A stretch of 63,965 nucleotides of DNA, counting the filler, from an uncultured Methanosarcinales archaeon (GTDB lineage Archaea; Nanobdellota; Nanobdellia; Woesearchaeales; CAZXZL01): the NCBI GenBank assembly GCA_964645415.1. It is 3 parts of 3 records of this genome, joined end to end, with 100 filler letters (N's around TTAATTAATTAA, not from the genome) between each part and the next. Parts side by side here need not be neighbours in the genome. Positions count along the whole stretch, not along the records: positions 1 to 22,683 come from CAZXZL010000012.1; positions 22,784 to 45,459 come from CAZXZL010000013.1; positions 45,560 to 63,965 come from CAZXZL010000018.1. One strand, 5' to 3'. Shown here piece after piece: positions 1-63,965 of this stretch (position 1 is its first letter; each line of letters starts with the position of its first letter). A program made the translations under genes and the position numbers. The notes beneath the pieces are model-generated. The model was not told where the DNA came from. It made no database searches and worked only from the letters and a program-made list of their open reading frames with translations.

Positions 1-1314
1 TTTATCTTTTTTATCAGATTTCTTTTTCTTAGATGATTTTGATTTCTTCTTTTTACTTTTTTTATCAGACTTTTTACTTTTTGATTTACTCTTTTTACTA
101 TCAGATTTATCTTTTTTACTTGATTTTTTACTTTTAGACTTACTCTTTTTACTAGATTTCTTTTTACCTTTATCATCTGATTTCTTTTTCTTAGATGATT
201 TTGATTTCTTCTTTTTATTTTTTTTATCAGACTTTTTACTTTTTGATTTACTCTTTTTACTATCAGATTTATCTTTTTTACTTGATTTTTTACTTTTAGA
301 CTTACTCTTTTTACTAGATTTCTTTTTACCTTTATCATCTGATTTATCTTCTTTTTTATCTGATTCCTTCTTTTTATCATCAGATTTCTTTGACTTTTCT
401 TTTTCTAATTGTCTCTTATATTTTCTTAAAAGACCTTTTCTCTCTAATTTCTGATAAAGCATTAAATCTTCTCTTGTTAATGTTTCACCACTATCCATCT
501 TTTCAATTAGTTCTTTATGGTTCTCTTTTAAGTTCTCTTCTTTAGTTTGTCTTTTAATATAACTATCTTCATAACCATATTCTTTAAGTTTATCACTTAA
601 TTCTTTTAACTCTTTTTTAATATTAGTTCTTTTATCAATTAATTCATCTATTTCTTTACTAAATTGATCTAAGGTATCATTAATTTCAGAATATTCATCT
701 TTAACTTTTCCAATTTTTTTTCTAACTTTTGAACGGTCTTTGTTAAGATGATAAATCTTTTTCTTTAAATGTCTGACTTTTGAGTCATGTTTTCTATATT
801 GTTTCTTAAAAAGACCATATTTTGAAGATAAGTCTTTATATTTTTTAAATACTTCATCATGTTTTTTAAGTAATTTTAAGTCTTTTCTTAAATCTTTAAT
901 TTTAGACATTAATTGTTTTTCTTTATCTCTACCCATTACTTCGGTTTCAAATTTAAATTCAAGTTTAGAAATTTTATCTTTTAGAACTTTTGGGGAGTAT
1001 TTTGTACCTACGTCTCTTTTAATATTTTTCTTCTCTTTTTTATAAGGTTCTCTTTTTTTTCTAACTTTGTCCATCTCATTTTTTACTTTGTCTCTTTCAG
1101 AGATGTTTTTATCTAAATCACTTTTTAATTCTTTCCAATCATCTTTCATGGAATGAATCTTTTTAAAAAGAGATTCTTTTTTACTTCTAACAGATCTCTT
1201 TTTAGAAATATATGATCTTTTCTCTTTCTTTTTCTTAGAAATCTCTCTATTAATCTTTTTAAGATCAGATTTCTTATCCTTAAATTCTTTAACTAAAGAT
1301 TCTGGCGCAGACAT
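1..1314 (-). CDS. Archaeal coiled-coil protein (COG1340-like) with Lys/Ser-rich C-terminal tail; runs off the window start
   Basis: Absent from the ORF track because no stop lies in the window. ATG at 1314 (MSAPESLVKEFKDKK). Contains KLEFKFETEVMGRDKEKQL and GETLTREDLMLYQK, resembling COG1340 signatures, then a K/S/D tail. Confidence 0.75.
   Translation of the reverse strand, partial: MSAPESLVKEFKDKKSDLKKINREISKKKKEKRSYISKKRSVRSKKESLFKKIHSMKDDWKELKSDLDKNISERDKVKNEMDKVRKKREPYKKEKKNIKRDVGTKYSPKVLKDKISKLEFKFETEVMGRDKEKQLMSKIKDLRKDLKLLKKHDEVFKKYKDLSSKYGLFKKQYRKHDSKVRHLKKKIYHLNKDRSKVRKKIGKVKDEYSEINDTLDQFSKEIDELIDKRTNIKKELKELSDKLKEYGYEDSYIKRQTKEENLKENHKELIEKMDSGETLTREDLMLYQKLERKGLLRKYKRQLEKEKSKKSDDKKKESDKKEDKSDDKGKKKSSKKSKSKSKKSSKKDKSDSKKSKSKSKKSDKKNKKKKSKSSKKKKSDDKGKKKSSKKSKSKSKKSSKKDKSDSKKSKSKSKKSDKKSKKKKSKSSKKKKSDKKDK
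17..340. repeat. 162-bp tandem repeat, 2 copies, in frame (54 aa)
   Basis: 17-178 matches 179-340 with one mismatch seen (56 vs 218). Encodes SDDKGKKKSSKKSKSKSKKSSKKDKSDSKKSKSKSKKSDKK(N/S)KKKKSKSSKKKK. Confidence 0.95.
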
Positions 1315-1378
1315 TGGTATTCCCTATATTAAATTAGATATAAATATAATAAAAAAATAAAAAAAATAAAAAATAAAA

Positions 1379-1708
1379 TTATCCGAATAAGTTACTTAAA
1401 CCATCAGATACATCTTCATCACTTTCTTCATCATCATCATCTTCATCATCACTATCATCAGAGCCATCATCACCACTATCATCTGAAGATTCACTAGATG
1501 AATCAGTAGTTGGAGCTGCAGGAGCAGCACTGAAAGATGCTTTCTCAATAGTCTCTTCAATATCGACATCCTCTAAAGCTGCAACTAATGCTTTAACTTT
1601 AGCTTCTTCTGGATCAATTCCAGCAGCTTCAAGGACTTTTGTAACCGACTCTTCGCTAATTTCCTTTCCTGATTTATGCAACAATAAAGCAGCATATACA
1701 TAGTTCAT
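1379..1708 (-). CDS. rpl12p: 50S ribosomal stalk protein P1 (L12p)
   Basis: N-terminus [11 protein letters not shown], acidic hinge, C-terminal GLSNLFG; follows P0. Confidence 0.97.
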
Positions 1709-1743
1709 ATTAAATCCCTCCTAATAAATTTGAAAAAAATAGT

Positions 1744-2583
1744 TTATTCTGTCTTTGAACTCAACTCATTAGCCACTGCAACTGACTTCATGAGAATATT
1801 TTCAATTACTTCTTTGTTAAAAATGTTCTCTTCAATAGCCAATTTTTTAGCATCTGTGACAGATTGTAAAATCATTGGCTCAATCACATCACTATTTATA
1901 AATTCTACATTAAACGATAAGTTGAATCCATGACGATAAGCTTTTTGTAAATCATTGATATATTTTGATTCATCGACTGATAAGATATCTTTCTCAAAGA
2001 CGGTACCATCTTCATAAGCAGCTACAAGATTTAAACCAATTTTAATTGGTTTCATATCAAATCTTCTAAGTAGTGATGCTAGATCATCTGAAATTTCATC
2101 ACCTTTTTTTGCTACAACTTTATCTCCTTTAATTTCTACTTTACCATCTTTAACCCCAGTTTTCAGTCCGAACTGAGCAAGTTCACTAATAATAGGTCCA
2201 GGCATAAATGAAGTTGGACCAGATCTAATCATAAGATCTTTTGGAGCAATATTTCCTTCTTTTGCATAAGTATTAGTTTTATTATCATTTAAAACTTTCA
2301 TAACTTTAAATGGATTTTCATTTGTGAAAAGTAAACCAACCATACCTTCTAAATATTCACTTATATCTAGAATGGAATCATCATCTAATTCATTAATAGC
2401 AATTTCAATTAAATTTTTTCTAGTAACAAGAATCTCAACTTTTCCTCGAAGATTCTTTCTCATCTGTTGCATCTCCCTACTAGGAAGATCTTTTAAATCT
2501 AAGACACCAACAACATTATAGTTATTAATTTTGTCTTTGATCTCTTTTACTTTTTCCCTTTTCCAATCAGCAACATTTGTCAT
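1744..2583 (-). CDS. rplP0: 50S ribosomal protein uL10 (P0)
   Basis: WKREKV, QQMRKNLRG and GPTSFMPGPIISEL motifs; lies between rpl1 and rpl12. Confidence 0.96.
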   Translation of the reverse strand: MTNVADWKREKVKEIKDKINNYNVVGVLDLKDLPSREMQQMRKNLRGKVEILVTRKNLIEIAINELDDDSILDISEYLEGMVGLLFTNENPFKVMKVLNDNKTNTYAKEGNIAPKDLMIRSGPTSFMPGPIISELAQFGLKTGVKDGKVEIKGDKVVAKKGDEISDDLASLLRRFDMKPIKIGLNLVAAYEDGTVFEKDILSVDESKYINDLQKAYRHGFNLSFNVEFINSDVIEPMILQSVTDAKKLAIEENIFNKEVIENILMKSVAVANELSSKTE

Positions 2584-2594
2584 GATAATCCTCT

Positions 2595-3248
2595 TTAATT
2601 AAGTTTAGCAGGTTTCCCCATAGTAGTTTTAATAATAACAGAGTCAATATTTAAATGCCCTGAAGGCAAATTTTCAATAACTCTTTTATATACTAACATG
2701 AAATTTTCTGCAATTTGTTCATCTTTTAAATCTTTATCTCCAATGAGTGTTTGAATAACTGGTTGATCTCTAAAAGTAATTGTAACCATTTTCCTAAGTT
2801 TTGTTTCATCGTCTTTAATATCCTCACCTGGCTGAATAACAGTTCCAGCAGAAGGACTTGGCATTTTCTTCCTTGGACCAAAATATCTACCAAAGAATCT
2901 AGCCACTTTAGGCATAAGGTTAGTTTGTGAAATAAAATAATCATAAGAACTTGCAAGTTTTTTAGCTTCTCTTGCATCAGAATAATCTTCAAAATCGGAT
3001 TCTAAAACAACTTTGTCAACTTGACTTTTTATTTTTTTTGATGTCTGTTTATCAACTAAAGCACAAAGTTTATTAGACTTATTAAGATTTGGTAAAGTTA
3101 AGTTTAAACTAAAATTGTTTGAAGTTTGTTTCATATCCATATCACGAATATTGATAATTGCTTCAAATGATTCTAAGAAGTTTCTATCTTTTGAATTAGC
3201 TCTTGCCTTACTTACTAATTCAGTAATTTCTTCTTTTTTTATTTGCAT
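2595..3248 (-). CDS. rpl1p: 50S ribosomal protein uL1
   Basis: RNFLESFE, FGPRKKMPSP and IKTTMGKP motifs; operon context. Confidence 0.95.
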   Translation of the reverse strand: MQIKKEEITELVSKARANSKDRNFLESFEAIINIRDMDMKQTSNNFSLNLTLPNLNKSNKLCALVDKQTSKKIKSQVDKVVLESDFEDYSDAREAKKLASSYDYFISQTNLMPKVARFFGRYFGPRKKMPSPSAGTVIQPGEDIKDDETKLRKMVTITFRDQPVIQTLIGDKDLKDEQIAENFMLVYKRVIENLPSGHLNIDSVIIKTTMGKPAKLN

Positions 3249-3257
3249 TTTAATTAT

Positions 3258-3291
3258 CTCCTGCCCTACTACACAAGGTAGTTAACGGACA
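3258..3291 (-). promoter_or_regulatory. Structured leader of rpl1; candidate L1 autoregulatory site adjoining the SD (GGAG)
   Basis: Minus strand reads UGUCC-GUUA-ACUAC-CUUGU-GUAGU-A-GGGCA-GGAG: two helices with an asymmetric internal loop. TATA-like box near 3315-3323. Confidence 0.5.
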
Positions 3292-3393
3292 TCATGTATG
3301 AAAAAGGTGACTGGTTTATATATTTTACTATTTTTTTGATGAATTAATATAAACGAAAAGTATTTTAATAAAATAAAATTTAATTTTTATGTT

Positions 3394-3466
3394 GCCTTTG
3401 TAGCTCAGTGGCTAGAGCACCAGCCTCGTAAGCTGGGGGTCGAGGGTTCAAATCCCTCTAAAGGCT
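3394..3466 (+). tRNA. tRNA-Thr(CGT)
   Basis: Acceptor GCCTTTG/TAAAGGC, anticodon arm CCAGC-CTCGTAA-GCTGG, T-loop TTCAAAT; no CCA, no intron. Confidence 0.97.
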
Positions 3467-3542
3467 TAATTAATAAACTAAGTTTTAAATTAAATAAAAA
3501 AGATATAAATAATTAGTTTAATAAAATATAATATGTGAAAAA

Positions 3543-5477
3543 ATGAGATATAAAAATTTTAAGCTAGATCCATTCCAAGAAAAGTCAATTGAATCCTTAA
3601 ATAAAAATAGATCCGTAATAGTTAGTTCACCAACAGGATCAGGAAAAACATTAATTGCAGATTATTTGATTTCTAAGGCAATTGAAAAAGGAGATGAAGT
3701 AATTTATACATCACCAATTAAAGCACTTTCAAATCAAAAATATAAAGAATTTAGTAAAGAATTTGGAAAAGATAAAGTTGGATTGATGACAGGGGATGTT
3801 GTAATTAATCCTGAAGGTCAAGTAATTATAATGACAACAGAGATTTATAGAAATATGTGTGTTCAAGAAGATCAAAGAATTAATGATATTAAATATGTAA
3901 TTTTTGATGAAATCCATTATATTAATAATAGAGAAAGAGGTTATATCTGGGAAGAATCTATTATTTTCTCAAAAGAACATACTAGATTTTTATGTTTATC
4001 AGCAACAATACCTAATGCAAAAGAGTTTTCAAAATGGATTGAAAAAATAAAAAAACATAAAGTTGATGTGATAAAAAAAACAGATAGACCTGTACCTCTT
4101 CATGTTAAATTTTATTATCCAAATATAGGGATTTCATCTCTTGAAAAAATAAAGGAAATAGATAGTATTCCAACAAGAAGAAGAGGTAGAAGAAAAAAAA
4201 AGAGATTTAGACCAAAACATTATAATTTAATAAAAGATATAAAAGAAAAAAATCCTATTTTATTCTTTACTTTTTCAAAAAAGAAATGTTACAGACATGC
4301 TTTAGAACTTAGTAGAAAGAAGATATTTAAAAAAGATTCGAGTGCACTTCAATTATTTCAAAAGAGATTAAGAAAGTTACCAAATAATATTAATAGAATG
4401 AAGGCTGTTAAAACATTAAAAAAGACACTCCCTTATGGAATAGGATTTCATCATGCAGGAATCTTGCCAATTATAAAAGAAATTGTTGAGGAGTTATTTT
4501 CTAAAGGATTAATTAAAGTATTATATACAACTGAAACATTTGCGGTTGGAATAAATATGCCTGCAAAAACAGTATGTTTTGATTCTATGAGAAAATTTGA
4601 TGGTATTAATTTTAGACTTATTAATTCAAAAGAGTTCTTTCAAATCGCAGGTCGAGCTGGAAGAAGAGGTATAGATAAAGAAGGTTTTGTATATGTAATG
4701 CTAGATAAAAGAGATTTTGAATATAATAAAATAAAATCAATTACAGATGAAGATGTTGATCCTATTAAATCACAATTTCAACTTTCAGTAAATACTGTAT
4801 TGAACTTAATAAAAAATCATTCTAGCGAAAATATTAATAAAATTTTAAATGAAAATCTTTATGTTTATCAAAAATTTGGAGAAAATCTTGATATAAATAA
4901 GAAGAATACAATACATAGAAGATTTAATAATATTAAAGATAAGCTGATGAAAAGAGATTACATTGATTCAAAAGATAATCTTACATACAAAGGAGAATTC
5001 GCATCAAAAATATATTCTGATGAAATGATAATGACTGAAATTTTTGCAACTGATTTTGTAAATAATCTTAATGATTATCAAATTCTTTTGATGTTAGCTT
5101 CACTATCATGTGAAACTAGAGATAATGATCGATTTTATAAAAAGTATCAAACATCAATGCTATCCAGTTTATATAAAATGATATCTTCAAATAAATTTTT
5201 ATGGGATACAAAAAGATTCAAAAATTTAAAACAAATGACTGCTTTGATTCATCCAATATATTCAGAAGAAGATATTTTTAAAGCAATTAAAAACACAAAT
5301 ATCATGGAAGGAAATATTATTAGAATATATAGACAAATAATAGATAGAATTAATCAGATACAAGGATCAGAAGTAAGTATGAAAACAAATGAAAAGTTGA
5401 GTAGAGCAAGAGAGAACTTATTAAAATTCATAGAAGAAATTGATGAACATAGTAATCAAGAAGATAGTATAGAATAA
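3543..5477 (+). CDS. Ski2/HelY-like superfamily II RNA helicase (COG4581-type)
   Basis: PTGSGKT, PIKALSNQK, DEIH, SAT, HHAG, TETFAVGINMP and QIAGRAGRRG motifs. Confidence 0.92.
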   Translation: MRYKNFKLDPFQEKSIESLNKNRSVIVSSPTGSGKTLIADYLISKAIEKGDEVIYTSPIKALSNQKYKEFSKEFGKDKVGLMTGDVVINPEGQVIIMTTEIYRNMCVQEDQRINDIKYVIFDEIHYINNRERGYIWEESIIFSKEHTRFLCLSATIPNAKEFSKWIEKIKKHKVDVIKKTDRPVPLHVKFYYPNIGISSLEKIKEIDSIPTRRRGRRKKKRFRPKHYNLIKDIKEKNPILFFTFSKKKCYRHALELSRKKIFKKDSSALQLFQKRLRKLPNNINRMKAVKTLKKTLPYGIGFHHAGILPIIKEIVEELFSKGLIKVLYTTETFAVGINMPAKTVCFDSMRKFDGINFRLINSKEFFQIAGRAGRRGIDKEGFVYVMLDKRDFEYNKIKSITDEDVDPIKSQFQLSVNTVLNLIKNHSSENINKILNENLYVYQKFGENLDINKKNTIHRRFNNIKDKLMKRDYIDSKDNLTYKGEFASKIYSDEMIMTEIFATDFVNNLNDYQILLMLASLSCETRDNDRFYKKYQTSMLSSLYKMISSNKFLWDTKRFKNLKQMTALIHPIYSEEDIFKAIKNTNIMEGNIIRIYRQIIDRINQIQGSEVSMKTNEKLSRARENLLKFIEEIDEHSNQEDSIE

Positions 5478-5590
5478 AAAATTAAACTAACTAAGATTAT
5501 TAGGAATAAATAATACAAAATAAAAGTATTAAAAATTAAACAAAAAATAATTTAATAAGATAAAAAAGAAAAAATAACTATTATGAAATT

Positions 5591-5869
5591 CTAAAGAACT
5601 TCAAAAGAGCCATATCTCCCAGGAGAAATTTGTAATCTATTATTGAATTCTCTTACCCATCCTTTTTCTATCTTGATTTTATCTCCTTCATTTACCTTAT
5701 CAATATCTTCATTCCATAAAGCAACAATTACTTCACCAGTATCATCTTTTCCAGTATAATTACATACTCTTAAAGAACCAGCTCTAACTTCTTTTGGTTC
5801 ACCTTTTTCAGTAATTTCAAGAGTAATTTCATCAACTGATTTCTTTTTTTCTAAATCTTCAACTTTCAT
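5591..5869 (-). CDS. Single OB-fold ssDNA-binding protein (SSB/RPA-like)
   Basis: DDTGEV..LWNE..GDKIKIEKGWVREFNNRLQI OB-fold pattern. Confidence 0.88.
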   Translation of the reverse strand: MKVEDLEKKKSVDEITLEITEKGEPKEVRAGSLRVCNYTGKDDTGEVIVALWNEDIDKVNEGDKIKIEKGWVREFNNRLQISPGRYGSFEVL

Positions 5870-5968
5870 TTAACAAACACCATTATAAAATACTAGTTAT
5901 CATTTTTAAAAGTTTTTATATACCATAAAGAAAAAAAATAAATACTGGGTTGTTTTTTAACATTTACT

Positions 5969-6041
5969 GCCTCAATAGCTCAGCGGCTAGAGCACCAGCC
6001 TTGTAAGCTGGGGGTCGGGGGTTCAAATCCCCCTTGAGGCT
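5969..6041 (+). tRNA. tRNA-Thr(TGT)
   Basis: Acceptor GCCTCAA/TTGAGGC, anticodon arm CCAGC-CTTGTAA-GCTGG. Confidence 0.97.
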
Positions 6042-6067
6042 TATTTTAAGCACTCACAATAATTAAA

Positions 6068-6826
6068 TTATTGATTGTTCCAAAATTCTAATACTTCTTT
6101 TTCAGAAAAATGTAACTTTCCTGGAATAATTAAAGAATGAGGTGTATCGGTAAATTCATAATCAATTAAGTCAGAAATAGTTCCATATTTAATATCAAAA
6201 TTACCACCAAGGCTTGAAACACCTATTACTTTTGTTTCTTCATTAATTAAATTATCATTAATTTCTTCTTCCATTTTAAGAAGTAATTTTAAAGCTTCAT
6301 TGATAGTCATAAAATAATTTTGTTTTATTTTTATATCAAGTAAACAAAGTGTATGTGCATTAATTTTTGAATTCTCCTTAATTATTTTATAAGGTGACTT
6401 TGGAAACCAATTTTTTTTTGGTTTTACAATACTTGTAACTTTACCAAATTTATATAGTTGAAGCCCAGTTGTTGAAACAGCAGTAAAAATTGATGCATTA
6501 TGTATGATTTCTACATCAATATTTTTTTGTTTAGCTCTCATTAAAATTTCAGAATGAGTTGTTGCAGAAAATACATCTCCAACAACTAAAAGTGCAATAT
6601 TTTTATTCTTTGCATCATTAAAAATTAAATTATTATCTTCAATTTTTTCTCTATTTAAAGGTTCTATATTAACTGAAAAAAAGTTAGAAAGTTCTTTAAT
6701 TGAAGAATCAGATAAAACACTTGTATATGACTCCAAGAAAACCTTATCACAAGATTTTATTGCTTCTTTTCCTTTAATAGTAACATCTTTTGGGTTACCT
6801 AATCCTAATCCTATAAGGTATAACAT
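6068..6826 (-). CDS. dph5: Diphthine synthase
   Basis: MLYLIGLGL, LESYTS, GDVFSATTH, GLQLYKFG, HTLCLLDI and PHSLIIPG motifs. Confidence 0.96.
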   Translation of the reverse strand: MLYLIGLGLGNPKDVTIKGKEAIKSCDKVFLESYTSVLSDSSIKELSNFFSVNIEPLNREKIEDNNLIFNDAKNKNIALLVVGDVFSATTHSEILMRAKQKNIDVEIIHNASIFTAVSTTGLQLYKFGKVTSIVKPKKNWFPKSPYKIIKENSKINAHTLCLLDIKIKQNYFMTINEALKLLLKMEEEINDNLINEETKVIGVSSLGGNFDIKYGTISDLIDYEFTDTPHSLIIPGKLHFSEKEVLEFWNNQ

Positions 6827-6874
6827 TTTAAAAAAGAGAAATTTAATTTTATATAAATGATATTATTAATGGTT

Positions 6875-7324
6875 TTATTTGATTTTATTAAATGATCTTT
6901 TTATATCCTCAGTTAATTTTAAAAAATGATCTTTTGAAACCTTTAATTTTGGCCAGTCTTCAATTTTATATCCATCATTTTTTTCTCTTGGCACAATATG
7001 AAAATGTAAATGAGGAATTACTTGTTCAGCTTCTTTTCCATCATTAACTAAAATATTACATCCATCATATTTTGATTTAATTACTTTAATTGCAAGAGAT
7101 ACATGATCTATTAATTCATATTTTAATTTAGAAGGTAATTCTGAAATTGAAGAAAAATGTTCTTTAGGGATAACTAAAATATGAGCTTTCTTTCCTTCTG
7201 GACAACTTTTTGATAAAAAACTGATTGTATTTTCTGTTTCATTAACAAAATCTAATGGTAATCCATTATTATGATTCTTTCTTTCACCTGAGACAAATTC
7301 ACAAAATAGGCACAATTTAATCAC
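6875..7324 (-). CDS. HIT family hydrolase
   Basis: CLFC, HILVIPKEH and the HLHFH triad. The real start may be TTG at 7315. Confidence 0.92.
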   Translation of the reverse strand: MIKLCLFCEFVSGERKNHNNGLPLDFVNETENTISFLSKSCPEGKKAHILVIPKEHFSSISELPSKLKYELIDHVSLAIKVIKSKYDGCNILVNDGKEAEQVIPHLHFHIVPREKNDGYKIEDWPKLKVSKDHFLKLTEDIKRSFNKIK

Positions 7325-7794
7325 CTTACAATATCTGCAATTTTTCCATCATTTACTTCTTTTATAGTTTCAGTAGATACTTTTATCAAAGATTGAGATG
7401 AACCACCACCAGCATAAACCTCACTTTTTTTCATTACTTTTTCATCAATTAAAAATAACGCATTATAACCAAAAGGTGGAACACCTCCACAAGGATATCC
7501 TGTATGTTCTTTTATTAAGTTAGGATTAGCAATATTAACTTTTTTCACATTACAAATTTCTTTTATTTTTGATTCATCAGCTTTATCCTCTCCTTTAATA
7601 ATTGCAACAATTAATTTTTCATTATTATCAAAAAAACATAAACTCTTAATAAAATCAGTTTTATTTGCACCTACTGAATCTGCAGCTTCCTTAACAGAAT
7701 GACATGATTTTTCAAAAGAAATATGTTTTGCTGAAATTCTATTCTTCACCATAAATTCTTTAAGTTTTTCTTCATATTTTTTCAATTTAATCAC
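7321..7794 (-). CDS. YbaK/ProX-family aminoacyl-tRNA deacylase
   Basis: IKSL, TGYPCGGVPPFG and VYAGGGS motifs. The real start may be TTG at 7785. Confidence 0.9.
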   Translation of the reverse strand: MIKLKKYEEKLKEFMVKNRISAKHISFEKSCHSVKEAADSVGANKTDFIKSLCFFDNNEKLIVAIIKGEDKADESKIKEICNVKKVNIANPNLIKEHTGYPCGGVPPFGYNALFLIDEKVMKKSEVYAGGGSSQSLIKVSTETIKEVNDGKIADIVR

Positions 7795-8260
7795 CTAAAT
7801 TATCTTTAATTCCAGAAAAAAGAAATTTTCCGAAAAAATATCCTACAAGTACCCAAATTATTAATGAAATAAAAAAGAAAGAAATAGATAATTCATCACG
7901 AGAAAGAAAGTCAATAATAAAAATAGGTATTCCCCAACCTAATATTCCATTTATTAAAATAAATCCTGTTTTAATTTCATCTTTATTTAAATTACTAAAA
8001 TTTTCATTATACTTCCAATTAAGGATACCAAAAAGAAATCCTAAAATAGAAAAGATTATCAAAACCACAAAAATCTCAATCAGTAAAGAATTAAAATTAA
8101 TAGATTCAAAACCATAATTTAAAATATTTAAAATATTAAAGATAAGAAATAAAATAACTCCTAAAGGAATCATTCTTGTGACAATACTATCAATTAATAT
8201 ATATCTAAATAATCCTTTCTCCTTTATATCCTTCCAATTATTAACTTTCATAACATTCAA
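7787..8260 (-). CDS. Hypothetical membrane protein
   Basis: About 4 hydrophobic segments; overlaps both neighbouring genes. Confidence 0.65.
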   Translation of the reverse strand: MNVMKVNNWKDIKEKGLFRYILIDSIVTRMIPLGVILFLIFNILNILNYGFESINFNSLLIEIFVVLIIFSILGFLFGILNWKYNENFSNLNKDEIKTGFILINGILGWGIPIFIIDFLSRDELSISFFFISLIIWVLVGYFFGKFLFSGIKDNLGD

Positions 8261-8486
8261 CTCTATTTATATCCCAACAAAAATTAATTCCACCACATAA
8301 AAACTGTGGAGGATAACTATCTAAAATTGATAATGATCCCAAACATAAACATTTTTCGAAATATTTTTCACAACCTAAATCTTCATCATACTCAAATTTT
8401 TCATATGTACCACCGAAAGCATATGAAAAAATAAGAATCATAGAAAGTATTAGAATAACACTAATAATAATATATTTTTTATTCAT
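8241..8486 (-). CDS. Small secreted or anchored six-Cys protein (paralog A)
   Basis: N-terminal hydrophobic helix followed by C..Y.E.CLCLG..DSYPP..LC.G...C.DIN..EC, shared with the next gene. Confidence 0.8.
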   Translation of the reverse strand: MNKKYIIISVILILSMILIFSYAFGGTYEKFEYDEDLGCEKYFEKCLCLGSLSILDSYPPQFLCGGINFCWDINRVECYES

Positions 8487-8488
8487 GA

Positions 8489-8737
8489 TTAATCCTCAGG
8501 ACATTCAGTTACGTTTATATCTTTACATAGTTCAATTCCTGTACAAAGATAGTCTGGGGGATAACTATCCCTAAATTCCAAAAAACCTAAACAAAGACAT
8601 TCTTCATAATAATTAATACATTCATCTGCTTCCCATATAAAGGGTTTATAACTAAATCTGAAATTTAATACTAATAAAAATAAAAGTATCATAATAGATA
8701 AAATCAAAATTCCTGTAACAAACTTATTTTTTTTCAT
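8489..8737 (-). CDS. Small secreted or anchored six-Cys protein (paralog B)
   Basis: Same Cys spacing and DSYPP motif as 8241-8486; SD-like GAGGT upstream. Confidence 0.8.
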   Translation of the reverse strand: MKKNKFVTGILILSIMILLFLLVLNFRFSYKPFIWEADECINYYEECLCLGFLEFRDSYPPDYLCTGIELCKDINVTECPED

Positions 8738-8755
8738 TCATATTACCTCATAAAA

Positions 8756-9514
8756 TTATTTTTTCTTTAAGTTTTCATTAAAGTGATCTATCTTTTCTTG
8801 AAGAGTTTCTTTTAAAGTCTTTTTTACATCTCTTCTTAATCTAAAATAATTAGAGATAGACAACATTTTTGTTTTAAAGCTAGATAATTTTTCATTATCT
8901 TTAACCTTATTGTTTAATTTTTGAGTTACTTCATTATATAATTTTTCAATATTTAAAACTTTCTTATGTAGATATTTTTGATTAAATTGAATAATTAATG
9001 ATCTAGATTTATATGCAAGATCAATAGAGTTAATGAAGTCAATAATAAATATTCCATAAATAAAGCCAATAAAGAAAATATTTGTTTTTGTGAAAACAGA
9101 TTCATTTAATATAGAATAAATATAAGGAAATATCCTATTTTTAAAAGCTAATGATAATAGAACCCAATAAATAATAAATTCTAAACAGATATATCCTTTC
9201 AAATTTAGAATTTTATCAGAATAATCCCAAAGTCTAACTTTAAAGTATTTATGAAAGAAAAATCCAGTAAAAAATTCTAATAAAGATAATGAAAAAGCAT
9301 ACATAACTATACTTCCAAAAAATGTTAAATGATTAGAATATAAAGTTATCCAGTAAATAATTAATGCACCAAAACCATAAATAGGAAGATAAGGACCAGT
9401 TAAAAAACCAGGATTAATTATCTTCTTCCAATAAAGTCCACGGTATAAAAACTCAATAATCCAACCTATAAAACTAAAAATAATAAATACGAATAATAAA
9501 TTAGCAAGTTCCAT
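8756..9514 (-). CDS. DUF1113 / putative ABC-transporter-type membrane protein
   Basis: SFIGWIIE, PGFLTGPYLPIYGFG, RLWDYS..NLKGYICL motifs. Confidence 0.85.
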   Translation of the reverse strand: MELANLLFVFIIFSFIGWIIEFLYRGLYWKKIINPGFLTGPYLPIYGFGALIIYWITLYSNHLTFFGSIVMYAFSLSLLEFFTGFFFHKYFKVRLWDYSDKILNLKGYICLEFIIYWVLLSLAFKNRIFPYIYSILNESVFTKTNIFFIGFIYGIFIIDFINSIDLAYKSRSLIIQFNQKYLHKKVLNIEKLYNEVTQKLNNKVKDNEKLSSFKTKMLSISNYFRLRRDVKKTLKETLQEKIDHFNENLKKK

Positions 9515-9526
9515 ATATTCACCAAG

Positions 9527-10252
9527 TTACTTTTTAAAAAGATAAAAAACAAAATCATCATCCTCAGCATAAGGAGGATTAAAATAATCTAATTTCTTAA
9601 AAGAACTAAAATTTAATGATTTTAAGAAATTTTCATCATATAAATCTGAGTAGTTAAAATCATCTTTTGTATCTAATTTTAACTTAATTTTTTTATCAAA
9701 ATGTTCATTAGCAAGATAAACTCCATCTTCATTTAATAAATTAGAAATTATCTTTAATGAATGAAAAAAATTTGAATCAGAATCAAATGAGATATGATCA
9801 GAATAGATAAAATCAAACTTGTTATTATTATTATTATTATACAATTTAACTAAATCTTTTTGATTAATGTTTTCTATATGTTTAAACTGATAATTATCTT
9901 GATTAAAAATATGGTATAAGTTTGAAGGTGAATTAGATTTAATATCTAAAAAAGTTTTTTTATCAGAGTTATTAATTATTTTTTCGAGTTCAGAGTCACA
10001 ATTAATGAAAAAGTTAACACAGTAATTATTTAAATATCTTTTAAGTATCTCTTTATGAGGTATTGATTGATAAAAATTAGTTAAATATTCTTTTTTAGAT
10101 AAATAGTCATCTTTATTATTAATTAGAAATAGATTAGATTTTTCATTATTCTTTTTATTATTTTTATAAAAATAATCTTGATATCTTTTTAATTCATTTT
10201 CATTACTTTTTTCATAATAATTACTGTCTTCATGAATTTTTAATTGACTCAT
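9527..10252 (-). CDS. Hypothetical protein, possibly a degenerate class I SAM-methyltransferase fold
   Basis: KFDFIYS and LLNEDGVYL resemble MTase motifs, but the Gly-rich motif I is absent. Confidence 0.5.
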   Translation of the reverse strand: MSQLKIHEDSNYYEKSNENELKRYQDYFYKNNKKNNEKSNLFLINNKDDYLSKKEYLTNFYQSIPHKEILKRYLNNYCVNFFINCDSELEKIINNSDKKTFLDIKSNSPSNLYHIFNQDNYQFKHIENINQKDLVKLYNNNNNNKFDFIYSDHISFDSDSNFFHSLKIISNLLNEDGVYLANEHFDKKIKLKLDTKDDFNYSDLYDENFLKSLNFSSFKKLDYFNPPYAEDDDFVFYLFKK

Positions 10253-10372
10253 ATAACTTAAATAGAAAAAACTATTATAAATTTTTTTCCAAAAATTATA
10301 CTTACTAAAATTATAAAAGCTTAAATGAAAGTTAATAATAAAATATTTATTATATACAATATCTCAATATAT

Positions 10373-11329
10373 ATGACATTTTCTAATGAAGAAAAAGAGA
10401 AATTAAAAAATAAACAGTATGGAATTTATGGAAATCATTCTGCAGTTCAAATCTGTGAATGGACAAAAAATTCTTTAAGAAAAAAAGGAACTTGTTATAA
10501 AGATAAATTTTATGGAGTTAATACACATAAATGTGCACAAATCACTCCAACTACAATATATTGTAATCATAGATGTATTTATTGTTGGAGACCTATGGAG
10601 TATATGAGAAAAAAAGATGAAGACTGGGATGAGCCTAAAGAAATTATTGATAATTTAATTGAAGAAAGAAAAATGTTATTAAGTGGATTTAAAGGAAGAG
10701 AAGGAATGGATGTTGACTTCTTTAAAGATTCATTAATTCCAGATCATTTTGCAATATCTCTCTCAGGAGAACCTACTTTATATCCAAAGATTGATGAACT
10801 TATAGCTTATTTAAATGATGATTACAAAGCAAGAACTGTTTTTTTAGTAACAAATGGAACTAAACCTAAAACTTTAAAAAAAATCTCAAAGAACCCACCA
10901 ACACAATTATACTTTTCAGTTAATGCACATAATAAAGAACTTTTTAATAAAATTACACCAAAAGGTGATTTTGAAAAACTTAAGGAAAGTTTATCTTTAA
11001 TCCCTAAGATGAATACAAGAACTGTGATTAGAGTTACAATTATTAAAGGATTAAATGATGAAAATATAGAGGAGTTTTCAGAATTTTTAAATAAATATGA
11101 TGCTGATTTTATAGAAATTAAATCTTATATGTGGATTGGTAATTCAAGAGATAGATTAAAAAAACAAAATATGCCAACACATAATTATATAAGAAAAATT
11201 ACAAAAGAAATGTTAAAACATATGGATAAATACGAATATGAAAATGAACAAAAAAGATCTAGAATAGTATTACTAAAAAATAAATCATCAAATTATAAAA
11301 CAAAAATCCAAACAAAAGATGGTAACTAA
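10373..11329 (+). CDS. taw1: 4-demethylwyosine synthase Taw1/TYW1 (radical SAM)
   Basis: [36 protein letters not shown] and [13 protein letters not shown] motifs. Start refined to ATG 10373. Confidence 0.95.
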
Positions 11330-12797
11330 AGGAATAATAATAGGTGGAAATAATCAGAAAGTTGTAATTAGAAAAAAATCTAATCAAGTAATAGAACTTG
11401 GAGAATTACTTATTAGTGAAAGTTCTAATAAAAAAATTTTAATGCAAGTTGTTGAATTAAAATATGCTAGTCAACTATCTGATCAGAACATAGAATTAAT
11501 TACAGGTATTTCTTTAGAAGAAAAAGAAGAAATTAATTTTTATGATTCAAAGTTAAAAAATTATATTCTTGCTATTGCAAAACCATTAGTTTCTATAACA
11601 GAAAATAATATTATGCCTTGTAAAAAGCTTCCTAATTACTTAAATAATGTTAGAGAAATTAAAGAAAAAGATTTAGACTTTAATTGTGATAATGAAATTT
11701 ATTTAGGTAATTTAAGAAGTGGTTCAAAAGTTTTGGATAAAGAAGTTATTTTAGATGGAAAAAAAGTTTTATCACATCATGTTTTAATTAGTGCTCAAAC
11801 AGGAAAAGGAAAGTCTAATTTATTAAAAAATATCTTATTAAAGTCATTAAATATTAATTATGCCAGTTTTTTAATTTTTGATCCACATGATGAATACTAT
11901 AGAAAAGGAATTAAAGACAAAGATAAATTGGAGTATTTTTCATTAAAACCTTTACCACATACAAATGAGTTATCATTTGATTTACGTTTAATAAGACCAG
12001 GTCATTTAATTGATATAACTGATTTTAGTAATCCACAGATACAACATATGTACATTTATTATAATCACTTTAAAGAAAGATGGATTGAAAAGATATTAAA
12101 AGGAGAGAAATCAGAAGATATGAATGAAGATGAAGTAAATGATGCTTCTTTAAATGCAGTAAAAAGAAGAATAATGAGTGCACTTGAAATTTCTATGAAG
12201 AATGGAAAAATTAGATCACATTCTGTTTTTAAAAAAGATGGTTCAAAAAGAGTAATGAAAAAGATAATAAATTCTTTAAAAGAAAAACATGTTGTTATAG
12301 ATACTTCTAGGTTGTCAGATAATATTGAAAAAATGTTAAGTATGATGATAGCAAGAGAAGTATTTAAAGAAAGAAAAAGAAATGAAAATAGAAATAGAAC
12401 AATATCTATGATAATAGAGGAAGCACCAAGAGTTTTAAAAGAAGATAATAATATTTTTTCTACAATTGCAAGAGAAGGAAGAAAGTTTAATGTTGGGCTT
12501 GTTGCGATAACCCAAATGCCAAGCTTAATTCCAAAACAAGTTCTTGCAAATCTAAATACAAAAATAATTATGGGTACAGAGATGAGTTCTGAAAGGAATG
12601 CTTTAATTGATTCATCAGCTCAAGATTTAACTGAATTTTCTGATGCAATTTCTTCATTAAATATTGGAGAAGCACTAATTACTACAACTTTTACTAACTT
12701 TGCAGTTCCTATAAAAACAGATTTATTTGAAAAGGAATTAAAAAAATATTGGAAGCAAAAGAAAGAAGATAATACAAAACTAAAATTAGATGTTTAA
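11319..12797 (+). CDS. herA: HerA-like ATPase (HAS barrel + DUF87)
   Basis: Walker [22 protein letters not shown] and [17 protein letters not shown] motifs. Confidence 0.85.
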
Positions 12798-12831
12798 ATT
12801 TTTAGTTAAATTATAATTAAACTAATATAAA

Positions 12832-13488
12832 ATGTCAGATATTAAAAAATTAAAATCAGAGTTACATGAAAAATTAGAAGAGATAATATTTAAAGATATT
12901 AAAAAGTTGTATCCTGTTCAAAAAAAATCAATTAGTCATATTAATTCTAAGGATAATTTAATTGTGTGTGCTCCAACAGCCGGTGGAAAAACTTTAGTTG
13001 CAGAATTAATTTTAGTTAATAATATATTAAAAACTGGAACAAAGGCAGTTTATATTGTTCCTTTAAAAGCTCTTGCTAGTGAGAAATATAAATACTTTTC
13101 AGAAAAATATCCTTTTTTGAATGTTGGTGTTAGTTCAGGTGATTATGATTCAAATGATTATTACCTAAAGGAGATGGATATTATAATTGTGACTTCTGAA
13201 AAATTTGATTCATTATTGAGAAAAAAGGTAGATTGGATTGATAATTTAGGTGTTGTAATTGTTGATGAAATTCATTTAATGAATGAAAAAAATAGAGGTC
13301 CTACATTAGAGATTGTTATAACTCATATATTAAGGGAAGATATTAGGATAGTTGGATTATCTGCAACAATAGGAAATCCTAAAGAGTTAAGTGAATGGTT
13401 AAATGCAAAATTAATTTATGATGAATGGAGACCAGTTAAATTAAAACAAGGAGTATATAAAGATAATAAAATAATTTTTAAAGAATGA
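12832..13488 (+). CDS. Hel308/Hjm-like helicase, N-terminal RecA domain only
   Basis: APTAGGKT, PLKALASEK, DEIH, RGPTLE, LSATIGNP and WRPVKL, then a stop; motifs IV-VI are absent. Confidence 0.85.
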   Translation: MSDIKKLKSELHEKLEEIIFKDIKKLYPVQKKSISHINSKDNLIVCAPTAGGKTLVAELILVNNILKTGTKAVYIVPLKALASEKYKYFSEKYPFLNVGVSSGDYDSNDYYLKEMDIIIVTSEKFDSLLRKKVDWIDNLGVVIVDEIHLMNEKNRGPTLEIVITHILREDIRIVGLSATIGNPKELSEWLNAKLIYDEWRPVKLKQGVYKDNKIIFKE

Positions 13489-13516
13489 GTTTAATTAAAT
13501 TATAATAGGTGATTTG

Positions 13517-13834
13517 ATGAAAAAAAATAATGATGTAACAAAATTTATTGAAGAAAAATTTAATGATGTTATAAAACGAATAGATGATGTAGATAAAAAA
13601 GTAGACAAAATAAAAAATGATATTGAAAAGAAAAATAAAAAAGATAATGTGAAAAAGAAACATAAATTAATTAGTGAATGGAGAAAAAACATACAAGATG
13701 ATTGTAAAGAAAAAGTAGAAGTTTCATTAGAAGAGGAAGCAGAGTATTTCTGTGGTTTGACTGAAAATGAAATTTGTAATATAATTAATTGTCCAAAAAA
13801 CATTGTTAAAAAAGATGAAAATCAAAAAATTTAA
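13517..13834 (+). CDS. Hypothetical protein: coiled coil plus 4-Cys C-terminus
   Basis: GGTGA SD upstream; C..FC..C..CP pattern. Confidence 0.65.
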   Translation: MKKNNDVTKFIEEKFNDVIKRIDDVDKKVDKIKNDIEKKNKKDNVKKKHKLISEWRKNIQDDCKEKVEVSLEEEAEYFCGLTENEICNIINCPKNIVKKDENQKI

Positions 13835-14213
13835 GATAAAAAATAGAAAAACACCTAATGATTTAGATTATCTTTTTACAAAAGTACAAGCATGTAAAGA
13901 TGATATTGTGTTAGAAGTTAGACTTCTTAAAAAACTAATTGATGAATTAAAAAAAAGAGAAATCTCAATAAGTGAAACATCTGTTGTTTCATATTTGGAA
14001 GAAAGATTTACTTTTATTAATAAAAATGCAGAAAAAGTAGATTTTAATTACATAAATGAGAATTTATTAACTAAGATTAAATTAAAAGAGAAAGAAATTG
14101 ATGAAAGTAATAAAAGTGAAGAAAGTAATTATGATGAAGAAAATAATAAAAACCTTGAAAATAAGAATGATAATAAAAGTAGTATCTTTGAAGATGATTA
14201 TTTTAATAAATAA
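13815..14213 (+). CDS. Hypothetical protein
   Basis: ORF overlapping the previous gene; acidic tail. Confidence 0.6.
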   Translation: MKIKKFKIKNRKTPNDLDYLFTKVQACKDDIVLEVRLLKKLIDELKKREISISETSVVSYLEERFTFINKNAEKVDFNYINENLLTKIKLKEKEIDESNKSEESNYDEENNKNLENKNDNKSSIFEDDYFNK

Positions 14214-14230
14214 TTAATTAATTAATTAAT

Positions 14231-14428
14231 TTATTCATCTTCTTTAAACTTATAGATATAACCTTTTTTCTCAATCCTTTTATATTCTACGGCATCCCTT
14301 TGACGTAGTTTCTTTAAATTATTACTAATTGATCCTTGAGATAATTTTAGGTACTCATTTATCTCTCTTGCTGTGAACCATTCATCAGGATGCTCTTTTA
14401 AGAAATTATATATATCTTGTTGGCTCAT
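14231..14428 (-). CDS. Small winged-helix DNA-binding protein
   Basis: FTAREI...LSQGSISNNLKKL helix-turn-helix plus wing. Confidence 0.8.
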   Translation of the reverse strand: MSQQDIYNFLKEHPDEWFTAREINEYLKLSQGSISNNLKKLRQRDAVEYKRIEKKGYIYKFKEDE

Positions 14429-14679
14429 TTTATGTTATTTATAAATAAAGTATAGTATATTACTTTTATTGTTGTCGAATATATATATTTTAGACTATGT
14501 TTTTATTCTATTGAGGGGAAGTTATCTGTTTTTTATAGAAGAACACTTTATAATTTTTTAATTATCTTATTTGATATTCAATATTAAAAGTTTAATAAAT
14601 TATTTGATTTTGATTTTAATAGTTTATTTTTTGATGTTTTTTTATAATAATGAAAGATATTATTTTTTTATGATCTTTA

Positions 14680-15588
14680 TTAAGATTTTATGTTTCTAAA
14701 ATATTTTTTTATTTTATCATTTCTAAAATAATTAAAATTATTTTTATCTATTAAAGATATTATTTTATCTTTATGTGAGGATAGACCTTTCCAGTCTAAT
14801 ATGAAATTTTTTGAATATTTTGAAAGATCTTTTATCATTTTTTCATCAATATGTTTTAATGCATATTTTGGAATAATAATTGGAATTGAGATTGGTGTTT
14901 CAATAGATATTTTAGTAAATTCACGAGCATAATGTGAACCTCCTATTCCAATACCATAATACTTTGGTAAGTTTATATTTTTTAAAGTATTAAATATTGA
15001 ATCACAAATTGTTTTTGAAAGCTCTTTATTTTCCCATCTCTTTTTATCAGATCCTATTTCTATAAAAACATGAGGTTTTTCAATGTAAGGACCATGATGA
15101 GTTGCCTCAAGAACTACTTCTTCAGAGTCTTTAGATAATTTATTTAATGAAGAAATTAGTGATTTATGTAAAAATGGTGCAGGTTCTGAGATTTTATTAT
15201 CATAACCGCCAAATTGAGCTTCTGAAAAGTTACCTGTTGTGTGAACAGTTAAACAAGGTTTTTTAGAACTTGAAGAGTGTCTTGATAGAAAGATAAAAGC
15301 ATCTCCTTTCAGATCTAAATCATTAAGATTTACTAATTCATTGTCAAAACCATAGAAAATTAAATCTTTATCATTATATTTTGTATGAAAAACATCAAAG
15401 TTAAGATTTTTTTGATTATTGTTCGTAAAATTGTTTGAACTTGGCCTATTTAGATTTAAAACTTTTCTAAAATTGTTAAAAATATTAATAGAAGCTAAAT
15501 CAGAATAAGAAAAAATAAAAGAAAGTGTAATATTGTCCTTTTTAAAAGGATGTTTAAATCCATCCTCTGTAAAGAACTCATTAATCAT
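14680..15588 (-). CDS. dtdA: D-aminoacyl-tRNA deacylase (archaeal DTD2)
   Basis: LSRHSS, LTVHTTGNF, LEATHHGP, FIEIGS and GGSHYA motifs; ATGA overlap with rpl11. Confidence 0.93.
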   Translation of the reverse strand: MINEFFTEDGFKHPFKKDNITLSFIFSYSDLASINIFNNFRKVLNLNRPSSNNFTNNNQKNLNFDVFHTKYNDKDLIFYGFDNELVNLNDLDLKGDAFIFLSRHSSSSKKPCLTVHTTGNFSEAQFGGYDNKISEPAPFLHKSLISSLNKLSKDSEEVVLEATHHGPYIEKPHVFIEIGSDKKRWENKELSKTICDSIFNTLKNINLPKYYGIGIGGSHYAREFTKISIETPISIPIIIPKYALKHIDEKMIKDLSKYSKNFILDWKGLSSHKDKIISLIDKNNFNYFRNDKIKKYFRNIKS

Positions 15589-16061
15589 TCTTCTATCTCT
15601 ATATCTCCGTTTTCAATTTTTTTAATTGCTTCTTTTGGTTCTTCTCCTTCAACAGTAATTCCCATTGAAACACAAGTACCAATTGCTTCTTTTACTCTAT
15701 CTTTTAATGTTTTTCCCATCATGTCTTCGGATTTAATTTTAGCAACTTTCTTTAATTGCTCAATAGACACATCCCCTTCATACTCTTCTCCAGGGTTATG
15801 ACTTGCAAGATCAATTCCAGCTTCTTTTTTAATAAGTGCAGAAGCAGGTGGTCTTCCAACTTCAACTTCAAAATTCTTTGTTTCAGTATCAATGATAACT
15901 TTAATTGGAACCTGCATTCCTTTCATGTCAGCTGTGTTTTTATTAATTTCAGCAATTACTTCTCCAATATTTACTCCTAAAGGACCTAAAGCAGGACCTA
16001 AAGGTGGAGCAGCAGTTGCATTTCCTCCTTCAACTAATGATTCAATTACTTCTTCTGCCAT
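15585..16061 (-). CDS. rpl11p: 50S ribosomal protein uL11
   Basis: GGNATAAPPLGPALGPLG and GTCVSMGITVEG motifs. Confidence 0.98.
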   Translation of the reverse strand: MAEEVIESLVEGGNATAAPPLGPALGPLGVNIGEVIAEINKNTADMKGMQVPIKVIIDTETKNFEVEVGRPPASALIKKEAGIDLASHNPGEEYEGDVSIEQLKKVAKIKSEDMMGKTLKDRVKEAIGTCVSMGITVEGEEPKEAIKKIENGDIEIEE

Positions 16062-16081
16062 TATAAATTCACCTTTAATAT

Positions 16082-16585
16082 TTAATTATCTTCATTTATA
16101 TCAGATGTATCAACATTACGTCTAATAACTTTTACAGAGTCAATTGATAAAGTAACAGGTATTGGTGTAGGAGAATCTAAAAATTCTACTACTACTTGTT
16201 TTTTATCTTTTTCGACTCTTAATACTTTTGCTTTTTCTTGTTTGAAAGTACCTGAAATGATTTTTACTACATCATTTTTCAAAATATTATAATCAACTTT
16301 CTCTTTCTTAAGATCTTCTTTAATCTCAGTGTAAGGGAAAGGATTTTCAACAACTCCTTTTGTATAAGGAGCTCCTCTAATTGCTCGGTTAATTTCATCT
16401 ATGTTTTTTGCTTCAACATAAAAATAACCTCTCATTCCATGTGGATGAAGTAATGAATAAACTAAAAAATCATCTTTTTTGATAAGTTCTTGTATGAAAT
16501 CCATTACTTGCTCTTCTTTCCCTGCTACTGTTCTAACAGCATAGAGCATTCCTTCATCTTCTTGATTGGATTCTTCATCGGACAT
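16082..16585 (-). CDS. spt5: Transcription elongation factor Spt5/NusG
   Basis: NGN domain (YAVRT.AGKE, GYFYVEA) plus KOW (DVVKIISGTFKQEKAKV); lies between secE and rpl11. Confidence 0.95.
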   Translation of the reverse strand: MSDEESNQEDEGMLYAVRTVAGKEEQVMDFIQELIKKDDFLVYSLLHPHGMRGYFYVEAKNIDEINRAIRGAPYTKGVVENPFPYTEIKEDLKKEKVDYNILKNDVVKIISGTFKQEKAKVLRVEKDKKQVVVEFLDSPTPIPVTLSIDSVKVIRRNVDTSDINEDN

Positions 16586-16668
16586 ATTTCTCACTTCCAG
16601 TTAAATAAAATAAATAAGAACTGCTACTTAAAAAAACAATCTCTTTTTAAAATTTTCTTTTTTAAAAA

Positions 16669-16842
16669 CTAAAACATTGCAATAATTGAGTTCATTATTA
16701 TTTGAATTAAAAAACCAATTAAACCAATTAAAAGCATTCCTAAAGCAGTTACTTTTGAGATTGTTTTTACTTCTTCTTTGCTTGGTTTTTTGACAACCCT
16801 AAGTACTCTTATTGATTGTTTAATAAATGATTTTAAACCCAT
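16669..16842 (-). CDS. secE: Protein translocase SecE/Sec61-gamma
   Basis: RVLRVVKKPSKEE followed by a TM helix (GLIGF). Confidence 0.95.
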   Translation of the reverse strand: MGLKSFIKQSIRVLRVVKKPSKEEVKTISKVTALGMLLIGLIGFLIQIIMNSIIAMF

Positions 16843-16950
16843 CTTAACCACTTGAAATATCTACTATATTAAATATATTTTGAATTTTAGTACTTTATTT
16901 GATAACTATTTACATATTTAAATGTTATCTGTTAAATTCCTTATAATTTT

Positions 16951-18027
16951 TTATCTTGTAACTTTATAAGAGTTTACTTTTTCTAATAATTCTTTTGCTT
17001 TTTTATTTTCTGAAAAATGCTCTCTAACTGGCATTAGTAATTTATTGATATAATTTGCTAAAGATTTTTTTAAGTCTAATGGATGTAGGTCTCCATTTAA
17101 AAAATCTTCACAAATGTCATCATAATTTTTGTAAGTTATATTTCCACCGTATTTTTCTGGTCTTTTTATTATAAATTCATCGAATTTTTCAAATACAATG
17201 TATTTTAAATATTCAAAAATTGGATTATTATTTATTTGACCATTAGGACAATATGCATCTTTTATTTTTCTGTTAACATCTTCTTTTGAGTCTGTCATGA
17301 ATATTGCTGAGTCTGGATTTGATTTAGACATTTTATTTTCAATGGATGAATCAATTGATTCTTTGTCAGTTTTTGGTTTTGTTAATCCCATTAACATGTG
17401 GTGATGAACTGCAACTGGTTTTTTATAACCTAAGTCTTCTGCAACCTCTCTTGCTAACATGTTAACTTTTCTTTGATCCATTCCTAATTGTGCAATATCT
17501 ACATCTAAATGAAAGATATCTGCTGCTTGCATTAATGGATAAATTATTTGTGAAGATGGGTTTGAAGTTGATTCTTTACGACCCATTATTTGACCACATC
17601 TCATAACTCTATTAATTGTTGAATTTTTTGATATGTTTAATACGGTTTCCCAGTAGCTAGGATTTTTATTTATAAATTCCGATGCCCAGATAAATTCAAC
17701 GTTTTCTAAATCCATGCCACATGCTTTCCATACTTCAACAAAGTATTTTCCAACGGTTTTTATTTTTTCAAGGTCGCCACCCATTTTATTATTTAACATT
17801 GCAAACCAGTCTGCAACATAGAATTTAAAATGAACTCCTGCCTTTGTTAGTTTGTTTACATTGATTGTTCTTAGAATACCTTGTGCGATATGAATCCTAC
17901 CACTTGGTTCAAATCCATCGTATGCGATAGGTTTTTCTTTTTTACTGAATACTTCTTTTAATTCTTCTTCTTTTATTACTTCTTCACCTACTTCTTTTAC
18001 TAGGTTAATTTTTTCTTTTATGTTCAT
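16951..18027 (-). CDS. tyrS: Tyrosine--tRNA ligase (archaeal type)
   Basis: YDGFEPSGRIHIAQ, YPLMQAADI, GMDQRK and KMSKS motifs. Confidence 0.96.
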   Translation of the reverse strand: MNIKEKINLVKEVGEEVIKEEELKEVFSKKEKPIAYDGFEPSGRIHIAQGILRTINVNKLTKAGVHFKFYVADWFAMLNNKMGGDLEKIKTVGKYFVEVWKACGMDLENVEFIWASEFINKNPSYWETVLNISKNSTINRVMRCGQIMGRKESTSNPSSQIIYPLMQAADIFHLDVDIAQLGMDQRKVNMLAREVAEDLGYKKPVAVHHHMLMGLTKPKTDKESIDSSIENKMSKSNPDSAIFMTDSKEDVNRKIKDAYCPNGQINNNPIFEYLKYIVFEKFDEFIIKRPEKYGGNITYKNYDDICEDFLNGDLHPLDLKKSLANYINKLLMPVREHFSENKKAKELLEKVNSYKVTR

Positions 18028-18054
18028 CTTAAACCTCTTATGAATTTAATACTT

Positions 18055-19128
18055 TTAGTCGACAAATTGTATTCCAAGTTCATTTTCTACATCGGATTTT
18101 TCTACATCAGAGAGTGAATGAGTTTTACCCATGATTTGTCTTGATTCAACACCGGTTACAATTATCATTACTCTTAATAATTTTCCCATGTCTTTTGATA
18201 TTTGTGCTCCCCAAATTAATTTTGAGTTATCTGATAAGAGTGAGTCAATTACTTCTATAACTTCTTTTGATTCATTTAAAGATAAGTTTTCTCCACCTAC
18301 AACATTTACTAATGCTCCACTTGCATTTTTTAAGTCAACATCAATTAATGGATTGTTTACTGCTCTTTCTATTGCTTCTTCAGCTCTATTATCTGAGCTA
18401 CTTTCACCTACACCAATCATTGCAACTCCTCCATCACTCATGATTGTTCTAATATCCGCAAAATCTAAGTTTACTAATCCTTGTTTTGTTACTAGTTCTG
18501 AAATTCCTTTTACTGCATTTGTTAAAATTTCGTCTGCTAGTTTAAAAGCTGTGTTTAATGGTAGGTTAGGTGCTAATTCTAATAGTTTATCGTTTGGAAT
18601 AACAATTAGTGTATCTACTACTTCAGAAAGTCTTTCTAATCCTTCTTGTGCGTTTTGTTTTCTTTTTTCGCCTTCTACATCGAATGGAACGGTTACGATT
18701 GCAACTGTTAATGCTCCTACTTTTTTTGTTATTTTTGCTATTTCTGGAACGGATCCTGTACCAGTTCCACCACCAAGACCACATGTTAAAAATACCATGT
18801 CTGATCCTTTGACTGCTTTTTTTATTTCAGTCGAGTTTTCTTTTGTAGCTTCTCTACCAATACTTGGGTCAGCTCCTGCACCAGTTCCTTCGGTTATATC
18901 TTTTCCGATTAATATTTTTCTGTCTGCTTCAGTATATAATAAGTCTTGAGCATCTGTGTTAACAGCTATTGTTTCTGCTCCTTTTATACCAACTTCTTGA
19001 ATTCTATTTATTGTGTTATTTCCTCCACCACCACTTCCAATAACTTTAATACTTTTCTTTTGTGAATAAAGTAATTCCTCTAATTCTTCGTCTGTTGATG
19101 ATAAGTCATTTTGCATATTTTTATCCAT
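18055..19128 (-). CDS. ftsZ: Cell division protein FtsZ
   Basis: GGGGNN, NTDAQ, tubulin signature GLGGGTGTG and NLDFAD. Start refined to ATG 19128. Confidence 0.98.
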   Translation of the reverse strand: MDKNMQNDLSSTDEELEELLYSQKKSIKVIGSGGGGNNTINRIQEVGIKGAETIAVNTDAQDLLYTEADRKILIGKDITEGTGAGADPSIGREATKENSTEIKKAVKGSDMVFLTCGLGGGTGTGSVPEIAKITKKVGALTVAIVTVPFDVEGEKRKQNAQEGLERLSEVVDTLIVIPNDKLLELAPNLPLNTAFKLADEILTNAVKGISELVTKQGLVNLDFADIRTIMSDGGVAMIGVGESSSDNRAEEAIERAVNNPLIDVDLKNASGALVNVVGGENLSLNESKEVIEVIDSLLSDNSKLIWGAQISKDMGKLLRVMIIVTGVESRQIMGKTHSLSDVEKSDVENELGIQFVD

Positions 19129-19219
19129 ATTTAGCACCCAACCAAAAACCTAATACTTTAGTAAGCTTTCATTATTTAAACTTTACTTTTTTATTATTTC
19201 TTTTTTAGAGGAATTTTAT

Positions 19220-19435
19220 TAATTTTAAAAGTTTATGATAGTAAAAAATCTGTGGATTTTTTTATAAAAAGTAAAAAACTAATCAAAATATGATAAAAAG
19301 ATTATAAAATTCCGACAAGTTTCATAAGATGAAAAACGAATACACACTCTGAAAGACAATTCAACGAATATACTTAAACTTGAACGAATACAATTTTACT
19401 TAAAAAAAGATACACTAAACTTTAAACGAATAAAT
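19220..19435 (+). repeat. Intergenic repeat family copy 1 (hairpin plus iterated AACGAATA boxes)
   Basis: AAAAAATC-TGTG-GATTTTTT at 19243-19262 (near-identical at 45581-45600); AACGAATA at 19335, 19363, 19383 and 19425. Confidence 0.75.
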
Positions 19436-19465
19436 TCTCAAATAGAAAAAAAAGAAAAAAACGCT

Positions 19466-20404
19466 TTAATTTAAAACGCTTTCAATTTCTTGCTCAAAAA
19501 CATTGTATGGTTGAGCTCCACTTACAACATTATAACCAACCTCATCATTACCTATTAAAAATCCAGGTGTTCCTGTAATTCCTAATGATTGTCCAAATGA
19601 AGTTGATGCCATAACCTGCTCTTCATATCTGTTACTTTCCATACATTCTTCAAAATCTTCTTGATTTATACCTATATCAACTGCTAAGTTAGATAAATAA
19701 TCAATGTTATTAATGTCTTGATTTTGATTATCTAATATTGATTTTGACATTTCCCAGTATAAATCACCACCACCTAATTCACGGACACATTGTGTAGCTT
19801 CGTGAGGGATAGGAGTTCCTACACCTACAAAATCCATAAAAACATATTTTACTAAACCTTCATCAATATAATTCTCTTGAATTAATGGTTTTGTTTCATC
19901 ATTATGTCTTCCACAGAATTGACAATTATAGTCAGAAAACTCTACAATTATTACAGGCGCATCTTCATCACCTAAATAAGGTTCATCTTCAATCTGACTA
20001 CTATCTAAATCAGCGGTTTCTGGTTCTTGTGCTGGAGGTTGTGAAGTTTCTTCATCAAATGAGATTGCTTGTTCAATAAAATAACCTCCATCTTTAGTTA
20101 TATAAACAGGTATTTCTTGACCCTGAAAACTAACAGTTACTTCATAAAGATTACCAGCATCTTCAACATTTATTGCACTAATATCTTCACCAGTTAATTC
20201 CATTAAGAAGTTTGAAACTTTTTCACTTGCCTCTTGTTCTGTTATTGTGTTGGATTCAAAAACATTATCAAAACTAATATTAAAAGAGATTAAAAAAATT
20301 GTTACAACTAGTATACCTAAAATAAAAAAAACTAAATTTGAAATTTTTGATTCCATAAAACTTATTTCTTTTGATTTATCCTCTTTTTCTTTTGAGTTAA
20401 CCAT
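19466..20404 (-). CDS. Membrane-anchored DsbA-like thiol-disulfide oxidoreductase
   Basis: N-terminal TM helix, EFSDYNCQFC (CXXC), GITGTPGF and SGAQPY motifs. Confidence 0.92.
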   Translation of the reverse strand: MVNSKEKEDKSKEISFMESKISNLVFFILGILVVTIFLISFNISFDNVFESNTITEQEASEKVSNFLMELTGEDISAINVEDAGNLYEVTVSFQGQEIPVYITKDGGYFIEQAISFDEETSQPPAQEPETADLDSSQIEDEPYLGDEDAPVIIVEFSDYNCQFCGRHNDETKPLIQENYIDEGLVKYVFMDFVGVGTPIPHEATQCVRELGGGDLYWEMSKSILDNQNQDINNIDYLSNLAVDIGINQEDFEECMESNRYEEQVMASTSFGQSLGITGTPGFLIGNDEVGYNVVSGAQPYNVFEQEIESVLN

Positions 20405-20508
20405 ATTAACTATAGTTAAAGTAATTATTTAAAAAAGTTATTAAACATTGTTAATTTTTGAAAAGATATATAACTAATTAAATTATTATATTATACAGGT
20501 GATTATAT

Positions 20509-20889
20509 ATGGCTAATAAAAGAGCAATTTACAAATGTGATTTATGTGGTAATGTTGTTGAAGTTTATACTGAAGGTATTGGAGATCTTGTTTGTTGTGG
20601 AGAAGAAATGAATGAAATGAATGCAAAAACAGAAGATAAGACTGAAGAAAAACATGTACCTTCTATTAGAACAGATGGTAATAAAGTTGAAGTTGTTGTT
20701 GGAGAAAATCAAGAACATCCTATGGAAGAAAAACATTATATTATGTGGATCCAATTAAATGAAGGTGATAAGGAACATATTAAATTCTTAAAACCTAATG
20801 ATGAACCAAAGGCAGTATTTGAAGTTGAAAGCACTGATAAGCTAAGTGCAAAAGAATATTGTAATGTACATGGTTTATGGAAAGATTAA
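20509..20889 (+). CDS. dfx: Desulfoferrodoxin (2Fe superoxide reductase)
   Basis: CDLCGN..LVCCG, EKHVP, HPMEEKHYI and EYCNVHGLW motifs. Confidence 0.96.
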   Translation: MANKRAIYKCDLCGNVVEVYTEGIGDLVCCGEEMNEMNAKTEDKTEEKHVPSIRTDGNKVEVVVGENQEHPMEEKHYIMWIQLNEGDKEHIKFLKPNDEPKAVFEVESTDKLSAKEYCNVHGLWKD

Positions 20890-20917
20890 TTTTTTTCTTT
20901 CTTTATCTTTTTTTAAA

Positions 20918-21115
20918 ATGGTATTTAAAATAGAACCAATTGAGAGGATACTTAAATTAAATAATGATTTTTATTCAAGAGATTCTTATTCAAGTTTTGA
21001 TGAGAATAAAGATAATAAAAGCTTTAAAGATATATTTAATGAAGAAAAAGATAAAGATCTAAATGAGTTAAAATCTAAAATTTTTTCTTATAAAAATGAT
21101 TATTACAGGTTATAA
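20918..21115 (+). CDS. Hypothetical protein
   Basis: Short ORF from ATG 20918; no recognisable motif. Confidence 0.45.
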   Translation: MVFKIEPIERILKLNNDFYSRDSYSSFDENKDNKSFKDIFNEEKDKDLNELKSKIFSYKNDYYRL

Positions 21116-21179
21116 ATTCTACTTTTTATAAAAATCTTTATAAATATTAAATTACTAATTTAGCCCAAGATATACTAAA

Positions 21180-21515
21180 ATGGGACTAAATAAAAAGTTC
21201 AAGGAACTATCTAAAAAGATTCAAGATAGGATATGGAAAAATAAAATTAATAAAGGTTTTGATACTAAAAATGTTCCATTGGAGTTCTGTTATCTAAATG
21301 AAGAGGTTTCTGAGGCATTTGAGGCTTGGAGAAAGAAAAAAGAGGATCTTGGTGAAGAGCTAGCAGATGTTGCGATTCATTTATATGGTGTTGCAGAAAA
21401 AGTAGGTATTGATTTAGGAGAAGAGATTATAAAGAAAATGAAAAAGAATGAGAATAGAAAATATAAAACAGTGAATGGTGTTAAATTAAAAGAAGAGGAA
21501 GTTAGTGATAATTAA
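21180..21515 (+). CDS. MazG-like nucleotide pyrophosphohydrolase
   Basis: LNEEVSEAFEA and GEELADVAI motifs. Confidence 0.88.
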   Translation: MGLNKKFKELSKKIQDRIWKNKINKGFDTKNVPLEFCYLNEEVSEAFEAWRKKKEDLGEELADVAIHLYGVAEKVGIDLGEEIIKKMKKNENRKYKTVNGVKLKEEEVSDN

Positions 21516-21520
21516 AATAA

Positions 21521-22683
21521 TTAAGATAACACGCTTTCTTTACTAGAGTCTTCTATGAATAAACATGTCTTATCATCTAAGTTCTTTATTTTTTCAATTG
21601 AATCTAAGTCTGTTGGTTCTATTGGTATTATATGAATATCATTACGAGGAGCTTGTTTAAATACTGTTTCAAAGTCAGATATTATTACATTTGTTTTGGT
21701 ACTTTTTGGAAATCTTGATTCATATAGTAATCTATCTAAGTATCTTTTTGCTTTTTTCTTCTCTTTAAGGTCATTAACACACATCCAAACGTTAATGTTC
21801 CCTTCCCAGTTTTTCTTTATACTATATGCTAAAAGCATGGAAAGGTCATAATAACTATCTTCAAATAAATTTCTATTTAATACTCTTGGAGATATCCAAA
21901 CATGTATCTCACTTTCTGTTCCTAATCCAATTTCTTCGTTTCTTGCTGATAATACTAAACCACATTTATTATTTGATGTTGCTTTCATTATTTCTTCTAT
22001 GTCTGTTTTGTTTAAAAACTCATCTTTATATGGTAACATTAATATGTTTGCTGCAAAGGATTGACTTTCAATTGCTTCCATTGATATTATTACTGAATCA
22101 ACATAATCATAAGCATCAATTTTTGAATAAGAGGTAAAAAGTTTTTCTTCACTAAATTTATCGATAATGTTAGGTATTTCACGTAAATTATCATCATTTC
22201 TTGAGTTTTTTCTCATTTTAAAACCTAATATTGTTATCCTACCATGAGGATATGCCATTGATTTTATTAGTGGAAAGTTTGCAATTAATGATTTTGAGGA
22301 CCTTATTGGGATTAATATGTTTGGCTTCCATACATGAAGCGATGATTCTGGAAGGTCTCTTGTTTTTTCTTCTGCCCATTGTGATAATGATCTAAATAAA
22401 CCGGAACGAACATCTCCATTTTCTTGATTAATGGATTTATTTGCAATCATGATATAAATTGCTAGTATTGAGATAAAAGCAAATATACTTGCATAAGGAT
22501 TAATTAATAACATAATTACTATTGATGCTATTGCACCATAAAGTGGGACAATTCTTGGAACTTTAAATAATGGTCTAAAACTTCTTAATCCTAGATTTTG
22601 CTCTATAAATACAGATATATTTATTACTGCATATGTTATTAAGAAAAACATTGTAAGAACTTGAGCGATTAAATCAAGGCTTC
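21521..22683 (-). CDS. APC-family / cation-chloride cotransporter-like permease, C-terminal part (5' end lost at the gap)
   Basis: SLDLIAQVLTMFFLITY..N, FRPLFKVP and WKPNIL motifs plus a cytoplasmic domain; the frame is open to the N-gap. Confidence 0.85.
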
Positions 22684-22783
22684 NNNNNNNNNNNNNNNNN
22701 NNNNNNNNNNNNNNNNNNNNNNNNNNNTTAATTAATTAANNNNNNNNNNNNNNNNNNNNNNNNNNNNNNNNNNNNNNNNNNNN
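22684..22783. other. Artificial scaffold spacer
   Basis: 44 N + TTAATTAATTAA (stops in all frames) + 44 N. Confidence 0.98.
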
Positions 22784-25489
22784 AGTACCAGAAGCTAAAG
22801 TATGTCTCCTAATTTCACCTTCAGGACAATATTCACCACCATCCTCAGAAGAATCACAAACTAAATTTAACTCATAATCAATATCATTACCATTAGGAAA
22901 TACTTTAGTGTTAACTTGATAAGAAATCCTTAAACGACCTTTAATAAAATCATAACCCTCAATTTGTGAACTAGACTGAGTAGGCATAATAGTAGGATCA
23001 GCACGCTCAAATCTTTCACCAATTGTCTCAGCTAAACTAGAAAAATCAGTAATAGACCCAAAATCACTCCAATCACCAAAAATTAATCCTTTACAAGTAG
23101 CATGTACTACAGAAACCTCTTGATCACGAAATACATGTTGAATAGTTGAATCATATCTGCCAGTAAAATCATCAAAAACTTCTTTTCCACCCTCTAAAGC
23201 AGCTTCAATTTGACCAGATAAATCATCACGAATTACATCACTAGATAAAACATTTTCAAAAAAATCACTAGTTAAAAAACCACGGAAAAAATCATATACT
23301 AAATCACAAGCATATAATCTCATTAACTTATGACAATACTGATTAGGAGTCTCACCATCAGCAGCTGCTCTGAAACAATCAGCTGTTGAATTTAACATCT
23401 CTTGAATCATTGAAAAAGAAGCAGCCATTGCTGGAGTACAACCACAAGCAGTAGCACTTCCTAAACCTCTTCCAGGATCAATGTTAGTAAAAATTGGATC
23501 ATCTTGTGCCATATTAATTAAACATTTAGTTTGATCTCTTGTAACATTATAACACTCAGGTCCCATTCCACTTTGAATTTGATTAAAATATTCATCAGTA
23601 CTTAAATCAGGATCAACACAATAAATTTCACGACTTCTTCGTGTTCCTTGAATATTAGAATCAGTATGCTCAAAAACAGCAGCATTTTCACCATCACTAC
23701 AATCATCAAAATTTAGTCCTCTATCAATCCATTCCTCTCTTTGAGACTCTGAAGTTAAATGATGAACTCTAACAGAACCATCATCCATCTCCATTTCATT
23801 ACCATTAAGAATATCAAAATTATCATCATCGCAATTAGAAGGAACAGAAGGACACATAATTCTATCACAAAAACCCCACATCCATCTTTCAAAATCTGGA
23901 AGGTCATGTCCTGCAACTGCTGCAACATTAGAAACTACATTTGCTACAGTTAAACCACCACATGTAATTGCAAGATAACCAGTAACTTGATTTAATGTTT
24001 CAGTAATTTCTCCCATATCTTTAGATATATTTTCAAAATCATCAGCCATTTCATGTAATTCTTCAGGTGGGATTAACATTTCAGGAAATTGAATAGTAGT
24101 TGCTGATTTTAAATAATAGGTATCTTCAACAACTTCATCAACACCCTCTAAATTATATTCAAACTCAATTGGCCAAACAATTTTTAATTGTTTTTCAAAA
24201 TCATCATCTTTTAATTCTTTCCAGTCTATTCCATCAAAAGAATTATGATCAATTGTTCCAGAAAAACTTAATGTTAGTTTATTTTCATCTTCATTATATC
24301 TTATTAAAGGACTGATACCATCTCTTATTGTTATATATTCCTCTTCTTCACCTATTCTAACTTGAGTATTATGAATACCTACACTAACATCAACAATATC
24401 TTCAACACTTCCACTCCCTCTATAACTAAAAGTAGAATGAACTTGAATATTCATATCATGAGACATTATATGTTCTAAATAATATTCATTTGGCATAACA
24501 TGAGATGTTTCTCTACTCCATCGAGAATCACCTAATTTATATTCATATTGAACAACTTCTTTTTCAAAATTACCATAATCATCATATGTGATAAATAATA
24601 TATTATTTTCACCTTCAGATAAACCTAAAGGATAATTAAAAGAACCATCAGCATCAATTTCTTTATCTTCTACATCAGTAAAAATTTCACTCCAAATACT
24701 TCTAATTCCTAATTCCAAAGAGATTGATTTATTTGTAAAAATTTGAGAAGCATCATCAAAATTCTCAAATTGAAAACCAAAATCAGAAAAAGTATTATTT
24801 TCTAAATTATATATACTAATATATTTTCCAGATGCATTTCCTGAAAAAAAGTAAGGACTATGAAAAATATCATCATCACCATGTTCACCTGCAGGATCAA
24901 TATTTAATTCAAGGTCTTTATTTTTAACATCAATTTCTCTTGTAAACTCCCTACAGTTATTTAAATGATCACAAACAGTAAAATTAACATCATGAACTCC
25001 ATTTTCAAGGTCAATTTCTAAAGAATGATTTGTTTCCATAGATGTTGTATCAGAACTCCCATTACCTGTAACTTCAACATTTGCTTCAATATCTGTTTTT
25101 AGTTTAAATTCAACATTATTTTGATTAGATTTATCAGGAAAATCAAAAGAATCTAGTTCAGGAGGAGTTGTATCAATTGTTGTATTCTTTGTATCATTAA
25201 TTACATCTTCACCTTCTAAAAATACTTCTATTTCATTAAAACCTTCATTTAGATCTATTTTATAATCAAAAGAATGGCTTCCAGAATCAAAGATTTCGTT
25301 AATACCAACATTATTATCATTTCTTCTAAAATAAACTTCACATTCATCTGAACATTCTAAATATCCAGATATATTTACATTACTATAATTATAATAATCA
25401 TCTAATTGATCTAATTCAATAGTTTCAGCAAAAACCACTGAACTAAAAAAGAAAATACATAAAATCCACATTAATATTTTTAACTTCAT
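22784..25489 (-). CDS. Large secreted acidic Cys-rich protein with Ig-like segments; 3' end lost at the gap
   Basis: Signal peptide, DTTPP Ig-like linker, CDRIMCP and ACGCTP motifs; D/E-rich. Confidence 0.8.
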
Positions 25490-27291
25490 TTTACCCTCGG
25501 TTCATATTTTTCTGACGTTTCTTCTATTTCTAAAAAAGTGTCACTTGGATCATCATCAATATATCTATCTAGATATAAAGGAACTTCAAATCGATTATCA
25601 TCCATATGATTCTCAAAATCAATTGAAAGATTATCATTAAAGTATCCTCCAATTAAATCTTCTCCATGTGTTACAGTTATATATAAACTAAAATTAAAAT
25701 CAATTAAAGGAAGTTTTATATTAGGTATATCAGAACCATTAAAAACAAATTCTTCATTTACATAATTACTTTCAAAGGAAGCAACAAAAATATCACTACT
25801 TTCTATACTTAATTCCTCATATTCATCATTAACAAATTCGAATGAAAAATTTCTCATTGGAGTCATTAAAAAAGAATAATCTAAATCCAAATCAATATCT
25901 TCACCTGTTTCTTCTATTTGAACAAAGTCTTGTAAATATCCATCTTTTTCAAAAGAAATAAAACCACCATTACATTCAGGTAATTTTGTATCAAGTCTTG
26001 GCCTGTTAGAGTACATCTCATATGAAGTATTTCCAAGATAACAGTCAGCACCACAAAAGAAATAAACAGAAACATTCTCAAGATAATTATCACGATCATA
26101 CTTATCATTAAATCTTAAAGTTACATCAGATCCATTGTTTTCACAAGCTTGTGAAGAAGAAATATCTGTTCCAAGATCCATCCAACCAGTTCCTTCACGA
26201 GGTTGATTATTAACAACATAAGATTCTAATCCAAAATTAAAATTGTATCCTGTATTTGGATCATGTAAATTAAAAACAATTGGAAGTCTATAAGAAAATA
26301 AAAGGTGAGTTATTTGTAATCCTGGTATTGGAATATCAAAACCCATACCAGAAGGAATTCTTTGAGTAATTGAATGTAATTCATCTCCTCTCCTTGGAGT
26401 ACCATCAAATCTGGTTTGAAAATCAGAAGAAAACATTAAATCAATTTCTAAATCTTCAAATTCAAGATCTAAATTATGTGCTAAATTACTATAATACCCT
26501 TCAATATCATCAGAATCAGTAGTTAAATCAACTTCATTAAGATTCATAATTAAATAAGAATAAAAATCTCTTTCTAACTCTTCAAGACTCCATGTTTCAG
26601 GTCTGATTCCAACATCAATCATGTTAGGAGGAAAGATATGAGATCCAATTTCTTCAGTAATATTTTCTAAAAAACGAGATTCTCTTTGGTATTCAGTTAT
26701 TTCTTTAGCTAATTCAAAAAAATTACCAAGAGGTCTTCTTATTTCAGAATTAAAACTACTAACCATTGAAACATCTCCATCAGAGTCTCCTTTTTGAGAA
26801 ACTTCTACGGGATAATTATATTCAAATGAAACATAATCAGAAAAAATATTTATTTCAACAGAATCTTCACCTCTTCTATGAAAATCATATCTATCTGTTA
26901 ATTCATCAAAGTCATTTATACAATTTCTAAGATCAACAAGAGCTTCTTTTTCTAATTGTTCTTCAATTTCATCTAAATCAGGGATATCTTCTCTTGAAAG
27001 ATGAAACCAAACAGGAATCTGAAATCCAAAGTCTACATATGAATAAGGATCAACTCTCTCAACATCAACAAAACCACTTTGATACCCTACAGAATCAACT
27101 AAATCATAACCAACATTATCAATACAACCTTCTGCATAATTATATACAGAGTCAACATCAAAAGAATAAGTTCTTTCTTGATATTCAGATAATCTTTCAT
27201 TAACAAAGAAAATTAAAGTAAATGAAATTAATATAATTACTCCTAATAGAAAAAATAAAGATACTTGTCCTTTTTTATTATTTATATTCAT
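25486..27291 (-). CDS. Acidic surface protein with a class III (archaeal prepilin-like) signal peptide
   Basis: N-terminus KKGQVSLFFLLGVIILISF; ATGA overlaps with both neighbours. Confidence 0.82.
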   Translation of the reverse strand: MNINNKKGQVSLFFLLGVIILISFTLIFFVNERLSEYQERTYSFDVDSVYNYAEGCIDNVGYDLVDSVGYQSGFVDVERVDPYSYVDFGFQIPVWFHLSREDIPDLDEIEEQLEKEALVDLRNCINDFDELTDRYDFHRRGEDSVEINIFSDYVSFEYNYPVEVSQKGDSDGDVSMVSSFNSEIRRPLGNFFELAKEITEYQRESRFLENITEEIGSHIFPPNMIDVGIRPETWSLEELERDFYSYLIMNLNEVDLTTDSDDIEGYYSNLAHNLDLEFEDLEIDLMFSSDFQTRFDGTPRRGDELHSITQRIPSGMGFDIPIPGLQITHLLFSYRLPIVFNLHDPNTGYNFNFGLESYVVNNQPREGTGWMDLGTDISSSQACENNGSDVTLRFNDKYDRDNYLENVSVYFFCGADCYLGNTSYEMYSNRPRLDTKLPECNGGFISFEKDGYLQDFVQIEETGEDIDLDLDYSFLMTPMRNFSFEFVNDEYEELSIESSDIFVASFESNYVNEEFVFNGSDIPNIKLPLIDFNFSLYITVTHGEDLIGGYFNDNLSIDFENHMDDNRFEVPLYLDRYIDDDPSDTFLEIEETSEKYEPRVK

Positions 27292-28988
27292 TCTGGATAT
27301 TTTCCTTTTGGTATATACTTTGTATGAAGTTCTGATTCAGCTTTTTCACTTAAAGGTTTATCATAAAATTTGTTATAAATCTCCTTAATTAATGGATTTT
27401 CATGACAAAGCCTTATTTCACTCTCATCATCTATTTTATATAAATTATCTTTTCTGGAGTTAACTTTTTTAATACTATGTGGTTGAGGTTGACCACCACC
27501 ACCAATACATCCCCCTGGACACGCCATAACCTCAATAAAATCATAATTATTTAAGGAATCTTTAATTTTTTCAAAATTACCTACTCCATTAACAATTCCT
27601 ACCTTAATTTTAGTATTTAAAATTTTCGTACTATAAACTTTTACATTATCAAGTCCTCTAAGTGGTTTAATTTCTAATTCATTTGGATTATTTCCACTTA
27701 TAAAATAATGAGCAGTTCTTAAAGCAGCTTCAGTAACACCACCAGAAGCACCAAAAATTTCTCCTGCTGATGAAGAGGTAGGTATAATTTCATCAAAACT
27801 AGAATTATTAACATCAACTAAATTAATTCCAACTTGTTTTAATAGTTTAGCAGTTTCTCTTGTTGTTAAAGAATAATCAACAGGGATAACATCTTTTCTA
27901 AGTTCTACTCGATTTATTTCTACTTTTTTTGCAGTACAAGGCATTATAGAAACTACTTTAACATTTTCTTTGTCAATGTTTAATTTTTTAGAATAAATCT
28001 TTTTTATAATATGTCCTAAAATAATTTGAGGACTTTTTGTCGATGAGAGATTATCAATCAAATCCTTTTCATTAAATTCAACATAATTAACCCATGCAGG
28101 ACAACATGATGTAAACATAGGCATTTCTTTATTATTTTTTATTCTATCAATTAATTCCATAGCTTCTTCCATAATAGTCATATCCGCACCAACAGAAGTA
28201 TCAACTACAGAATCAAAACCTAATTTTTTCAATGCAGAAGGAATTTTTTCTTTAACATTACCTTCAAATCCAAACATTTCACCAAGACTAACTCTAATAG
28301 CAGGTGCTATTTGTGCAACAACATAATTTTCTTTATCATTAATTATACTTAATACATCATTAATATCATCTTTTTCTAAAAGAGCTGAAGTTGGACAATG
28401 AAGTGTACACTGACCACAAGAAATACAACCAGTATCAGCAATTGGAAGATTAAAAGAGGTAGAAATTCGAGTATCATATCCTCTTTTAGAATAATCTAAA
28501 GTATTGATTCCTTGTTTATCACATATTTCAACACATCTACCACATAAAATACATTGCCTGGAATTTATTTTAATTGCATTTGAAGAATTATCTTTATAAT
28601 GATTCTTTTTCTTACTACTTTCTAAAATTTTAGGAAGTTTTTCAATATCAAATTTTTCAGATAAATCTTGTAACTCACAATAACCATTCATAAAACAAAC
28701 ATCACAATTTACATTATGATTTGCAAGAATTAATTCTAAATTTATTTTCCTTTTTTCAGTTAATTCTTTTGTATTAGTAATAACTTCCATATCATCAATT
28801 ACTTTTTGATTACAAGAAGTAACAACTTTTCCATTAACTTCAACAAGACACATCCTACAAGAAGCATTAGGTTCTAAATCAGGATGATTACATAAAGAAG
28901 GAATTTCAAAACCAAATTCATTTAAAACATCTAAAAGATATTCTTTATCAGTTTCATACAATTCTCCGTCTATTTTTATGTTTTTCAT
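27288..28988 (-). CDS. hydA: [FeFe]-hydrogenase catalytic subunit (group A)
   Basis: H-cluster motifs FTSCCPAW, MPCTAKKVE and EVMACPGGCIGGGGQP; N-terminal 2Fe-2S, His-ligated 4Fe-4S (HNVNCDVC..C) and two 4Fe-4S motifs. Confidence 0.96.
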   Translation of the reverse strand: MKNIKIDGELYETDKEYLLDVLNEFGFEIPSLCNHPDLEPNASCRMCLVEVNGKVVTSCNQKVIDDMEVITNTKELTEKRKINLELILANHNVNCDVCFMNGYCELQDLSEKFDIEKLPKILESSKKKNHYKDNSSNAIKINSRQCILCGRCVEICDKQGINTLDYSKRGYDTRISTSFNLPIADTGCISCGQCTLHCPTSALLEKDDINDVLSIINDKENYVVAQIAPAIRVSLGEMFGFEGNVKEKIPSALKKLGFDSVVDTSVGADMTIMEEAMELIDRIKNNKEMPMFTSCCPAWVNYVEFNEKDLIDNLSSTKSPQIILGHIIKKIYSKKLNIDKENVKVVSIMPCTAKKVEINRVELRKDVIPVDYSLTTRETAKLLKQVGINLVDVNNSSFDEIIPTSSSAGEIFGASGGVTEAALRTAHYFISGNNPNELEIKPLRGLDNVKVYSTKILNTKIKVGIVNGVGNFEKIKDSLNNYDFIEVMACPGGCIGGGGQPQPHSIKKVNSRKDNLYKIDDESEIRLCHENPLIKEIYNKFYDKPLSEKAESELHTKYIPKGKYPE

Positions 28989-28989
28989 T

Positions 28990-30756
28990 TTAGATTTTAT
29001 GATTCTTTATTTCAATAGCTTTTGTTGGACACGAATTATAACAATGACCACATTTAATACACTCATTTTGATTAATTCTATGTATTTCAAAATCTTTTCC
29101 AGATATTGCATTAACTGGACAAACATCAGAACATTTATCACAACCAGTACAATCTTCTTTATGAATTTCTAAATACTGTGATGAACCAATAGGTTTCTTT
29201 TTTAATAAATTAAGATAATCTTTTTTAATATGTTTGATTGAAGATAAAATAGGATTAGGAGCTGTCTTTCCAAGCCCACAAAGAGCAGTATCTTTAACAG
29301 ATTCAGAAAGATCTCTAAGGAAAAGTAAATCATTAATATCAGCATCTCCTTCCTTCATTTTTTCAATTAACTCTTTAATTCTAGTTGTACCTTCACGACA
29401 GGGAGTACATTTACCACAACTCTCACTAACAATGAATCTTAAAAAATAATCAACAACATCAACAATATTTTTTTCATTTGACACAACAACCATGCTACCT
29501 GAACCAACAATTGCATCAACTTTTTGAACAGTATCATAACAAATTGGCATATTAAAATTATCAGAAGTAATAAAACCACCAGACGGACCTCCAATCTGAA
29601 TTGCTTTTACTTCATCTTCAGAATTTCCAGCCATATCTAAAATTTCATTCATTGTAGTTCCAAAAGAAATTTCAATATAACCACTTCTTTTTACATCTCC
29701 AGAAAAAGAAAACATTTTAGTTCCAGACGATTTTTCAGTACCATAGGATTTATACCATTTATAACCATTTTTAACAATATTTGGAAGATTTGATAGTGTT
29801 TCAACATTGTTTATATTAGTTGGTTCACCATTAATTCCAGATTGTGCAGGATAAGGTGGTCTTGGTACAGGTCTTCCTGTTTCCCCTTCAATAGATTTAA
29901 TTAAAGCAGTTTCTTCACCACAAACAAAAGCTCCAGCACCTAATCTCATTTCTATATCAAAATTAGAAGAAATTTTACTTAATAAACCATGATCTTTTGC
30001 TTGATTAATAGCTATTTTTAATCTTTCAACAGCTAAAGGATATTCTGCCCTAGTATAAATATAAGCTTTTTTGACAGATAATGCATAGGATGCTATTAAA
30101 ATACCTTCTAATAATAGATGTGGATTTGATTCGACAAGAACACGATTCATAAAAGCACCAGGATCACCTTCATCAAAATTACAAACTAAATTTTTATTTC
30201 CTTCATTTTTCATAAGAAGTTCCCATTTTAAACCAGTAGGGAAACCTGCTCCACCTCTTCCTCTAAGTCCACTTTTTTTCACTTCAGAAATTATATCTTC
30301 TTTTTTCATAGATAAACATTTTTCAAAAGCACTATATCCTCCTTGAGATAAGTAATCAGAAATTTTTTCAGGTTTTAAAGTACCACAATTTTTAGTAATT
30401 AGTTTTTTTTGATTTTGATAAAACTCTAAATCATCTATTATATCTATATTTGAATATTCTTCTTGAAAGTTGCCATCATCTCTTTTGGCAATTAATTTAG
30501 AATGTACTTTTTGTTTACGAATTGATTCAATAATCTCCTTAAGATCATTTTTTTTAACATTACCAAAAATTAATGTTTGATTATTTTTATTTTTTATTTC
30601 AACTATTGGTTCATTATAACACATACCTAAACATCCTACTTTAGATAATTTAATAGTATTATCCTTTATATTACTAAGAAAATCATATACATCATCAGCT
30701 CCTGATGCAATACCACATGAAGCCAATCCTACAGATATTTCAATTTGATTCTTCAT
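28990..30756 (-). CDS. hydB: NuoF-like FMN/NADH-binding hydrogenase subunit
   Basis: GLRGRGGAGFPTG, DEGDPGAFM, GGPSGG, ESCGKCTPCREG and a C-terminal 2x[4Fe-4S] domain. Confidence 0.93.
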   Translation of the reverse strand: MKNQIEISVGLASCGIASGADDVYDFLSNIKDNTIKLSKVGCLGMCYNEPIVEIKNKNNQTLIFGNVKKNDLKEIIESIRKQKVHSKLIAKRDDGNFQEEYSNIDIIDDLEFYQNQKKLITKNCGTLKPEKISDYLSQGGYSAFEKCLSMKKEDIISEVKKSGLRGRGGAGFPTGLKWELLMKNEGNKNLVCNFDEGDPGAFMNRVLVESNPHLLLEGILIASYALSVKKAYIYTRAEYPLAVERLKIAINQAKDHGLLSKISSNFDIEMRLGAGAFVCGEETALIKSIEGETGRPVPRPPYPAQSGINGEPTNINNVETLSNLPNIVKNGYKWYKSYGTEKSSGTKMFSFSGDVKRSGYIEISFGTTMNEILDMAGNSEDEVKAIQIGGPSGGFITSDNFNMPICYDTVQKVDAIVGSGSMVVVSNEKNIVDVVDYFLRFIVSESCGKCTPCREGTTRIKELIEKMKEGDADINDLLFLRDLSESVKDTALCGLGKTAPNPILSSIKHIKKDYLNLLKKKPIGSSQYLEIHKEDCTGCDKCSDVCPVNAISGKDFEIHRINQNECIKCGHCYNSCPTKAIEIKNHKI

Positions 30757-31192
30757 TTTTTATTTTATTTATAACTTTTTTAGTTTTATCTTCATTCATA
30801 TTTGAATAAACTTTACCATTAATTTCAATAACAGGTGCAAGACTACATGCACCAATACAATTTACAGTTTCAAGAGTAAAAAGATTATCAGGAGTTGTTT
30901 CTCCTACATCAATACCAAGAACTTTTTTTATAATATTTAGACTTTCATCACCTTTTTTTACAGAACAAGCAGTACCTAAACATACTCTTATTAAATATTC
31001 TCCTCGGTTATTTGATTTGAAACGATCATAAAAAGTAATAACTGAATGTATTTTAGAAAGTGGAATATCATATTTTTTTGATATTTTAATAGCTACAGAA
31101 CGCGGGATATAGTTAAAATGATTTTGAATTTCATGTAAAAGGTGTATTAAATCAGATTCTTCTACTGAATCAGGGTACTTGAAATCTTCCAT
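30740..31192 (-). CDS. hydC: NuoE-like [2Fe-2S] hydrogenase subunit
   Basis: VCLGTAC and NCIGACSLAP motifs; overlaps hydB. Confidence 0.93.
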   Translation of the reverse strand: MEDFKYPDSVEESDLIHLLHEIQNHFNYIPRSVAIKISKKYDIPLSKIHSVITFYDRFKSNNRGEYLIRVCLGTACSVKKGDESLNIIKKVLGIDVGETTPDNLFTLETVNCIGACSLAPVIEINGKVYSNMNEDKTKKVINKIKNEESN

Positions 31193-31251
31193 ACACTGAA
31201 ACCCTGTTATAAACTTTTAAATATTCTTAACTATTAATAGGTAAGTAAAAT

Positions 31252-31282
31252 AAAAAAAAAAGGATTCGGAAAAACCGAATCC
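31252..31282 (-). terminator. Hairpin plus U-tract terminator-like element
   Basis: Minus strand GGATTCGG-TTTTT-CCGAATCC followed by 10 T, about 25 nt after the stop of 31307-31483. Confidence 0.7.
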
Positions 31283-31306
31283 GTGATTAAAGATGGAAAT
31301 CTAGAC

Positions 31307-31483
31307 TTAATCAGAGATTACTTTCTCATAATACTTTCTTGGTTTAATATCTGTAATTACTGTTTTATGTATAATATAATCTCCATTTTCACTTTTTAGA
31401 GTTTTGGACTCTATAATAGGCATTTCCATTAGTTGTTTAATCTTTCCTTCAGATAGTTCCTTAAAATTTGGTTCATCTACCAT
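31307..31483 (-). CDS. Small hypothetical protein (58 aa), missed by the ORF track
   Basis: MVDEPNFKELSEGKIKQLMEMPIIESKTLKSENGDYIIHKTVITDIKPRKYYEKVISD; AT-rich promoter-like region upstream and terminator downstream. Confidence 0.75.
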   Translation of the reverse strand: MVDEPNFKELSEGKIKQLMEMPIIESKTLKSENGDYIIHKTVITDIKPRKYYEKVISD

Positions 31484-31588
31484 TTTATAAATAAAAAACT
31501 AAGCAAAAACATAAATATTTATAAATAAAAATTGAAAAAGTTACAAGATAAACAATAATTATTTAAAAAATTAATAATTGCAAAGTAT

Positions 31589-32173
31589 ATGACAGAGATA
31601 ATTACTAAAGAAGAATTTTTGCATAACAAAGATAAATTTTTAGGGATGATTAAAAGAGGATCAATATTTATCCATCCAACAGATACCATTTATGGTATAG
31701 GTTGTATTGCAGATAAAAAAGATAGTGTAGAAAAAATTAGAAAAGTAAAAAAACACAATAAGAAGAAACCTTTTAGTGTTATTGCACCAGATGTAAATTG
31801 GATAAAAAATCATCTTCACTTTAAAGAAGAATATGAAAGTCATATTCCAAAATTAAAAAAGCAACATACATTTATTATGGAACCTAATTCAGAACATTCT
31901 AAAAAAGTATCAGAAATAGTTGCAGATAGTAAGACTATTGGAATTAGATTAATTGATCATTGGTTTCAAGAATACATTCAAGAGATTAATAAACCAGTTA
32001 TTTCTACAAGTGTGAATAGAAAAGGAGAAATATTTATGTCAAATATTAATGATATTAATGAAGAAATCTATAAAAAAATAGACTTTATAATTTATGAAGG
32101 GGAGAAAAAAACAAAACCGAGTAAAGTAATTAATTTAACAACAAGAAAAGAAAAAGTAATTAGAGATAGATAA
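31589..32173 (+). CDS. tsaC: Threonylcarbamoyl-AMP synthase (TsaC/Sua5 YrdC domain)
   Basis: PTDTIYGIGC, KPFSV, TIGIR, ISTSVN and PSKV motifs. Confidence 0.9.
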   Translation: MTEIITKEEFLHNKDKFLGMIKRGSIFIHPTDTIYGIGCIADKKDSVEKIRKVKKHNKKKPFSVIAPDVNWIKNHLHFKEEYESHIPKLKKQHTFIMEPNSEHSKKVSEIVADSKTIGIRLIDHWFQEYIQEINKPVISTSVNRKGEIFMSNINDINEEIYKKIDFIIYEGEKKTKPSKVINLTTRKEKVIRDR

Positions 32174-35100
32174 TTAATTCATTAATTTAAGATTAAGTTC
32201 AGTATATAATTTTGAAATTTTAATCTTAATTTTTCTGCTTTCAGAACTACTTAAAGATGATGTTCTATAATCTTTTTGTATCTTTCTAAAAATATTCTGA
32301 GCTTCATTAATATTATCATTATTGATTAAATTTTCACATTTATTAATATCATTCATTATAGTATTAAAATTACTATTATCCTTCATTTCAGAATTATTTA
32401 AAGAATTTGAGTTATTATTCATTGATTTTCTTTTATTTGATTTTATTTTTGGAAGTTCTTTTAAAGGTAAATGATTATTATCCATTTCATCAATCATTTT
32501 AAGAAGATAATTCTCTTTTTCATTTAGTTTTTCTTCTTTTTTATTTAATTTCTTTTCTTTTTTACTAAGTTTTCTCTCTAAAGATTTAACATTGGATTCT
32601 TTCTTTAATATTTTCTCTCTCTTTTTTTCAATTGATTCTTCTCTTTCATTTAAGTCTTTTTTAAAATTAGATAAATTATCTCGCTTTAATTCTAGTTTAG
32701 AACTAAATGATTCAATTTTATCCTTCATAGATGAAATTTTTAATTCAAGTTCGTTTAATTCCTCTTTTTTATTAGATATTTTATTATCTAAATTATTTTC
32801 TTTAATCTTATAATCATTTTTTAATGAATTAATTTTATTATTTAACTCTGAGATTTTATCTTTTTTTGAACTAATTTTCTCTTCAATTAATTTTGATTTT
32901 CTCTCAAGTTTTTCTTTTTCTGAGTTAATTTTTTGATTAAAATCTTTTAATTTAATTTCATATTTCTCTTCTACACTTTTAACTTTTTTATTTAATGAAT
33001 TTAACTTATCTTCTTTTTTAGATATTTTATTTTGTAAGTAAGATTTTTTATTTCTTATATTATTTAGTTCAGTACTTAAATCACTTTTATTTAGTTCTAA
33101 ACGACTTATTTCTTCTTTTAAATACTCATACCTTCCTTGTTTAGCACTTAACTTACTTAAAACATCATCATATAATTCTTTTTCTTTTGAAAGTTTATCC
33201 TCTACTTTTTCTAATTCAGATTTTTTTGTATTGATTTCAGAAATAAGATTGCTTAACTTATTTTCTTTATTTTCTAATTCAGAATCATAATTTTCTTTTT
33301 TAGAAGAGTAATTTACTTCAATTTCATTGATTTTATCTTTTAAATCTTTTATTTTAGATTTCTTTTCATCAATATCATTTGATAATTCTTGTTCTTTGTT
33401 TAAAAAAGATTTAACATTAGAAGATAATTTTTGTTTTTTAGATTTTAATTCATTTTTTCTCTTTTCAAGTTCTATAATCTCATCATTCAATTTCTTCAAA
33501 TTATTTTCTTTAACTTCTAATTTAGAAGTTAGTTCATTATTTTTTTCTTTATTTTCTTCTAATTTCTTTTTTATATCTGAAAGAACTATTTTTTTATTTT
33601 CCAAATCATTAACAAATTGTTCATAAGATTCTTTTATATTAGATAATTTTTCATTTAAATTCTCTACTTTTTCACTTTTTTCATTTAATAATTTATTATA
33701 ATAGTTATTTTTTTCAGAGAAATTTTCACTAATATCTTCTAATTTATATTTTAAATCATTTAACTCCTTTTGTTTTTCTTGTTTTTCATTGAGAATGGAA
33801 TTTTTCTTATCTTGTAAATTTTCAATTTGAGATAATAAATTATTTTTTTTGCTTAATATACTATTTTTATTATTTTTTAAGTTTTTATATTCAATATTTA
33901 ATTTTTCTAATTTTTCTTCCTTACGTTCAATTTTTCCATTTAAAGAAGTAAGTTCTTTATTTTTATCAGATAATTTCTTTTTTAAAGAAGATAATTTAGA
34001 TTTCTTTTCATTAATCTTTTTATTAAAGTGACTATAAGAACTTTCAATAGTAGAAATCTCTTCTCGTAAATCACTAATAATTTCTCTTTTTTTATCAAGT
34101 TTAGAGTTTAATTCATCATTCTTTTCATGGTAATCTTTTTCAAGAGAATTCATCTCAGAAATCAAATCATTAATTTTTTTATTTTTACGCTCAATGTTTT
34201 TCTTTAAACTATCTCTTTTAGACTCTAAAGAACGAATATCATTTTCTAAGTTATCTTTACTTCTTGAAAGATCAATTTTATTTTCTTTTAATTCATTAAC
34301 TTCAGATTGAATTTCAGATTTCTCTTTACTTAAGTTAGATTTTTCAGATTCAAGAGAAGTAAGTTTCTTTCTTAATATGGATAAATTCTCTTTTTTATCA
34401 TTTATCTTTTGGTTTAAATGTTCTATCTCTTCTTTTAAATTATGTTTAGTTTTATTATTCTCTTTGATTAAATTTTCTTTTTTCTCTTTTAAATCATCAA
34501 TTTCAGTACAAAGATTAGATTTAAGTTCATTTAAATCATGAGTCTTTGATTTAATTAAATCATACTCTTCTTTTATAGAAATTAATTTTTCCTCTTTATT
34601 GTTTAATTTATTATTTAAAGACTCAAATTCAGTTTCTTTATTAGATAATTTCTTTTTTAAAGAAGATAATTTAGATTTCTTTTCATTAATCTTTTTATTA
34701 AAGTGACTATAAGAACTTTCAATAGTAGAAATCTCTTCTCGTAAATCACTAATAATTTCTCTTTTTTTATCAAGTTTAGAGTTTAATTCATCATTCTTTT
34801 CATGGTAATCTTTTTCAAGAGAATTCATCTCAGAAATCAAATCATTAATTTTTTTATTTTTACGCTCAATGTTTTTCTTTAAACTATCTCTTTTAGACTC
34901 TAAAGAACGAATATCATTTTCTAAGTTATCTTTACTTCTTGAAAGATCAATTTTATTTTCTTTTAATTCATTAACTTCAGATTGAATTTCAGATTTCTCT
35001 TTACTTAAGTTAGATTTTTCAGATTCAAGAGAAGTAAGTTTCTTTCTTAATATGGATAAATTCTCTTTTTTATCATTTATCTTTTGGTTTAAGTTTTCAA

Positions 35101-36541
35101 TTTGTTTTATTAAATTAAATCTCTGTTTATTTTTTTTCTTATTTAATTCTTTAATATCTTGAATCTTTTCATTAAGCTTAAGAGAATATTTTTTCACATT
35201 ATTTTCTATTTCATTTTCTTTTGTTTTAAGAGTTTTATAAAAATCAATTAAATCCTCTCCTTTTTTATTGTATTTCTCTTTTAGTTTAATTAACTCTTCT
35301 TCTTTTTCATCTAAGTTTTTCTTTTTTCTAAATAGGTTTTTTTCAATCTCAGAAAGTTCTAATTCTTTATTTTTTATTTGGTTAAATTTACTTTCAATTT
35401 CTTTTTCTTTTTCTTCAATTTCTAATTCTCTATTTGAAATTATATCTTCTCTTTTATTTAGATGTTTTTCAAAATTATTTAATTCTTTTCTTTGTAACTC
35501 AAACTGATTATTTAACTCTTCTTCTCTTTTTGATAAACTTTCTTTCTCTTTTTTTAATTCTTTTAAATTTTTATTATACTCTTCTTCTTTTTTCTTAAAA
35601 TCTTTCTCTTTTTTATCAAGTGAATTTAATTTCAAATTAATCTTATTTCTCTCTTCTTCAACTTCTAACTTAAAATTTTTATGTTTTTCATAAATCTCTT
35701 CTTCTAAATTATCAAGTTCATCTTTTCTTTTTTCAATCTCTTTCTTTTCTTCAAGTAATTTCTTTTTCAATAGTCTATATTCTTCTTTTTTATCTTCAAG
35801 ATCTTTTTTCAAATTATCTACTAAAATTTCTTTTTTGTCAAGTTTTTCTTCTTTTATCTTTATCTCTTCATCCTTTTTATTAAGAAGTGATTTTTTTGAA
35901 TCTAAATCTTGACTCTCTTTAAATAGTTTAACTTCCTTTTCATTAATTTGACTTTCTCTTTCATCAAGCTCTTTTTTTCTTTTTTTAAAATATTCATCAA
36001 TCTCTTTTTCCTTTTTTTTGATTCTATCTTTTAATTTATTAAGATGAATTTTTTCGGATTTTACTTTTGATTTCATTTCTTTCAAAGCTTGCTCTTTAGA
36101 ATGTAAACTATCTTTTAACTCATAAATTTCAGAACTTTCAGATTCTACTTTATCTAGTATACGAGAAAGTTTTCTCTCTTTTTTTTCAATAATATTATCA
36201 AATTTTTTTATTTCAGATTTTTTATTATTAATTTTTAAATTTAATCTTTTCTTCTCAGCTTTCATATAATCTAAAGAATTGTAAAGCTCTTTTAAATGCT
36301 TGAACTTATCAATTTTATCATCAAGTTCATTTTTTAGTTTATTAATTCTCCTTTCTTCATCTTTTTGTTTTTCAATTAATTTTTTAGTTTCTTGTTTTTT
36401 ATCAATTAATTCTATTTTTTCTTTTTTCAACTCTTGCTTCTTTTTAGAGATTATTTCTTTAGTCTCTTTGAAATCATTAAAAATCCCTTCTAAATCTCTA
36501 GGAATAGTACTAATATCCTCAGTTTTTGTTTTATTAAACAT
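32174..36541 (-). CDS. Giant (1455 aa) coiled-coil protein with no ATPase motifs
   Basis: Continuous heptad K/E/L pattern, internal 150-aa duplication and a short helical C-terminal domain. Confidence 0.85.
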   Translation of the reverse strand: MFNKTKTEDISTIPRDLEGIFNDFKETKEIISKKKQELKKEKIELIDKKQETKKLIEKQKDEERRINKLKNELDDKIDKFKHLKELYNSLDYMKAEKKRLNLKINNKKSEIKKFDNIIEKKERKLSRILDKVESESSEIYELKDSLHSKEQALKEMKSKVKSEKIHLNKLKDRIKKKEKEIDEYFKKRKKELDERESQINEKEVKLFKESQDLDSKKSLLNKKDEEIKIKEEKLDKKEILVDNLKKDLEDKKEEYRLLKKKLLEEKKEIEKRKDELDNLEEEIYEKHKNFKLEVEEERNKINLKLNSLDKKEKDFKKKEEEYNKNLKELKKEKESLSKREEELNNQFELQRKELNNFEKHLNKREDIISNRELEIEEKEKEIESKFNQIKNKELELSEIEKNLFRKKKNLDEKEEELIKLKEKYNKKGEDLIDFYKTLKTKENEIENNVKKYSLKLNEKIQDIKELNKKKNKQRFNLIKQIENLNQKINDKKENLSILRKKLTSLESEKSNLSKEKSEIQSEVNELKENKIDLSRSKDNLENDIRSLESKRDSLKKNIERKNKKINDLISEMNSLEKDYHEKNDELNSKLDKKREIISDLREEISTIESSYSHFNKKINEKKSKLSSLKKKLSNKETEFESLNNKLNNKEEKLISIKEEYDLIKSKTHDLNELKSNLCTEIDDLKEKKENLIKENNKTKHNLKEEIEHLNQKINDKKENLSILRKKLTSLESEKSNLSKEKSEIQSEVNELKENKIDLSRSKDNLENDIRSLESKRDSLKKNIERKNKKINDLISEMNSLEKDYHEKNDELNSKLDKKREIISDLREEISTIESSYSHFNKKINEKKSKLSSLKKKLSDKNKELTSLNGKIERKEEKLEKLNIEYKNLKNNKNSILSKKNNLLSQIENLQDKKNSILNEKQEKQKELNDLKYKLEDISENFSEKNNYYNKLLNEKSEKVENLNEKLSNIKESYEQFVNDLENKKIVLSDIKKKLEENKEKNNELTSKLEVKENNLKKLNDEIIELEKRKNELKSKKQKLSSNVKSFLNKEQELSNDIDEKKSKIKDLKDKINEIEVNYSSKKENYDSELENKENKLSNLISEINTKKSELEKVEDKLSKEKELYDDVLSKLSAKQGRYEYLKEEISRLELNKSDLSTELNNIRNKKSYLQNKISKKEDKLNSLNKKVKSVEEKYEIKLKDFNQKINSEKEKLERKSKLIEEKISSKKDKISELNNKINSLKNDYKIKENNLDNKISNKKEELNELELKISSMKDKIESFSSKLELKRDNLSNFKKDLNEREESIEKKREKILKKESNVKSLERKLSKKEKKLNKKEEKLNEKENYLLKMIDEMDNNHLPLKELPKIKSNKRKSMNNNSNSLNNSEMKDNSNFNTIMNDINKCENLINNDNINEAQNIFRKIQKDYRTSSLSSSESRKIKIKISKLYTELNLKLMN
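33968..35092. repeat. 450-bp direct repeat, 2 copies (33968-34417 and 34643-35092), period 675 bp
   Basis: Copies appear identical by eye and encode LNQKINDKKENL...SSLKKKLS twice. Confidence 0.95.
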
Positions 36542-36549
36542 TAAAACAC

Positions 36550-37758
36550 CTATAAATTATTCAATTCATGTTTTATCTTTTTTAACTCAGAAGAAATTTC
36601 ACTTCCTAACTTATCGTATTCAATAATTGTCTCAGAAGGAATTTTAGCAACTTCAACTTCTTTATCATCAATATAATGAGTAGTAATACCTAATTTTTCC
36701 ATTTCTTTAACTAATATTTTTTCTCTATTTTCTAAGTCATTTTCTTTTCTTTCTATTAATTTTAGCTTAGCTTTTGATTCTTTCTCAAACTTTTGCTTTT
36801 CCATACGTAAATCATTAAGCATTAATTTCAGATTATTTTCTTTTTCAATTAATTTGCCTTTTTTCTTTTCAATTTCATTTAAATGATTTTCAAAGAACTT
36901 TTCCTTGAATTTTAACTCTTCTTTTAATTTTTTATTTTCAGAAGATAATTCACTAATCTTTTTATCTTTTTCGATACTTGAATTTAAAACTTCAATTAAT
37001 TTTTCTTTTAAAAATCCTATTTTTTTATTAATTAACTTTTCTTTTTTATTATTATAACCTTTTAAAGAGTTTTCAAGAAAATCACTTTGTCTTTCAAGAT
37101 CACTTTCTTTTTCATTTAATGCAATTTGTTTTTGATTAGTCTTTTGTATTAATTGATAAGCTTTTCTTAATTTTTTATTAACCATATCTTCTTTCATATC
37201 AAGTTCTTTTTCCATTAATTTTACTTTATATTCTAAAGCATCTTTTCTAGCAGTAACTTGAATTAATCTATCCCTCAATGAAGAAATAAGAGAAGATACT
37301 TTTTCTTTAGACTTAGAAAAATCAGATTCTGAAACATTTGAATTATTATTGGAGTTATTAGAATTTTTAGACTGATTAACATCTTCTTCTTGATCATACT
37401 TTGAATTAATATCAAAACTTTGATTATTTATCTTTCTATTAATCTCATCATCTGAAAGAATTTCACTTTCTAATTCTTTTATTGAGTTTTTTAATTTGAT
37501 TTTTTCAGAATCTTTTTCTTCTGATTTAGAATTTTCTTCATTAATTCCATCAGACATGTTATTAATTAAGGCTAATCTTAAATATCTAATTAATTCATTT
37601 TTCTCTTCAGCACCTTCAATTTTTTCTTCATGATCAATAAAATTAGATGCCTTGTTTTTTACATATCTTATATAACTATCTCTATTACGCTTAAAATCAG
37701 TATTATCTACTTCTTTTAATTCCTTTATTAATGATTTTATAACTTCATAACTTGTCAT
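36550..37758 (-). CDS. Coiled-coil hypothetical protein
   Basis: 402-aa ORF 8 bp from the next gene; GGTG SD upstream. Confidence 0.8.
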   Translation of the reverse strand: MTSYEVIKSLIKELKEVDNTDFKRNRDSYIRYVKNKASNFIDHEEKIEGAEEKNELIRYLRLALINNMSDGINEENSKSEEKDSEKIKLKNSIKELESEILSDDEINRKINNQSFDINSKYDQEEDVNQSKNSNNSNNNSNVSESDFSKSKEKVSSLISSLRDRLIQVTARKDALEYKVKLMEKELDMKEDMVNKKLRKAYQLIQKTNQKQIALNEKESDLERQSDFLENSLKGYNNKKEKLINKKIGFLKEKLIEVLNSSIEKDKKISELSSENKKLKEELKFKEKFFENHLNEIEKKKGKLIEKENNLKLMLNDLRMEKQKFEKESKAKLKLIERKENDLENREKILVKEMEKLGITTHYIDDKEVEVAKIPSETIIEYDKLGSEISSELKKIKHELNNL

Positions 37759-37791
37759 ATGAGCACCTTTAAGTAAAACTTATGGAAATAA

Positions 37792-39096
37792 CTATACAAT
37801 TTCTTGACTAATTTTTGCTAAATTAAAATCATTTTTTAATTCAAGAATATGTAATTCCTCTTCTTTTGATTCTTGTTTTGTTTTCAATAATTCAATTAAT
37901 TCCTCAACATTATCTAATTTGTGATCATCAATTAATTTTTTACAACGATTGAAAATTTCATCAAAGCTCATATTAGCTAATTTTTCATCAGAAGATGAAT
38001 TTTCAGAATTATTTTTAGAATCATTATTAGAACTAACTTTATCATCATGTTCAGATAAAGATGAATCAGTTTTTACAAAATCACTTCCACCATTTGTTTT
38101 AACAAAATTTTTGAAAGCATCAAAATTTTCTAAAACATAATTAAATTTATCTAAAATCTCATTTCTCTTCTCATTTAATTCAATTTCTCTTTCATTTATT
38201 TCTTTTTCTCTTTCATTCAATTCAATTTCTCTTTCTCTTAATCTCATTTCCCATTCAGATAAATCTCCTCTTGAATTGGAATCAATCTTTTTTTCGTGAT
38301 TCTTACTTTTTTTATTAAAAGACTTACTTTCATCAAGATCTTTGCTTTTATTTAAATTAGGTTTATTATTTTTGATTTCTTCATTCTTTCCTAAATTTGA
38401 TTTAGAAAATGTATTATCGCTCTCTGTTGAATCATCCTCTTCAAGGTAATCATCTAACTCTAAATCATCATCTAACATACCTTTTATCTGTTTAACACGG
38501 TTTTTTAACTTATCTAAACCATTATCGACATCACTTAAATCAAATTCATCATCAAGATCTTTTAAATGGTCTATTTTTTCACTTTTTGATAATTTATCGA
38601 TACTATCAATATCTTTTTCCATATTTTTCATTATTTTTTGCTTTCTTTCATTTGACTTATTTTTATTTACTTTAGATTTTTTTGAAAATCTAGATTTCTT
38701 ATTTAAAGAGTTATTATTTACTTTCTTCTTTTTCTTCTTAGTTTTAGAATCATCTTTTGATTTTAGATCTTCATGTGAATTAAGTTTAAAATTATCTTGA
38801 CCAATCTCTTTTTCAAGTTCATCTAAACTCATACCACTCAGATTAGAATCAGAATCATTAAGTTCATTTTTCTTAGTTTTTTTGATCAATTTATTTACAC
38901 GATCAGAATGATTATCAGAATTAGATTTAGAATCTTTCTTAAAAATTCCTTTAACTTTTGAAAATAAACCTTTATTTTTGCCTTTGTTCTTCGATTTATT
39001 CACATTATTTTTATTTACATCATTAATCATTTTTTTGATTGACTCAATTTCTTTTTTATCCATATTAGAAACATCTTTTGAACTATCAATATTCAT
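37792..39096 (-). CDS. Low-complexity/coiled-coil hypothetical protein
   Basis: GLFSKVKGIFKK amphipathic segment, EREIELN repeats, and a C-terminal helical domain similar to that of the 1455-aa protein. Confidence 0.8.
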   Translation of the reverse strand: MNIDSSKDVSNMDKKEIESIKKMINDVNKNNVNKSKNKGKNKGLFSKVKGIFKKDSKSNSDNHSDRVNKLIKKTKKNELNDSDSNLSGMSLDELEKEIGQDNFKLNSHEDLKSKDDSKTKKKKKKVNNNSLNKKSRFSKKSKVNKNKSNERKQKIMKNMEKDIDSIDKLSKSEKIDHLKDLDDEFDLSDVDNGLDKLKNRVKQIKGMLDDDLELDDYLEEDDSTESDNTFSKSNLGKNEEIKNNKPNLNKSKDLDESKSFNKKSKNHEKKIDSNSRGDLSEWEMRLREREIELNEREKEINEREIELNEKRNEILDKFNYVLENFDAFKNFVKTNGGSDFVKTDSSLSEHDDKVSSNNDSKNNSENSSSDEKLANMSFDEIFNRCKKLIDDHKLDNVEELIELLKTKQESKEEELHILELKNDFNLAKISQEIV

Positions 39097-39193
39097 TAAA
39101 AAACACCCCATTTATTAAAGAATCTAATATATATACTTTGAAATAACTTTAAATAATTTTGTTACTATTAGAAAAAAATAAAAATAAAAATAA

Positions 39194-41116
39194 CTATTTC
39201 AACATCTTTTTTACACGATTATAAAGTTCTTCGTGCCCTTCCCAATCAAGACCATGTTTAAGAACTTCATAGATATTTGAAACAGATATTATCTCAATAT
39301 TAGAAAGATCTTTTTTCGATATTACAATGTCTTCCATATTTGATTTAGGTACAATTACCTGTTTTAAGCCAGCATCAATTGCAGCTTCAATTTTTTGAGT
39401 AACACCACCAACTGGAAGAACATCACCTTTTATGGAAAGACTACCAGTCATTGCAAGAGATTGCTTTATTGGAATATTCTTTAAAGAGGAAATAACAGCT
39501 ATTGCAACTGCGATACTTGCCGAATCACCTTCAACACCTTCATAAGTTTGAAGAAACTGTACAAAAACCTCTTTTTTATCAAGATCATCTGAGAATAATT
39601 TTTTTACGATTGCCGAAACATTTGTAATTGCCTCTTTTGCAATATCACCTAAGTTTCCAGTTGCGATAAACTCTTTTTTCTCACCAGAAGTAACTTCAGA
39701 TTCAATTGGAAGGATTATTCCAGAATAAACGCTTTCTGAACCCATTACAGCAAGACCATTAACTCGTCCTATCTTACTTCCAGATAGTGCAATAACTTCA
39801 TATTCTTTTTTCTTTTCAATGAAGTTATCAGCGATTTGGTATTCTAAAGATTTTCCAAGTTTTTTTGCTTTTTTAATGTGTTCTGGTTTTACTAAATCAG
39901 ATTCCTCTTCAACAGCAATATCTCCAGCTGCTCTAATAATACCACCTAACTCACGAAATCTTAATGAAAAATGATTTTTTCTATTTGCTCTTTTTTTAGC
40001 TTCTTCAATAATATATCCAACAGACTCCTTTGTGAAGTGAGCAATTTTTCCATCTTTTTCAACTTCTTGAGCTACAAATTTAGCAATCTTTTTTCTATTC
40101 TCTTTTGTATCTTTCATAGTTTTATTCATGAAAACTTCATAACCATATCCTCTAATTCTAGAACGAAGAGCAGGATGCATATCTTTTAAGGTATCTAAAT
40201 TACCTGCTGCAACTAAAATAAAATCACAAGGGACTGGTTCAGTTCTTACCATAGCACCGGCAGACCTTTCGGATTGCCCAGTTATAGGAAACTCTTTTTC
40301 TTGTAGAGCAGTTAAAAGTTCTTGTTGAGTTTCAATACCTAATGTAGATATTTCATCAATAAATAATACTCCTAAGTGAGCTTTATGAATTAATCCACCA
40401 ACAACTCTTTTGTGAGCAGGTGTACCAAGACCTCCAGATTGAAATGGATCATGTAAAACATCACCTAATAAAGCACCAGCATGTGCACCTGTTGCTTCAT
40501 AAAATGGAGCTTGATCATTTTCACTATTATCAACAACAATTTTTGGTTCTTTTGAGTCACCACCACCCATCATTGAATTCATTCCAACATTCAATAATAG
40601 TACTAAAGCAGCAAAAACCATCGTTCCACCAATAAAGAAAGCTGCAAACATTATATCACTATCATATCTTGACCTTGCCCACCAAGGAAGAATCATAGTA
40701 ATTATTGCAATAAATAATAAGAAAAATAATTGTCCTTGTTTAGATTTTTCAGATTTAGATTTTGATTTTTCAACGAGATTCTTTGCTTTTCCTGTTTTAA
40801 CAATCCTAATTAAAGGATTATTTTCATCATTAGGATTACTAAAAGATAAAACATCAACTAACCTTTCAACAGGTAATAATTCAGCAAGTGCTTTTCCAAG
40901 CATACTCTTTCCTGTTCCAGGGTCACCAATTAAAAGAACATGTCTTCTTTGTTTTGATGCTTTTTTAATTATATCAACAGCTTCATCTTGACCAATTACT
41001 TGCTCAATTAAGTTTCCAGAGATATCTATCTCACTGGTATCACTAAAATCAAGATGTTTTGTGAATTCTATCTGATCATCATTAATATTATTATTTTGTT
41101 TCTTTTTAGAACCCAT
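39194..41116 (-). CDS. lonB: ATP-dependent protease LonB
   Basis: Walker A GDPGTGKS, two TM helices, HDPFQSGGL, catalytic Ser in EGDSAS and Lys in [10 protein letters not shown]. Confidence 0.97.
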
Positions 41117-41215
41117 ATGAAAGTGGTATAATTAAAGATATAAATATTTTATTTAATAATTAAAAGAATTTTAAATTTATTTAGTGATTATAAAAAAAAA
41201 AAGTAAAAGAAAAAA

Positions 41216-41461
41216 TCACATATATGAATCACTATTTGAGTAATCAAATTTTTCTTTCAAATGGCTTTCTGTTGATTTAGAATTATAAAAACTTTTAGAT
41301 TTACCAAAAATATTTTCTATATGATATCCAGAAACACAATCAATATCTTCATTTTCAGAAGTACTTAAATAATGAATCTCATCATTACATCTTTCCATAG
41401 AAATTATTCTTTCAATCTCTTCAGAAGATAAAATACCCTCTAAATTTTCATCATTAGTCAT
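41216..41461 (-). CDS. Hypothetical protein
   Basis: 81-aa ORF only. Confidence 0.5.
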   Translation of the reverse strand: MTNDENLEGILSSEEIERIISMERCNDEIHYLSTSENEDIDCVSGYHIENIFGKSKSFYNSKSTESHLKEKFDYSNSDSYM

Positions 41462-41524
41462 TTTTTGTCACAACTAAATAACTAATTAATTACTATATAA
41501 AAAGAATGTTAGTATAATAACAAA

Positions 41525-41854
41525 TTATTCATCATCTAATGAATTTATTTTTGGTTCCAAATTATTTAATTGATCTTTAACAGATTCTAAATCTTCAATT
41601 AAATTTTCATCTTCTATTTGTGATGTAATATCATTAATCTCATTAACTACTTCATCAACACCATCATCTTGAAAATTAAAACCAGCAGTAAATACACTTA
41701 TTATTAAAAGACCACCAAGCACAAAAGATGTTATCATCCAAAGATTACTTTCTCTTTTTAATGATTCAATTTGATTTTTAAGCTGTTTATTCTCATTTTG
41801 TAAATTATTTTCAGTTTCTTTTTTAGAAGTTTTTTTTGTTTTTTTATCATTCAT
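41525..41854 (-). CDS. Single-TM protein with coiled coils
   Basis: WMITSFVLGGLLIISVFTAGF TM helix; GGTGA SD. Confidence 0.7.
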   Translation of the reverse strand: MNDKKTKKTSKKETENNLQNENKQLKNQIESLKRESNLWMITSFVLGGLLIISVFTAGFNFQDDGVDEVVNEINDITSQIEDENLIEDLESVKDQLNNLEPKINSLDDE

Positions 41855-41912
41855 AAAAATCACCTAACTAAACTTAATTAAAATTTAAGATATAAATAAG
41901 TTCTGAAAAGAA

Positions 41913-43106
41913 TTAATTATTAAATACTTTTTTCGCAACATCAATTAATATTTTATTAAAACCCATATTCAAGATAGATTGATCAATTTTAGCAGGATTA
42001 ACATTTTGTATTTTTGCAAGCTCAAGATATTGAACAATAGCTTCAACTTCAGATAAAAAGTCTCCATAATCAAAAGGGGATATTTCTAAATCATATACTA
42101 AATCAATTAAACCCATATCTTTTGAAATCTTATCTGATTCTTTAAATTCTTTAATTTTCTCTCTAGCTTTCTTTAGAATAATTTTTAAGTAAATAAAATA
42201 ATAATATCTTATTTTAATATTAGTATAAATTTCTTTTTTTGATGATATATCAGATAATTTTTTAACAAGAACTTCATCATTAACTACATCTCTTATCCAG
42301 TTAAGAAAATCATTTTTTTCTTTATTGACATGGTTTTTAAAATCACTTTTAGGCATTTTACGAATTGTATCTGATAGTTCTTTTAAGGTATTTATCTCTA
42401 TATCTTTATAGTGGAAACCAGGCTCAAATTCTTTTGATTTATCATTTTTTAACTTATTTTTAACCTTTCTAATTTCTTTAGCTATTTTTTGAATTAAATA
42501 TCTAGATTCATGCAATTTTTCTTCTTTAGATTTAATATCAGATGAATTATTTTTGATTTCTCTTAAATTTTCTTTAATCTCTTTTTGATTATTAATTGAT
42601 TTTGATAAATTTTTATTTTCATTATTAACGTTTTTATTAGTTCTATTATCACGATTATTTTTTCTACTTTGTTCTTTTTCAGAAGGATTAGAGTTATTAG
42701 GTTTAGAAAGAGGATTATTTTTAATTTTATTTGGATTATTCTTTTTCTTTGATTTTTCTTTTAATTCAACATACTCATCAACTTTTTCTTTTTTATTTTC
42801 CTTTTTCTTAGACTTTTTATTTTTATTCATTTTAGATTTCTCTTTTTTTGAACCCATAAATTCATCTTTTAGTTCATCTTTTTCTATATTAACATTATGA
42901 TCGTTATTAGTTAATGGAAACTCTTTTCCAAAAAATATTATCCAAAAAAAATCTAATATTGAATGCTCATGTTTAATCATTTCATACTTACCAGATTTTA
43001 AAATATGTTTGTATAAATCAAAAATGATCCATAAAAAGAAGATTGCAAAAACAATAACTACTACGACATACATTAACCCCCTTACTAAACTCGAAGAAAA
43101 AATCAT
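41913..43106 (-). CDS. Membrane-anchored protein with a low-complexity linker and DUF5752-like domain
   Basis: N-terminal TM helix; INTLKEL..M..DFKNHVNKEKNDFLNWIRDV resembles DUF5752. Confidence 0.7.
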   Translation of the reverse strand: MIFSSSLVRGLMYVVVVIVFAIFFLWIIFDLYKHILKSGKYEMIKHEHSILDFFWIIFFGKEFPLTNNDHNVNIEKDELKDEFMGSKKEKSKMNKNKKSKKKENKKEKVDEYVELKEKSKKKNNPNKIKNNPLSKPNNSNPSEKEQSRKNNRDNRTNKNVNNENKNLSKSINNQKEIKENLREIKNNSSDIKSKEEKLHESRYLIQKIAKEIRKVKNKLKNDKSKEFEPGFHYKDIEINTLKELSDTIRKMPKSDFKNHVNKEKNDFLNWIRDVVNDEVLVKKLSDISSKKEIYTNIKIRYYYFIYLKIILKKAREKIKEFKESDKISKDMGLIDLVYDLEISPFDYGDFLSEVEAIVQYLELAKIQNVNPAKIDQSILNMGFNKILIDVAKKVFNN

Positions 43107-43163
43107 TGGTTAAATATCAAAAGATAATTATATAAATATTTGTTACTTTTTGTAAATAATAAA

Positions 43164-43439
43164 ATGTTACTTTTCATATTAGGTTTTTTTGATGTATTAA
43201 CAGGAATAATTTTAGGTTTAGAATATTTTTCACTTGTATCTTGGAATAAACTTGTATTTCCTATGATATATTTATTTACTAAGTTCTTAATGTTTCCTGA
43301 TAGTTTTGCAAGTTATATAGAGATTCTTATTTGTGTTTTACTTGTTTTCTCTATGTTAGGCCTACAAAATATTTTACAAGTGATATTTGCAATATATTTA
43401 ATAGAAAAAGGGATTCAATCAATTATACTGTCAAATTGA
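43164..43439 (+). CDS. Small membrane protein
   Basis: Hydrophobic ORF (LGFFDVL ... YLIEKG). Confidence 0.65.
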   Translation: MLLFILGFFDVLTGIILGLEYFSLVSWNKLVFPMIYLFTKFLMFPDSFASYIEILICVLLVFSMLGLQNILQVIFAIYLIEKGIQSIILSN

Positions 43440-44138
43440 TTCAAGTAATTTATCTGAAAAGAAATTAGAGATAATAAAAGCAACGATTATTGAAAAAGAG
43501 ATAGAAAGTATCATTGGCATAAAATTAAATGATAAAGCCACTAAAATAAAAAATAAAAACATCATTAAATGATGACTAAAATCAGAATATACCGAAAATA
43601 AACCAAAATTCTTTGGAAATGGAATAAGAGAACATATTCCAAGAATAATTATCTGATTTGTAAAAATACTTGGTAATCTACTTGATAAAAAGAGCAAGAT
43701 GATTAATGAAATAATTCCCGAAAATAAAATTTTAGAATAAATATCAATATTTGGTTTATAGTTGATTTTTCCTAATCTTTTATCAGTCATTTTCATATTA
43801 ATAAAACCTAATGCATAAAAACGTAATATTCCATTTGTTCCTAATGCTAAAAGAAAAGAAAAGAGGATCCCTATTTTATTATAATGAAAAATAACTTCTA
43901 AATCTTTAAGTGAACCATAATATTTCATTGAAAAAATAAATACACAAATAACAAATGAATTAAAAATAAAATGTAATATCAAATTTTGAAATCCATAAAT
44001 AACATCAACAGAACCTGAATCACCCCAAAGACGAAAGGAACTAATTAAAGAAACAATTAAAGAGACAATTAAAATTTGATAGACTTCACGATTAGAAAAC
44101 TTAACATTTTTTATTTTATTTAAAAAAGTTGATAACAT
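43431..44138 (-). CDS. Polytopic membrane protein (possibly degenerate M50-peptidase-like)
   Basis: Multiple TM helices; SLIPFPKNFG resembles NLIPxPPLDG, but HExxH is absent. Confidence 0.6.
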   Translation of the reverse strand: MLSTFLNKIKNVKFSNREVYQILIVSLIVSLISSFRLWGDSGSVDVIYGFQNLILHFIFNSFVICVFIFSMKYYGSLKDLEVIFHYNKIGILFSFLLALGTNGILRFYALGFINMKMTDKRLGKINYKPNIDIYSKILFSGIISLIILLFLSSRLPSIFTNQIIILGICSLIPFPKNFGLFSVYSDFSHHLMMFLFFILVALSFNFMPMILSISFSIIVAFIISNFFSDKLLESI

Positions 44139-44299
44139 AAAGTAATTATTTATTTTACATATAAATATTTTTAGTTAAAAAATATAGAAATAGTATAGAA
44201 AAATGTATATTAATTACTAAAAACCTCACAATATTTATAAATTAATATTGATTTATATATATAGGGTTTAGGGTTATTGTAACCAATGGGGGTATAAAA

Positions 44300-44557
44300 A
44301 TGGATCTTAATCTTCAAGATATACAAAATTTAATTAATGATTCTCTTAATAGAATTGAAGAAGATAAAGAGGTTAAATTAATTTCATTTATTTCATCTTT
44401 TACAACAAGACCAGAACCAGTATCAATTGAGGATGTTATGATTGAAGGAAAACAAAGAGGTTTTAATGAAAATATTTTATATAAAAAAGTTATTGAATTA
44501 ATAGAAAAAGGTATTTTAGTTGAAGAAAAGAAAGGATATGTAAAGAGAAAAATTTAA
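44300..44557 (+). CDS. Small winged-helix-like protein
   Basis: IELIEKGILVEEKKGYVKR wing pattern. Confidence 0.65.
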   Translation: MDLNLQDIQNLINDSLNRIEEDKEVKLISFISSFTTRPEPVSIEDVMIEGKQRGFNENILYKKVIELIEKGILVEEKKGYVKRKI

Positions 44558-44593
44558 TAACATAAAATAAAAATTATCTATAGGTGTATATAT

Positions 44594-44989
44594 ATGTGGT
44601 GGCCATTTAAGAAAAAAAAATCGATTAAAGATTTAATTAATTCAACAGATCAAGATGATAATGATGAAGATTACGAATTAAAAGATGATGATAGTAATCC
44701 TTTTAATAAAGAATTTAATAATAAAAATAACATTGGTAATCAAGAATCTTATGATAATTTAAAAAATAGAAAAAACAATAATGATTTTAATTTTAAAGAA
44801 AAAAGAAATAATGTTCAAAAAGGAAATCAAGAAGATCTTTCTCTTCAAATAATAAATAAAAATTTAGAAGTTATTAATTCTAAAATAGATACATTAAGAG
44901 CAGAAGTTGGATCAATTGATCAAAGATTAAGTGTAATTGAAGATATTGCAAAAGATGAACAGAAAAATAATAAAAGAAAACGTTGGTAA
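44594..44989 (+). CDS. Hypothetical protein with C-terminal coiled coil
   Basis: N-terminus MWWPFKKKK; LEVINSKIDTLRAEVGSIDQRL; GGTG SD. Confidence 0.7.
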   Translation: MWWPFKKKKSIKDLINSTDQDDNDEDYELKDDDSNPFNKEFNNKNNIGNQESYDNLKNRKNNNDFNFKEKRNNVQKGNQEDLSLQIINKNLEVINSKIDTLRAEVGSIDQRLSVIEDIAKDEQKNNKRKRW

Positions 44990-45377
44990 ATTAAATTTAT
45001 TTATAATAAATTATTCAGTATATATTGCTTTTATTTTCTTTATTTTAGATATTATTTTAAAAAATATTTTTTATAAAAACGAATTATTCTATTTAAGAAA
45101 TTTTGGAATTTCTTTTGGATTACTTCCTAATATAAATTGGTTAATTATTAATTCTGTATTAATTTTAATAATAATGTTTCTATGGATCTATTTTAATGAC
45201 TTAAAGACACCATTATTTTTTATTATTGTAGGTGGGATGGGCAATATATTAGATAGAATTATTTATGGATTTGTCATAGATTATATTCCATTTATTTTAA
45301 CTTATATTAATTTAAGTGATGTAATAATTAGTCTTGGATTAATAAGTTATATTTTAAATTCTTTTTTTAATAATTAG
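44937..45377 (+). CDS. lspA: Signal peptidase II (LspA, peptidase A8)-like protein; start uncertain
   Basis: LDIILK, NFGISFG, GGMGNILDRIIYGFVIDYI and NLSD; both catalytic Asp positions are present. Confidence 0.8.
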   Translation: MKILQKMNRKIIKENVGKLNLFIINYSVYIAFIFFILDIILKNIFYKNELFYLRNFGISFGLLPNINWLIINSVLILIIMFLWIYFNDLKTPLFFIIVGGMGNILDRIIYGFVIDYIPFILTYINLSDVIISLGLISYILNSFFNN

Positions 45378-45384
45378 AAATAAA

Positions 45385-45459
45385 TAGCGGGAGGTGGATT
45401 TGAACCACCGACCTCCGGGTTATGAGCCCGACGAGCACTCCAGACTGCTCTATCCCGCT
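45385..45459 (-). tRNA. Initiator tRNA-Met(CAT)
   Basis: A1-U72 pair (AGCGGGA/TCCCGCT), GGG/CCC anticodon stem, CTCATAA loop; abuts the gap. Confidence 0.96.
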
Positions 45460-45559
45460 NNNNNNNNNNNNNNNNNNNNNNNNNNNNNNNNNNNNNNNNN
45501 NNNTTAATTAATTAANNNNNNNNNNNNNNNNNNNNNNNNNNNNNNNNNNNNNNNNNNNN
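45460..45559. other. Artificial scaffold spacer
   Basis: 44 N + TTAATTAATTAA + 44 N. Confidence 0.98.
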
Positions 45560-45790
45560 TAATTAAAAACTTATAAAAACAAAAAATCTGTTGATTTTTT
45601 TCAATTTTTATCAAGATTGACTAGGATAGTACCATATTTCATATAGAACTTTAGTTTCTATCAAATTCTATTCTTTTTATTTCATTCATATAATTACTTT
45701 TTTATTTAGATGATTTTGCCCTACAATATCTTTAGAAAATAAACGAATACATACACTTTAGCTAAAACGAATACACATTACGAAACTAAG
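45560..45790 (+). repeat. Intergenic repeat family copy 2 (most complete)
   Basis: Hairpin 45581-45600, AGGATAGTACCAT at 45623, TTAGTTTCTAT at 45651, TTAGATGATTTTGCCCTACA at 45706, AACGAATAC at 45742 and 45766. Confidence 0.85.
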
Positions 45791-45968
45791 TTTTAGAAGT
45801 TACAAAAACCTAAGCTTTTTGAACCCAAAAAAAGTCCATGACTTTTTTGAAGTGTTTAATTAAAGATTAAAATATTTTCTAAACTTTACTAATTTAGAAT
45901 TAACTAAGTTAAAAAGATACAACAAATAATTTTTTTCGAAGATGATAAAACTAGATAATATTATGATT

Positions 45969-46097
45969 TTATCCTTCAAAACAATCAATAGTAAAATTTT
46001 CTAATTGTTCTTCAGGGACTGCACCAGATAATAATTCACCATTATTAGGACAAATAAAACTTGGAACACCGGTAACTTGTTCTGGAGAACATTGCAT
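45969..46097 (-). pseudogene. 42-aa thioredoxin-fold C-terminal fragment
   Basis: MQCSPEQVTGVPSFICPNNGELLSGAVPEEQL: cis-Pro loop half of a Trx fold with no CXXC; TAATG overlap with the upstream gene. Confidence 0.55.
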
Positions 46098-46582
46098 TAT
46101 TGTATCTCTTTTGGTTCAAATTTGTCTTTTGTTTCTTCTATTTCTTCTTTAAAGTCTTCTTCTATCTCTTCATAATCTTTAGTTTTATTTAATGATTCAT
46201 TTTTTGAATCTTCTGTTTTATTGATTTGTTCTTCAATAATTTCTTCATCAGTTTTTGTGTCTCTGACAAAACAGATAGGATCTTTATCTCCTTTAAGTAT
46301 CCATACTTCTAAATAAGAATTCCTATCTTCAACGATTACTCTATAATGATCATCTTCATAATTTAAAGCACTTTGACATCTTTCGTGAATTTCATCTAAG
46401 TTTTCTTTTATTCTATCTCCTCTCCAAAGTACATATGAAATATCAGCATCTGGATGATTTTCCATAAAATTTTCTACTTGAGAAAGACCTTGAATATATT
46501 CTTCAATTTCTCCTTGTATACAACCAGAAAGAAACAAAACACTAACAGAAAGCAAAATGAAAATTAGGAGTTTTTTATTCAT
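46097..46582 (-). CDS. Putative lipoprotein
   Basis: MNKKLLIFILLSVSVLFLSG-C lipobox; acidic mature part. Confidence 0.75.
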   Translation of the reverse strand: MNKKLLIFILLSVSVLFLSGCIQGEIEEYIQGLSQVENFMENHPDADISYVLWRGDRIKENLDEIHERCQSALNYEDDHYRVIVEDRNSYLEVWILKGDKDPICFVRDTKTDEEIIEEQINKTEDSKNESLNKTKDYEEIEEDFKEEIEETKDKFEPKEIQ

Positions 46583-46701
46583 TAATATCACAAAGTTACT
46601 AATATTTTAAAAACTAATATCTATAAATAATTTGAAATATCTACTAAACAGAAAATCAGTTATATAGATCAAGAATTTATAGAAGAATATCTGATTTATT
46701 G

Positions 46702-46992
46702 TTAGGTTTTTTTACAAATTTCCTCAACTTCACTTTCAATTTTTTCATCTTGATTGGATTCCGATCCAATGGGAAGAAAAAACTCATAAATATCATTCGA
46801 AATTGAGATTTTTTTAAATATTCCTTTAATTACGAAATAAAAGATATAAAAAGTAATTAAAATTCCACCAACCTCTACAAAAACATCAACAGCATTACCA
46901 TCAATAAATAAACTAATTACTAAAAAAGAGGTAACCAAAAAAATAGAAAATTTCTGAATCTTTGTAATAACATCTATCATATATAACTTCAT
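46702..46992 (-). CDS. Small membrane protein
   Basis: Two hydrophobic helices. Confidence 0.55.
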   Translation of the reverse strand: MKLYMIDVITKIQKFSIFLVTSFLVISLFIDGNAVDVFVEVGGILITFYIFYFVIKGIFKKISISNDIYEFFLPIGSESNQDEKIESEVEEICKKT

Positions 46993-47067
46993 AATTTAAA
47001 ATATATAAATAATTTGGAACTTAATTAAGAATTATTTAAGAAATAAATTTATTTTAAGAAAATGTTA

Positions 47068-47142
47068 TGCTCCGACCGGGATTTGAACCCGGGTGTTCGG
47101 CTCGAGAGGCCGAAATGATTGACCGGACTACACTATCGGAGC
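47068..47142 (-). tRNA. tRNA-Glu(CTC)
   Basis: Acceptor GCTCCGA/TCGGAGC; anticodon arm TCGGC-CTCTCGA-GCCGA. Confidence 0.97.
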
Positions 47143-47179
47143 AACAAATTTAAGAAAATTAACACACTTAAATATTTTT

Positions 47180-48364
47180 TTATTTACCAATAATGCTTTT
47201 TATCTTATTTTTAGATAATCTAATAAACTCTTTGTCAATATCATCTAAACTAACTTTCTTTCCATCAATATAAACATCTTTAATCATATCTGGTTTTAAA
47301 CTCATTACAATTTGATCGTATAAATTAACATAACTACCATTGTGACTAACTAAAGGCTCTAACTTATCTCTATCAATAACGATAAAATCAGCAACTTTAC
47401 CCTTAGATAAAGTTCCAAAATGATCTTCAAGACCTAATATTTTTGCATTATTATATGTTGCTTGCCTTAAAATTTGATAAGAACTAAGATTATAAACTAT
47501 TTTTCTAAATTTCATCTCTTCAAGAATATTAGAATCACTCCAAAAAAATCCATCAGTACCAACACCAATTAAATTAAATTTATTAAAATCAAATTTTCCA
47601 TCCTTTAATTTGAATTCAGAAATAATAGTAGGTACAATTTTTCTAAGTTCATCTTTTTTTAAATAAATACCATGTGATGGAACAAAAATGGAATTTTGAA
47701 TAATATTATACTTTTTTAAAAAGGAAATAATATCTTCTTTAAATTGATTTACTCTAAACTTAGTTTCAGCAATGTGCATGGTTGTTATAATATCATTATT
47801 TTTATCAATAAATTGTTTAAGTTTTTCAAAAAAATTAATATCAATATGATCTTCTTCAGGAACTTTTATAGAAAAATTAACTTTTTTATTAAGATCATAA
47901 GAGTTAACCTTATTTTTCATATCACTAATATTATCAACAGCAATCAAAGATCTAATATCACTTTTATGAGCAGCTTTTATTAAACCATTATTGTCTAAAT
48001 AATAAGAAACATCGTGAACAAAAGTAACTCCTGATTTTAAACATTCATTATAAGATTTTAAAGAAGATATTTTAGATTCATAATTAGAGATTGACTCCCT
48101 TAAATTCAGCCATAAGTTAGTATGTGTTGTTTCATGTAAAGTTCTATCTTCTAAAACACCTTTAATTAAAATATCCATAGAATGAAAGTGATTATCAATA
48201 AAACCGGGAAGAATTATGTCTCCATTTAAATCAATACTTTCACAATCATAATCTTTAATAGAAATATCAATTATCTTACCATGATCTATAGCTAAATTAC
48301 AATGGTCATAAATTGAATTAAAATCTTCTAAAGTAACAATTGTTGCATTTTTTAACTGATACAT
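47180..48364 (-). CDS. Metal-dependent amidohydrolase (deaminase family)
   Basis: LPGFIDNHFH, MHIAET, HG, GTDG and GKVADFIV motifs. Confidence 0.88.
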   Translation of the reverse strand: MYQLKNATIVTLEDFNSIYDHCNLAIDHGKIIDISIKDYDCESIDLNGDIILPGFIDNHFHSMDILIKGVLEDRTLHETTHTNLWLNLRESISNYESKISSLKSYNECLKSGVTFVHDVSYYLDNNGLIKAAHKSDIRSLIAVDNISDMKNKVNSYDLNKKVNFSIKVPEEDHIDINFFEKLKQFIDKNNDIITTMHIAETKFRVNQFKEDIISFLKKYNIIQNSIFVPSHGIYLKKDELRKIVPTIISEFKLKDGKFDFNKFNLIGVGTDGFFWSDSNILEEMKFRKIVYNLSSYQILRQATYNNAKILGLEDHFGTLSKGKVADFIVIDRDKLEPLVSHNGSYVNLYDQIVMSLKPDMIKDVYIDGKKVSLDDIDKEFIRLSKNKIKSIIGK

Positions 48365-48461
48365 AAAGATATTACAAAAATCAAATATTTAAACTTTTTT
48401 AAATAAAAAAATTCACAAAATACACAAAAAATTATATAAAGATTATACAATTTTAATAATC

Positions 48462-48779
48462 ATGAAAATCCCATTTAATGATATAGTTTTTGAAGTTAAA
48501 AGAAATAAAAATAAAAAAAATATTAGAAGAAAAGCTAAAAAAGCTATTGATAATCTTTACAAAACTGCAACAAATTCTAAAGATAAAAGTATAAAAAAAG
48601 AATGCTATCAACAGTTATGGAATATTAAATTAAAATATAATCTTGATTTAAAAAAAGAAGTTAAGATTAGCTTTTGTAGAAAGTGTAAATCATCTGAAGT
48701 TAAAACAAGAACAAAAAATAATCGTTTAATAAAGACATGTAAAGATTGCGGATATATAAGAAGGTACCCACTTGATTAA
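48462..48779 (+). CDS. rnp4: RNase P protein component 4 (Rpp21)
   Basis: FCRKC and TCKDCGYIRRYP zinc ribbon. Confidence 0.85.
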   Translation: MKIPFNDIVFEVKRNKNKKNIRRKAKKAIDNLYKTATNSKDKSIKKECYQQLWNIKLKYNLDLKKEVKISFCRKCKSSEVKTRTKNNRLIKTCKDCGYIRRYPLD

Positions 48780-48780
48780 A

Positions 48781-50841
48781 ATGGAAAAAGTAAAAAAATC
48801 AGAAATAATATTTCCTTATAAAGAAATTAGAAAAAAACAAGATGACTTAATTGATTCTATAATTGAAGGTCTTAATAAAAAGAAAAGTATGATTTTTCAT
48901 GCACCAACTGGCCTTGGAAAAACTGTTGCAGCACTTGCACCAATGATTGATTATGCTAAAAATAATGATAAAAAAATTATGTTTTTAACAACAACTCATA
49001 CACAACACAAAATTGTTCTTGAAACTGTTAAAGAAATGAATGAATTAAGCGATGAAAGAATTATTGTATCTGATTTATTAGGAAAAAGATGGTTGTGCTC
49101 TCAAGAAGATTTAGATGTAGGATATAATAGTGAATTTATAGAATATTGTAAACAATTAAGAAAAGAAAAAAAGTGTAGATTTTATAACAATACTTTTGAT
49201 AAAGGATCTGTAAGTGATAAAACTGATGAACTAATAAGAAGGCTAAGAAAAGAAGATATTACTGCAAAAAAAGTACTAAATCTGTCTAAAGATGAAACAT
49301 TGTGTGGATATGAAGTTGCAATTCAACATTCAAAAGATGCTGACATTATAATAGGAGATTATCATTATGTATTTAATCCTGAAATAAGAGATTCATTCTT
49401 AAAAAGAATTGATTCAAGATTAGATGACTTATTAATAATTGTTGATGAGGCACATAATTTAACTAATAGATTGAGAGAATCTGCAAGTGATTCATTATCC
49501 TCAAATACTTTATTAAGAGCAATAAATGAAGCTGAAAAGTATGGATTTAATGATTTAGTAAAAAGAATTACAAAACTAAAAATTGGAATAACAATAAAAA
49601 CATTAAAACATATTTTAAAAAAATATTCTCATCGTAAATTAGATTATCTTCATGATAAGCTTGAAAAAGATTATGAAAATAAAATAGATAAAAAATTCTT
49701 AAAAACATTAATTGATGGTTTTGATAATTATGAGGACTTAATTGGAGAATTAGAAGCAGGAGCTGAATTTGTAAGAGAAAAAAAATATAGAAGTTATTTA
49801 GGTGCAATTGCTAGATTTCTAAGAGGATGGCCACATGATAGTAAAGGATATTTAAAGTATTTTACATTAATAGATAATCTTCAAAAAGGAGAAGAAGATA
49901 ATTTCCAACATTTGAAAAAATTAATTAAAAGAAATACAAAAAATATTCAAGCAACTAATAAAGAGGATAAAATTGAATTAATTGCTGATTACTTATTAAG
50001 TAGAAATATAATTATAAAAAATTCTTGTCTCGATCCAAGTATTGTATCTAAAAAAGTAATAGAAAATTCAGAAAATATTCTTTTAATGTCAGGAACTTTA
50101 ACACCAATTGAAAGATATAGTGATTTATTAGGTTTTAAAGATCCTATGATGAAAGAATTTGAATCTCCTTTTCCAAAAGAAAATAGAAAATTAATTTTAA
50201 ACAAAAATATTACAAGTAAATATACACATAGAGGACATGAACAATATGAAAAGATGGCAAATTATTGTTATAAACTACATTCTTTAAATAAAAATGTAAT
50301 TATCTTTTTTCCAAGTTATTTTATGTTAAAAAAGATTTATTCTTTATTTTCAGAGATGAATAATGAAAATTTACTTCAATCACACCAAAAAAGAGTTTTT
50401 ACAGAATTTAGAGATATGACTCTAGAAGATAAAAATTCAATTATTGAATTCTTTAAAAAGTCAAAAAATAAAAGGAAAATTACTCTATTTGCTGTTGCTG
50501 GAGGAAATTTTTCAGAAGGAATAGATATGCCTAATGTAATTGATATTATAACTATAATCGGTCTTCCTTTAGCTAAACCAAACTTATTAACAAGAGCAAC
50601 AATTGATTACTATGATTATAAATTTGGTAAAGGTTGGGAATATGCTTATACTGTACCTGCAATAAATAGAGTTCTACAAGCTGCAGGACGTGCAATAAGA
50701 AGTGAAGATGATAAGGGAGTCATCATCTTTGGTGATAAAAGATATTCAAAGTATAAAAAATACTTCCCTCATGACTATGAATTAGAGGTTCACAAAGATA
50801 ATGATCAAATCATCCAATCAATTGAGTTATTTTATAGTTAA
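48781..50841 (+). CDS. xpd: XPD/Rad3-family Fe-S DNA helicase
   Basis: FPY..RKKQ, APTGLGKT, four Fe-S Cys, VDEAHN, SGTL, SEGID and QAAGRAIRS motifs. Confidence 0.93.
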   Translation: MEKVKKSEIIFPYKEIRKKQDDLIDSIIEGLNKKKSMIFHAPTGLGKTVAALAPMIDYAKNNDKKIMFLTTTHTQHKIVLETVKEMNELSDERIIVSDLLGKRWLCSQEDLDVGYNSEFIEYCKQLRKEKKCRFYNNTFDKGSVSDKTDELIRRLRKEDITAKKVLNLSKDETLCGYEVAIQHSKDADIIIGDYHYVFNPEIRDSFLKRIDSRLDDLLIIVDEAHNLTNRLRESASDSLSSNTLLRAINEAEKYGFNDLVKRITKLKIGITIKTLKHILKKYSHRKLDYLHDKLEKDYENKIDKKFLKTLIDGFDNYEDLIGELEAGAEFVREKKYRSYLGAIARFLRGWPHDSKGYLKYFTLIDNLQKGEEDNFQHLKKLIKRNTKNIQATNKEDKIELIADYLLSRNIIIKNSCLDPSIVSKKVIENSENILLMSGTLTPIERYSDLLGFKDPMMKEFESPFPKENRKLILNKNITSKYTHRGHEQYEKMANYCYKLHSLNKNVIIFFPSYFMLKKIYSLFSEMNNENLLQSHQKRVFTEFRDMTLEDKNSIIEFFKKSKNKRKITLFAVAGGNFSEGIDMPNVIDIITIIGLPLAKPNLLTRATIDYYDYKFGKGWEYAYTVPAINRVLQAAGRAIRSEDDKGVIIFGDKRYSKYKKYFPHDYELEVHKDNDQIIQSIELFYS

Positions 50842-51975
50842 TTATCTAACTCTAAAACTCAATTTTTCTATGTATGGTCTTTCAACTTTTTCAATCTCTA
50901 ATGATTTATACTCTCTTAAAATATTATTAAGATAATCATCATGATAATTACATAATAAATTGATTACTTTTCCTTCACTTCCTGCTCTTGCTGTTCTTCC
51001 AATTCTATGAACATAGAAAGCTGGGTCGTTAGGAATATCAAAATTATATATGTGAGAAATTCCATCAACATGAATTCCACGAGCTGCAACATCAGTACAT
51101 ACTAATACTTTCTTATGACCTTTCTTAAAAGATCTCATAGCTTTATTTCTTTTGTTTTGTGAAAATCCACCATGAATTGATGCTGAATTAAAACCGTGTC
51201 TTCTTAAGTTTTTAGAAACTAAACCAGTTGTTCTTCTTGTATTACAAAAAACCATCACAAGATCACTTTCTTCTTCATTTAATAAATGTACTAATAAAGA
51301 AAATTTAAGATCTTTTGGAACTTCATAGATTTTTTGTTTTAATTTCTTTGGATCAACTTGCTTTTTAGCAGTAACATTAATTGGATTGTCCATGTATTTT
51401 CTTGCTAATGATTCAATCTCTTTAGGAATTGTAGCTGAGAAAAATAATGTTTGTTTATTTCTTGGACATACTTTCATAATGTCTTCAATATCACCAATAA
51501 AACCCATATCAAGCATAGTATCAGCTTCATCTAATACAAATGTATTGATATTACTTGTATCAATAGTACCTCTATTAATATGATCTTTAAGTCTTCCTGG
51601 AGTTGCAACAACAATTTCAGAATGTTTTAATTTTTTAATTTGTCTTCTTATAGAAACTCCACCATAAACAGACATAACATTAAGTTTTCCATTAGATAAT
51701 CTATCTAAGTAATTTTTAACTTGAGTTGCAAGTTCTCTTGTAGGAGTTATAACAAGACCTTGAACTCCTTGATTAGGAATTGCATTTTCAACTACACCAA
51801 CACCAAAAGCTAATGTTTTTCCAGAACCAGTTGCTGATTCTCCTAAAACATCTTTTCCTTTAATAATTGAAGGAATTGTTTTTTCTTGAATTAATGTTTG
51901 TTCACTAAATTCAAATTTGTTTTTAATCGTTCTTTTCATTTCTTTGCCTAAATTACTCTCTTTAAATGTTCTCAT
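50842..51975 (-). CDS. DEAD-box RNA helicase
   Basis: ATGSGKT, PTRELA, TPGR, DEAD, SAT, ARGIH and HRIGRTAR motifs. Confidence 0.96.
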   Translation of the reverse strand: MRTFKESNLGKEMKRTIKNKFEFSEQTLIQEKTIPSIIKGKDVLGESATGSGKTLAFGVGVVENAIPNQGVQGLVITPTRELATQVKNYLDRLSNGKLNVMSVYGGVSIRRQIKKLKHSEIVVATPGRLKDHINRGTIDTSNINTFVLDEADTMLDMGFIGDIEDIMKVCPRNKQTLFFSATIPKEIESLARKYMDNPINVTAKKQVDPKKLKQKIYEVPKDLKFSLLVHLLNEEESDLVMVFCNTRRTTGLVSKNLRRHGFNSASIHGGFSQNKRNKAMRSFKKGHKKVLVCTDVAARGIHVDGISHIYNFDIPNDPAFYVHRIGRTARAGSEGKVINLLCNYHDDYLNNILREYKSLEIEKVERPYIEKLSFRVR

Positions 51976-52136
51976 TTAAAATACTCCGCTAGAAATTTGT
52001 TATAGAAAGTAGAAATATGATAATTTTAGCTTTATATAAAAAATCTCTCAACTCTAATCTAAAACGTGGTCCCTTTTTAAATGTTTGTATTTTTTAACTC
52101 AAAACTTATATATATAATAAAATGAAATAAAATCAT

Positions 52137-52253
52137 ATGCCAACAGAAAAAAAAGATTTTATCACTAATTTTGGAAAAATGATTATTTATTTTTTTATTG
52201 TAGCATTTATTTTCATATTTATAATTGGTTTAATTTATTTAGCAATTACTTAA
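52137..52253 (+). CDS. Putative 38-aa single-TM peptide (missed by the ORF track)
   Basis: MPTEKKDFITNFGKMIIYFFIVAFIFIFIIGLIYLAIT; TATA-like box about 30 nt upstream; its stop overlaps the convergent gene. Confidence 0.45.
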   Translation: MPTEKKDFITNFGKMIIYFFIVAFIFIFIIGLIYLAIT

Positions 52254-52720
52254 ATCTCATCTAAAAATTCATAATCAATTAATCCCCAATCATCGCTAAT
52301 TCTAATTAATCCACCACCAACACTCATTCCTTGTGACCAAATTATTACATTAACAAATGAATCATCTTTTTCAAACACATATCCCTTACTCCCACCATCT
52401 CTAAAATATATTTTATCAATTAATTCCCAACCATAATTTTTAGGAACATTTTCAAAGTGTTTTCTTGCTTCAAATATATAATCATTCCATTTTTGTACAG
52501 GGACATCATTAACACCTTCAACAGAGAATCCATAGTTTAAATCTTCTATCTCAGATAGTACTTCTTTTCTTTGAGGTATTTCTAAAGTAAATTCAGTTTG
52601 ATTAATTTCATCTACTCTTGGATATACTGGAAAATCATTGATGAGAGTATAATCTTGTGGTTCAGATATAGAACAACTTGATAATAAAAAGATAAATATT
52701 AACAAAATTTTAATTCTCAT
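52250..52720 (-). CDS. Putative lipoprotein
   Basis: MRIKILLIFIFLLSS-C lipobox; GGTG SD. Confidence 0.7.
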   Translation of the reverse strand: MRIKILLIFIFLLSSCSISEPQDYTLINDFPVYPRVDEINQTEFTLEIPQRKEVLSEIEDLNYGFSVEGVNDVPVQKWNDYIFEARKHFENVPKNYGWELIDKIYFRDGGSKGYVFEKDDSFVNVIIWSQGMSVGGGLIRISDDWGLIDYEFLDEI

Positions 52721-52734
52721 CTAAAACACCTAAA

Positions 52735-52923
52735 TTATTTATTTTCATATTTTTTCATAAGAAATTTTCCTATAAAAAATAATATAACACCAATAACTAA
52801 TGAAACATCCATTTGAGCAGGAGCAGTAATCATACTTAAAACAACAAAAATTAAAGCTACAAAGTAAATAAAGTAAGATACTTTTTCCATGAATGGTTTT
52901 GATTTAAATTTTTCAGTAACCAT
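52735..52923 (-). CDS. Small two-TM protein
   Basis: Two hydrophobic helices. Confidence 0.65.
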   Translation of the reverse strand: MVTEKFKSKPFMEKVSYFIYFVALIFVVLSMITAPAQMDVSLVIGVILFFIGKFLMKKYENK

Positions 52924-53038
52924 ACTTATTTAATAAAAATCAGATTTATAAATATTTTTTAAAAAAAAGAACTGGTTATTGAAAATAATTTCATTTTTCT
53001 TAATTATAATTTATATTAGTTTAAAATTGTCTAAATTT

Positions 53039-54217
53039 ATGATTAATAGCTCTCTTGGAATTTTATTAGGATTTATATTAGGGATATTTACGGGATTAAT
53101 TCCAGGGATTCATATTAACTTATTATCAGTTATAATTATTTCAATTTTTAACATAATTTCAATTGATAGTTACTTTTTCTTCTTTGTTATTCTTTCAATG
53201 TCAATCACACATACTTTTTTTAATGCTTTTCCAAGTATATTACTTGGTATTCCTGATTCAGAATCAATATTTAATGTATTAGCAGGACATAAATTAGTTC
53301 TTGAAGGAAAAGCTAAAAAAGCTATTTGGTTAACACTAATTGGTTCATTACTTGGTGCAATTTATTCCATTCCTTTTTTCATTGTTATTTATCAAATCGA
53401 TGATATTCCAAATAATGAGCTAATAATGTTGATTGTTTTTTTTATAATACTTTCAGTAATGATTTTAAAAAATGATACTTCAATAAGATTTATCGTTTTA
53501 TTTGGTCTGTATGGATATTTATTTTTAGATGTTATTAATTTAAATGAACCATTATTTCATATCTTTTCAGGTATTTTTGCAATTGCTCCAATTATTACAT
53601 CAATTAAAGAAAAAGTAGAATTACCTGATCAAAAACCATTAAAAAAAGATATAAAAAAAACTCAGATGATAAAGATAATTCCAACAATCATTTTTTCAGT
53701 TTCAACATTAGTATTTCCAGGTATTTCTACAAGTATTGGATTAATGTTTTTATTTATGATAATTAAAACTACTGATGAGCTATATCTAATTTTGACTGGT
53801 GCAATGGATACTATAACAATGTTTCTTGCGATTCCATTTTATTATTCTATGGGTTATAAAAGAAATGGATCAATAATTGCACTAAGTGAACTTAAGAGCA
53901 CTATTACATATTCAGAAATTATTAAGGTTTTAATTATTATGATTTTAATATGTTATTTAAATTATGAAATTGCTAATTTTCTTATTAAATACATACTAAA
54001 TGTGTTAAAAAAGTTAAATTATCTTTATATTAATGTAACTATTTTAATAATGATAGTTATAATTTCAATTATTCTTGATTCTTTCTTAGGTCTTTTTTGT
54101 CTAATAATAGGTGTTTTGTTAGGTTTATACCTTTTAAATAAAGATTCTCCAAGATATTTTGCAATGAATGTTATATTTATTCCAGTTCTTTATAGAACAC
54201 TCACTTCTTTAATATAA
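53039..54217 (+). CDS. TctA-like (COG1784/DUF112) membrane protein
   Basis: GIFTGLIPGIHIN, THTF...PSILLGIPD and LAGHKL..G motifs. Confidence 0.85.
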   Translation: MINSSLGILLGFILGIFTGLIPGIHINLLSVIIISIFNIISIDSYFFFFVILSMSITHTFFNAFPSILLGIPDSESIFNVLAGHKLVLEGKAKKAIWLTLIGSLLGAIYSIPFFIVIYQIDDIPNNELIMLIVFFIILSVMILKNDTSIRFIVLFGLYGYLFLDVINLNEPLFHIFSGIFAIAPIITSIKEKVELPDQKPLKKDIKKTQMIKIIPTIIFSVSTLVFPGISTSIGLMFLFMIIKTTDELYLILTGAMDTITMFLAIPFYYSMGYKRNGSIIALSELKSTITYSEIIKVLIIMILICYLNYEIANFLIKYILNVLKKLNYLYINVTILIMIVIISIILDSFLGLFCLIIGVLLGLYLLNKDSPRYFAMNVIFIPVLYRTLTSLI

Positions 54218-54220
54218 AAG

Positions 54221-55756
54221 TCACTCTATTTTTATAGTTTGACCTTTCTTAATCTGAAATTCATTTATAACTAAATCATCTTCAATTATTTTTAATGTAA
54301 AACCTTCATCTGGCATTATTTCGGTTTCATCTCCTATATCTATTGATTCATCAATCTCTTTTCCAGAAAGAAAATCATAAATTTCTTCATCAGTTTCAGC
54401 TGAATAAACAGAACCATCTTTACTATTAACAAAAGAAGTAAAAGCAATTCCTGCAGAATCTAATGGAACAATTCTAACTTGCCAATAAAGCACATCATCA
54501 ACAATTACTGGTAATGGTTCAACTGGAATAAATCCAGTATCACTTGTTCGATCTGCCCAATTAACACGACTATTAGCACGTCTTACATAATTCATAGCAC
54601 GATTAGCACCAATTAAACCTTGATCTCTATCTAATTTAAATAACTCATAATCTCCTGTTTTTCCATCAATTATCCAAACTTCAAATAACCCTGATGCTTC
54701 ACCATAAGGTTCTGTTGCAATAAATAGTTTAGGACCATCTTCAGTAACAATTGTAAATGGTTGATCATTTCCTCTTCCTGGAATTTCAGCAACTTCTAAT
54801 TGATTTTCATGGAAAAATAATTTATTAATAATTCCATTACGATATTCAGTAGATGATATATATTTATGAGCTAAATCATATGGATAAACTCTCTGATCAT
54901 TTAGTCTTTCATCATTTTCAATGTTTTCTGATTCAATAAAATCAATGTTTCCATCTGAATCAGCTAAAGAAATACCACCAAATTTAGGAATAGTATAAAA
55001 AATTGGAAATTTAAATCTATATTCATAATCAATGTATGGTGTTGCAAGATATGTATTATTATCATGATTAAATACAAAACTATCTTGATATTTAACAAAA
55101 TATTGTCCTTTTAATAACTGCCAGTAAAGATTATCAGTAATTAACATTCCTTCACCATAAGTCATTTCTGTATTATCATAAAAAATATTTGGACTAATTG
55201 TTGTCATATCAACAAAGACTGCTCCTTTTTGTTTTAATAAAAATTTATTAAGAGTTCCATCAGGAACTAATGATTGCATCCAATAAGGTTTACCATCAAT
55301 AAAACTTATATCACTTTCTCCTGTTTTATATCTTGGTTCTTGTAGAGAATTTTCTGCATATTCTTCTGCAACTACTCTTGGAAGAATTCTTGGATTTTCA
55401 TGATCAATATCTGGAAGTGTTTCAATTAAATTATGATTACTCATTACTTCATTAGATAAATCTAAGTTAGTATAAATTGAAGATAAAAACATTCCAAAAA
55501 TAAAAAATACAGTAAAAACAACTAATGATAGATTTATTGCAGAAATAATATTTTTCTTATAGACATAAAAATAACTAATAAATAAAACAACTGCAGCAAT
55601 TATTAAAGATTGTAAAATTACAGGGTTAATATAAAAAAAGATGAAAAAAGAATGTAAGTAAGGTCTAAAAAAGTATCCTATTAAAGATAATAAAACAATT
55701 AAAACAACGATAAAATAAGTTAAATTATTTTTAAAAAAGTCATTTAAAGATTTCAT
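54221..55756 (-). CDS. Membrane-anchored protein with a large acidic extracellular domain
   Basis: Three N-terminal TM helices followed by a soluble beta-rich domain. Confidence 0.75.
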   Translation of the reverse strand: MKSLNDFFKNNLTYFIVVLIVLLSLIGYFFRPYLHSFFIFFYINPVILQSLIIAAVVLFISYFYVYKKNIISAINLSLVVFTVFFIFGMFLSSIYTNLDLSNEVMSNHNLIETLPDIDHENPRILPRVVAEEYAENSLQEPRYKTGESDISFIDGKPYWMQSLVPDGTLNKFLLKQKGAVFVDMTTISPNIFYDNTEMTYGEGMLITDNLYWQLLKGQYFVKYQDSFVFNHDNNTYLATPYIDYEYRFKFPIFYTIPKFGGISLADSDGNIDFIESENIENDERLNDQRVYPYDLAHKYISSTEYRNGIINKLFFHENQLEVAEIPGRGNDQPFTIVTEDGPKLFIATEPYGEASGLFEVWIIDGKTGDYELFKLDRDQGLIGANRAMNYVRRANSRVNWADRTSDTGFIPVEPLPVIVDDVLYWQVRIVPLDSAGIAFTSFVNSKDGSVYSAETDEEIYDFLSGKEIDESIDIGDETEIMPDEGFTLKIIEDDLVINEFQIKKGQTIKIE

Positions 55757-55814
55757 AATAATCACAATATTAAACTCATATTAATAATATATAAATTGTA
55801 TTATTCTAAAAAAT

Positions 55815-55930
55815 GGGATGATAGTTTCTATTAAGTTCTATTTCTATTAGCATATTTTTTCCTTAGATGATTTTGCCCTACATACATCGAAGATGATTCA
55901 ACGAATACAACCATCGAAGATGAATAAACT
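55815..55930 (+). repeat. Intergenic repeat family copy 3
   Basis: TAGTTTCTAT at 55822; exact 20-mer TTAGATGATTTTGCCCTACA at 55863 (= 45706); CATCGAAGATGA at 55885 and 55912; AACGAATAC at 55900. Confidence 0.85.
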
Positions 55931-55931
55931 T

Positions 55932-57383
55932 TTAAGAAAACATGTTTTTAATTAAATAAATTATATCACTTAATTTTTTATGAAGTCTACTTTCTTTAAA
56001 TTTGATATTAATTATTTTATCTAACAATTTATATGTTTTTTTATCATAAGGAAACCAATTTATCTCTTTTAATCTATTTTTACTAACCATGACTGATTTC
56101 TTTTGAACAAAACTCATTATTCCTTCTTTACCATGATAACGTCCAATCCCACTATTTTTATTTCCTCCAAAGGGAAGGTCAGGATTAGCAACATTCTTTA
56201 TAACATCATTAATATAACAATTTCCAACATTTAATTCACTTACAATCTCTTTTGCTTTCTTTATGTTTTTTGTCCAAATACTTGCTCCAAGACCAAATTC
56301 AGAATTATTTACTAGTTTAATTACTTCATCTTTAGTATTAAATTTGATAATAGGTAAAATAGGACCAAATGTTTCATTTTTCATAACATCCATATTAGAT
56401 GAGACATTACTTAAAACTAAAGGAAATATGTAATCATCTTTTTCAACAAATTCATTATGACATTTAGCACCTTTTTTTATTGCATCATTAATTTGTGATT
56501 TTACAATTTCTTTTTGTTTAGGTGATATAAAAGGTCCTATATCTGAAAATTTTTTTGAACCAAAATTTAAATCTTTAATTCGATTAAGAATTTTTTCAAT
56601 AAAGTCATCATATAAATTATTTTGAATAAATACTCTTTCAACACCAACACATAATTGTCCTAAATTAGCAAATCCCCCATATAAGGCTCCTTCAGCAACA
56701 CGGTCAAGATCAACATCATCAAAAACAACCATAGCATCTTTTCCACCTAATTCCAATTCAACAGGAATTAAGTCATCAGAAGCTTTTTTCATTATCTTTT
56801 TTCCAGTATTAACACTTCCAGTAAAGAATATTTTATTAGGCTTTGATTCAATAAGTTTTTCACCAACATTTCCATCACCTAATGCTAATTGAAAAACATC
56901 TTTTTTTAGACAAATATTATTAAATATTTTTTTAATTAACTTACCAACATTTGGATTAACCTCAGATGGTTTTAAAACAACACTATTTCCAGAGACTAAA
57001 GCAGTAATAGTTGGTGCCATAGATAAATAAAAAGGATAATTCCAAGGGGATATTACTAAAACAGAACCATAAGGTTCATATTCAACATAAGAATAATTTC
57101 TAAAAAATTCAAAAGGAGTTTTTCTTTTATCTTTTTTTAAAAACTTCTTAGCTTTATTTTCATAATACTTAATAAGATTTAAAGTAGGAAAAATATCAGA
57201 CATAATACATTCAACATCTGGTTTATTAGTATCTTTTTTAATAACATCAATAATCTCTTGTTTATTTTCAACAATATAATTTCTAATTTTTTTTAAATAA
57301 TTAATTCGTTCATTAACAGAAATTTTTTTCCAATCAGAATATGCTTTTTTAGAATTATTAATAATTGATTCATAATCATTCAT
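55932..57383 (-). CDS. NAD(P)-dependent aldehyde dehydrogenase
   Basis: SPWNYP, KPSE, FTGS, LELGGKD, catalytic Cys in GQLCVG, ETFGP and PFGG motifs. Confidence 0.95.
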   Translation of the reverse strand: MNDYESIINNSKKAYSDWKKISVNERINYLKKIRNYIVENKQEIIDVIKKDTNKPDVECIMSDIFPTLNLIKYYENKAKKFLKKDKRKTPFEFFRNYSYVEYEPYGSVLVISPWNYPFYLSMAPTITALVSGNSVVLKPSEVNPNVGKLIKKIFNNICLKKDVFQLALGDGNVGEKLIESKPNKIFFTGSVNTGKKIMKKASDDLIPVELELGGKDAMVVFDDVDLDRVAEGALYGGFANLGQLCVGVERVFIQNNLYDDFIEKILNRIKDLNFGSKKFSDIGPFISPKQKEIVKSQINDAIKKGAKCHNEFVEKDDYIFPLVLSNVSSNMDVMKNETFGPILPIIKFNTKDEVIKLVNNSEFGLGASIWTKNIKKAKEIVSELNVGNCYINDVIKNVANPDLPFGGNKNSGIGRYHGKEGIMSFVQKKSVMVSKNRLKEINWFPYDKKTYKLLDKIINIKFKESRLHKKLSDIIYLIKNMFS

Positions 57384-57420
57384 ATTAATCACATAATAAT
57401 TTTAAGATTATAATTTAAAA

Positions 57421-57735
57421 AGTATTCGTTTAAAAGTATAGTTTGTCTTCGTTTAATCTTCTTCGAAATTAGTCCATCAAAATCATCTTAAAAAAAAGAA
57501 ATAGAAGTTTATAAAAGTGAAAACAAAAATAATTAGAAAATTATAGAAACTAACGTGCCATTCGTTAGAATGGTACCATCCTTATCAAATTACTAAAATC
57601 AAAGATTTATAGAACTTATTAAATTACAAATTTAAAAGTGTGATAAAATTTGAGATCAAATCATCTTAAAGAAAAGGATTTTATAAAATCAAAAATAAAA
57701 TAGAAATAAAGAAATAGAATTTAATAGGAATCTCT
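57421..57735 (-). repeat. Intergenic repeat family copies 4 and 5 (reverse orientation)
   Basis: Reverse complement shows AGGATGGTACCAT (57570-57582), TTAGTTTCTAT (57543-57553), TAAGATGATTTTG (57478-57490), AACGAAGAC (57445) and AACGAATAC (57422). A second partial module lies at 57656-57730. Confidence 0.8.
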
Positions 57736-57744
57736 GTGTCATTC

Positions 57745-58557
57745 TTATTCTTCAATTAAATGTACATCTCTTTGTGGATATGGAAAACTAATTCCTTTCT
57801 TATCAAAAGTTTCTTTAATGTTTTCTGTAATGTCATAATAAGTTTCCCAATAATCTTTTGTATTTACCCAAAAACGTACATTCAAATCAACAGAATTATC
57901 TCCTAAATTAGAAACACGAATCAAAGGTTTTGGTTCATCAAGAGTTAATTTATGTTTTGAAATAATTTTAGATAAAACTTTTTTTGCCTTTTTAAAATCA
58001 TCATCATAACCAATTCCAACAACCATATCAACTCTTCTTTTATCTTCACGAGAAAAATTAGTTATATTTCCATTTGCTAATGGACCATTTGGAATAGTTA
58101 TTCTTTTATTATCAGGTGTTTTCAAAGTTGTTGTAAAAATATTAATATCAATTACAGTACCACTTACGCCTTGAGCTTCAATAAACTCACCTTTCTTTAA
58201 AGGTTTAAATAATACAATTAATACACCACCAGCAAAATTAGAAAGACTTCCTTGTAAAGACATACCAATAGCAAAACCCATAGCAGCTAAAATAGCTACA
58301 AAAGAAGCAGTTTCAACTCCAATCATACCAATTACACTAATTAATAAAACAATATTTAATGTGAACTTAATTATATTTGATAAAAAATTAGAAATTGTTG
58401 GTTCAACTTCTCTTTTCTCAAAACCTTTTCTAGTTAATCCTACTATCCATTTAATAAGTTTCAAACCAACAAATAAAGTAATAATTGCTAACACTAATCT
58501 TGGAACATAAGCTAATAATAAGTCACTCCCAGTAGTAATTAAATTATCTAAAACCAT
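57745..58557 (-). CDS. mscS: Small-conductance mechanosensitive channel MscS
   Basis: AIGMSLQGSLSNFAGG, TPDNKRITIPNG and GISFPYPQRDVH motifs. Confidence 0.95.
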   Translation of the reverse strand: MVLDNLITTGSDLLLAYVPRLVLAIITLFVGLKLIKWIVGLTRKGFEKREVEPTISNFLSNIIKFTLNIVLLISVIGMIGVETASFVAILAAMGFAIGMSLQGSLSNFAGGVLIVLFKPLKKGEFIEAQGVSGTVIDINIFTTTLKTPDNKRITIPNGPLANGNITNFSREDKRRVDMVVGIGYDDDFKKAKKVLSKIISKHKLTLDEPKPLIRVSNLGDNSVDLNVRFWVNTKDYWETYYDITENIKETFDKKGISFPYPQRDVHLIEE

Positions 58558-58611
58558 TAAGTTAACACCTAATATAAAAGAATATAATTAATTATAAATG
58601 TTTTTAAAAAG

Positions 58612-59244
58612 TTAACGATATAAATTCTTTAGTTCATCTTTTTTCTGATCATGATTTATAACTATCTTTTTTATGTATTTACTTCTTGATGTGTTTGAAA
58701 TAAAATCTTCTAAATTCTTATTATTTTCTAAATATTTAAATGTTGAACAAATTGCTCCAATTCCTGCACCAATATATTTTCCAGATTCATTATCACCTAT
58801 AAAAGAACCAACAAGACCCCCAACAATTCCAAAAAAAGCAATACCCCCCATGTCAATAGCACTATTATCTTTAATTTCATCATAAGAAGTCAATCCTAAA
58901 CCAAAACCTGCAGCACCAGCACTAAACATAGGATCAGATGTTATAATATTAGCTAAACCCCCATAAATAGCAGTATTAAAAAAAATCCTTGAATAATTTA
59001 TTTTATCATTATCAGTTAACTTATTAGCTAAATTCAATTCTTTTTGTTTTTTAGAATATAAATCAATATAATCATTTGTGAATGAAAGAACTTCATCATA
59101 AATATCTTCATCTTCAGAAATATTTAAAGATTCAACAATTTCTTTTCCTTTTGGTTTAAGAATTCGTTCTAAGTAAATAAATCTATATTTATTTTTCTTC
59201 TCAACCTTATAAACTATTTTATCCATTAATTTTTCTTCTAACAT
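58612..59244 (-). CDS. Glycine-zipper protein, paralog 2
   Basis: IYGGLA..SDPMFSAGAAGFGLG.TSYDEIKD and GxxxG repeats. Confidence 0.8.
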   Translation of the reverse strand: MLEEKLMDKIVYKVEKKNKYRFIYLERILKPKGKEIVESLNISEDEDIYDEVLSFTNDYIDLYSKKQKELNLANKLTDNDKINYSRIFFNTAIYGGLANIITSDPMFSAGAAGFGLGLTSYDEIKDNSAIDMGGIAFFGIVGGLVGSFIGDNESGKYIGAGIGAICSTFKYLENNKNLEDFISNTSRSKYIKKIVINHDQKKDELKNLYR

Positions 59245-59263
59245 TTTAAAATACCTTTAAAAT

Positions 59264-59881
59264 TCAAGAATACATATCAATCAAGTTTTCTTTCTTTTTA
59301 TCATATTTAGAATAAACATTTTCTAAAGCTTCTTCTTTTGAAATATTAGATATGTAATCCTCATATTTTTTATTATTATAGATCTGTTTAAAAGCTGAAT
59401 AAAATGCACCAACTCCAGCTCCTATGTATCTTCCAGTTTCAGAATCAGTAAATAATGAGCCAATAAGACTTCCAATAACTCCATAAAAACCAGCATTACC
59501 CATATTTATACTACTATGATCTTTAATTTCATCATAAGAAGTCATTCCTAAACCAAAACCTGCAGCACCAGCACTAAACATAGGATCAGATGCAATTATA
59601 CTTGCCAATCCACCATAGATTGCACTATTTAATACAATCCTGCCAGCATCTATATAATCATTATCTTTAAATTTATAAACACTTGATAAACTATTTTTTT
59701 TATTTTTATAAAGATTAATATAATCATCACAAAAAGATAAAGCCTCTTCGTAATTTTCATCATCACTTTCCATACCAAATGAGTTAAGAATATAACGTCC
59801 ATTCAGATCAATTTCATTTTCATATTTGTATTTATTTTCGATTCTTGAAATTGCTTTTTCCATAAAATCTTTTTCTAACAT
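59264..59881 (-). CDS. Glycine-zipper protein, paralog 1
   Basis: Full-length similarity to 58612-59244. Confidence 0.8.
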   Translation of the reverse strand: MLEKDFMEKAISRIENKYKYENEIDLNGRYILNSFGMESDDENYEEALSFCDDYINLYKNKKNSLSSVYKFKDNDYIDAGRIVLNSAIYGGLASIIASDPMFSAGAAGFGLGMTSYDEIKDHSSINMGNAGFYGVIGSLIGSLFTDSETGRYIGAGVGAFYSAFKQIYNNKKYEDYISNISKEEALENVYSKYDKKKENLIDMYS

Positions 59882-60040
59882 TTTATAAAATATTGAGAGA
59901 TTATAATTTAAACTTTTCTATAGTTTATTCTTTATAAGTAGTTAATTATATTAGAAAAGATATAATGTATTTATTTTAAAATAGTAACAATATATTGTTT
60001 TATAATAAAGTTTAAATATAATGAATTTGAAATATATTTA

Positions 60041-60104
60041 GAGCATAATGATGAAGTGGACACCCACTGAAAAAAGATGATGATGGTTTAAACTCTGAAT
60101 GTTC
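60041..60104 (+). ncRNA. Box C/D methylation-guide sRNA
   Basis: C ATGATGA 60048-60054, 12-nt guide, D' CTGA 60067-60070, C' ATGATGA 60077-60083, 11-nt guide, D CTGA 60095-60098. Terminal stem GAGCAT/ATGTTC; TATA-like TTTAAATA at 60011. Confidence 0.9.
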
Positions 60105-60135
60105 TTTGATTTATATTGGGTTTGGGTATATAAAA

Positions 60136-61707
60136 ATGAAAAAAAAGATAGTAGTTGATACAAATGTTTTAATTGATAATCCTAAGCTGGTTAATGAGCT
60201 GAAATCAGATATTTTTCTCCCATATATTGTTCTAGAAGAGCTTGACGGTCTAAAAAATAATGGTGGTTTTGTAGGAAAAAGAGCAAGGGATGTAATAAGA
60301 AATTTAAAAAAATATGTTGATGATTCTGAATCAATAATAAATCAAGATGATAATGAAAATAAACCTAAAAGTGCTATAAATACTTTATATAAAAAAATAT
60401 TAAATAAATTAGAAATTCCAACAAGTTCAATAGATGTGAATAAAACATATGAGAATTCTGAGTCTTCACTAAGTTTAGTTTCAAATAAGATGAAACCAAA
60501 ATCATATATTCATGATTTAGATCCTGAAAAAAATGATAATATTATATTAAATATAGTAAAAGATTTATCAAAAGATTACAGTGATTTAGAGTTTTATACA
60601 AATGATTATTCATTATATTTAAAGGCAGATTCTTTAGATATAAACACTCATGTTTATACTCCACCTGTAAAAGAAATTTACAAAGGTTATGTAAATATGG
60701 AGTTAGATAGTTATAATGATCTTGAAAATAATGAGATGGATTTATCTTATATAGAAGAATTAATTGATCATAATTATTTAAAACCGGAAAAATCTTTTTT
60801 AGAAAGAGATCCAATAAATAATGATTGTAAATTCTATCAAAATGAATATGTTATGTTTAAAGATGGTGATGAAACATATCAAGTTGGTAGAGTAAAGGAT
60901 GATAAAATAATTCCAATTTCAATTGAAGAACATAATTGGAGATTAGGTGATATTGTTCCAAAAAATCTAGAACAGATAATTGCTCTTGATGCACTTTTAG
61001 ATCCTAATATTGCAAATGTATCTTTAATAGGAAGAGCAGGAACGGGAAAAACATTTCTTGGAATAGCAGCATCATATGCATTATCAAATATGTCATATAA
61101 TGAAAAAAGTAATATCTTTGGAAAAGAGATTAAAGAACATGTGAATTCATGGTATGAAAAATATAATGATAGAAATAAAAACGGAGAGAAAATGATTTCA
61201 AAAACATTAATTAGTAGACCTTTATTAAGTCAAGATAAACTTGGATTTTTGCCAGGAGACATTGAAAGTAAGATGTCACCATGGTTAAGAGGTGCTTTTG
61301 AAAATTTAAAGGAAATAATTAATGGAGTTCAATATGCTAATAAAAGAAATAATGGATTTGATGATGGTTTTGAGTGTTTCTTTGAGTCAGGTCAAAAGGA
61401 AATGATTGATATTATCCCACTACAATATGAAAGAGGAGATTCTATTAGCCATAAATATTGGTTAGTTGATGAGGCTCAAGATTTATATAATTCTGAAGCG
61501 AAGTTAGTTGGTACTAGAATGGGTAAGGGTTCAAAATTAGTATTAACTGGTGATCCTGGGCAAATTGGAAGAAGTAATTTACATAAACATCATAATGGAT
61601 TAGTTCATATGGTTGATAGATTAAAAGAAAGCTCATTAACTTCAACAGTATATTTTAAAGATGTTGAAAGAAGTGATTTTTCTGATGAGGTTTCTAAATA
61701 CTTATAA
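60136..61707 (+). CDS. PIN-PhoH fusion protein (PhoH2)
   Basis: PIN motifs VVDTNVL, EELD and ND; PhoH motifs GRAGTGKT, LGFLPG, VDEAQ and TRMGKGSKLVLTGDPGQ. Confidence 0.92.
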   Translation: MKKKIVVDTNVLIDNPKLVNELKSDIFLPYIVLEELDGLKNNGGFVGKRARDVIRNLKKYVDDSESIINQDDNENKPKSAINTLYKKILNKLEIPTSSIDVNKTYENSESSLSLVSNKMKPKSYIHDLDPEKNDNIILNIVKDLSKDYSDLEFYTNDYSLYLKADSLDINTHVYTPPVKEIYKGYVNMELDSYNDLENNEMDLSYIEELIDHNYLKPEKSFLERDPINNDCKFYQNEYVMFKDGDETYQVGRVKDDKIIPISIEEHNWRLGDIVPKNLEQIIALDALLDPNIANVSLIGRAGTGKTFLGIAASYALSNMSYNEKSNIFGKEIKEHVNSWYEKYNDRNKNGEKMISKTLISRPLLSQDKLGFLPGDIESKMSPWLRGAFENLKEIINGVQYANKRNNGFDDGFECFFESGQKEMIDIIPLQYERGDSISHKYWLVDEAQDLYNSEAKLVGTRMGKGSKLVLTGDPGQIGRSNLHKHHNGLVHMVDRLKESSLTSTVYFKDVERSDFSDEVSKYL

Positions 61708-61718
61708 ATTTTAAAAGG

Positions 61719-62495
61719 ATGAATTTAAAAAAAACTTTAAAAGAAGTAAGTAGTAAAGATTCTAAGAAGTTAGGCAAAGACATAACTATGAAAAGTTATG
61801 AATTTATAAAAGATAATAGTCTAAAGATAAAAGATTTTATGATAGAAGGAATTATAGAAAATTATGAAAGACATTTATTAGAAAATTATAGATATAATAA
61901 ATATTATAGTAATTTTAATAGTTATGAAGATTTATCCTTCTTTGGACTTTCTTTGAAAGAATATAAAACTTTATTTGAATCTAAAACTAATGGGTTAGAT
62001 AATACAGAATTTAAGCTTAATAAAAAATACTACAATTATTCTTTAGTTTCATCAAAAGTTCTTGAGATATTTAATAAAAAGATTAAAAAAGATAATGAAA
62101 AATGTTTTAGTTTATTAGGAGATTTAATAAAGTCAATAAATAATGATTTTTATATAATTTCAAAAGATCATTCTGATTCAATAAATGAAGAAGATATTTA
62201 CAAATATGTTAAAGGAATAAAAAATGGTTTATCATTTGCTATGCAAATTTATAGTGAAGATTTATTAAGAGAACAATTTAAAGAATATTATAAAGAATTA
62301 AAAGAAGTTGAACCTAGTTTTTCTTTTAGGAATGATAAATTTAAAAAAGAATATTATAATAGAGATAATTTAGAAGAAATATTAAAAAAAGAAAGGTACA
62401 ATAAACTTTACAAAAAGATTTATCAAAATCAATTTTATAAATTAATTATTCTTGATAAAGAATTTCAAAATAATATAAATAAGTTAATCAAATAA
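61719..62495 (+). CDS. Hypothetical protein
   Basis: 258-aa ORF 11 bp after PhoH. Confidence 0.6.
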   Translation: MNLKKTLKEVSSKDSKKLGKDITMKSYEFIKDNSLKIKDFMIEGIIENYERHLLENYRYNKYYSNFNSYEDLSFFGLSLKEYKTLFESKTNGLDNTEFKLNKKYYNYSLVSSKVLEIFNKKIKKDNEKCFSLLGDLIKSINNDFYIISKDHSDSINEEDIYKYVKGIKNGLSFAMQIYSEDLLREQFKEYYKELKEVEPSFSFRNDKFKKEYYNRDNLEEILKKERYNKLYKKIYQNQFYKLIILDKEFQNNINKLIK

Positions 62496-63008
62496 TTTTT
62501 TATTGATAATTTCATTAATCTTATTATAACTATTTTTAATTGAGGTATTTGTGTTAATTATATAAGGATTATGATTAAATTCTTTAGAGTCAATATTACA
62601 AACATCAAATATTTCACAATCTAAGTTTTCTCGTATCTTATTTGGATTATAATTTCTTGATTTTAATCTTTTCTTTAAGGTACTAATATCTGTTTTTGTA
62701 ATAAATAATAAATCAACTAATTCAGGTTTAATATAATGAGAAAGATGAGAGTCAAATATAATTATTTCTTTATCATTTAAGTTAATAATTTCTTTAAAGA
62801 TATCATTTAATTTTTTTTCATTAATTATAACAGAATCTTTAATTTTATCATAACCTACTTTAACTTTAGGAAATTTTTTAACTAAATAATTATGATCAAC
62901 ATATAATACATTTGTTAATTTATTTTCCTTTAAGTTATGATATAATTTTTTAGCTAAAGTTGTTTTACCAGTACCAGGGGTCCCACTAAAACATACTAAA
63001 TATGTCAT
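62484..63008 (-). CDS. Adenylate kinase 6 (Fap7-like)
   Basis: SGTPGTGKTT, DSHLSH and RLKSRNYNPNKIRENL motifs. Confidence 0.9.
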   Translation of the reverse strand: MTYLVCFSGTPGTGKTTLAKKLYHNLKENKLTNVLYVDHNYLVKKFPKVKVGYDKIKDSVIINEKKLNDIFKEIINLNDKEIIIFDSHLSHYIKPELVDLLFITKTDISTLKKRLKSRNYNPNKIRENLDCEIFDVCNIDSKEFNHNPYIINTNTSIKNSYNKINEIINKKLFD

Positions 63009-63009
63009 G

Positions 63010-63965
63010 TTAAAGAACTTGATCAAAGATATCTTTTACACGTTTATAACCTAAATCAATCATAAATCCTGCTAATCTTGGACCTCTCTTTTTTCCTAAG
63101 ATAATTAAATAAGAGGTTTTGAAAAAGTTTCTTAACTTAACATCATTTTCTTTACAAGTTTCATAGAAGAACTGATGTAACTTTTCAGGATCATCTTCTT
63201 TTTCTAACTCACTTAATACTTTTGAATAAACGTTTTTTAAGTTTTCACTTAATTTATCATTTACTTTCTCCTTTAATTCTTCTGATAATTTATCATTAAC
63301 TTCAAATTTGACTTTTTCAGGAGCATATAATTCAATCCAATTTTTTGCTGCTTTTAATCTTCTTTTAATTCTATTTTCATCAAATTCTGTTTTAATTTTA
63401 TCTTTAAAATGATTTAATGTTTCATCAATGTCTCCTTGATTTACTTGAATTAAAGTAACAAGATGTCTAAATGGTACTTGTATTGGTTGTTTTTCTTGAA
63501 TATTATCTAGTAATGAAAGTTCATAAATTGCTTTTTGTTTATTTACTTCTTTTTCATTATCTTCTTCTTCGTTTCCATAATAAATTCTTTCACATCTTTC
63601 AAAATCTTCATAGATTTTAAAAACATCAAAATCAAATGAAATTGAAAATTCTGTGTTTGCTCTTTTTGAAGCAAATATCCATCTTACTATTTCAGGTTCA
63701 TATACTTTTAAAACATCATTTAATGTAATCACATCACCAGTAGAACTTGAAATTTTACCAGCACCTCCTTTAATTTTAACAAAGTCATACATCATATAGA
63801 CTGGTGCTTTTTTATCATAAATTTCTTCAGATATTATTTTTCCTGTATCACGACTTCCACCTTGTGTACTATGATCTTTTCCACCTGGCTCAAATACAAC
63901 ATCTTCATATTCCCATCTCATTGGCCAATCAACACGCCATTTTAATTTTACATTAGATGCAGTAT
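63010..63965 (-). CDS. lysS: Class I lysine--tRNA ligase, C-terminal part (5' end beyond the window)
   Basis: KLKWRVDWPMRW, EPGGKDH, KISSSTG and GPRLAGF motifs. Confidence 0.95.
   Translation of the reverse strand, partial: TASNVKLKWRVDWPMRWEYEDVVFEPGGKDHSTQGGSRDTGKIISEEIYDKKAPVYMMYDFVKIKGGAGKISSSTGDVITLNDVLKVYEPEIVRWIFASKRANTEFSISFDFDVFKIYEDFERCERIYYGNEEEDNEKEVNKQKAIYELSLLDNIQEKQPIQVPFRHLVTLIQVNQGDIDETLNHFKDKIKTEFDENRIKRRLKAAKNWIELYAPEKVKFEVNDKLSEELKEKVNDKLSENLKNVYSKVLSELEKEDDPEKLHQFFYETCKENDVKLRNFFKTSYLIILGKKRGPRLAGFMIDLGYKRVKDIFDQVL

Follow-up and report, generated by a model that had tools for sequence, protein, structure and literature searches.

The intergenic DNA of a tiny soda-lake archaeon (G000; genome of 0.96 Mb in 79 contigs) carries a set of short ordered motifs, raising the question of what kind of element is repeated there and how it could have spread. 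The window, by which we mean the whole stretch of 63,965 nucleotides analysed here, consists of contigs C12, C13 and C18 with N spacers between them. A first-pass annotation had described four intergenic regions with shared motifs, and we found each named motif at its named places: the AAAAAATC-N4-GATTTTTT hairpin at 19243 and 45581, AGGATRGTACCAT at 45623 and 57582 (minus strand), TAGTTTCTAT at 45652, 55822 and 57552 (minus strand), TWAGATGATTTTG at 45706, 55863 and 57490 (minus strand), TCGAAGAWGAT at 55887 and 57466 (minus strand), and AACGAATA at 19335, 19363, 19383, 19425, 45742, 45766, 55900 and 57430 (minus strand). The exact 20-mer reported in two copies is common to regions 2 and 3, and region 2 (45560 on) does begin at base 1 of contig C18. 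Because the contigs are joined by N spacers, the tRNA-Met beside region 2 is not its true neighbour.

The four regions proved to be partial mosaics of shared modules, with a two-hairpin core in regions 2 and 4 only. Region 1 combines a W module with a tail. The W module (19208..19316, plus strand; DNA fold z -2.6) has an 11-bp inverted repeat, GGAATTTTATA...TATAAAATTCC, that encloses a hairpin at 19243-19262, and it lies 73 bp upstream of ftsZ, a gene named from its own sequence that reads away from W; the tail of this core-less copy (19317..19435, plus strand) holds four AACGAATA boxes. Region 2 opens at the C18 start with a W-type remnant carrying the AAAAAATC-N4-GATTTTTT hairpin (45560..45600, plus strand), followed by hairpin H1 (45601..45620, minus strand), which reads CAATC-TTGATAAA-AATTG, contains an exact CTTGATA and is a hybrid whose arms derive from two different alleles. 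Beyond it lie the ATCCT segment, a slightly degenerate hairpin H2 and the flanking TAGTTTCTAT (45623..45660, minus strand), and then a T-rich linker, the D motif (TTAGATGATTTTG, 45706) and a tail with two AACGAATAC boxes (45661..45790, plus strand). The core-model match at 45596-45667 scored 81.7 bits, this copy being part of the model's training set.

Region 3 (55815..55930, plus strand) is a core-less copy composed of linker and tail, with TAGTTTCTAT, the linker, a D motif, CATC-GAA-GATG triloop hairpins and one AACGAATA box. Region 4 begins on the minus strand with a tail (TCGAAGAAGAT, AACGAATA), a D motif at 57490 and a linker (57421..57554), and continues on the plus strand, likely the sense orientation of the element, with H2, CATCCT and the left arm of H1 (57555..57590). 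An X-type insert with two triloop hairpins (57591..57640, plus strand) occupies the H1 loop and is followed by the cap, which comprises the TGATAAA loop and the right arm of H1 (57641..57652, plus strand). On the far side of this core, a second D motif and a partial linker stand in direct-repeat arrangement (57653..57735, minus strand); the plus strand from 57535 to 57660 has a DNA fold z of -3.9. The copies thus carry motif subsets as the first-pass annotation had stated, although the spacers, which it had taken to diverge, are conserved interchangeable modules. The same observation bears out its exclusion of a CRISPR array, since these "spacers" are shared, uneven in length and not unique sequences set between regular repeats.

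Genome-wide, motif sharing far exceeded chance. The key 13-mer AGGATRGTACYAT has 61 exact copies, all of them non-coding, and none in shuffles; in 110 kb of non-coding DNA compared with 30 dinucleotide shuffles, TWAGATGATTTTG was found 52 times against 0.03, TCGAAGAWGAT 32 times against 0.1 and AACGAATA 42 times against 4.7. At least 60 cores were counted, within some 80 mosaic loci. Non-coding DNA has a 13-fold higher density of C-GNA-G triloop hairpins than coding DNA. The family is multicopy, extragenic, lineage-specific (0-2 matches to the 13-mer in each of 60 relatives) and clustered, with both head-to-tail and inverted arrays. Core orientation is random with respect to the gene on the 5' side (25 same, 18 opposite) and on the 3' side (24 versus 23), and some copies sit between convergent genes. 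An Rfam scan of the window returned four tRNAs and no other family above the gathering threshold, and our literature search found no paper on intergenic hairpin repeats of Woesearchaeota or repetitive extragenic palindromes of DPANN. These results support a dispersed, genome-wide element without earlier description.

Covariation, a check that the first-pass annotation had suggested, gave a clear signal in the core, where two hairpins with compensatory changes follow one another in the sense order H2, ATCCT, H1. Across the alignment 96.6% of cells are paired, and 37 two-sided changes contrast with 10.6 in shuffles (0/500). Selection appears to act on pairing rather than on stem sequence. The H2 stem keeps a conserved mismatch, readable on the sense strand as a G-U pair. 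The loop of the second hairpin carries TTGATA, read on the strand opposite AGGATRGTAC; intact loops in G000 read TTTGATA (19/27), CTTGATA (7/27) or TCGATA (1/27). The two covarying hairpins and the nick-site-like loop are additions to the original description of the family. A coding role for the core was rejected, as its 7- and 8-nt loop alleles shift the frame and the frames read by eye were closed.

TTGATA forms the middle of the site at which pGT5/pC194 rolling-circle replication is nicked, which for archaeal Rep74/Rep75 is TCTTG/ATA (PMC9569500). The likeness extends to the surrounding structure. The pC194 origin folds into one hairpin whose end is ATCCT and then a second, small one that displays CTTGATA in the loop, the order seen in the core, where H2 plus ATCCT forms the covarying hairpin upstream of the nick-like site; two further Rep plasmids have a GAAA-loop hairpin about 10 nt before CTTGATA on the plus strand. 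Origins of the pC194/pUB110 (Rep_1, PF01446) and pGT5/pTN1 (Rep75/Rep74) types thus have in common with the core a hairpin with a GNA or GAAA loop, which a short spacer separates from TTGATA. Unlike these origins, the core exists in at least 60 chromosomal copies without a rep gene, its predicted nick loop has a covarying stem of its own, and most copies read TTTGATA rather than CTTGATA. By analogy with the pGT5/pTN1 origin (PMC9569500), the nick is predicted between 45612 and 45611 in the H1 of region 2, and between 57642 and 57643 in the region 4 cap.

The best match of a module from a relative, G284, in all of pC194 was the origin (0/150, 0/300 and 3/200 shuffles), a result that becomes modest once 8 modules and 4 plasmids are counted, while the G000 cores, like those of G389 and G180, gave no significant alignment to pC194 or pGT5. 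In a Streptococcus thermophilus plasmid, the best match of 7/8 modules was a palindrome on the strand opposite the likely origin, indicating that such module-plasmid matches arise by chance, and no origin turned up when the G284 module was compared by BLAST with 72,556 plasmids. We also considered the tails or W as a single-strand origin and set this aside, the motifs given in PMC9569500 being 4-6 nt long and present in both orientations in G000. Our literature search found nothing on non-autonomous rolling-circle double-strand origins acting in trans in tandem, or joining the pGT5 and pC194 double-stranded origins by nick site.

The same core occurs in three other Woesearchaeales (G180, G284 and G389; 1-3 copies each), a lower bound of at least three genomes among the matches listed for a noisy, loose pattern. 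A model built from G000 alone found 5/5 modules chosen beforehand from these relatives (E 2e-5 to 0.04); all five read CTTGATAAAG, with CTTGATA exact in 5/5, and share the TTGATAA loop that is near-invariant in G000. The G389 module sits behind tRNA-Val between two 13-nt copies of the tRNA 3' end, one G180 copy adjoins a tRNA-like 3' end from the T-loop onward, and the G284 copy shows no duplication. In sets of 60, 300 and 400 related genomes, exact core patterns did not occur or occurred no more often than expected by chance. In sets that did not include G180, G284 and G389, a 17-base core pattern was found in 0/400 genomes of the class, and a covariance model under strict filters in 0/140 relatives. 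In 596 Gb of genomes the exact H2 pattern had 42 single matches, where about 35 were estimated by chance; metagenomes gave 15 and viral contigs 2. The low-GC contexts examined held no family member, no autonomous element with the exact G000 core was found in viral contigs, and single matches in G004, G007, G034 and G056 were dismissed as chance from their contexts.

Within G000, core alleles are freely shuffled between the hairpins, giving 55 haplotypes in 60 copies. The TTGATAA loop is a junction hot spot at which inserts, stacked caps and sharp 3' ends gather, and the cap occurs in 7 context classes upstream and 13 downstream, compared with 2 and 3 for the 3' arm of H2. The D motif is likewise a junction (7 upstream and 10 downstream classes), and all 62 ATAAA-RR-Y-TG blocks of the family are preceded by TG, the sequence further upstream being variable. 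H1 arms still match in 39/57 copies, which weighs against strict loop exchange, a process that would tend to erode such matches. The left flank of a locus resembles its own right flank more closely than it does the flanks of other loci (0/20,000 permutations), and a 39-nt exact duplication is unique to C25. Of the empty sites and target duplications that the first-pass annotation had proposed to look for, duplications were present at G389 and some G000 loci and lacking at others, whereas neither empty sites nor circles appeared in contigs from three or four soda-lake runs of one study, one of them possibly the source; this negative carries little weight, since the contigs break at repeats.

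We additionally searched for an enzyme that could mobilise the family. No Rep was found in the 79-contig G000 assembly with PF01446, PF23343, Rep75, the Rep of another genome of the order (G102) or a 151-sequence profile, nor in G180, G284 and G389; Rep-Arvir (PF25227) was not found either. The best Rep-profile match in G000 was weak (E 0.007) and fell on an adenylate-kinase-like protein. A HUH-motif scan of 914 ORFs gave 9 matches, of which four are SWIM, amylase, radical SAM and GH57 proteins by Pfam and two are HIT-like by motif. Y1_Tnp (RAYT) had 0 matches in G000, the control being positive in 6/14 genomes, and DDE_Tnp_1 (PF01609), the sole DDE family searched, also had 0; TnpB, reverse transcriptase and tyrosine recombinase were not found, and hence no Xer. 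Y2_Tnp (PF04986) was not found in G000, G180 or G284, a weak match in G389 being Lon protease. With no Rfam family in the window beyond tRNAs and none of these transposition genes in the genome, the first-pass suggestion of an undescribed element held up.

G102 itself has an integrase-like gene and encodes a HUH Rep of 317 aa that scores above the Rep_1 cut-off, and a profile of the relatives of this Rep matches the pC194 reading frame taken as RepA (E 1e-32). About 100 nt after the G102 rep gene, 15 nt match the G284 module exactly, in a similar hairpin; the match was not significant by score (6/40), and no TTGATA-loop hairpin stands at the matching spacing. Other PF23343 loci in the order had no core nearby.

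We give about an even chance to the reading that the family consists of non-autonomous elements derived from a rolling-circle origin, mobilised in trans and remixed by recombination. The core would be a copy of a pC194/pGT5-type double-strand origin, nicked at TTG/ATA by a HUH Rep in trans. Since no such enzyme was found in G000, we propose a borrowed one: a plasmid or virus Rep of the G102 kind may nick and rejoin at the core loops. Gene-less origin units could then be copied, circularised and re-inserted or multimerised, often in or beside older copies, and host recombination together with gene conversion among the many copies would give rise to the mosaic. In the sampled population the copies appear fixed, and a good number may be inactive by now.

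The MITE/REP-like option of the first-pass annotation came closest of its three, although the core lacks terminal inverted repeats, which the W module alone possesses. Resembling REP/BIME/REPIN sequences (RAYT, HUH Y1), the family has short imperfect hairpins, is extragenic and lineage-specific, forms mosaic clusters and probably involves handling of single-stranded DNA. It could be a hairpin family of the REP/BIME/BOX type that a RAYT-type or other enzyme, lost or unassembled, or host recombination alone has spread; its likeness to origins would then be convergent, many single-stranded elements having stable GNA-loop hairpins. The modular, tandem and inverted clusters are comparable in organisation to REP dimers and clusters as PMC3733652 describes them, the H2 stem mismatch is conserved, and 65/158 contig ends lie in repeats, so that an enzyme gene could be unassembled. 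We nevertheless consider this unlikely, given the absence of Y1_Tnp from G000 by search, the two-hairpin core in an archaeal host, and the lack at the foot of either hairpin (alignment A1) of the GTAG/CGTC tag by which PMC3733652 defines REP; it would also leave unexplained why one invariant loop in four genomes matches a known nick site. IS91/ISCR elements and Helitrons, in which, according to PMC5714925, Rep-type nicking defines one end and capture at the other varies, recall the sharp cap end and ragged far end of the family, but no Y2_Tnp was found and some copies are flanked by direct repeats, which IS91 and Helitrons do not make. The W module is MITE-like in its 11-bp inverted ends around about 80 bp, and differs from a MITE in being fused to the tail and oriented, with no DDE_Tnp_1 found. 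Likeness to hammerhead, box C/D and group II domain V was also considered and dropped, the order of motifs being a poor fit. The BOX elements of Streptococcus pneumoniae are, like the family, modular with internal units variable in number; they are not known to have a link to a nick site.

Mini integrative elements, in which circles of core and target copy are inserted by an integrase or homologous recombination, the target is duplicated and the hairpins act as recombination signals rather than as a nick site, are quite unlikely in our judgement. They would account for duplicated targets that are tRNA ends in relatives (the G389 module between its tRNA-Val 3' end copies, the G180 copy abutting a tRNA-like end) and a linker-plus-D stretch in G000, and for the within-locus flank likeness, the C25 duplication and the 6/20 loci at which the own flank ranks first; yet 14/20 loci show no own-flank preference, no tyrosine recombinase was found in G000, the G284 copy lacks a duplication, and units abutting unique DNA with both ends assembled show no gene-end duplication. 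This rival is partly compatible with the origin reading, as its insertion step. That the family is a structured RNA or a promoter/leader cassette kept for gene regulation is very unlikely: the hairpins covary, the H2 mismatch allows a sense-strand G-U pair, and W modules, which carry a TATA-like TATAAAA, are strongly oriented (14/15 upstream of an outward-reading gene), but cores are randomly oriented and found between convergent genes, no Rfam family matches, the C-GNA-G triloops are of DNA type, and allele shuffling, stacking and truncation better fit selfish DNA. The structured RNA option of the first-pass annotation is weakened accordingly, and the bias of W may come from a promoter function peculiar to this one module. 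Host binding sites that serve to organise the nucleoid or, as likewise offered at first, to replicate or segregate the chromosome are highly improbable; short boxes are iterated and, with no Xer found, some other system may handle the chromosome, but exact core patterns are nearly absent from relatives, pairing rather than stem sequence appears selected, and the structure is ragged and nested.

If the core is indeed a HUH nick site, Rep-driven mobile DNA (IS200/IS605, IS91, REP/RAYT, Helitron, Replitron) would extend to gene-less chromosomal origins. More tentatively, as something possible rather than probable, the family might represent a new kind of interspersed repeat in prokaryotes: rolling-circle origins without genes, which live as parasites on the Rep of whatever plasmid or virus passes through and have spread over an entire archaeal chromosome. 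In that case the tRNA-end-duplicating modules of other Woesearchaeales, built on the same core, would gain a concrete mobilising enzyme, and dozens of sites might act as decoys trapping incoming Rep proteins. The G102 Rep offers a candidate enzyme family within the same order, reducing the question of how the modules move to a one-oligonucleotide nicking assay. DPANN genomes are regarded as compact and repeat-poor, an image against which at least 60 cores in 0.96 Mb is a notable repeat load.

The window joins three contigs (C12, C13 and C18) of one genome. This genome (G000; 961 kb in 79 contigs, GC ~25%, completeness score 100%) is the sole representative of its family among the genomes compared, and its sequence is present in soda-lake metagenome runs that all come from one study. 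The first-pass annotation had described a dispersed intergenic repeat with ordered motifs, and all of these motifs were recovered where it had placed them, far over a shuffled background. In G000, AGGATRGTACYAT occurs 61 times, compared with 0-2 times per genome in 60 genomes of the same order (Woesearchaeales) and 0 times in a reversed-sequence control. A fuzzy search returned 68 cores, consisting of hairpins H1 and H2. At least three module tokens occur in each of 84 non-coding regions, a few of them probably weak, and 65 of the 158 contig ends lie inside repeated 16-mers. The family is a real, lineage-amplified mosaic repeat. It is apparently unpublished: no prior description was found in the literature, most subscription journals being outside coverage.

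On the strand used by the first-pass annotation, which is opposite to the sense strand, the usual order is D motif, H1, an optional insert (X, Y or Z), H2, T-rich linker, D motif and tail, with units frequently arranged head-to-tail or back-to-back. In 24 insert-free cores, 96.6% of cells in the two hairpins are paired, and two-sided changes affect 37 cells versus 10.6 after shuffling (0/500) and no more than 7 in a slid-partner control; since the copies are related, this count is of sequences rather than events, and such changes could also arise via palindrome correction. The H1 loop and one mismatch in H2 are conserved. Among 60 parsed cores we found 55 haplotypes, in which both arms of one hairpin are linked (p<0.001) but H1 and H2 alleles, ~15 bp apart, are not (p 0.19-0.75), a pattern suggesting that sequence is often exchanged among copies.

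The caps, comprising the TGATAAA portion of the H1 loop and the right arm of H1, all start TG-ATAAA behind variable sequence (62/62 in G000). Inserts X, Y and Z are located at this same point, with a decayed loop left upstream, stacks of caps with different alleles occur, and nine caps lead directly into unique DNA. These arrangements place the junction at or just before the TG, a resolution too coarse to assign it to the step from G to A. The D motif forms a second junction.

The D motif also lies, on the antisense strand, in Lys/Ser/Asp-rich C-terminal tails of unrelated proteins (L31e, S3, L7/L30, FKBP, TFIIE-alpha and two without clear family), encoded at window 1-420 (contig C12) and on C4, C6, C10, C19 and C42 of G000. 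Identical DNA of up to 75 nt is common to these tails, with GAAATCAAAATCATCYAA present 9 times in coding sense and at 14 further places. Gene conversion among the tails may explain this, or the D module may have originated from them.

Searches of related archaea with exact patterns or strict filters gave no core beside tRNA genes. Loose patterns and reading by eye yielded five copies in three same-order genomes (three in G180, one each in G284 and G389), all reading ATCCT-NNN-CAA-NN-TTGATAAA on the sense strand, and a model built from G000 alone scores all five of these pre-selected loci. The G389 module is flanked by two 13-nt copies of a tRNA-Val 3' end. Two of the G180 copies form a tandem, and the third, at a contig edge, adjoins a tRNA-like 3' end; the G284 module follows an apparent stop codon, with no duplication visible. 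A different, ~85-nt structured insert, without a G000-type core, follows a tRNA-Ser in genome G043 (L176:1255-1460, contig C47) and precedes a second copy of ~22 nt of the tRNA 3' end.

Read on the sense strand, the H1 loop includes TTGATA; PMC9569500 gives the nick at the Rep74/Rep75 origin as TCTTG/ATA. The origin of the rolling-circle plasmid pC194, listed in PMC7072734, folds in the plasmid record into two successive hairpins: the first ends in ATCCT, and the second, a small one, displays CTTGATA in its loop. Three stretches of this origin recur in the same order in the G284 module, namely the loop region of the first hairpin (14 of 15 bases identical), AATCCT and CTTGATAA; nowhere else in the plasmid does the module match as well (0/150, 0/300 and 3/200 shuffles). 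G389 and one G180 copy find the same site under one scoring, not significantly, and G000 copies gave no significant alignment to pC194 or pGT5. Two more Rep plasmids carry a GAAA-loop hairpin ~10 nt ahead of CTTGATA, and in one of them the modules fit an opposite-strand palindrome better.

Searches of G000 found no Y1_Tnp, RVT_1, Phage_integrase, TnpB, DDE_Tnp_1, PF23343 or PF25227, and no Rep_1 or Y2_Tnp, whose controls gave either sub-threshold matches or none. Used as queries, Rep75, the Rep of same-order genome G102 and a 151-sequence Rep profile likewise found no Rep there. Across the order, Rep_1 hits came from 5 of 251 genomes, 1 of them above cut-off, and PF23343 hits from 8 of 256, 5 of them above cut-off; some of these loci, atypical in GC, may be misbinned. 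G102 carries a small integrated element (L366:6188-10159, contig C8) with an integrase-like gene, small regulators, an HUH Rep and a downstream hairpin. This Rep has intact motifs and cysteine clusters at both its N and its C terminus. It has 832 relatives among cluster representatives at E<1e-10, and its profile matches a reading frame of pC194 presumed to encode RepA; a suitable enzyme family therefore exists in the order. The hairpin just downstream matches the G284 module exactly over 15 nt (6/40 shuffles), noteworthy mainly for its position. No element with both Rep and this exact core was found. Separately, same-order genome G001 encodes an IS91-like Y2 transposase-type protein (L361:781-2055, contig C88; HUH and YxxRY motifs recognised by visual inspection) on a contig that may be misbinned.

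Most plausibly, the family works like a non-autonomous rolling-circle element. A gene-less element derived from a replication origin would be handled as single-stranded DNA by Rep acting in trans, and re-insertion together with host recombination would shape the arrays and mosaics; we hold the chances of this full account, which covers most facts, to be about even. By the tests made, the family is not a member of the REP/RAYT, IS91 or MITE families, and the reading as a REP/BOX-like family with convergent hairpins is a rather unlikely alternative.

In G000 the left and right flanks of one locus resemble each other more than flanks of different loci do (0/20,000 permutations), mainly through 4 of 20 loci, among them one with a 39-nt exact flank duplication unique to C25; no empty sites were seen, and in three runs the contigs end at identical repeat boundaries. 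PF00589 tyrosine recombinases, and thus any XerA-like protein, were not found in G000 (controls positive in 14/14 genomes), and mini integrative circles appear unlikely. Core orientation relative to neighbouring genes is random, with cores in 9/470 tandem, 4/120 divergent and 4/96 convergent internal gaps, and 6 of 40 tRNA genes have a core no more than 400 bp away; unlike the core, the inverted-repeat module W lies upstream of an outward-reading gene in 14 of 15 cases. An RNA or promoter cassette seems quite improbable, and host binding sites would be a very improbable explanation.

At window 45385-45459, the 5' end of a tRNA-Met coincides with the end of contig C13, and unassembled repeat may therefore adjoin it upstream. 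In soda-lake run X1 alone, window 54467-54554 shows a second, strongly divergent allele (~18 differences over 90 nt), with one third of the depth.
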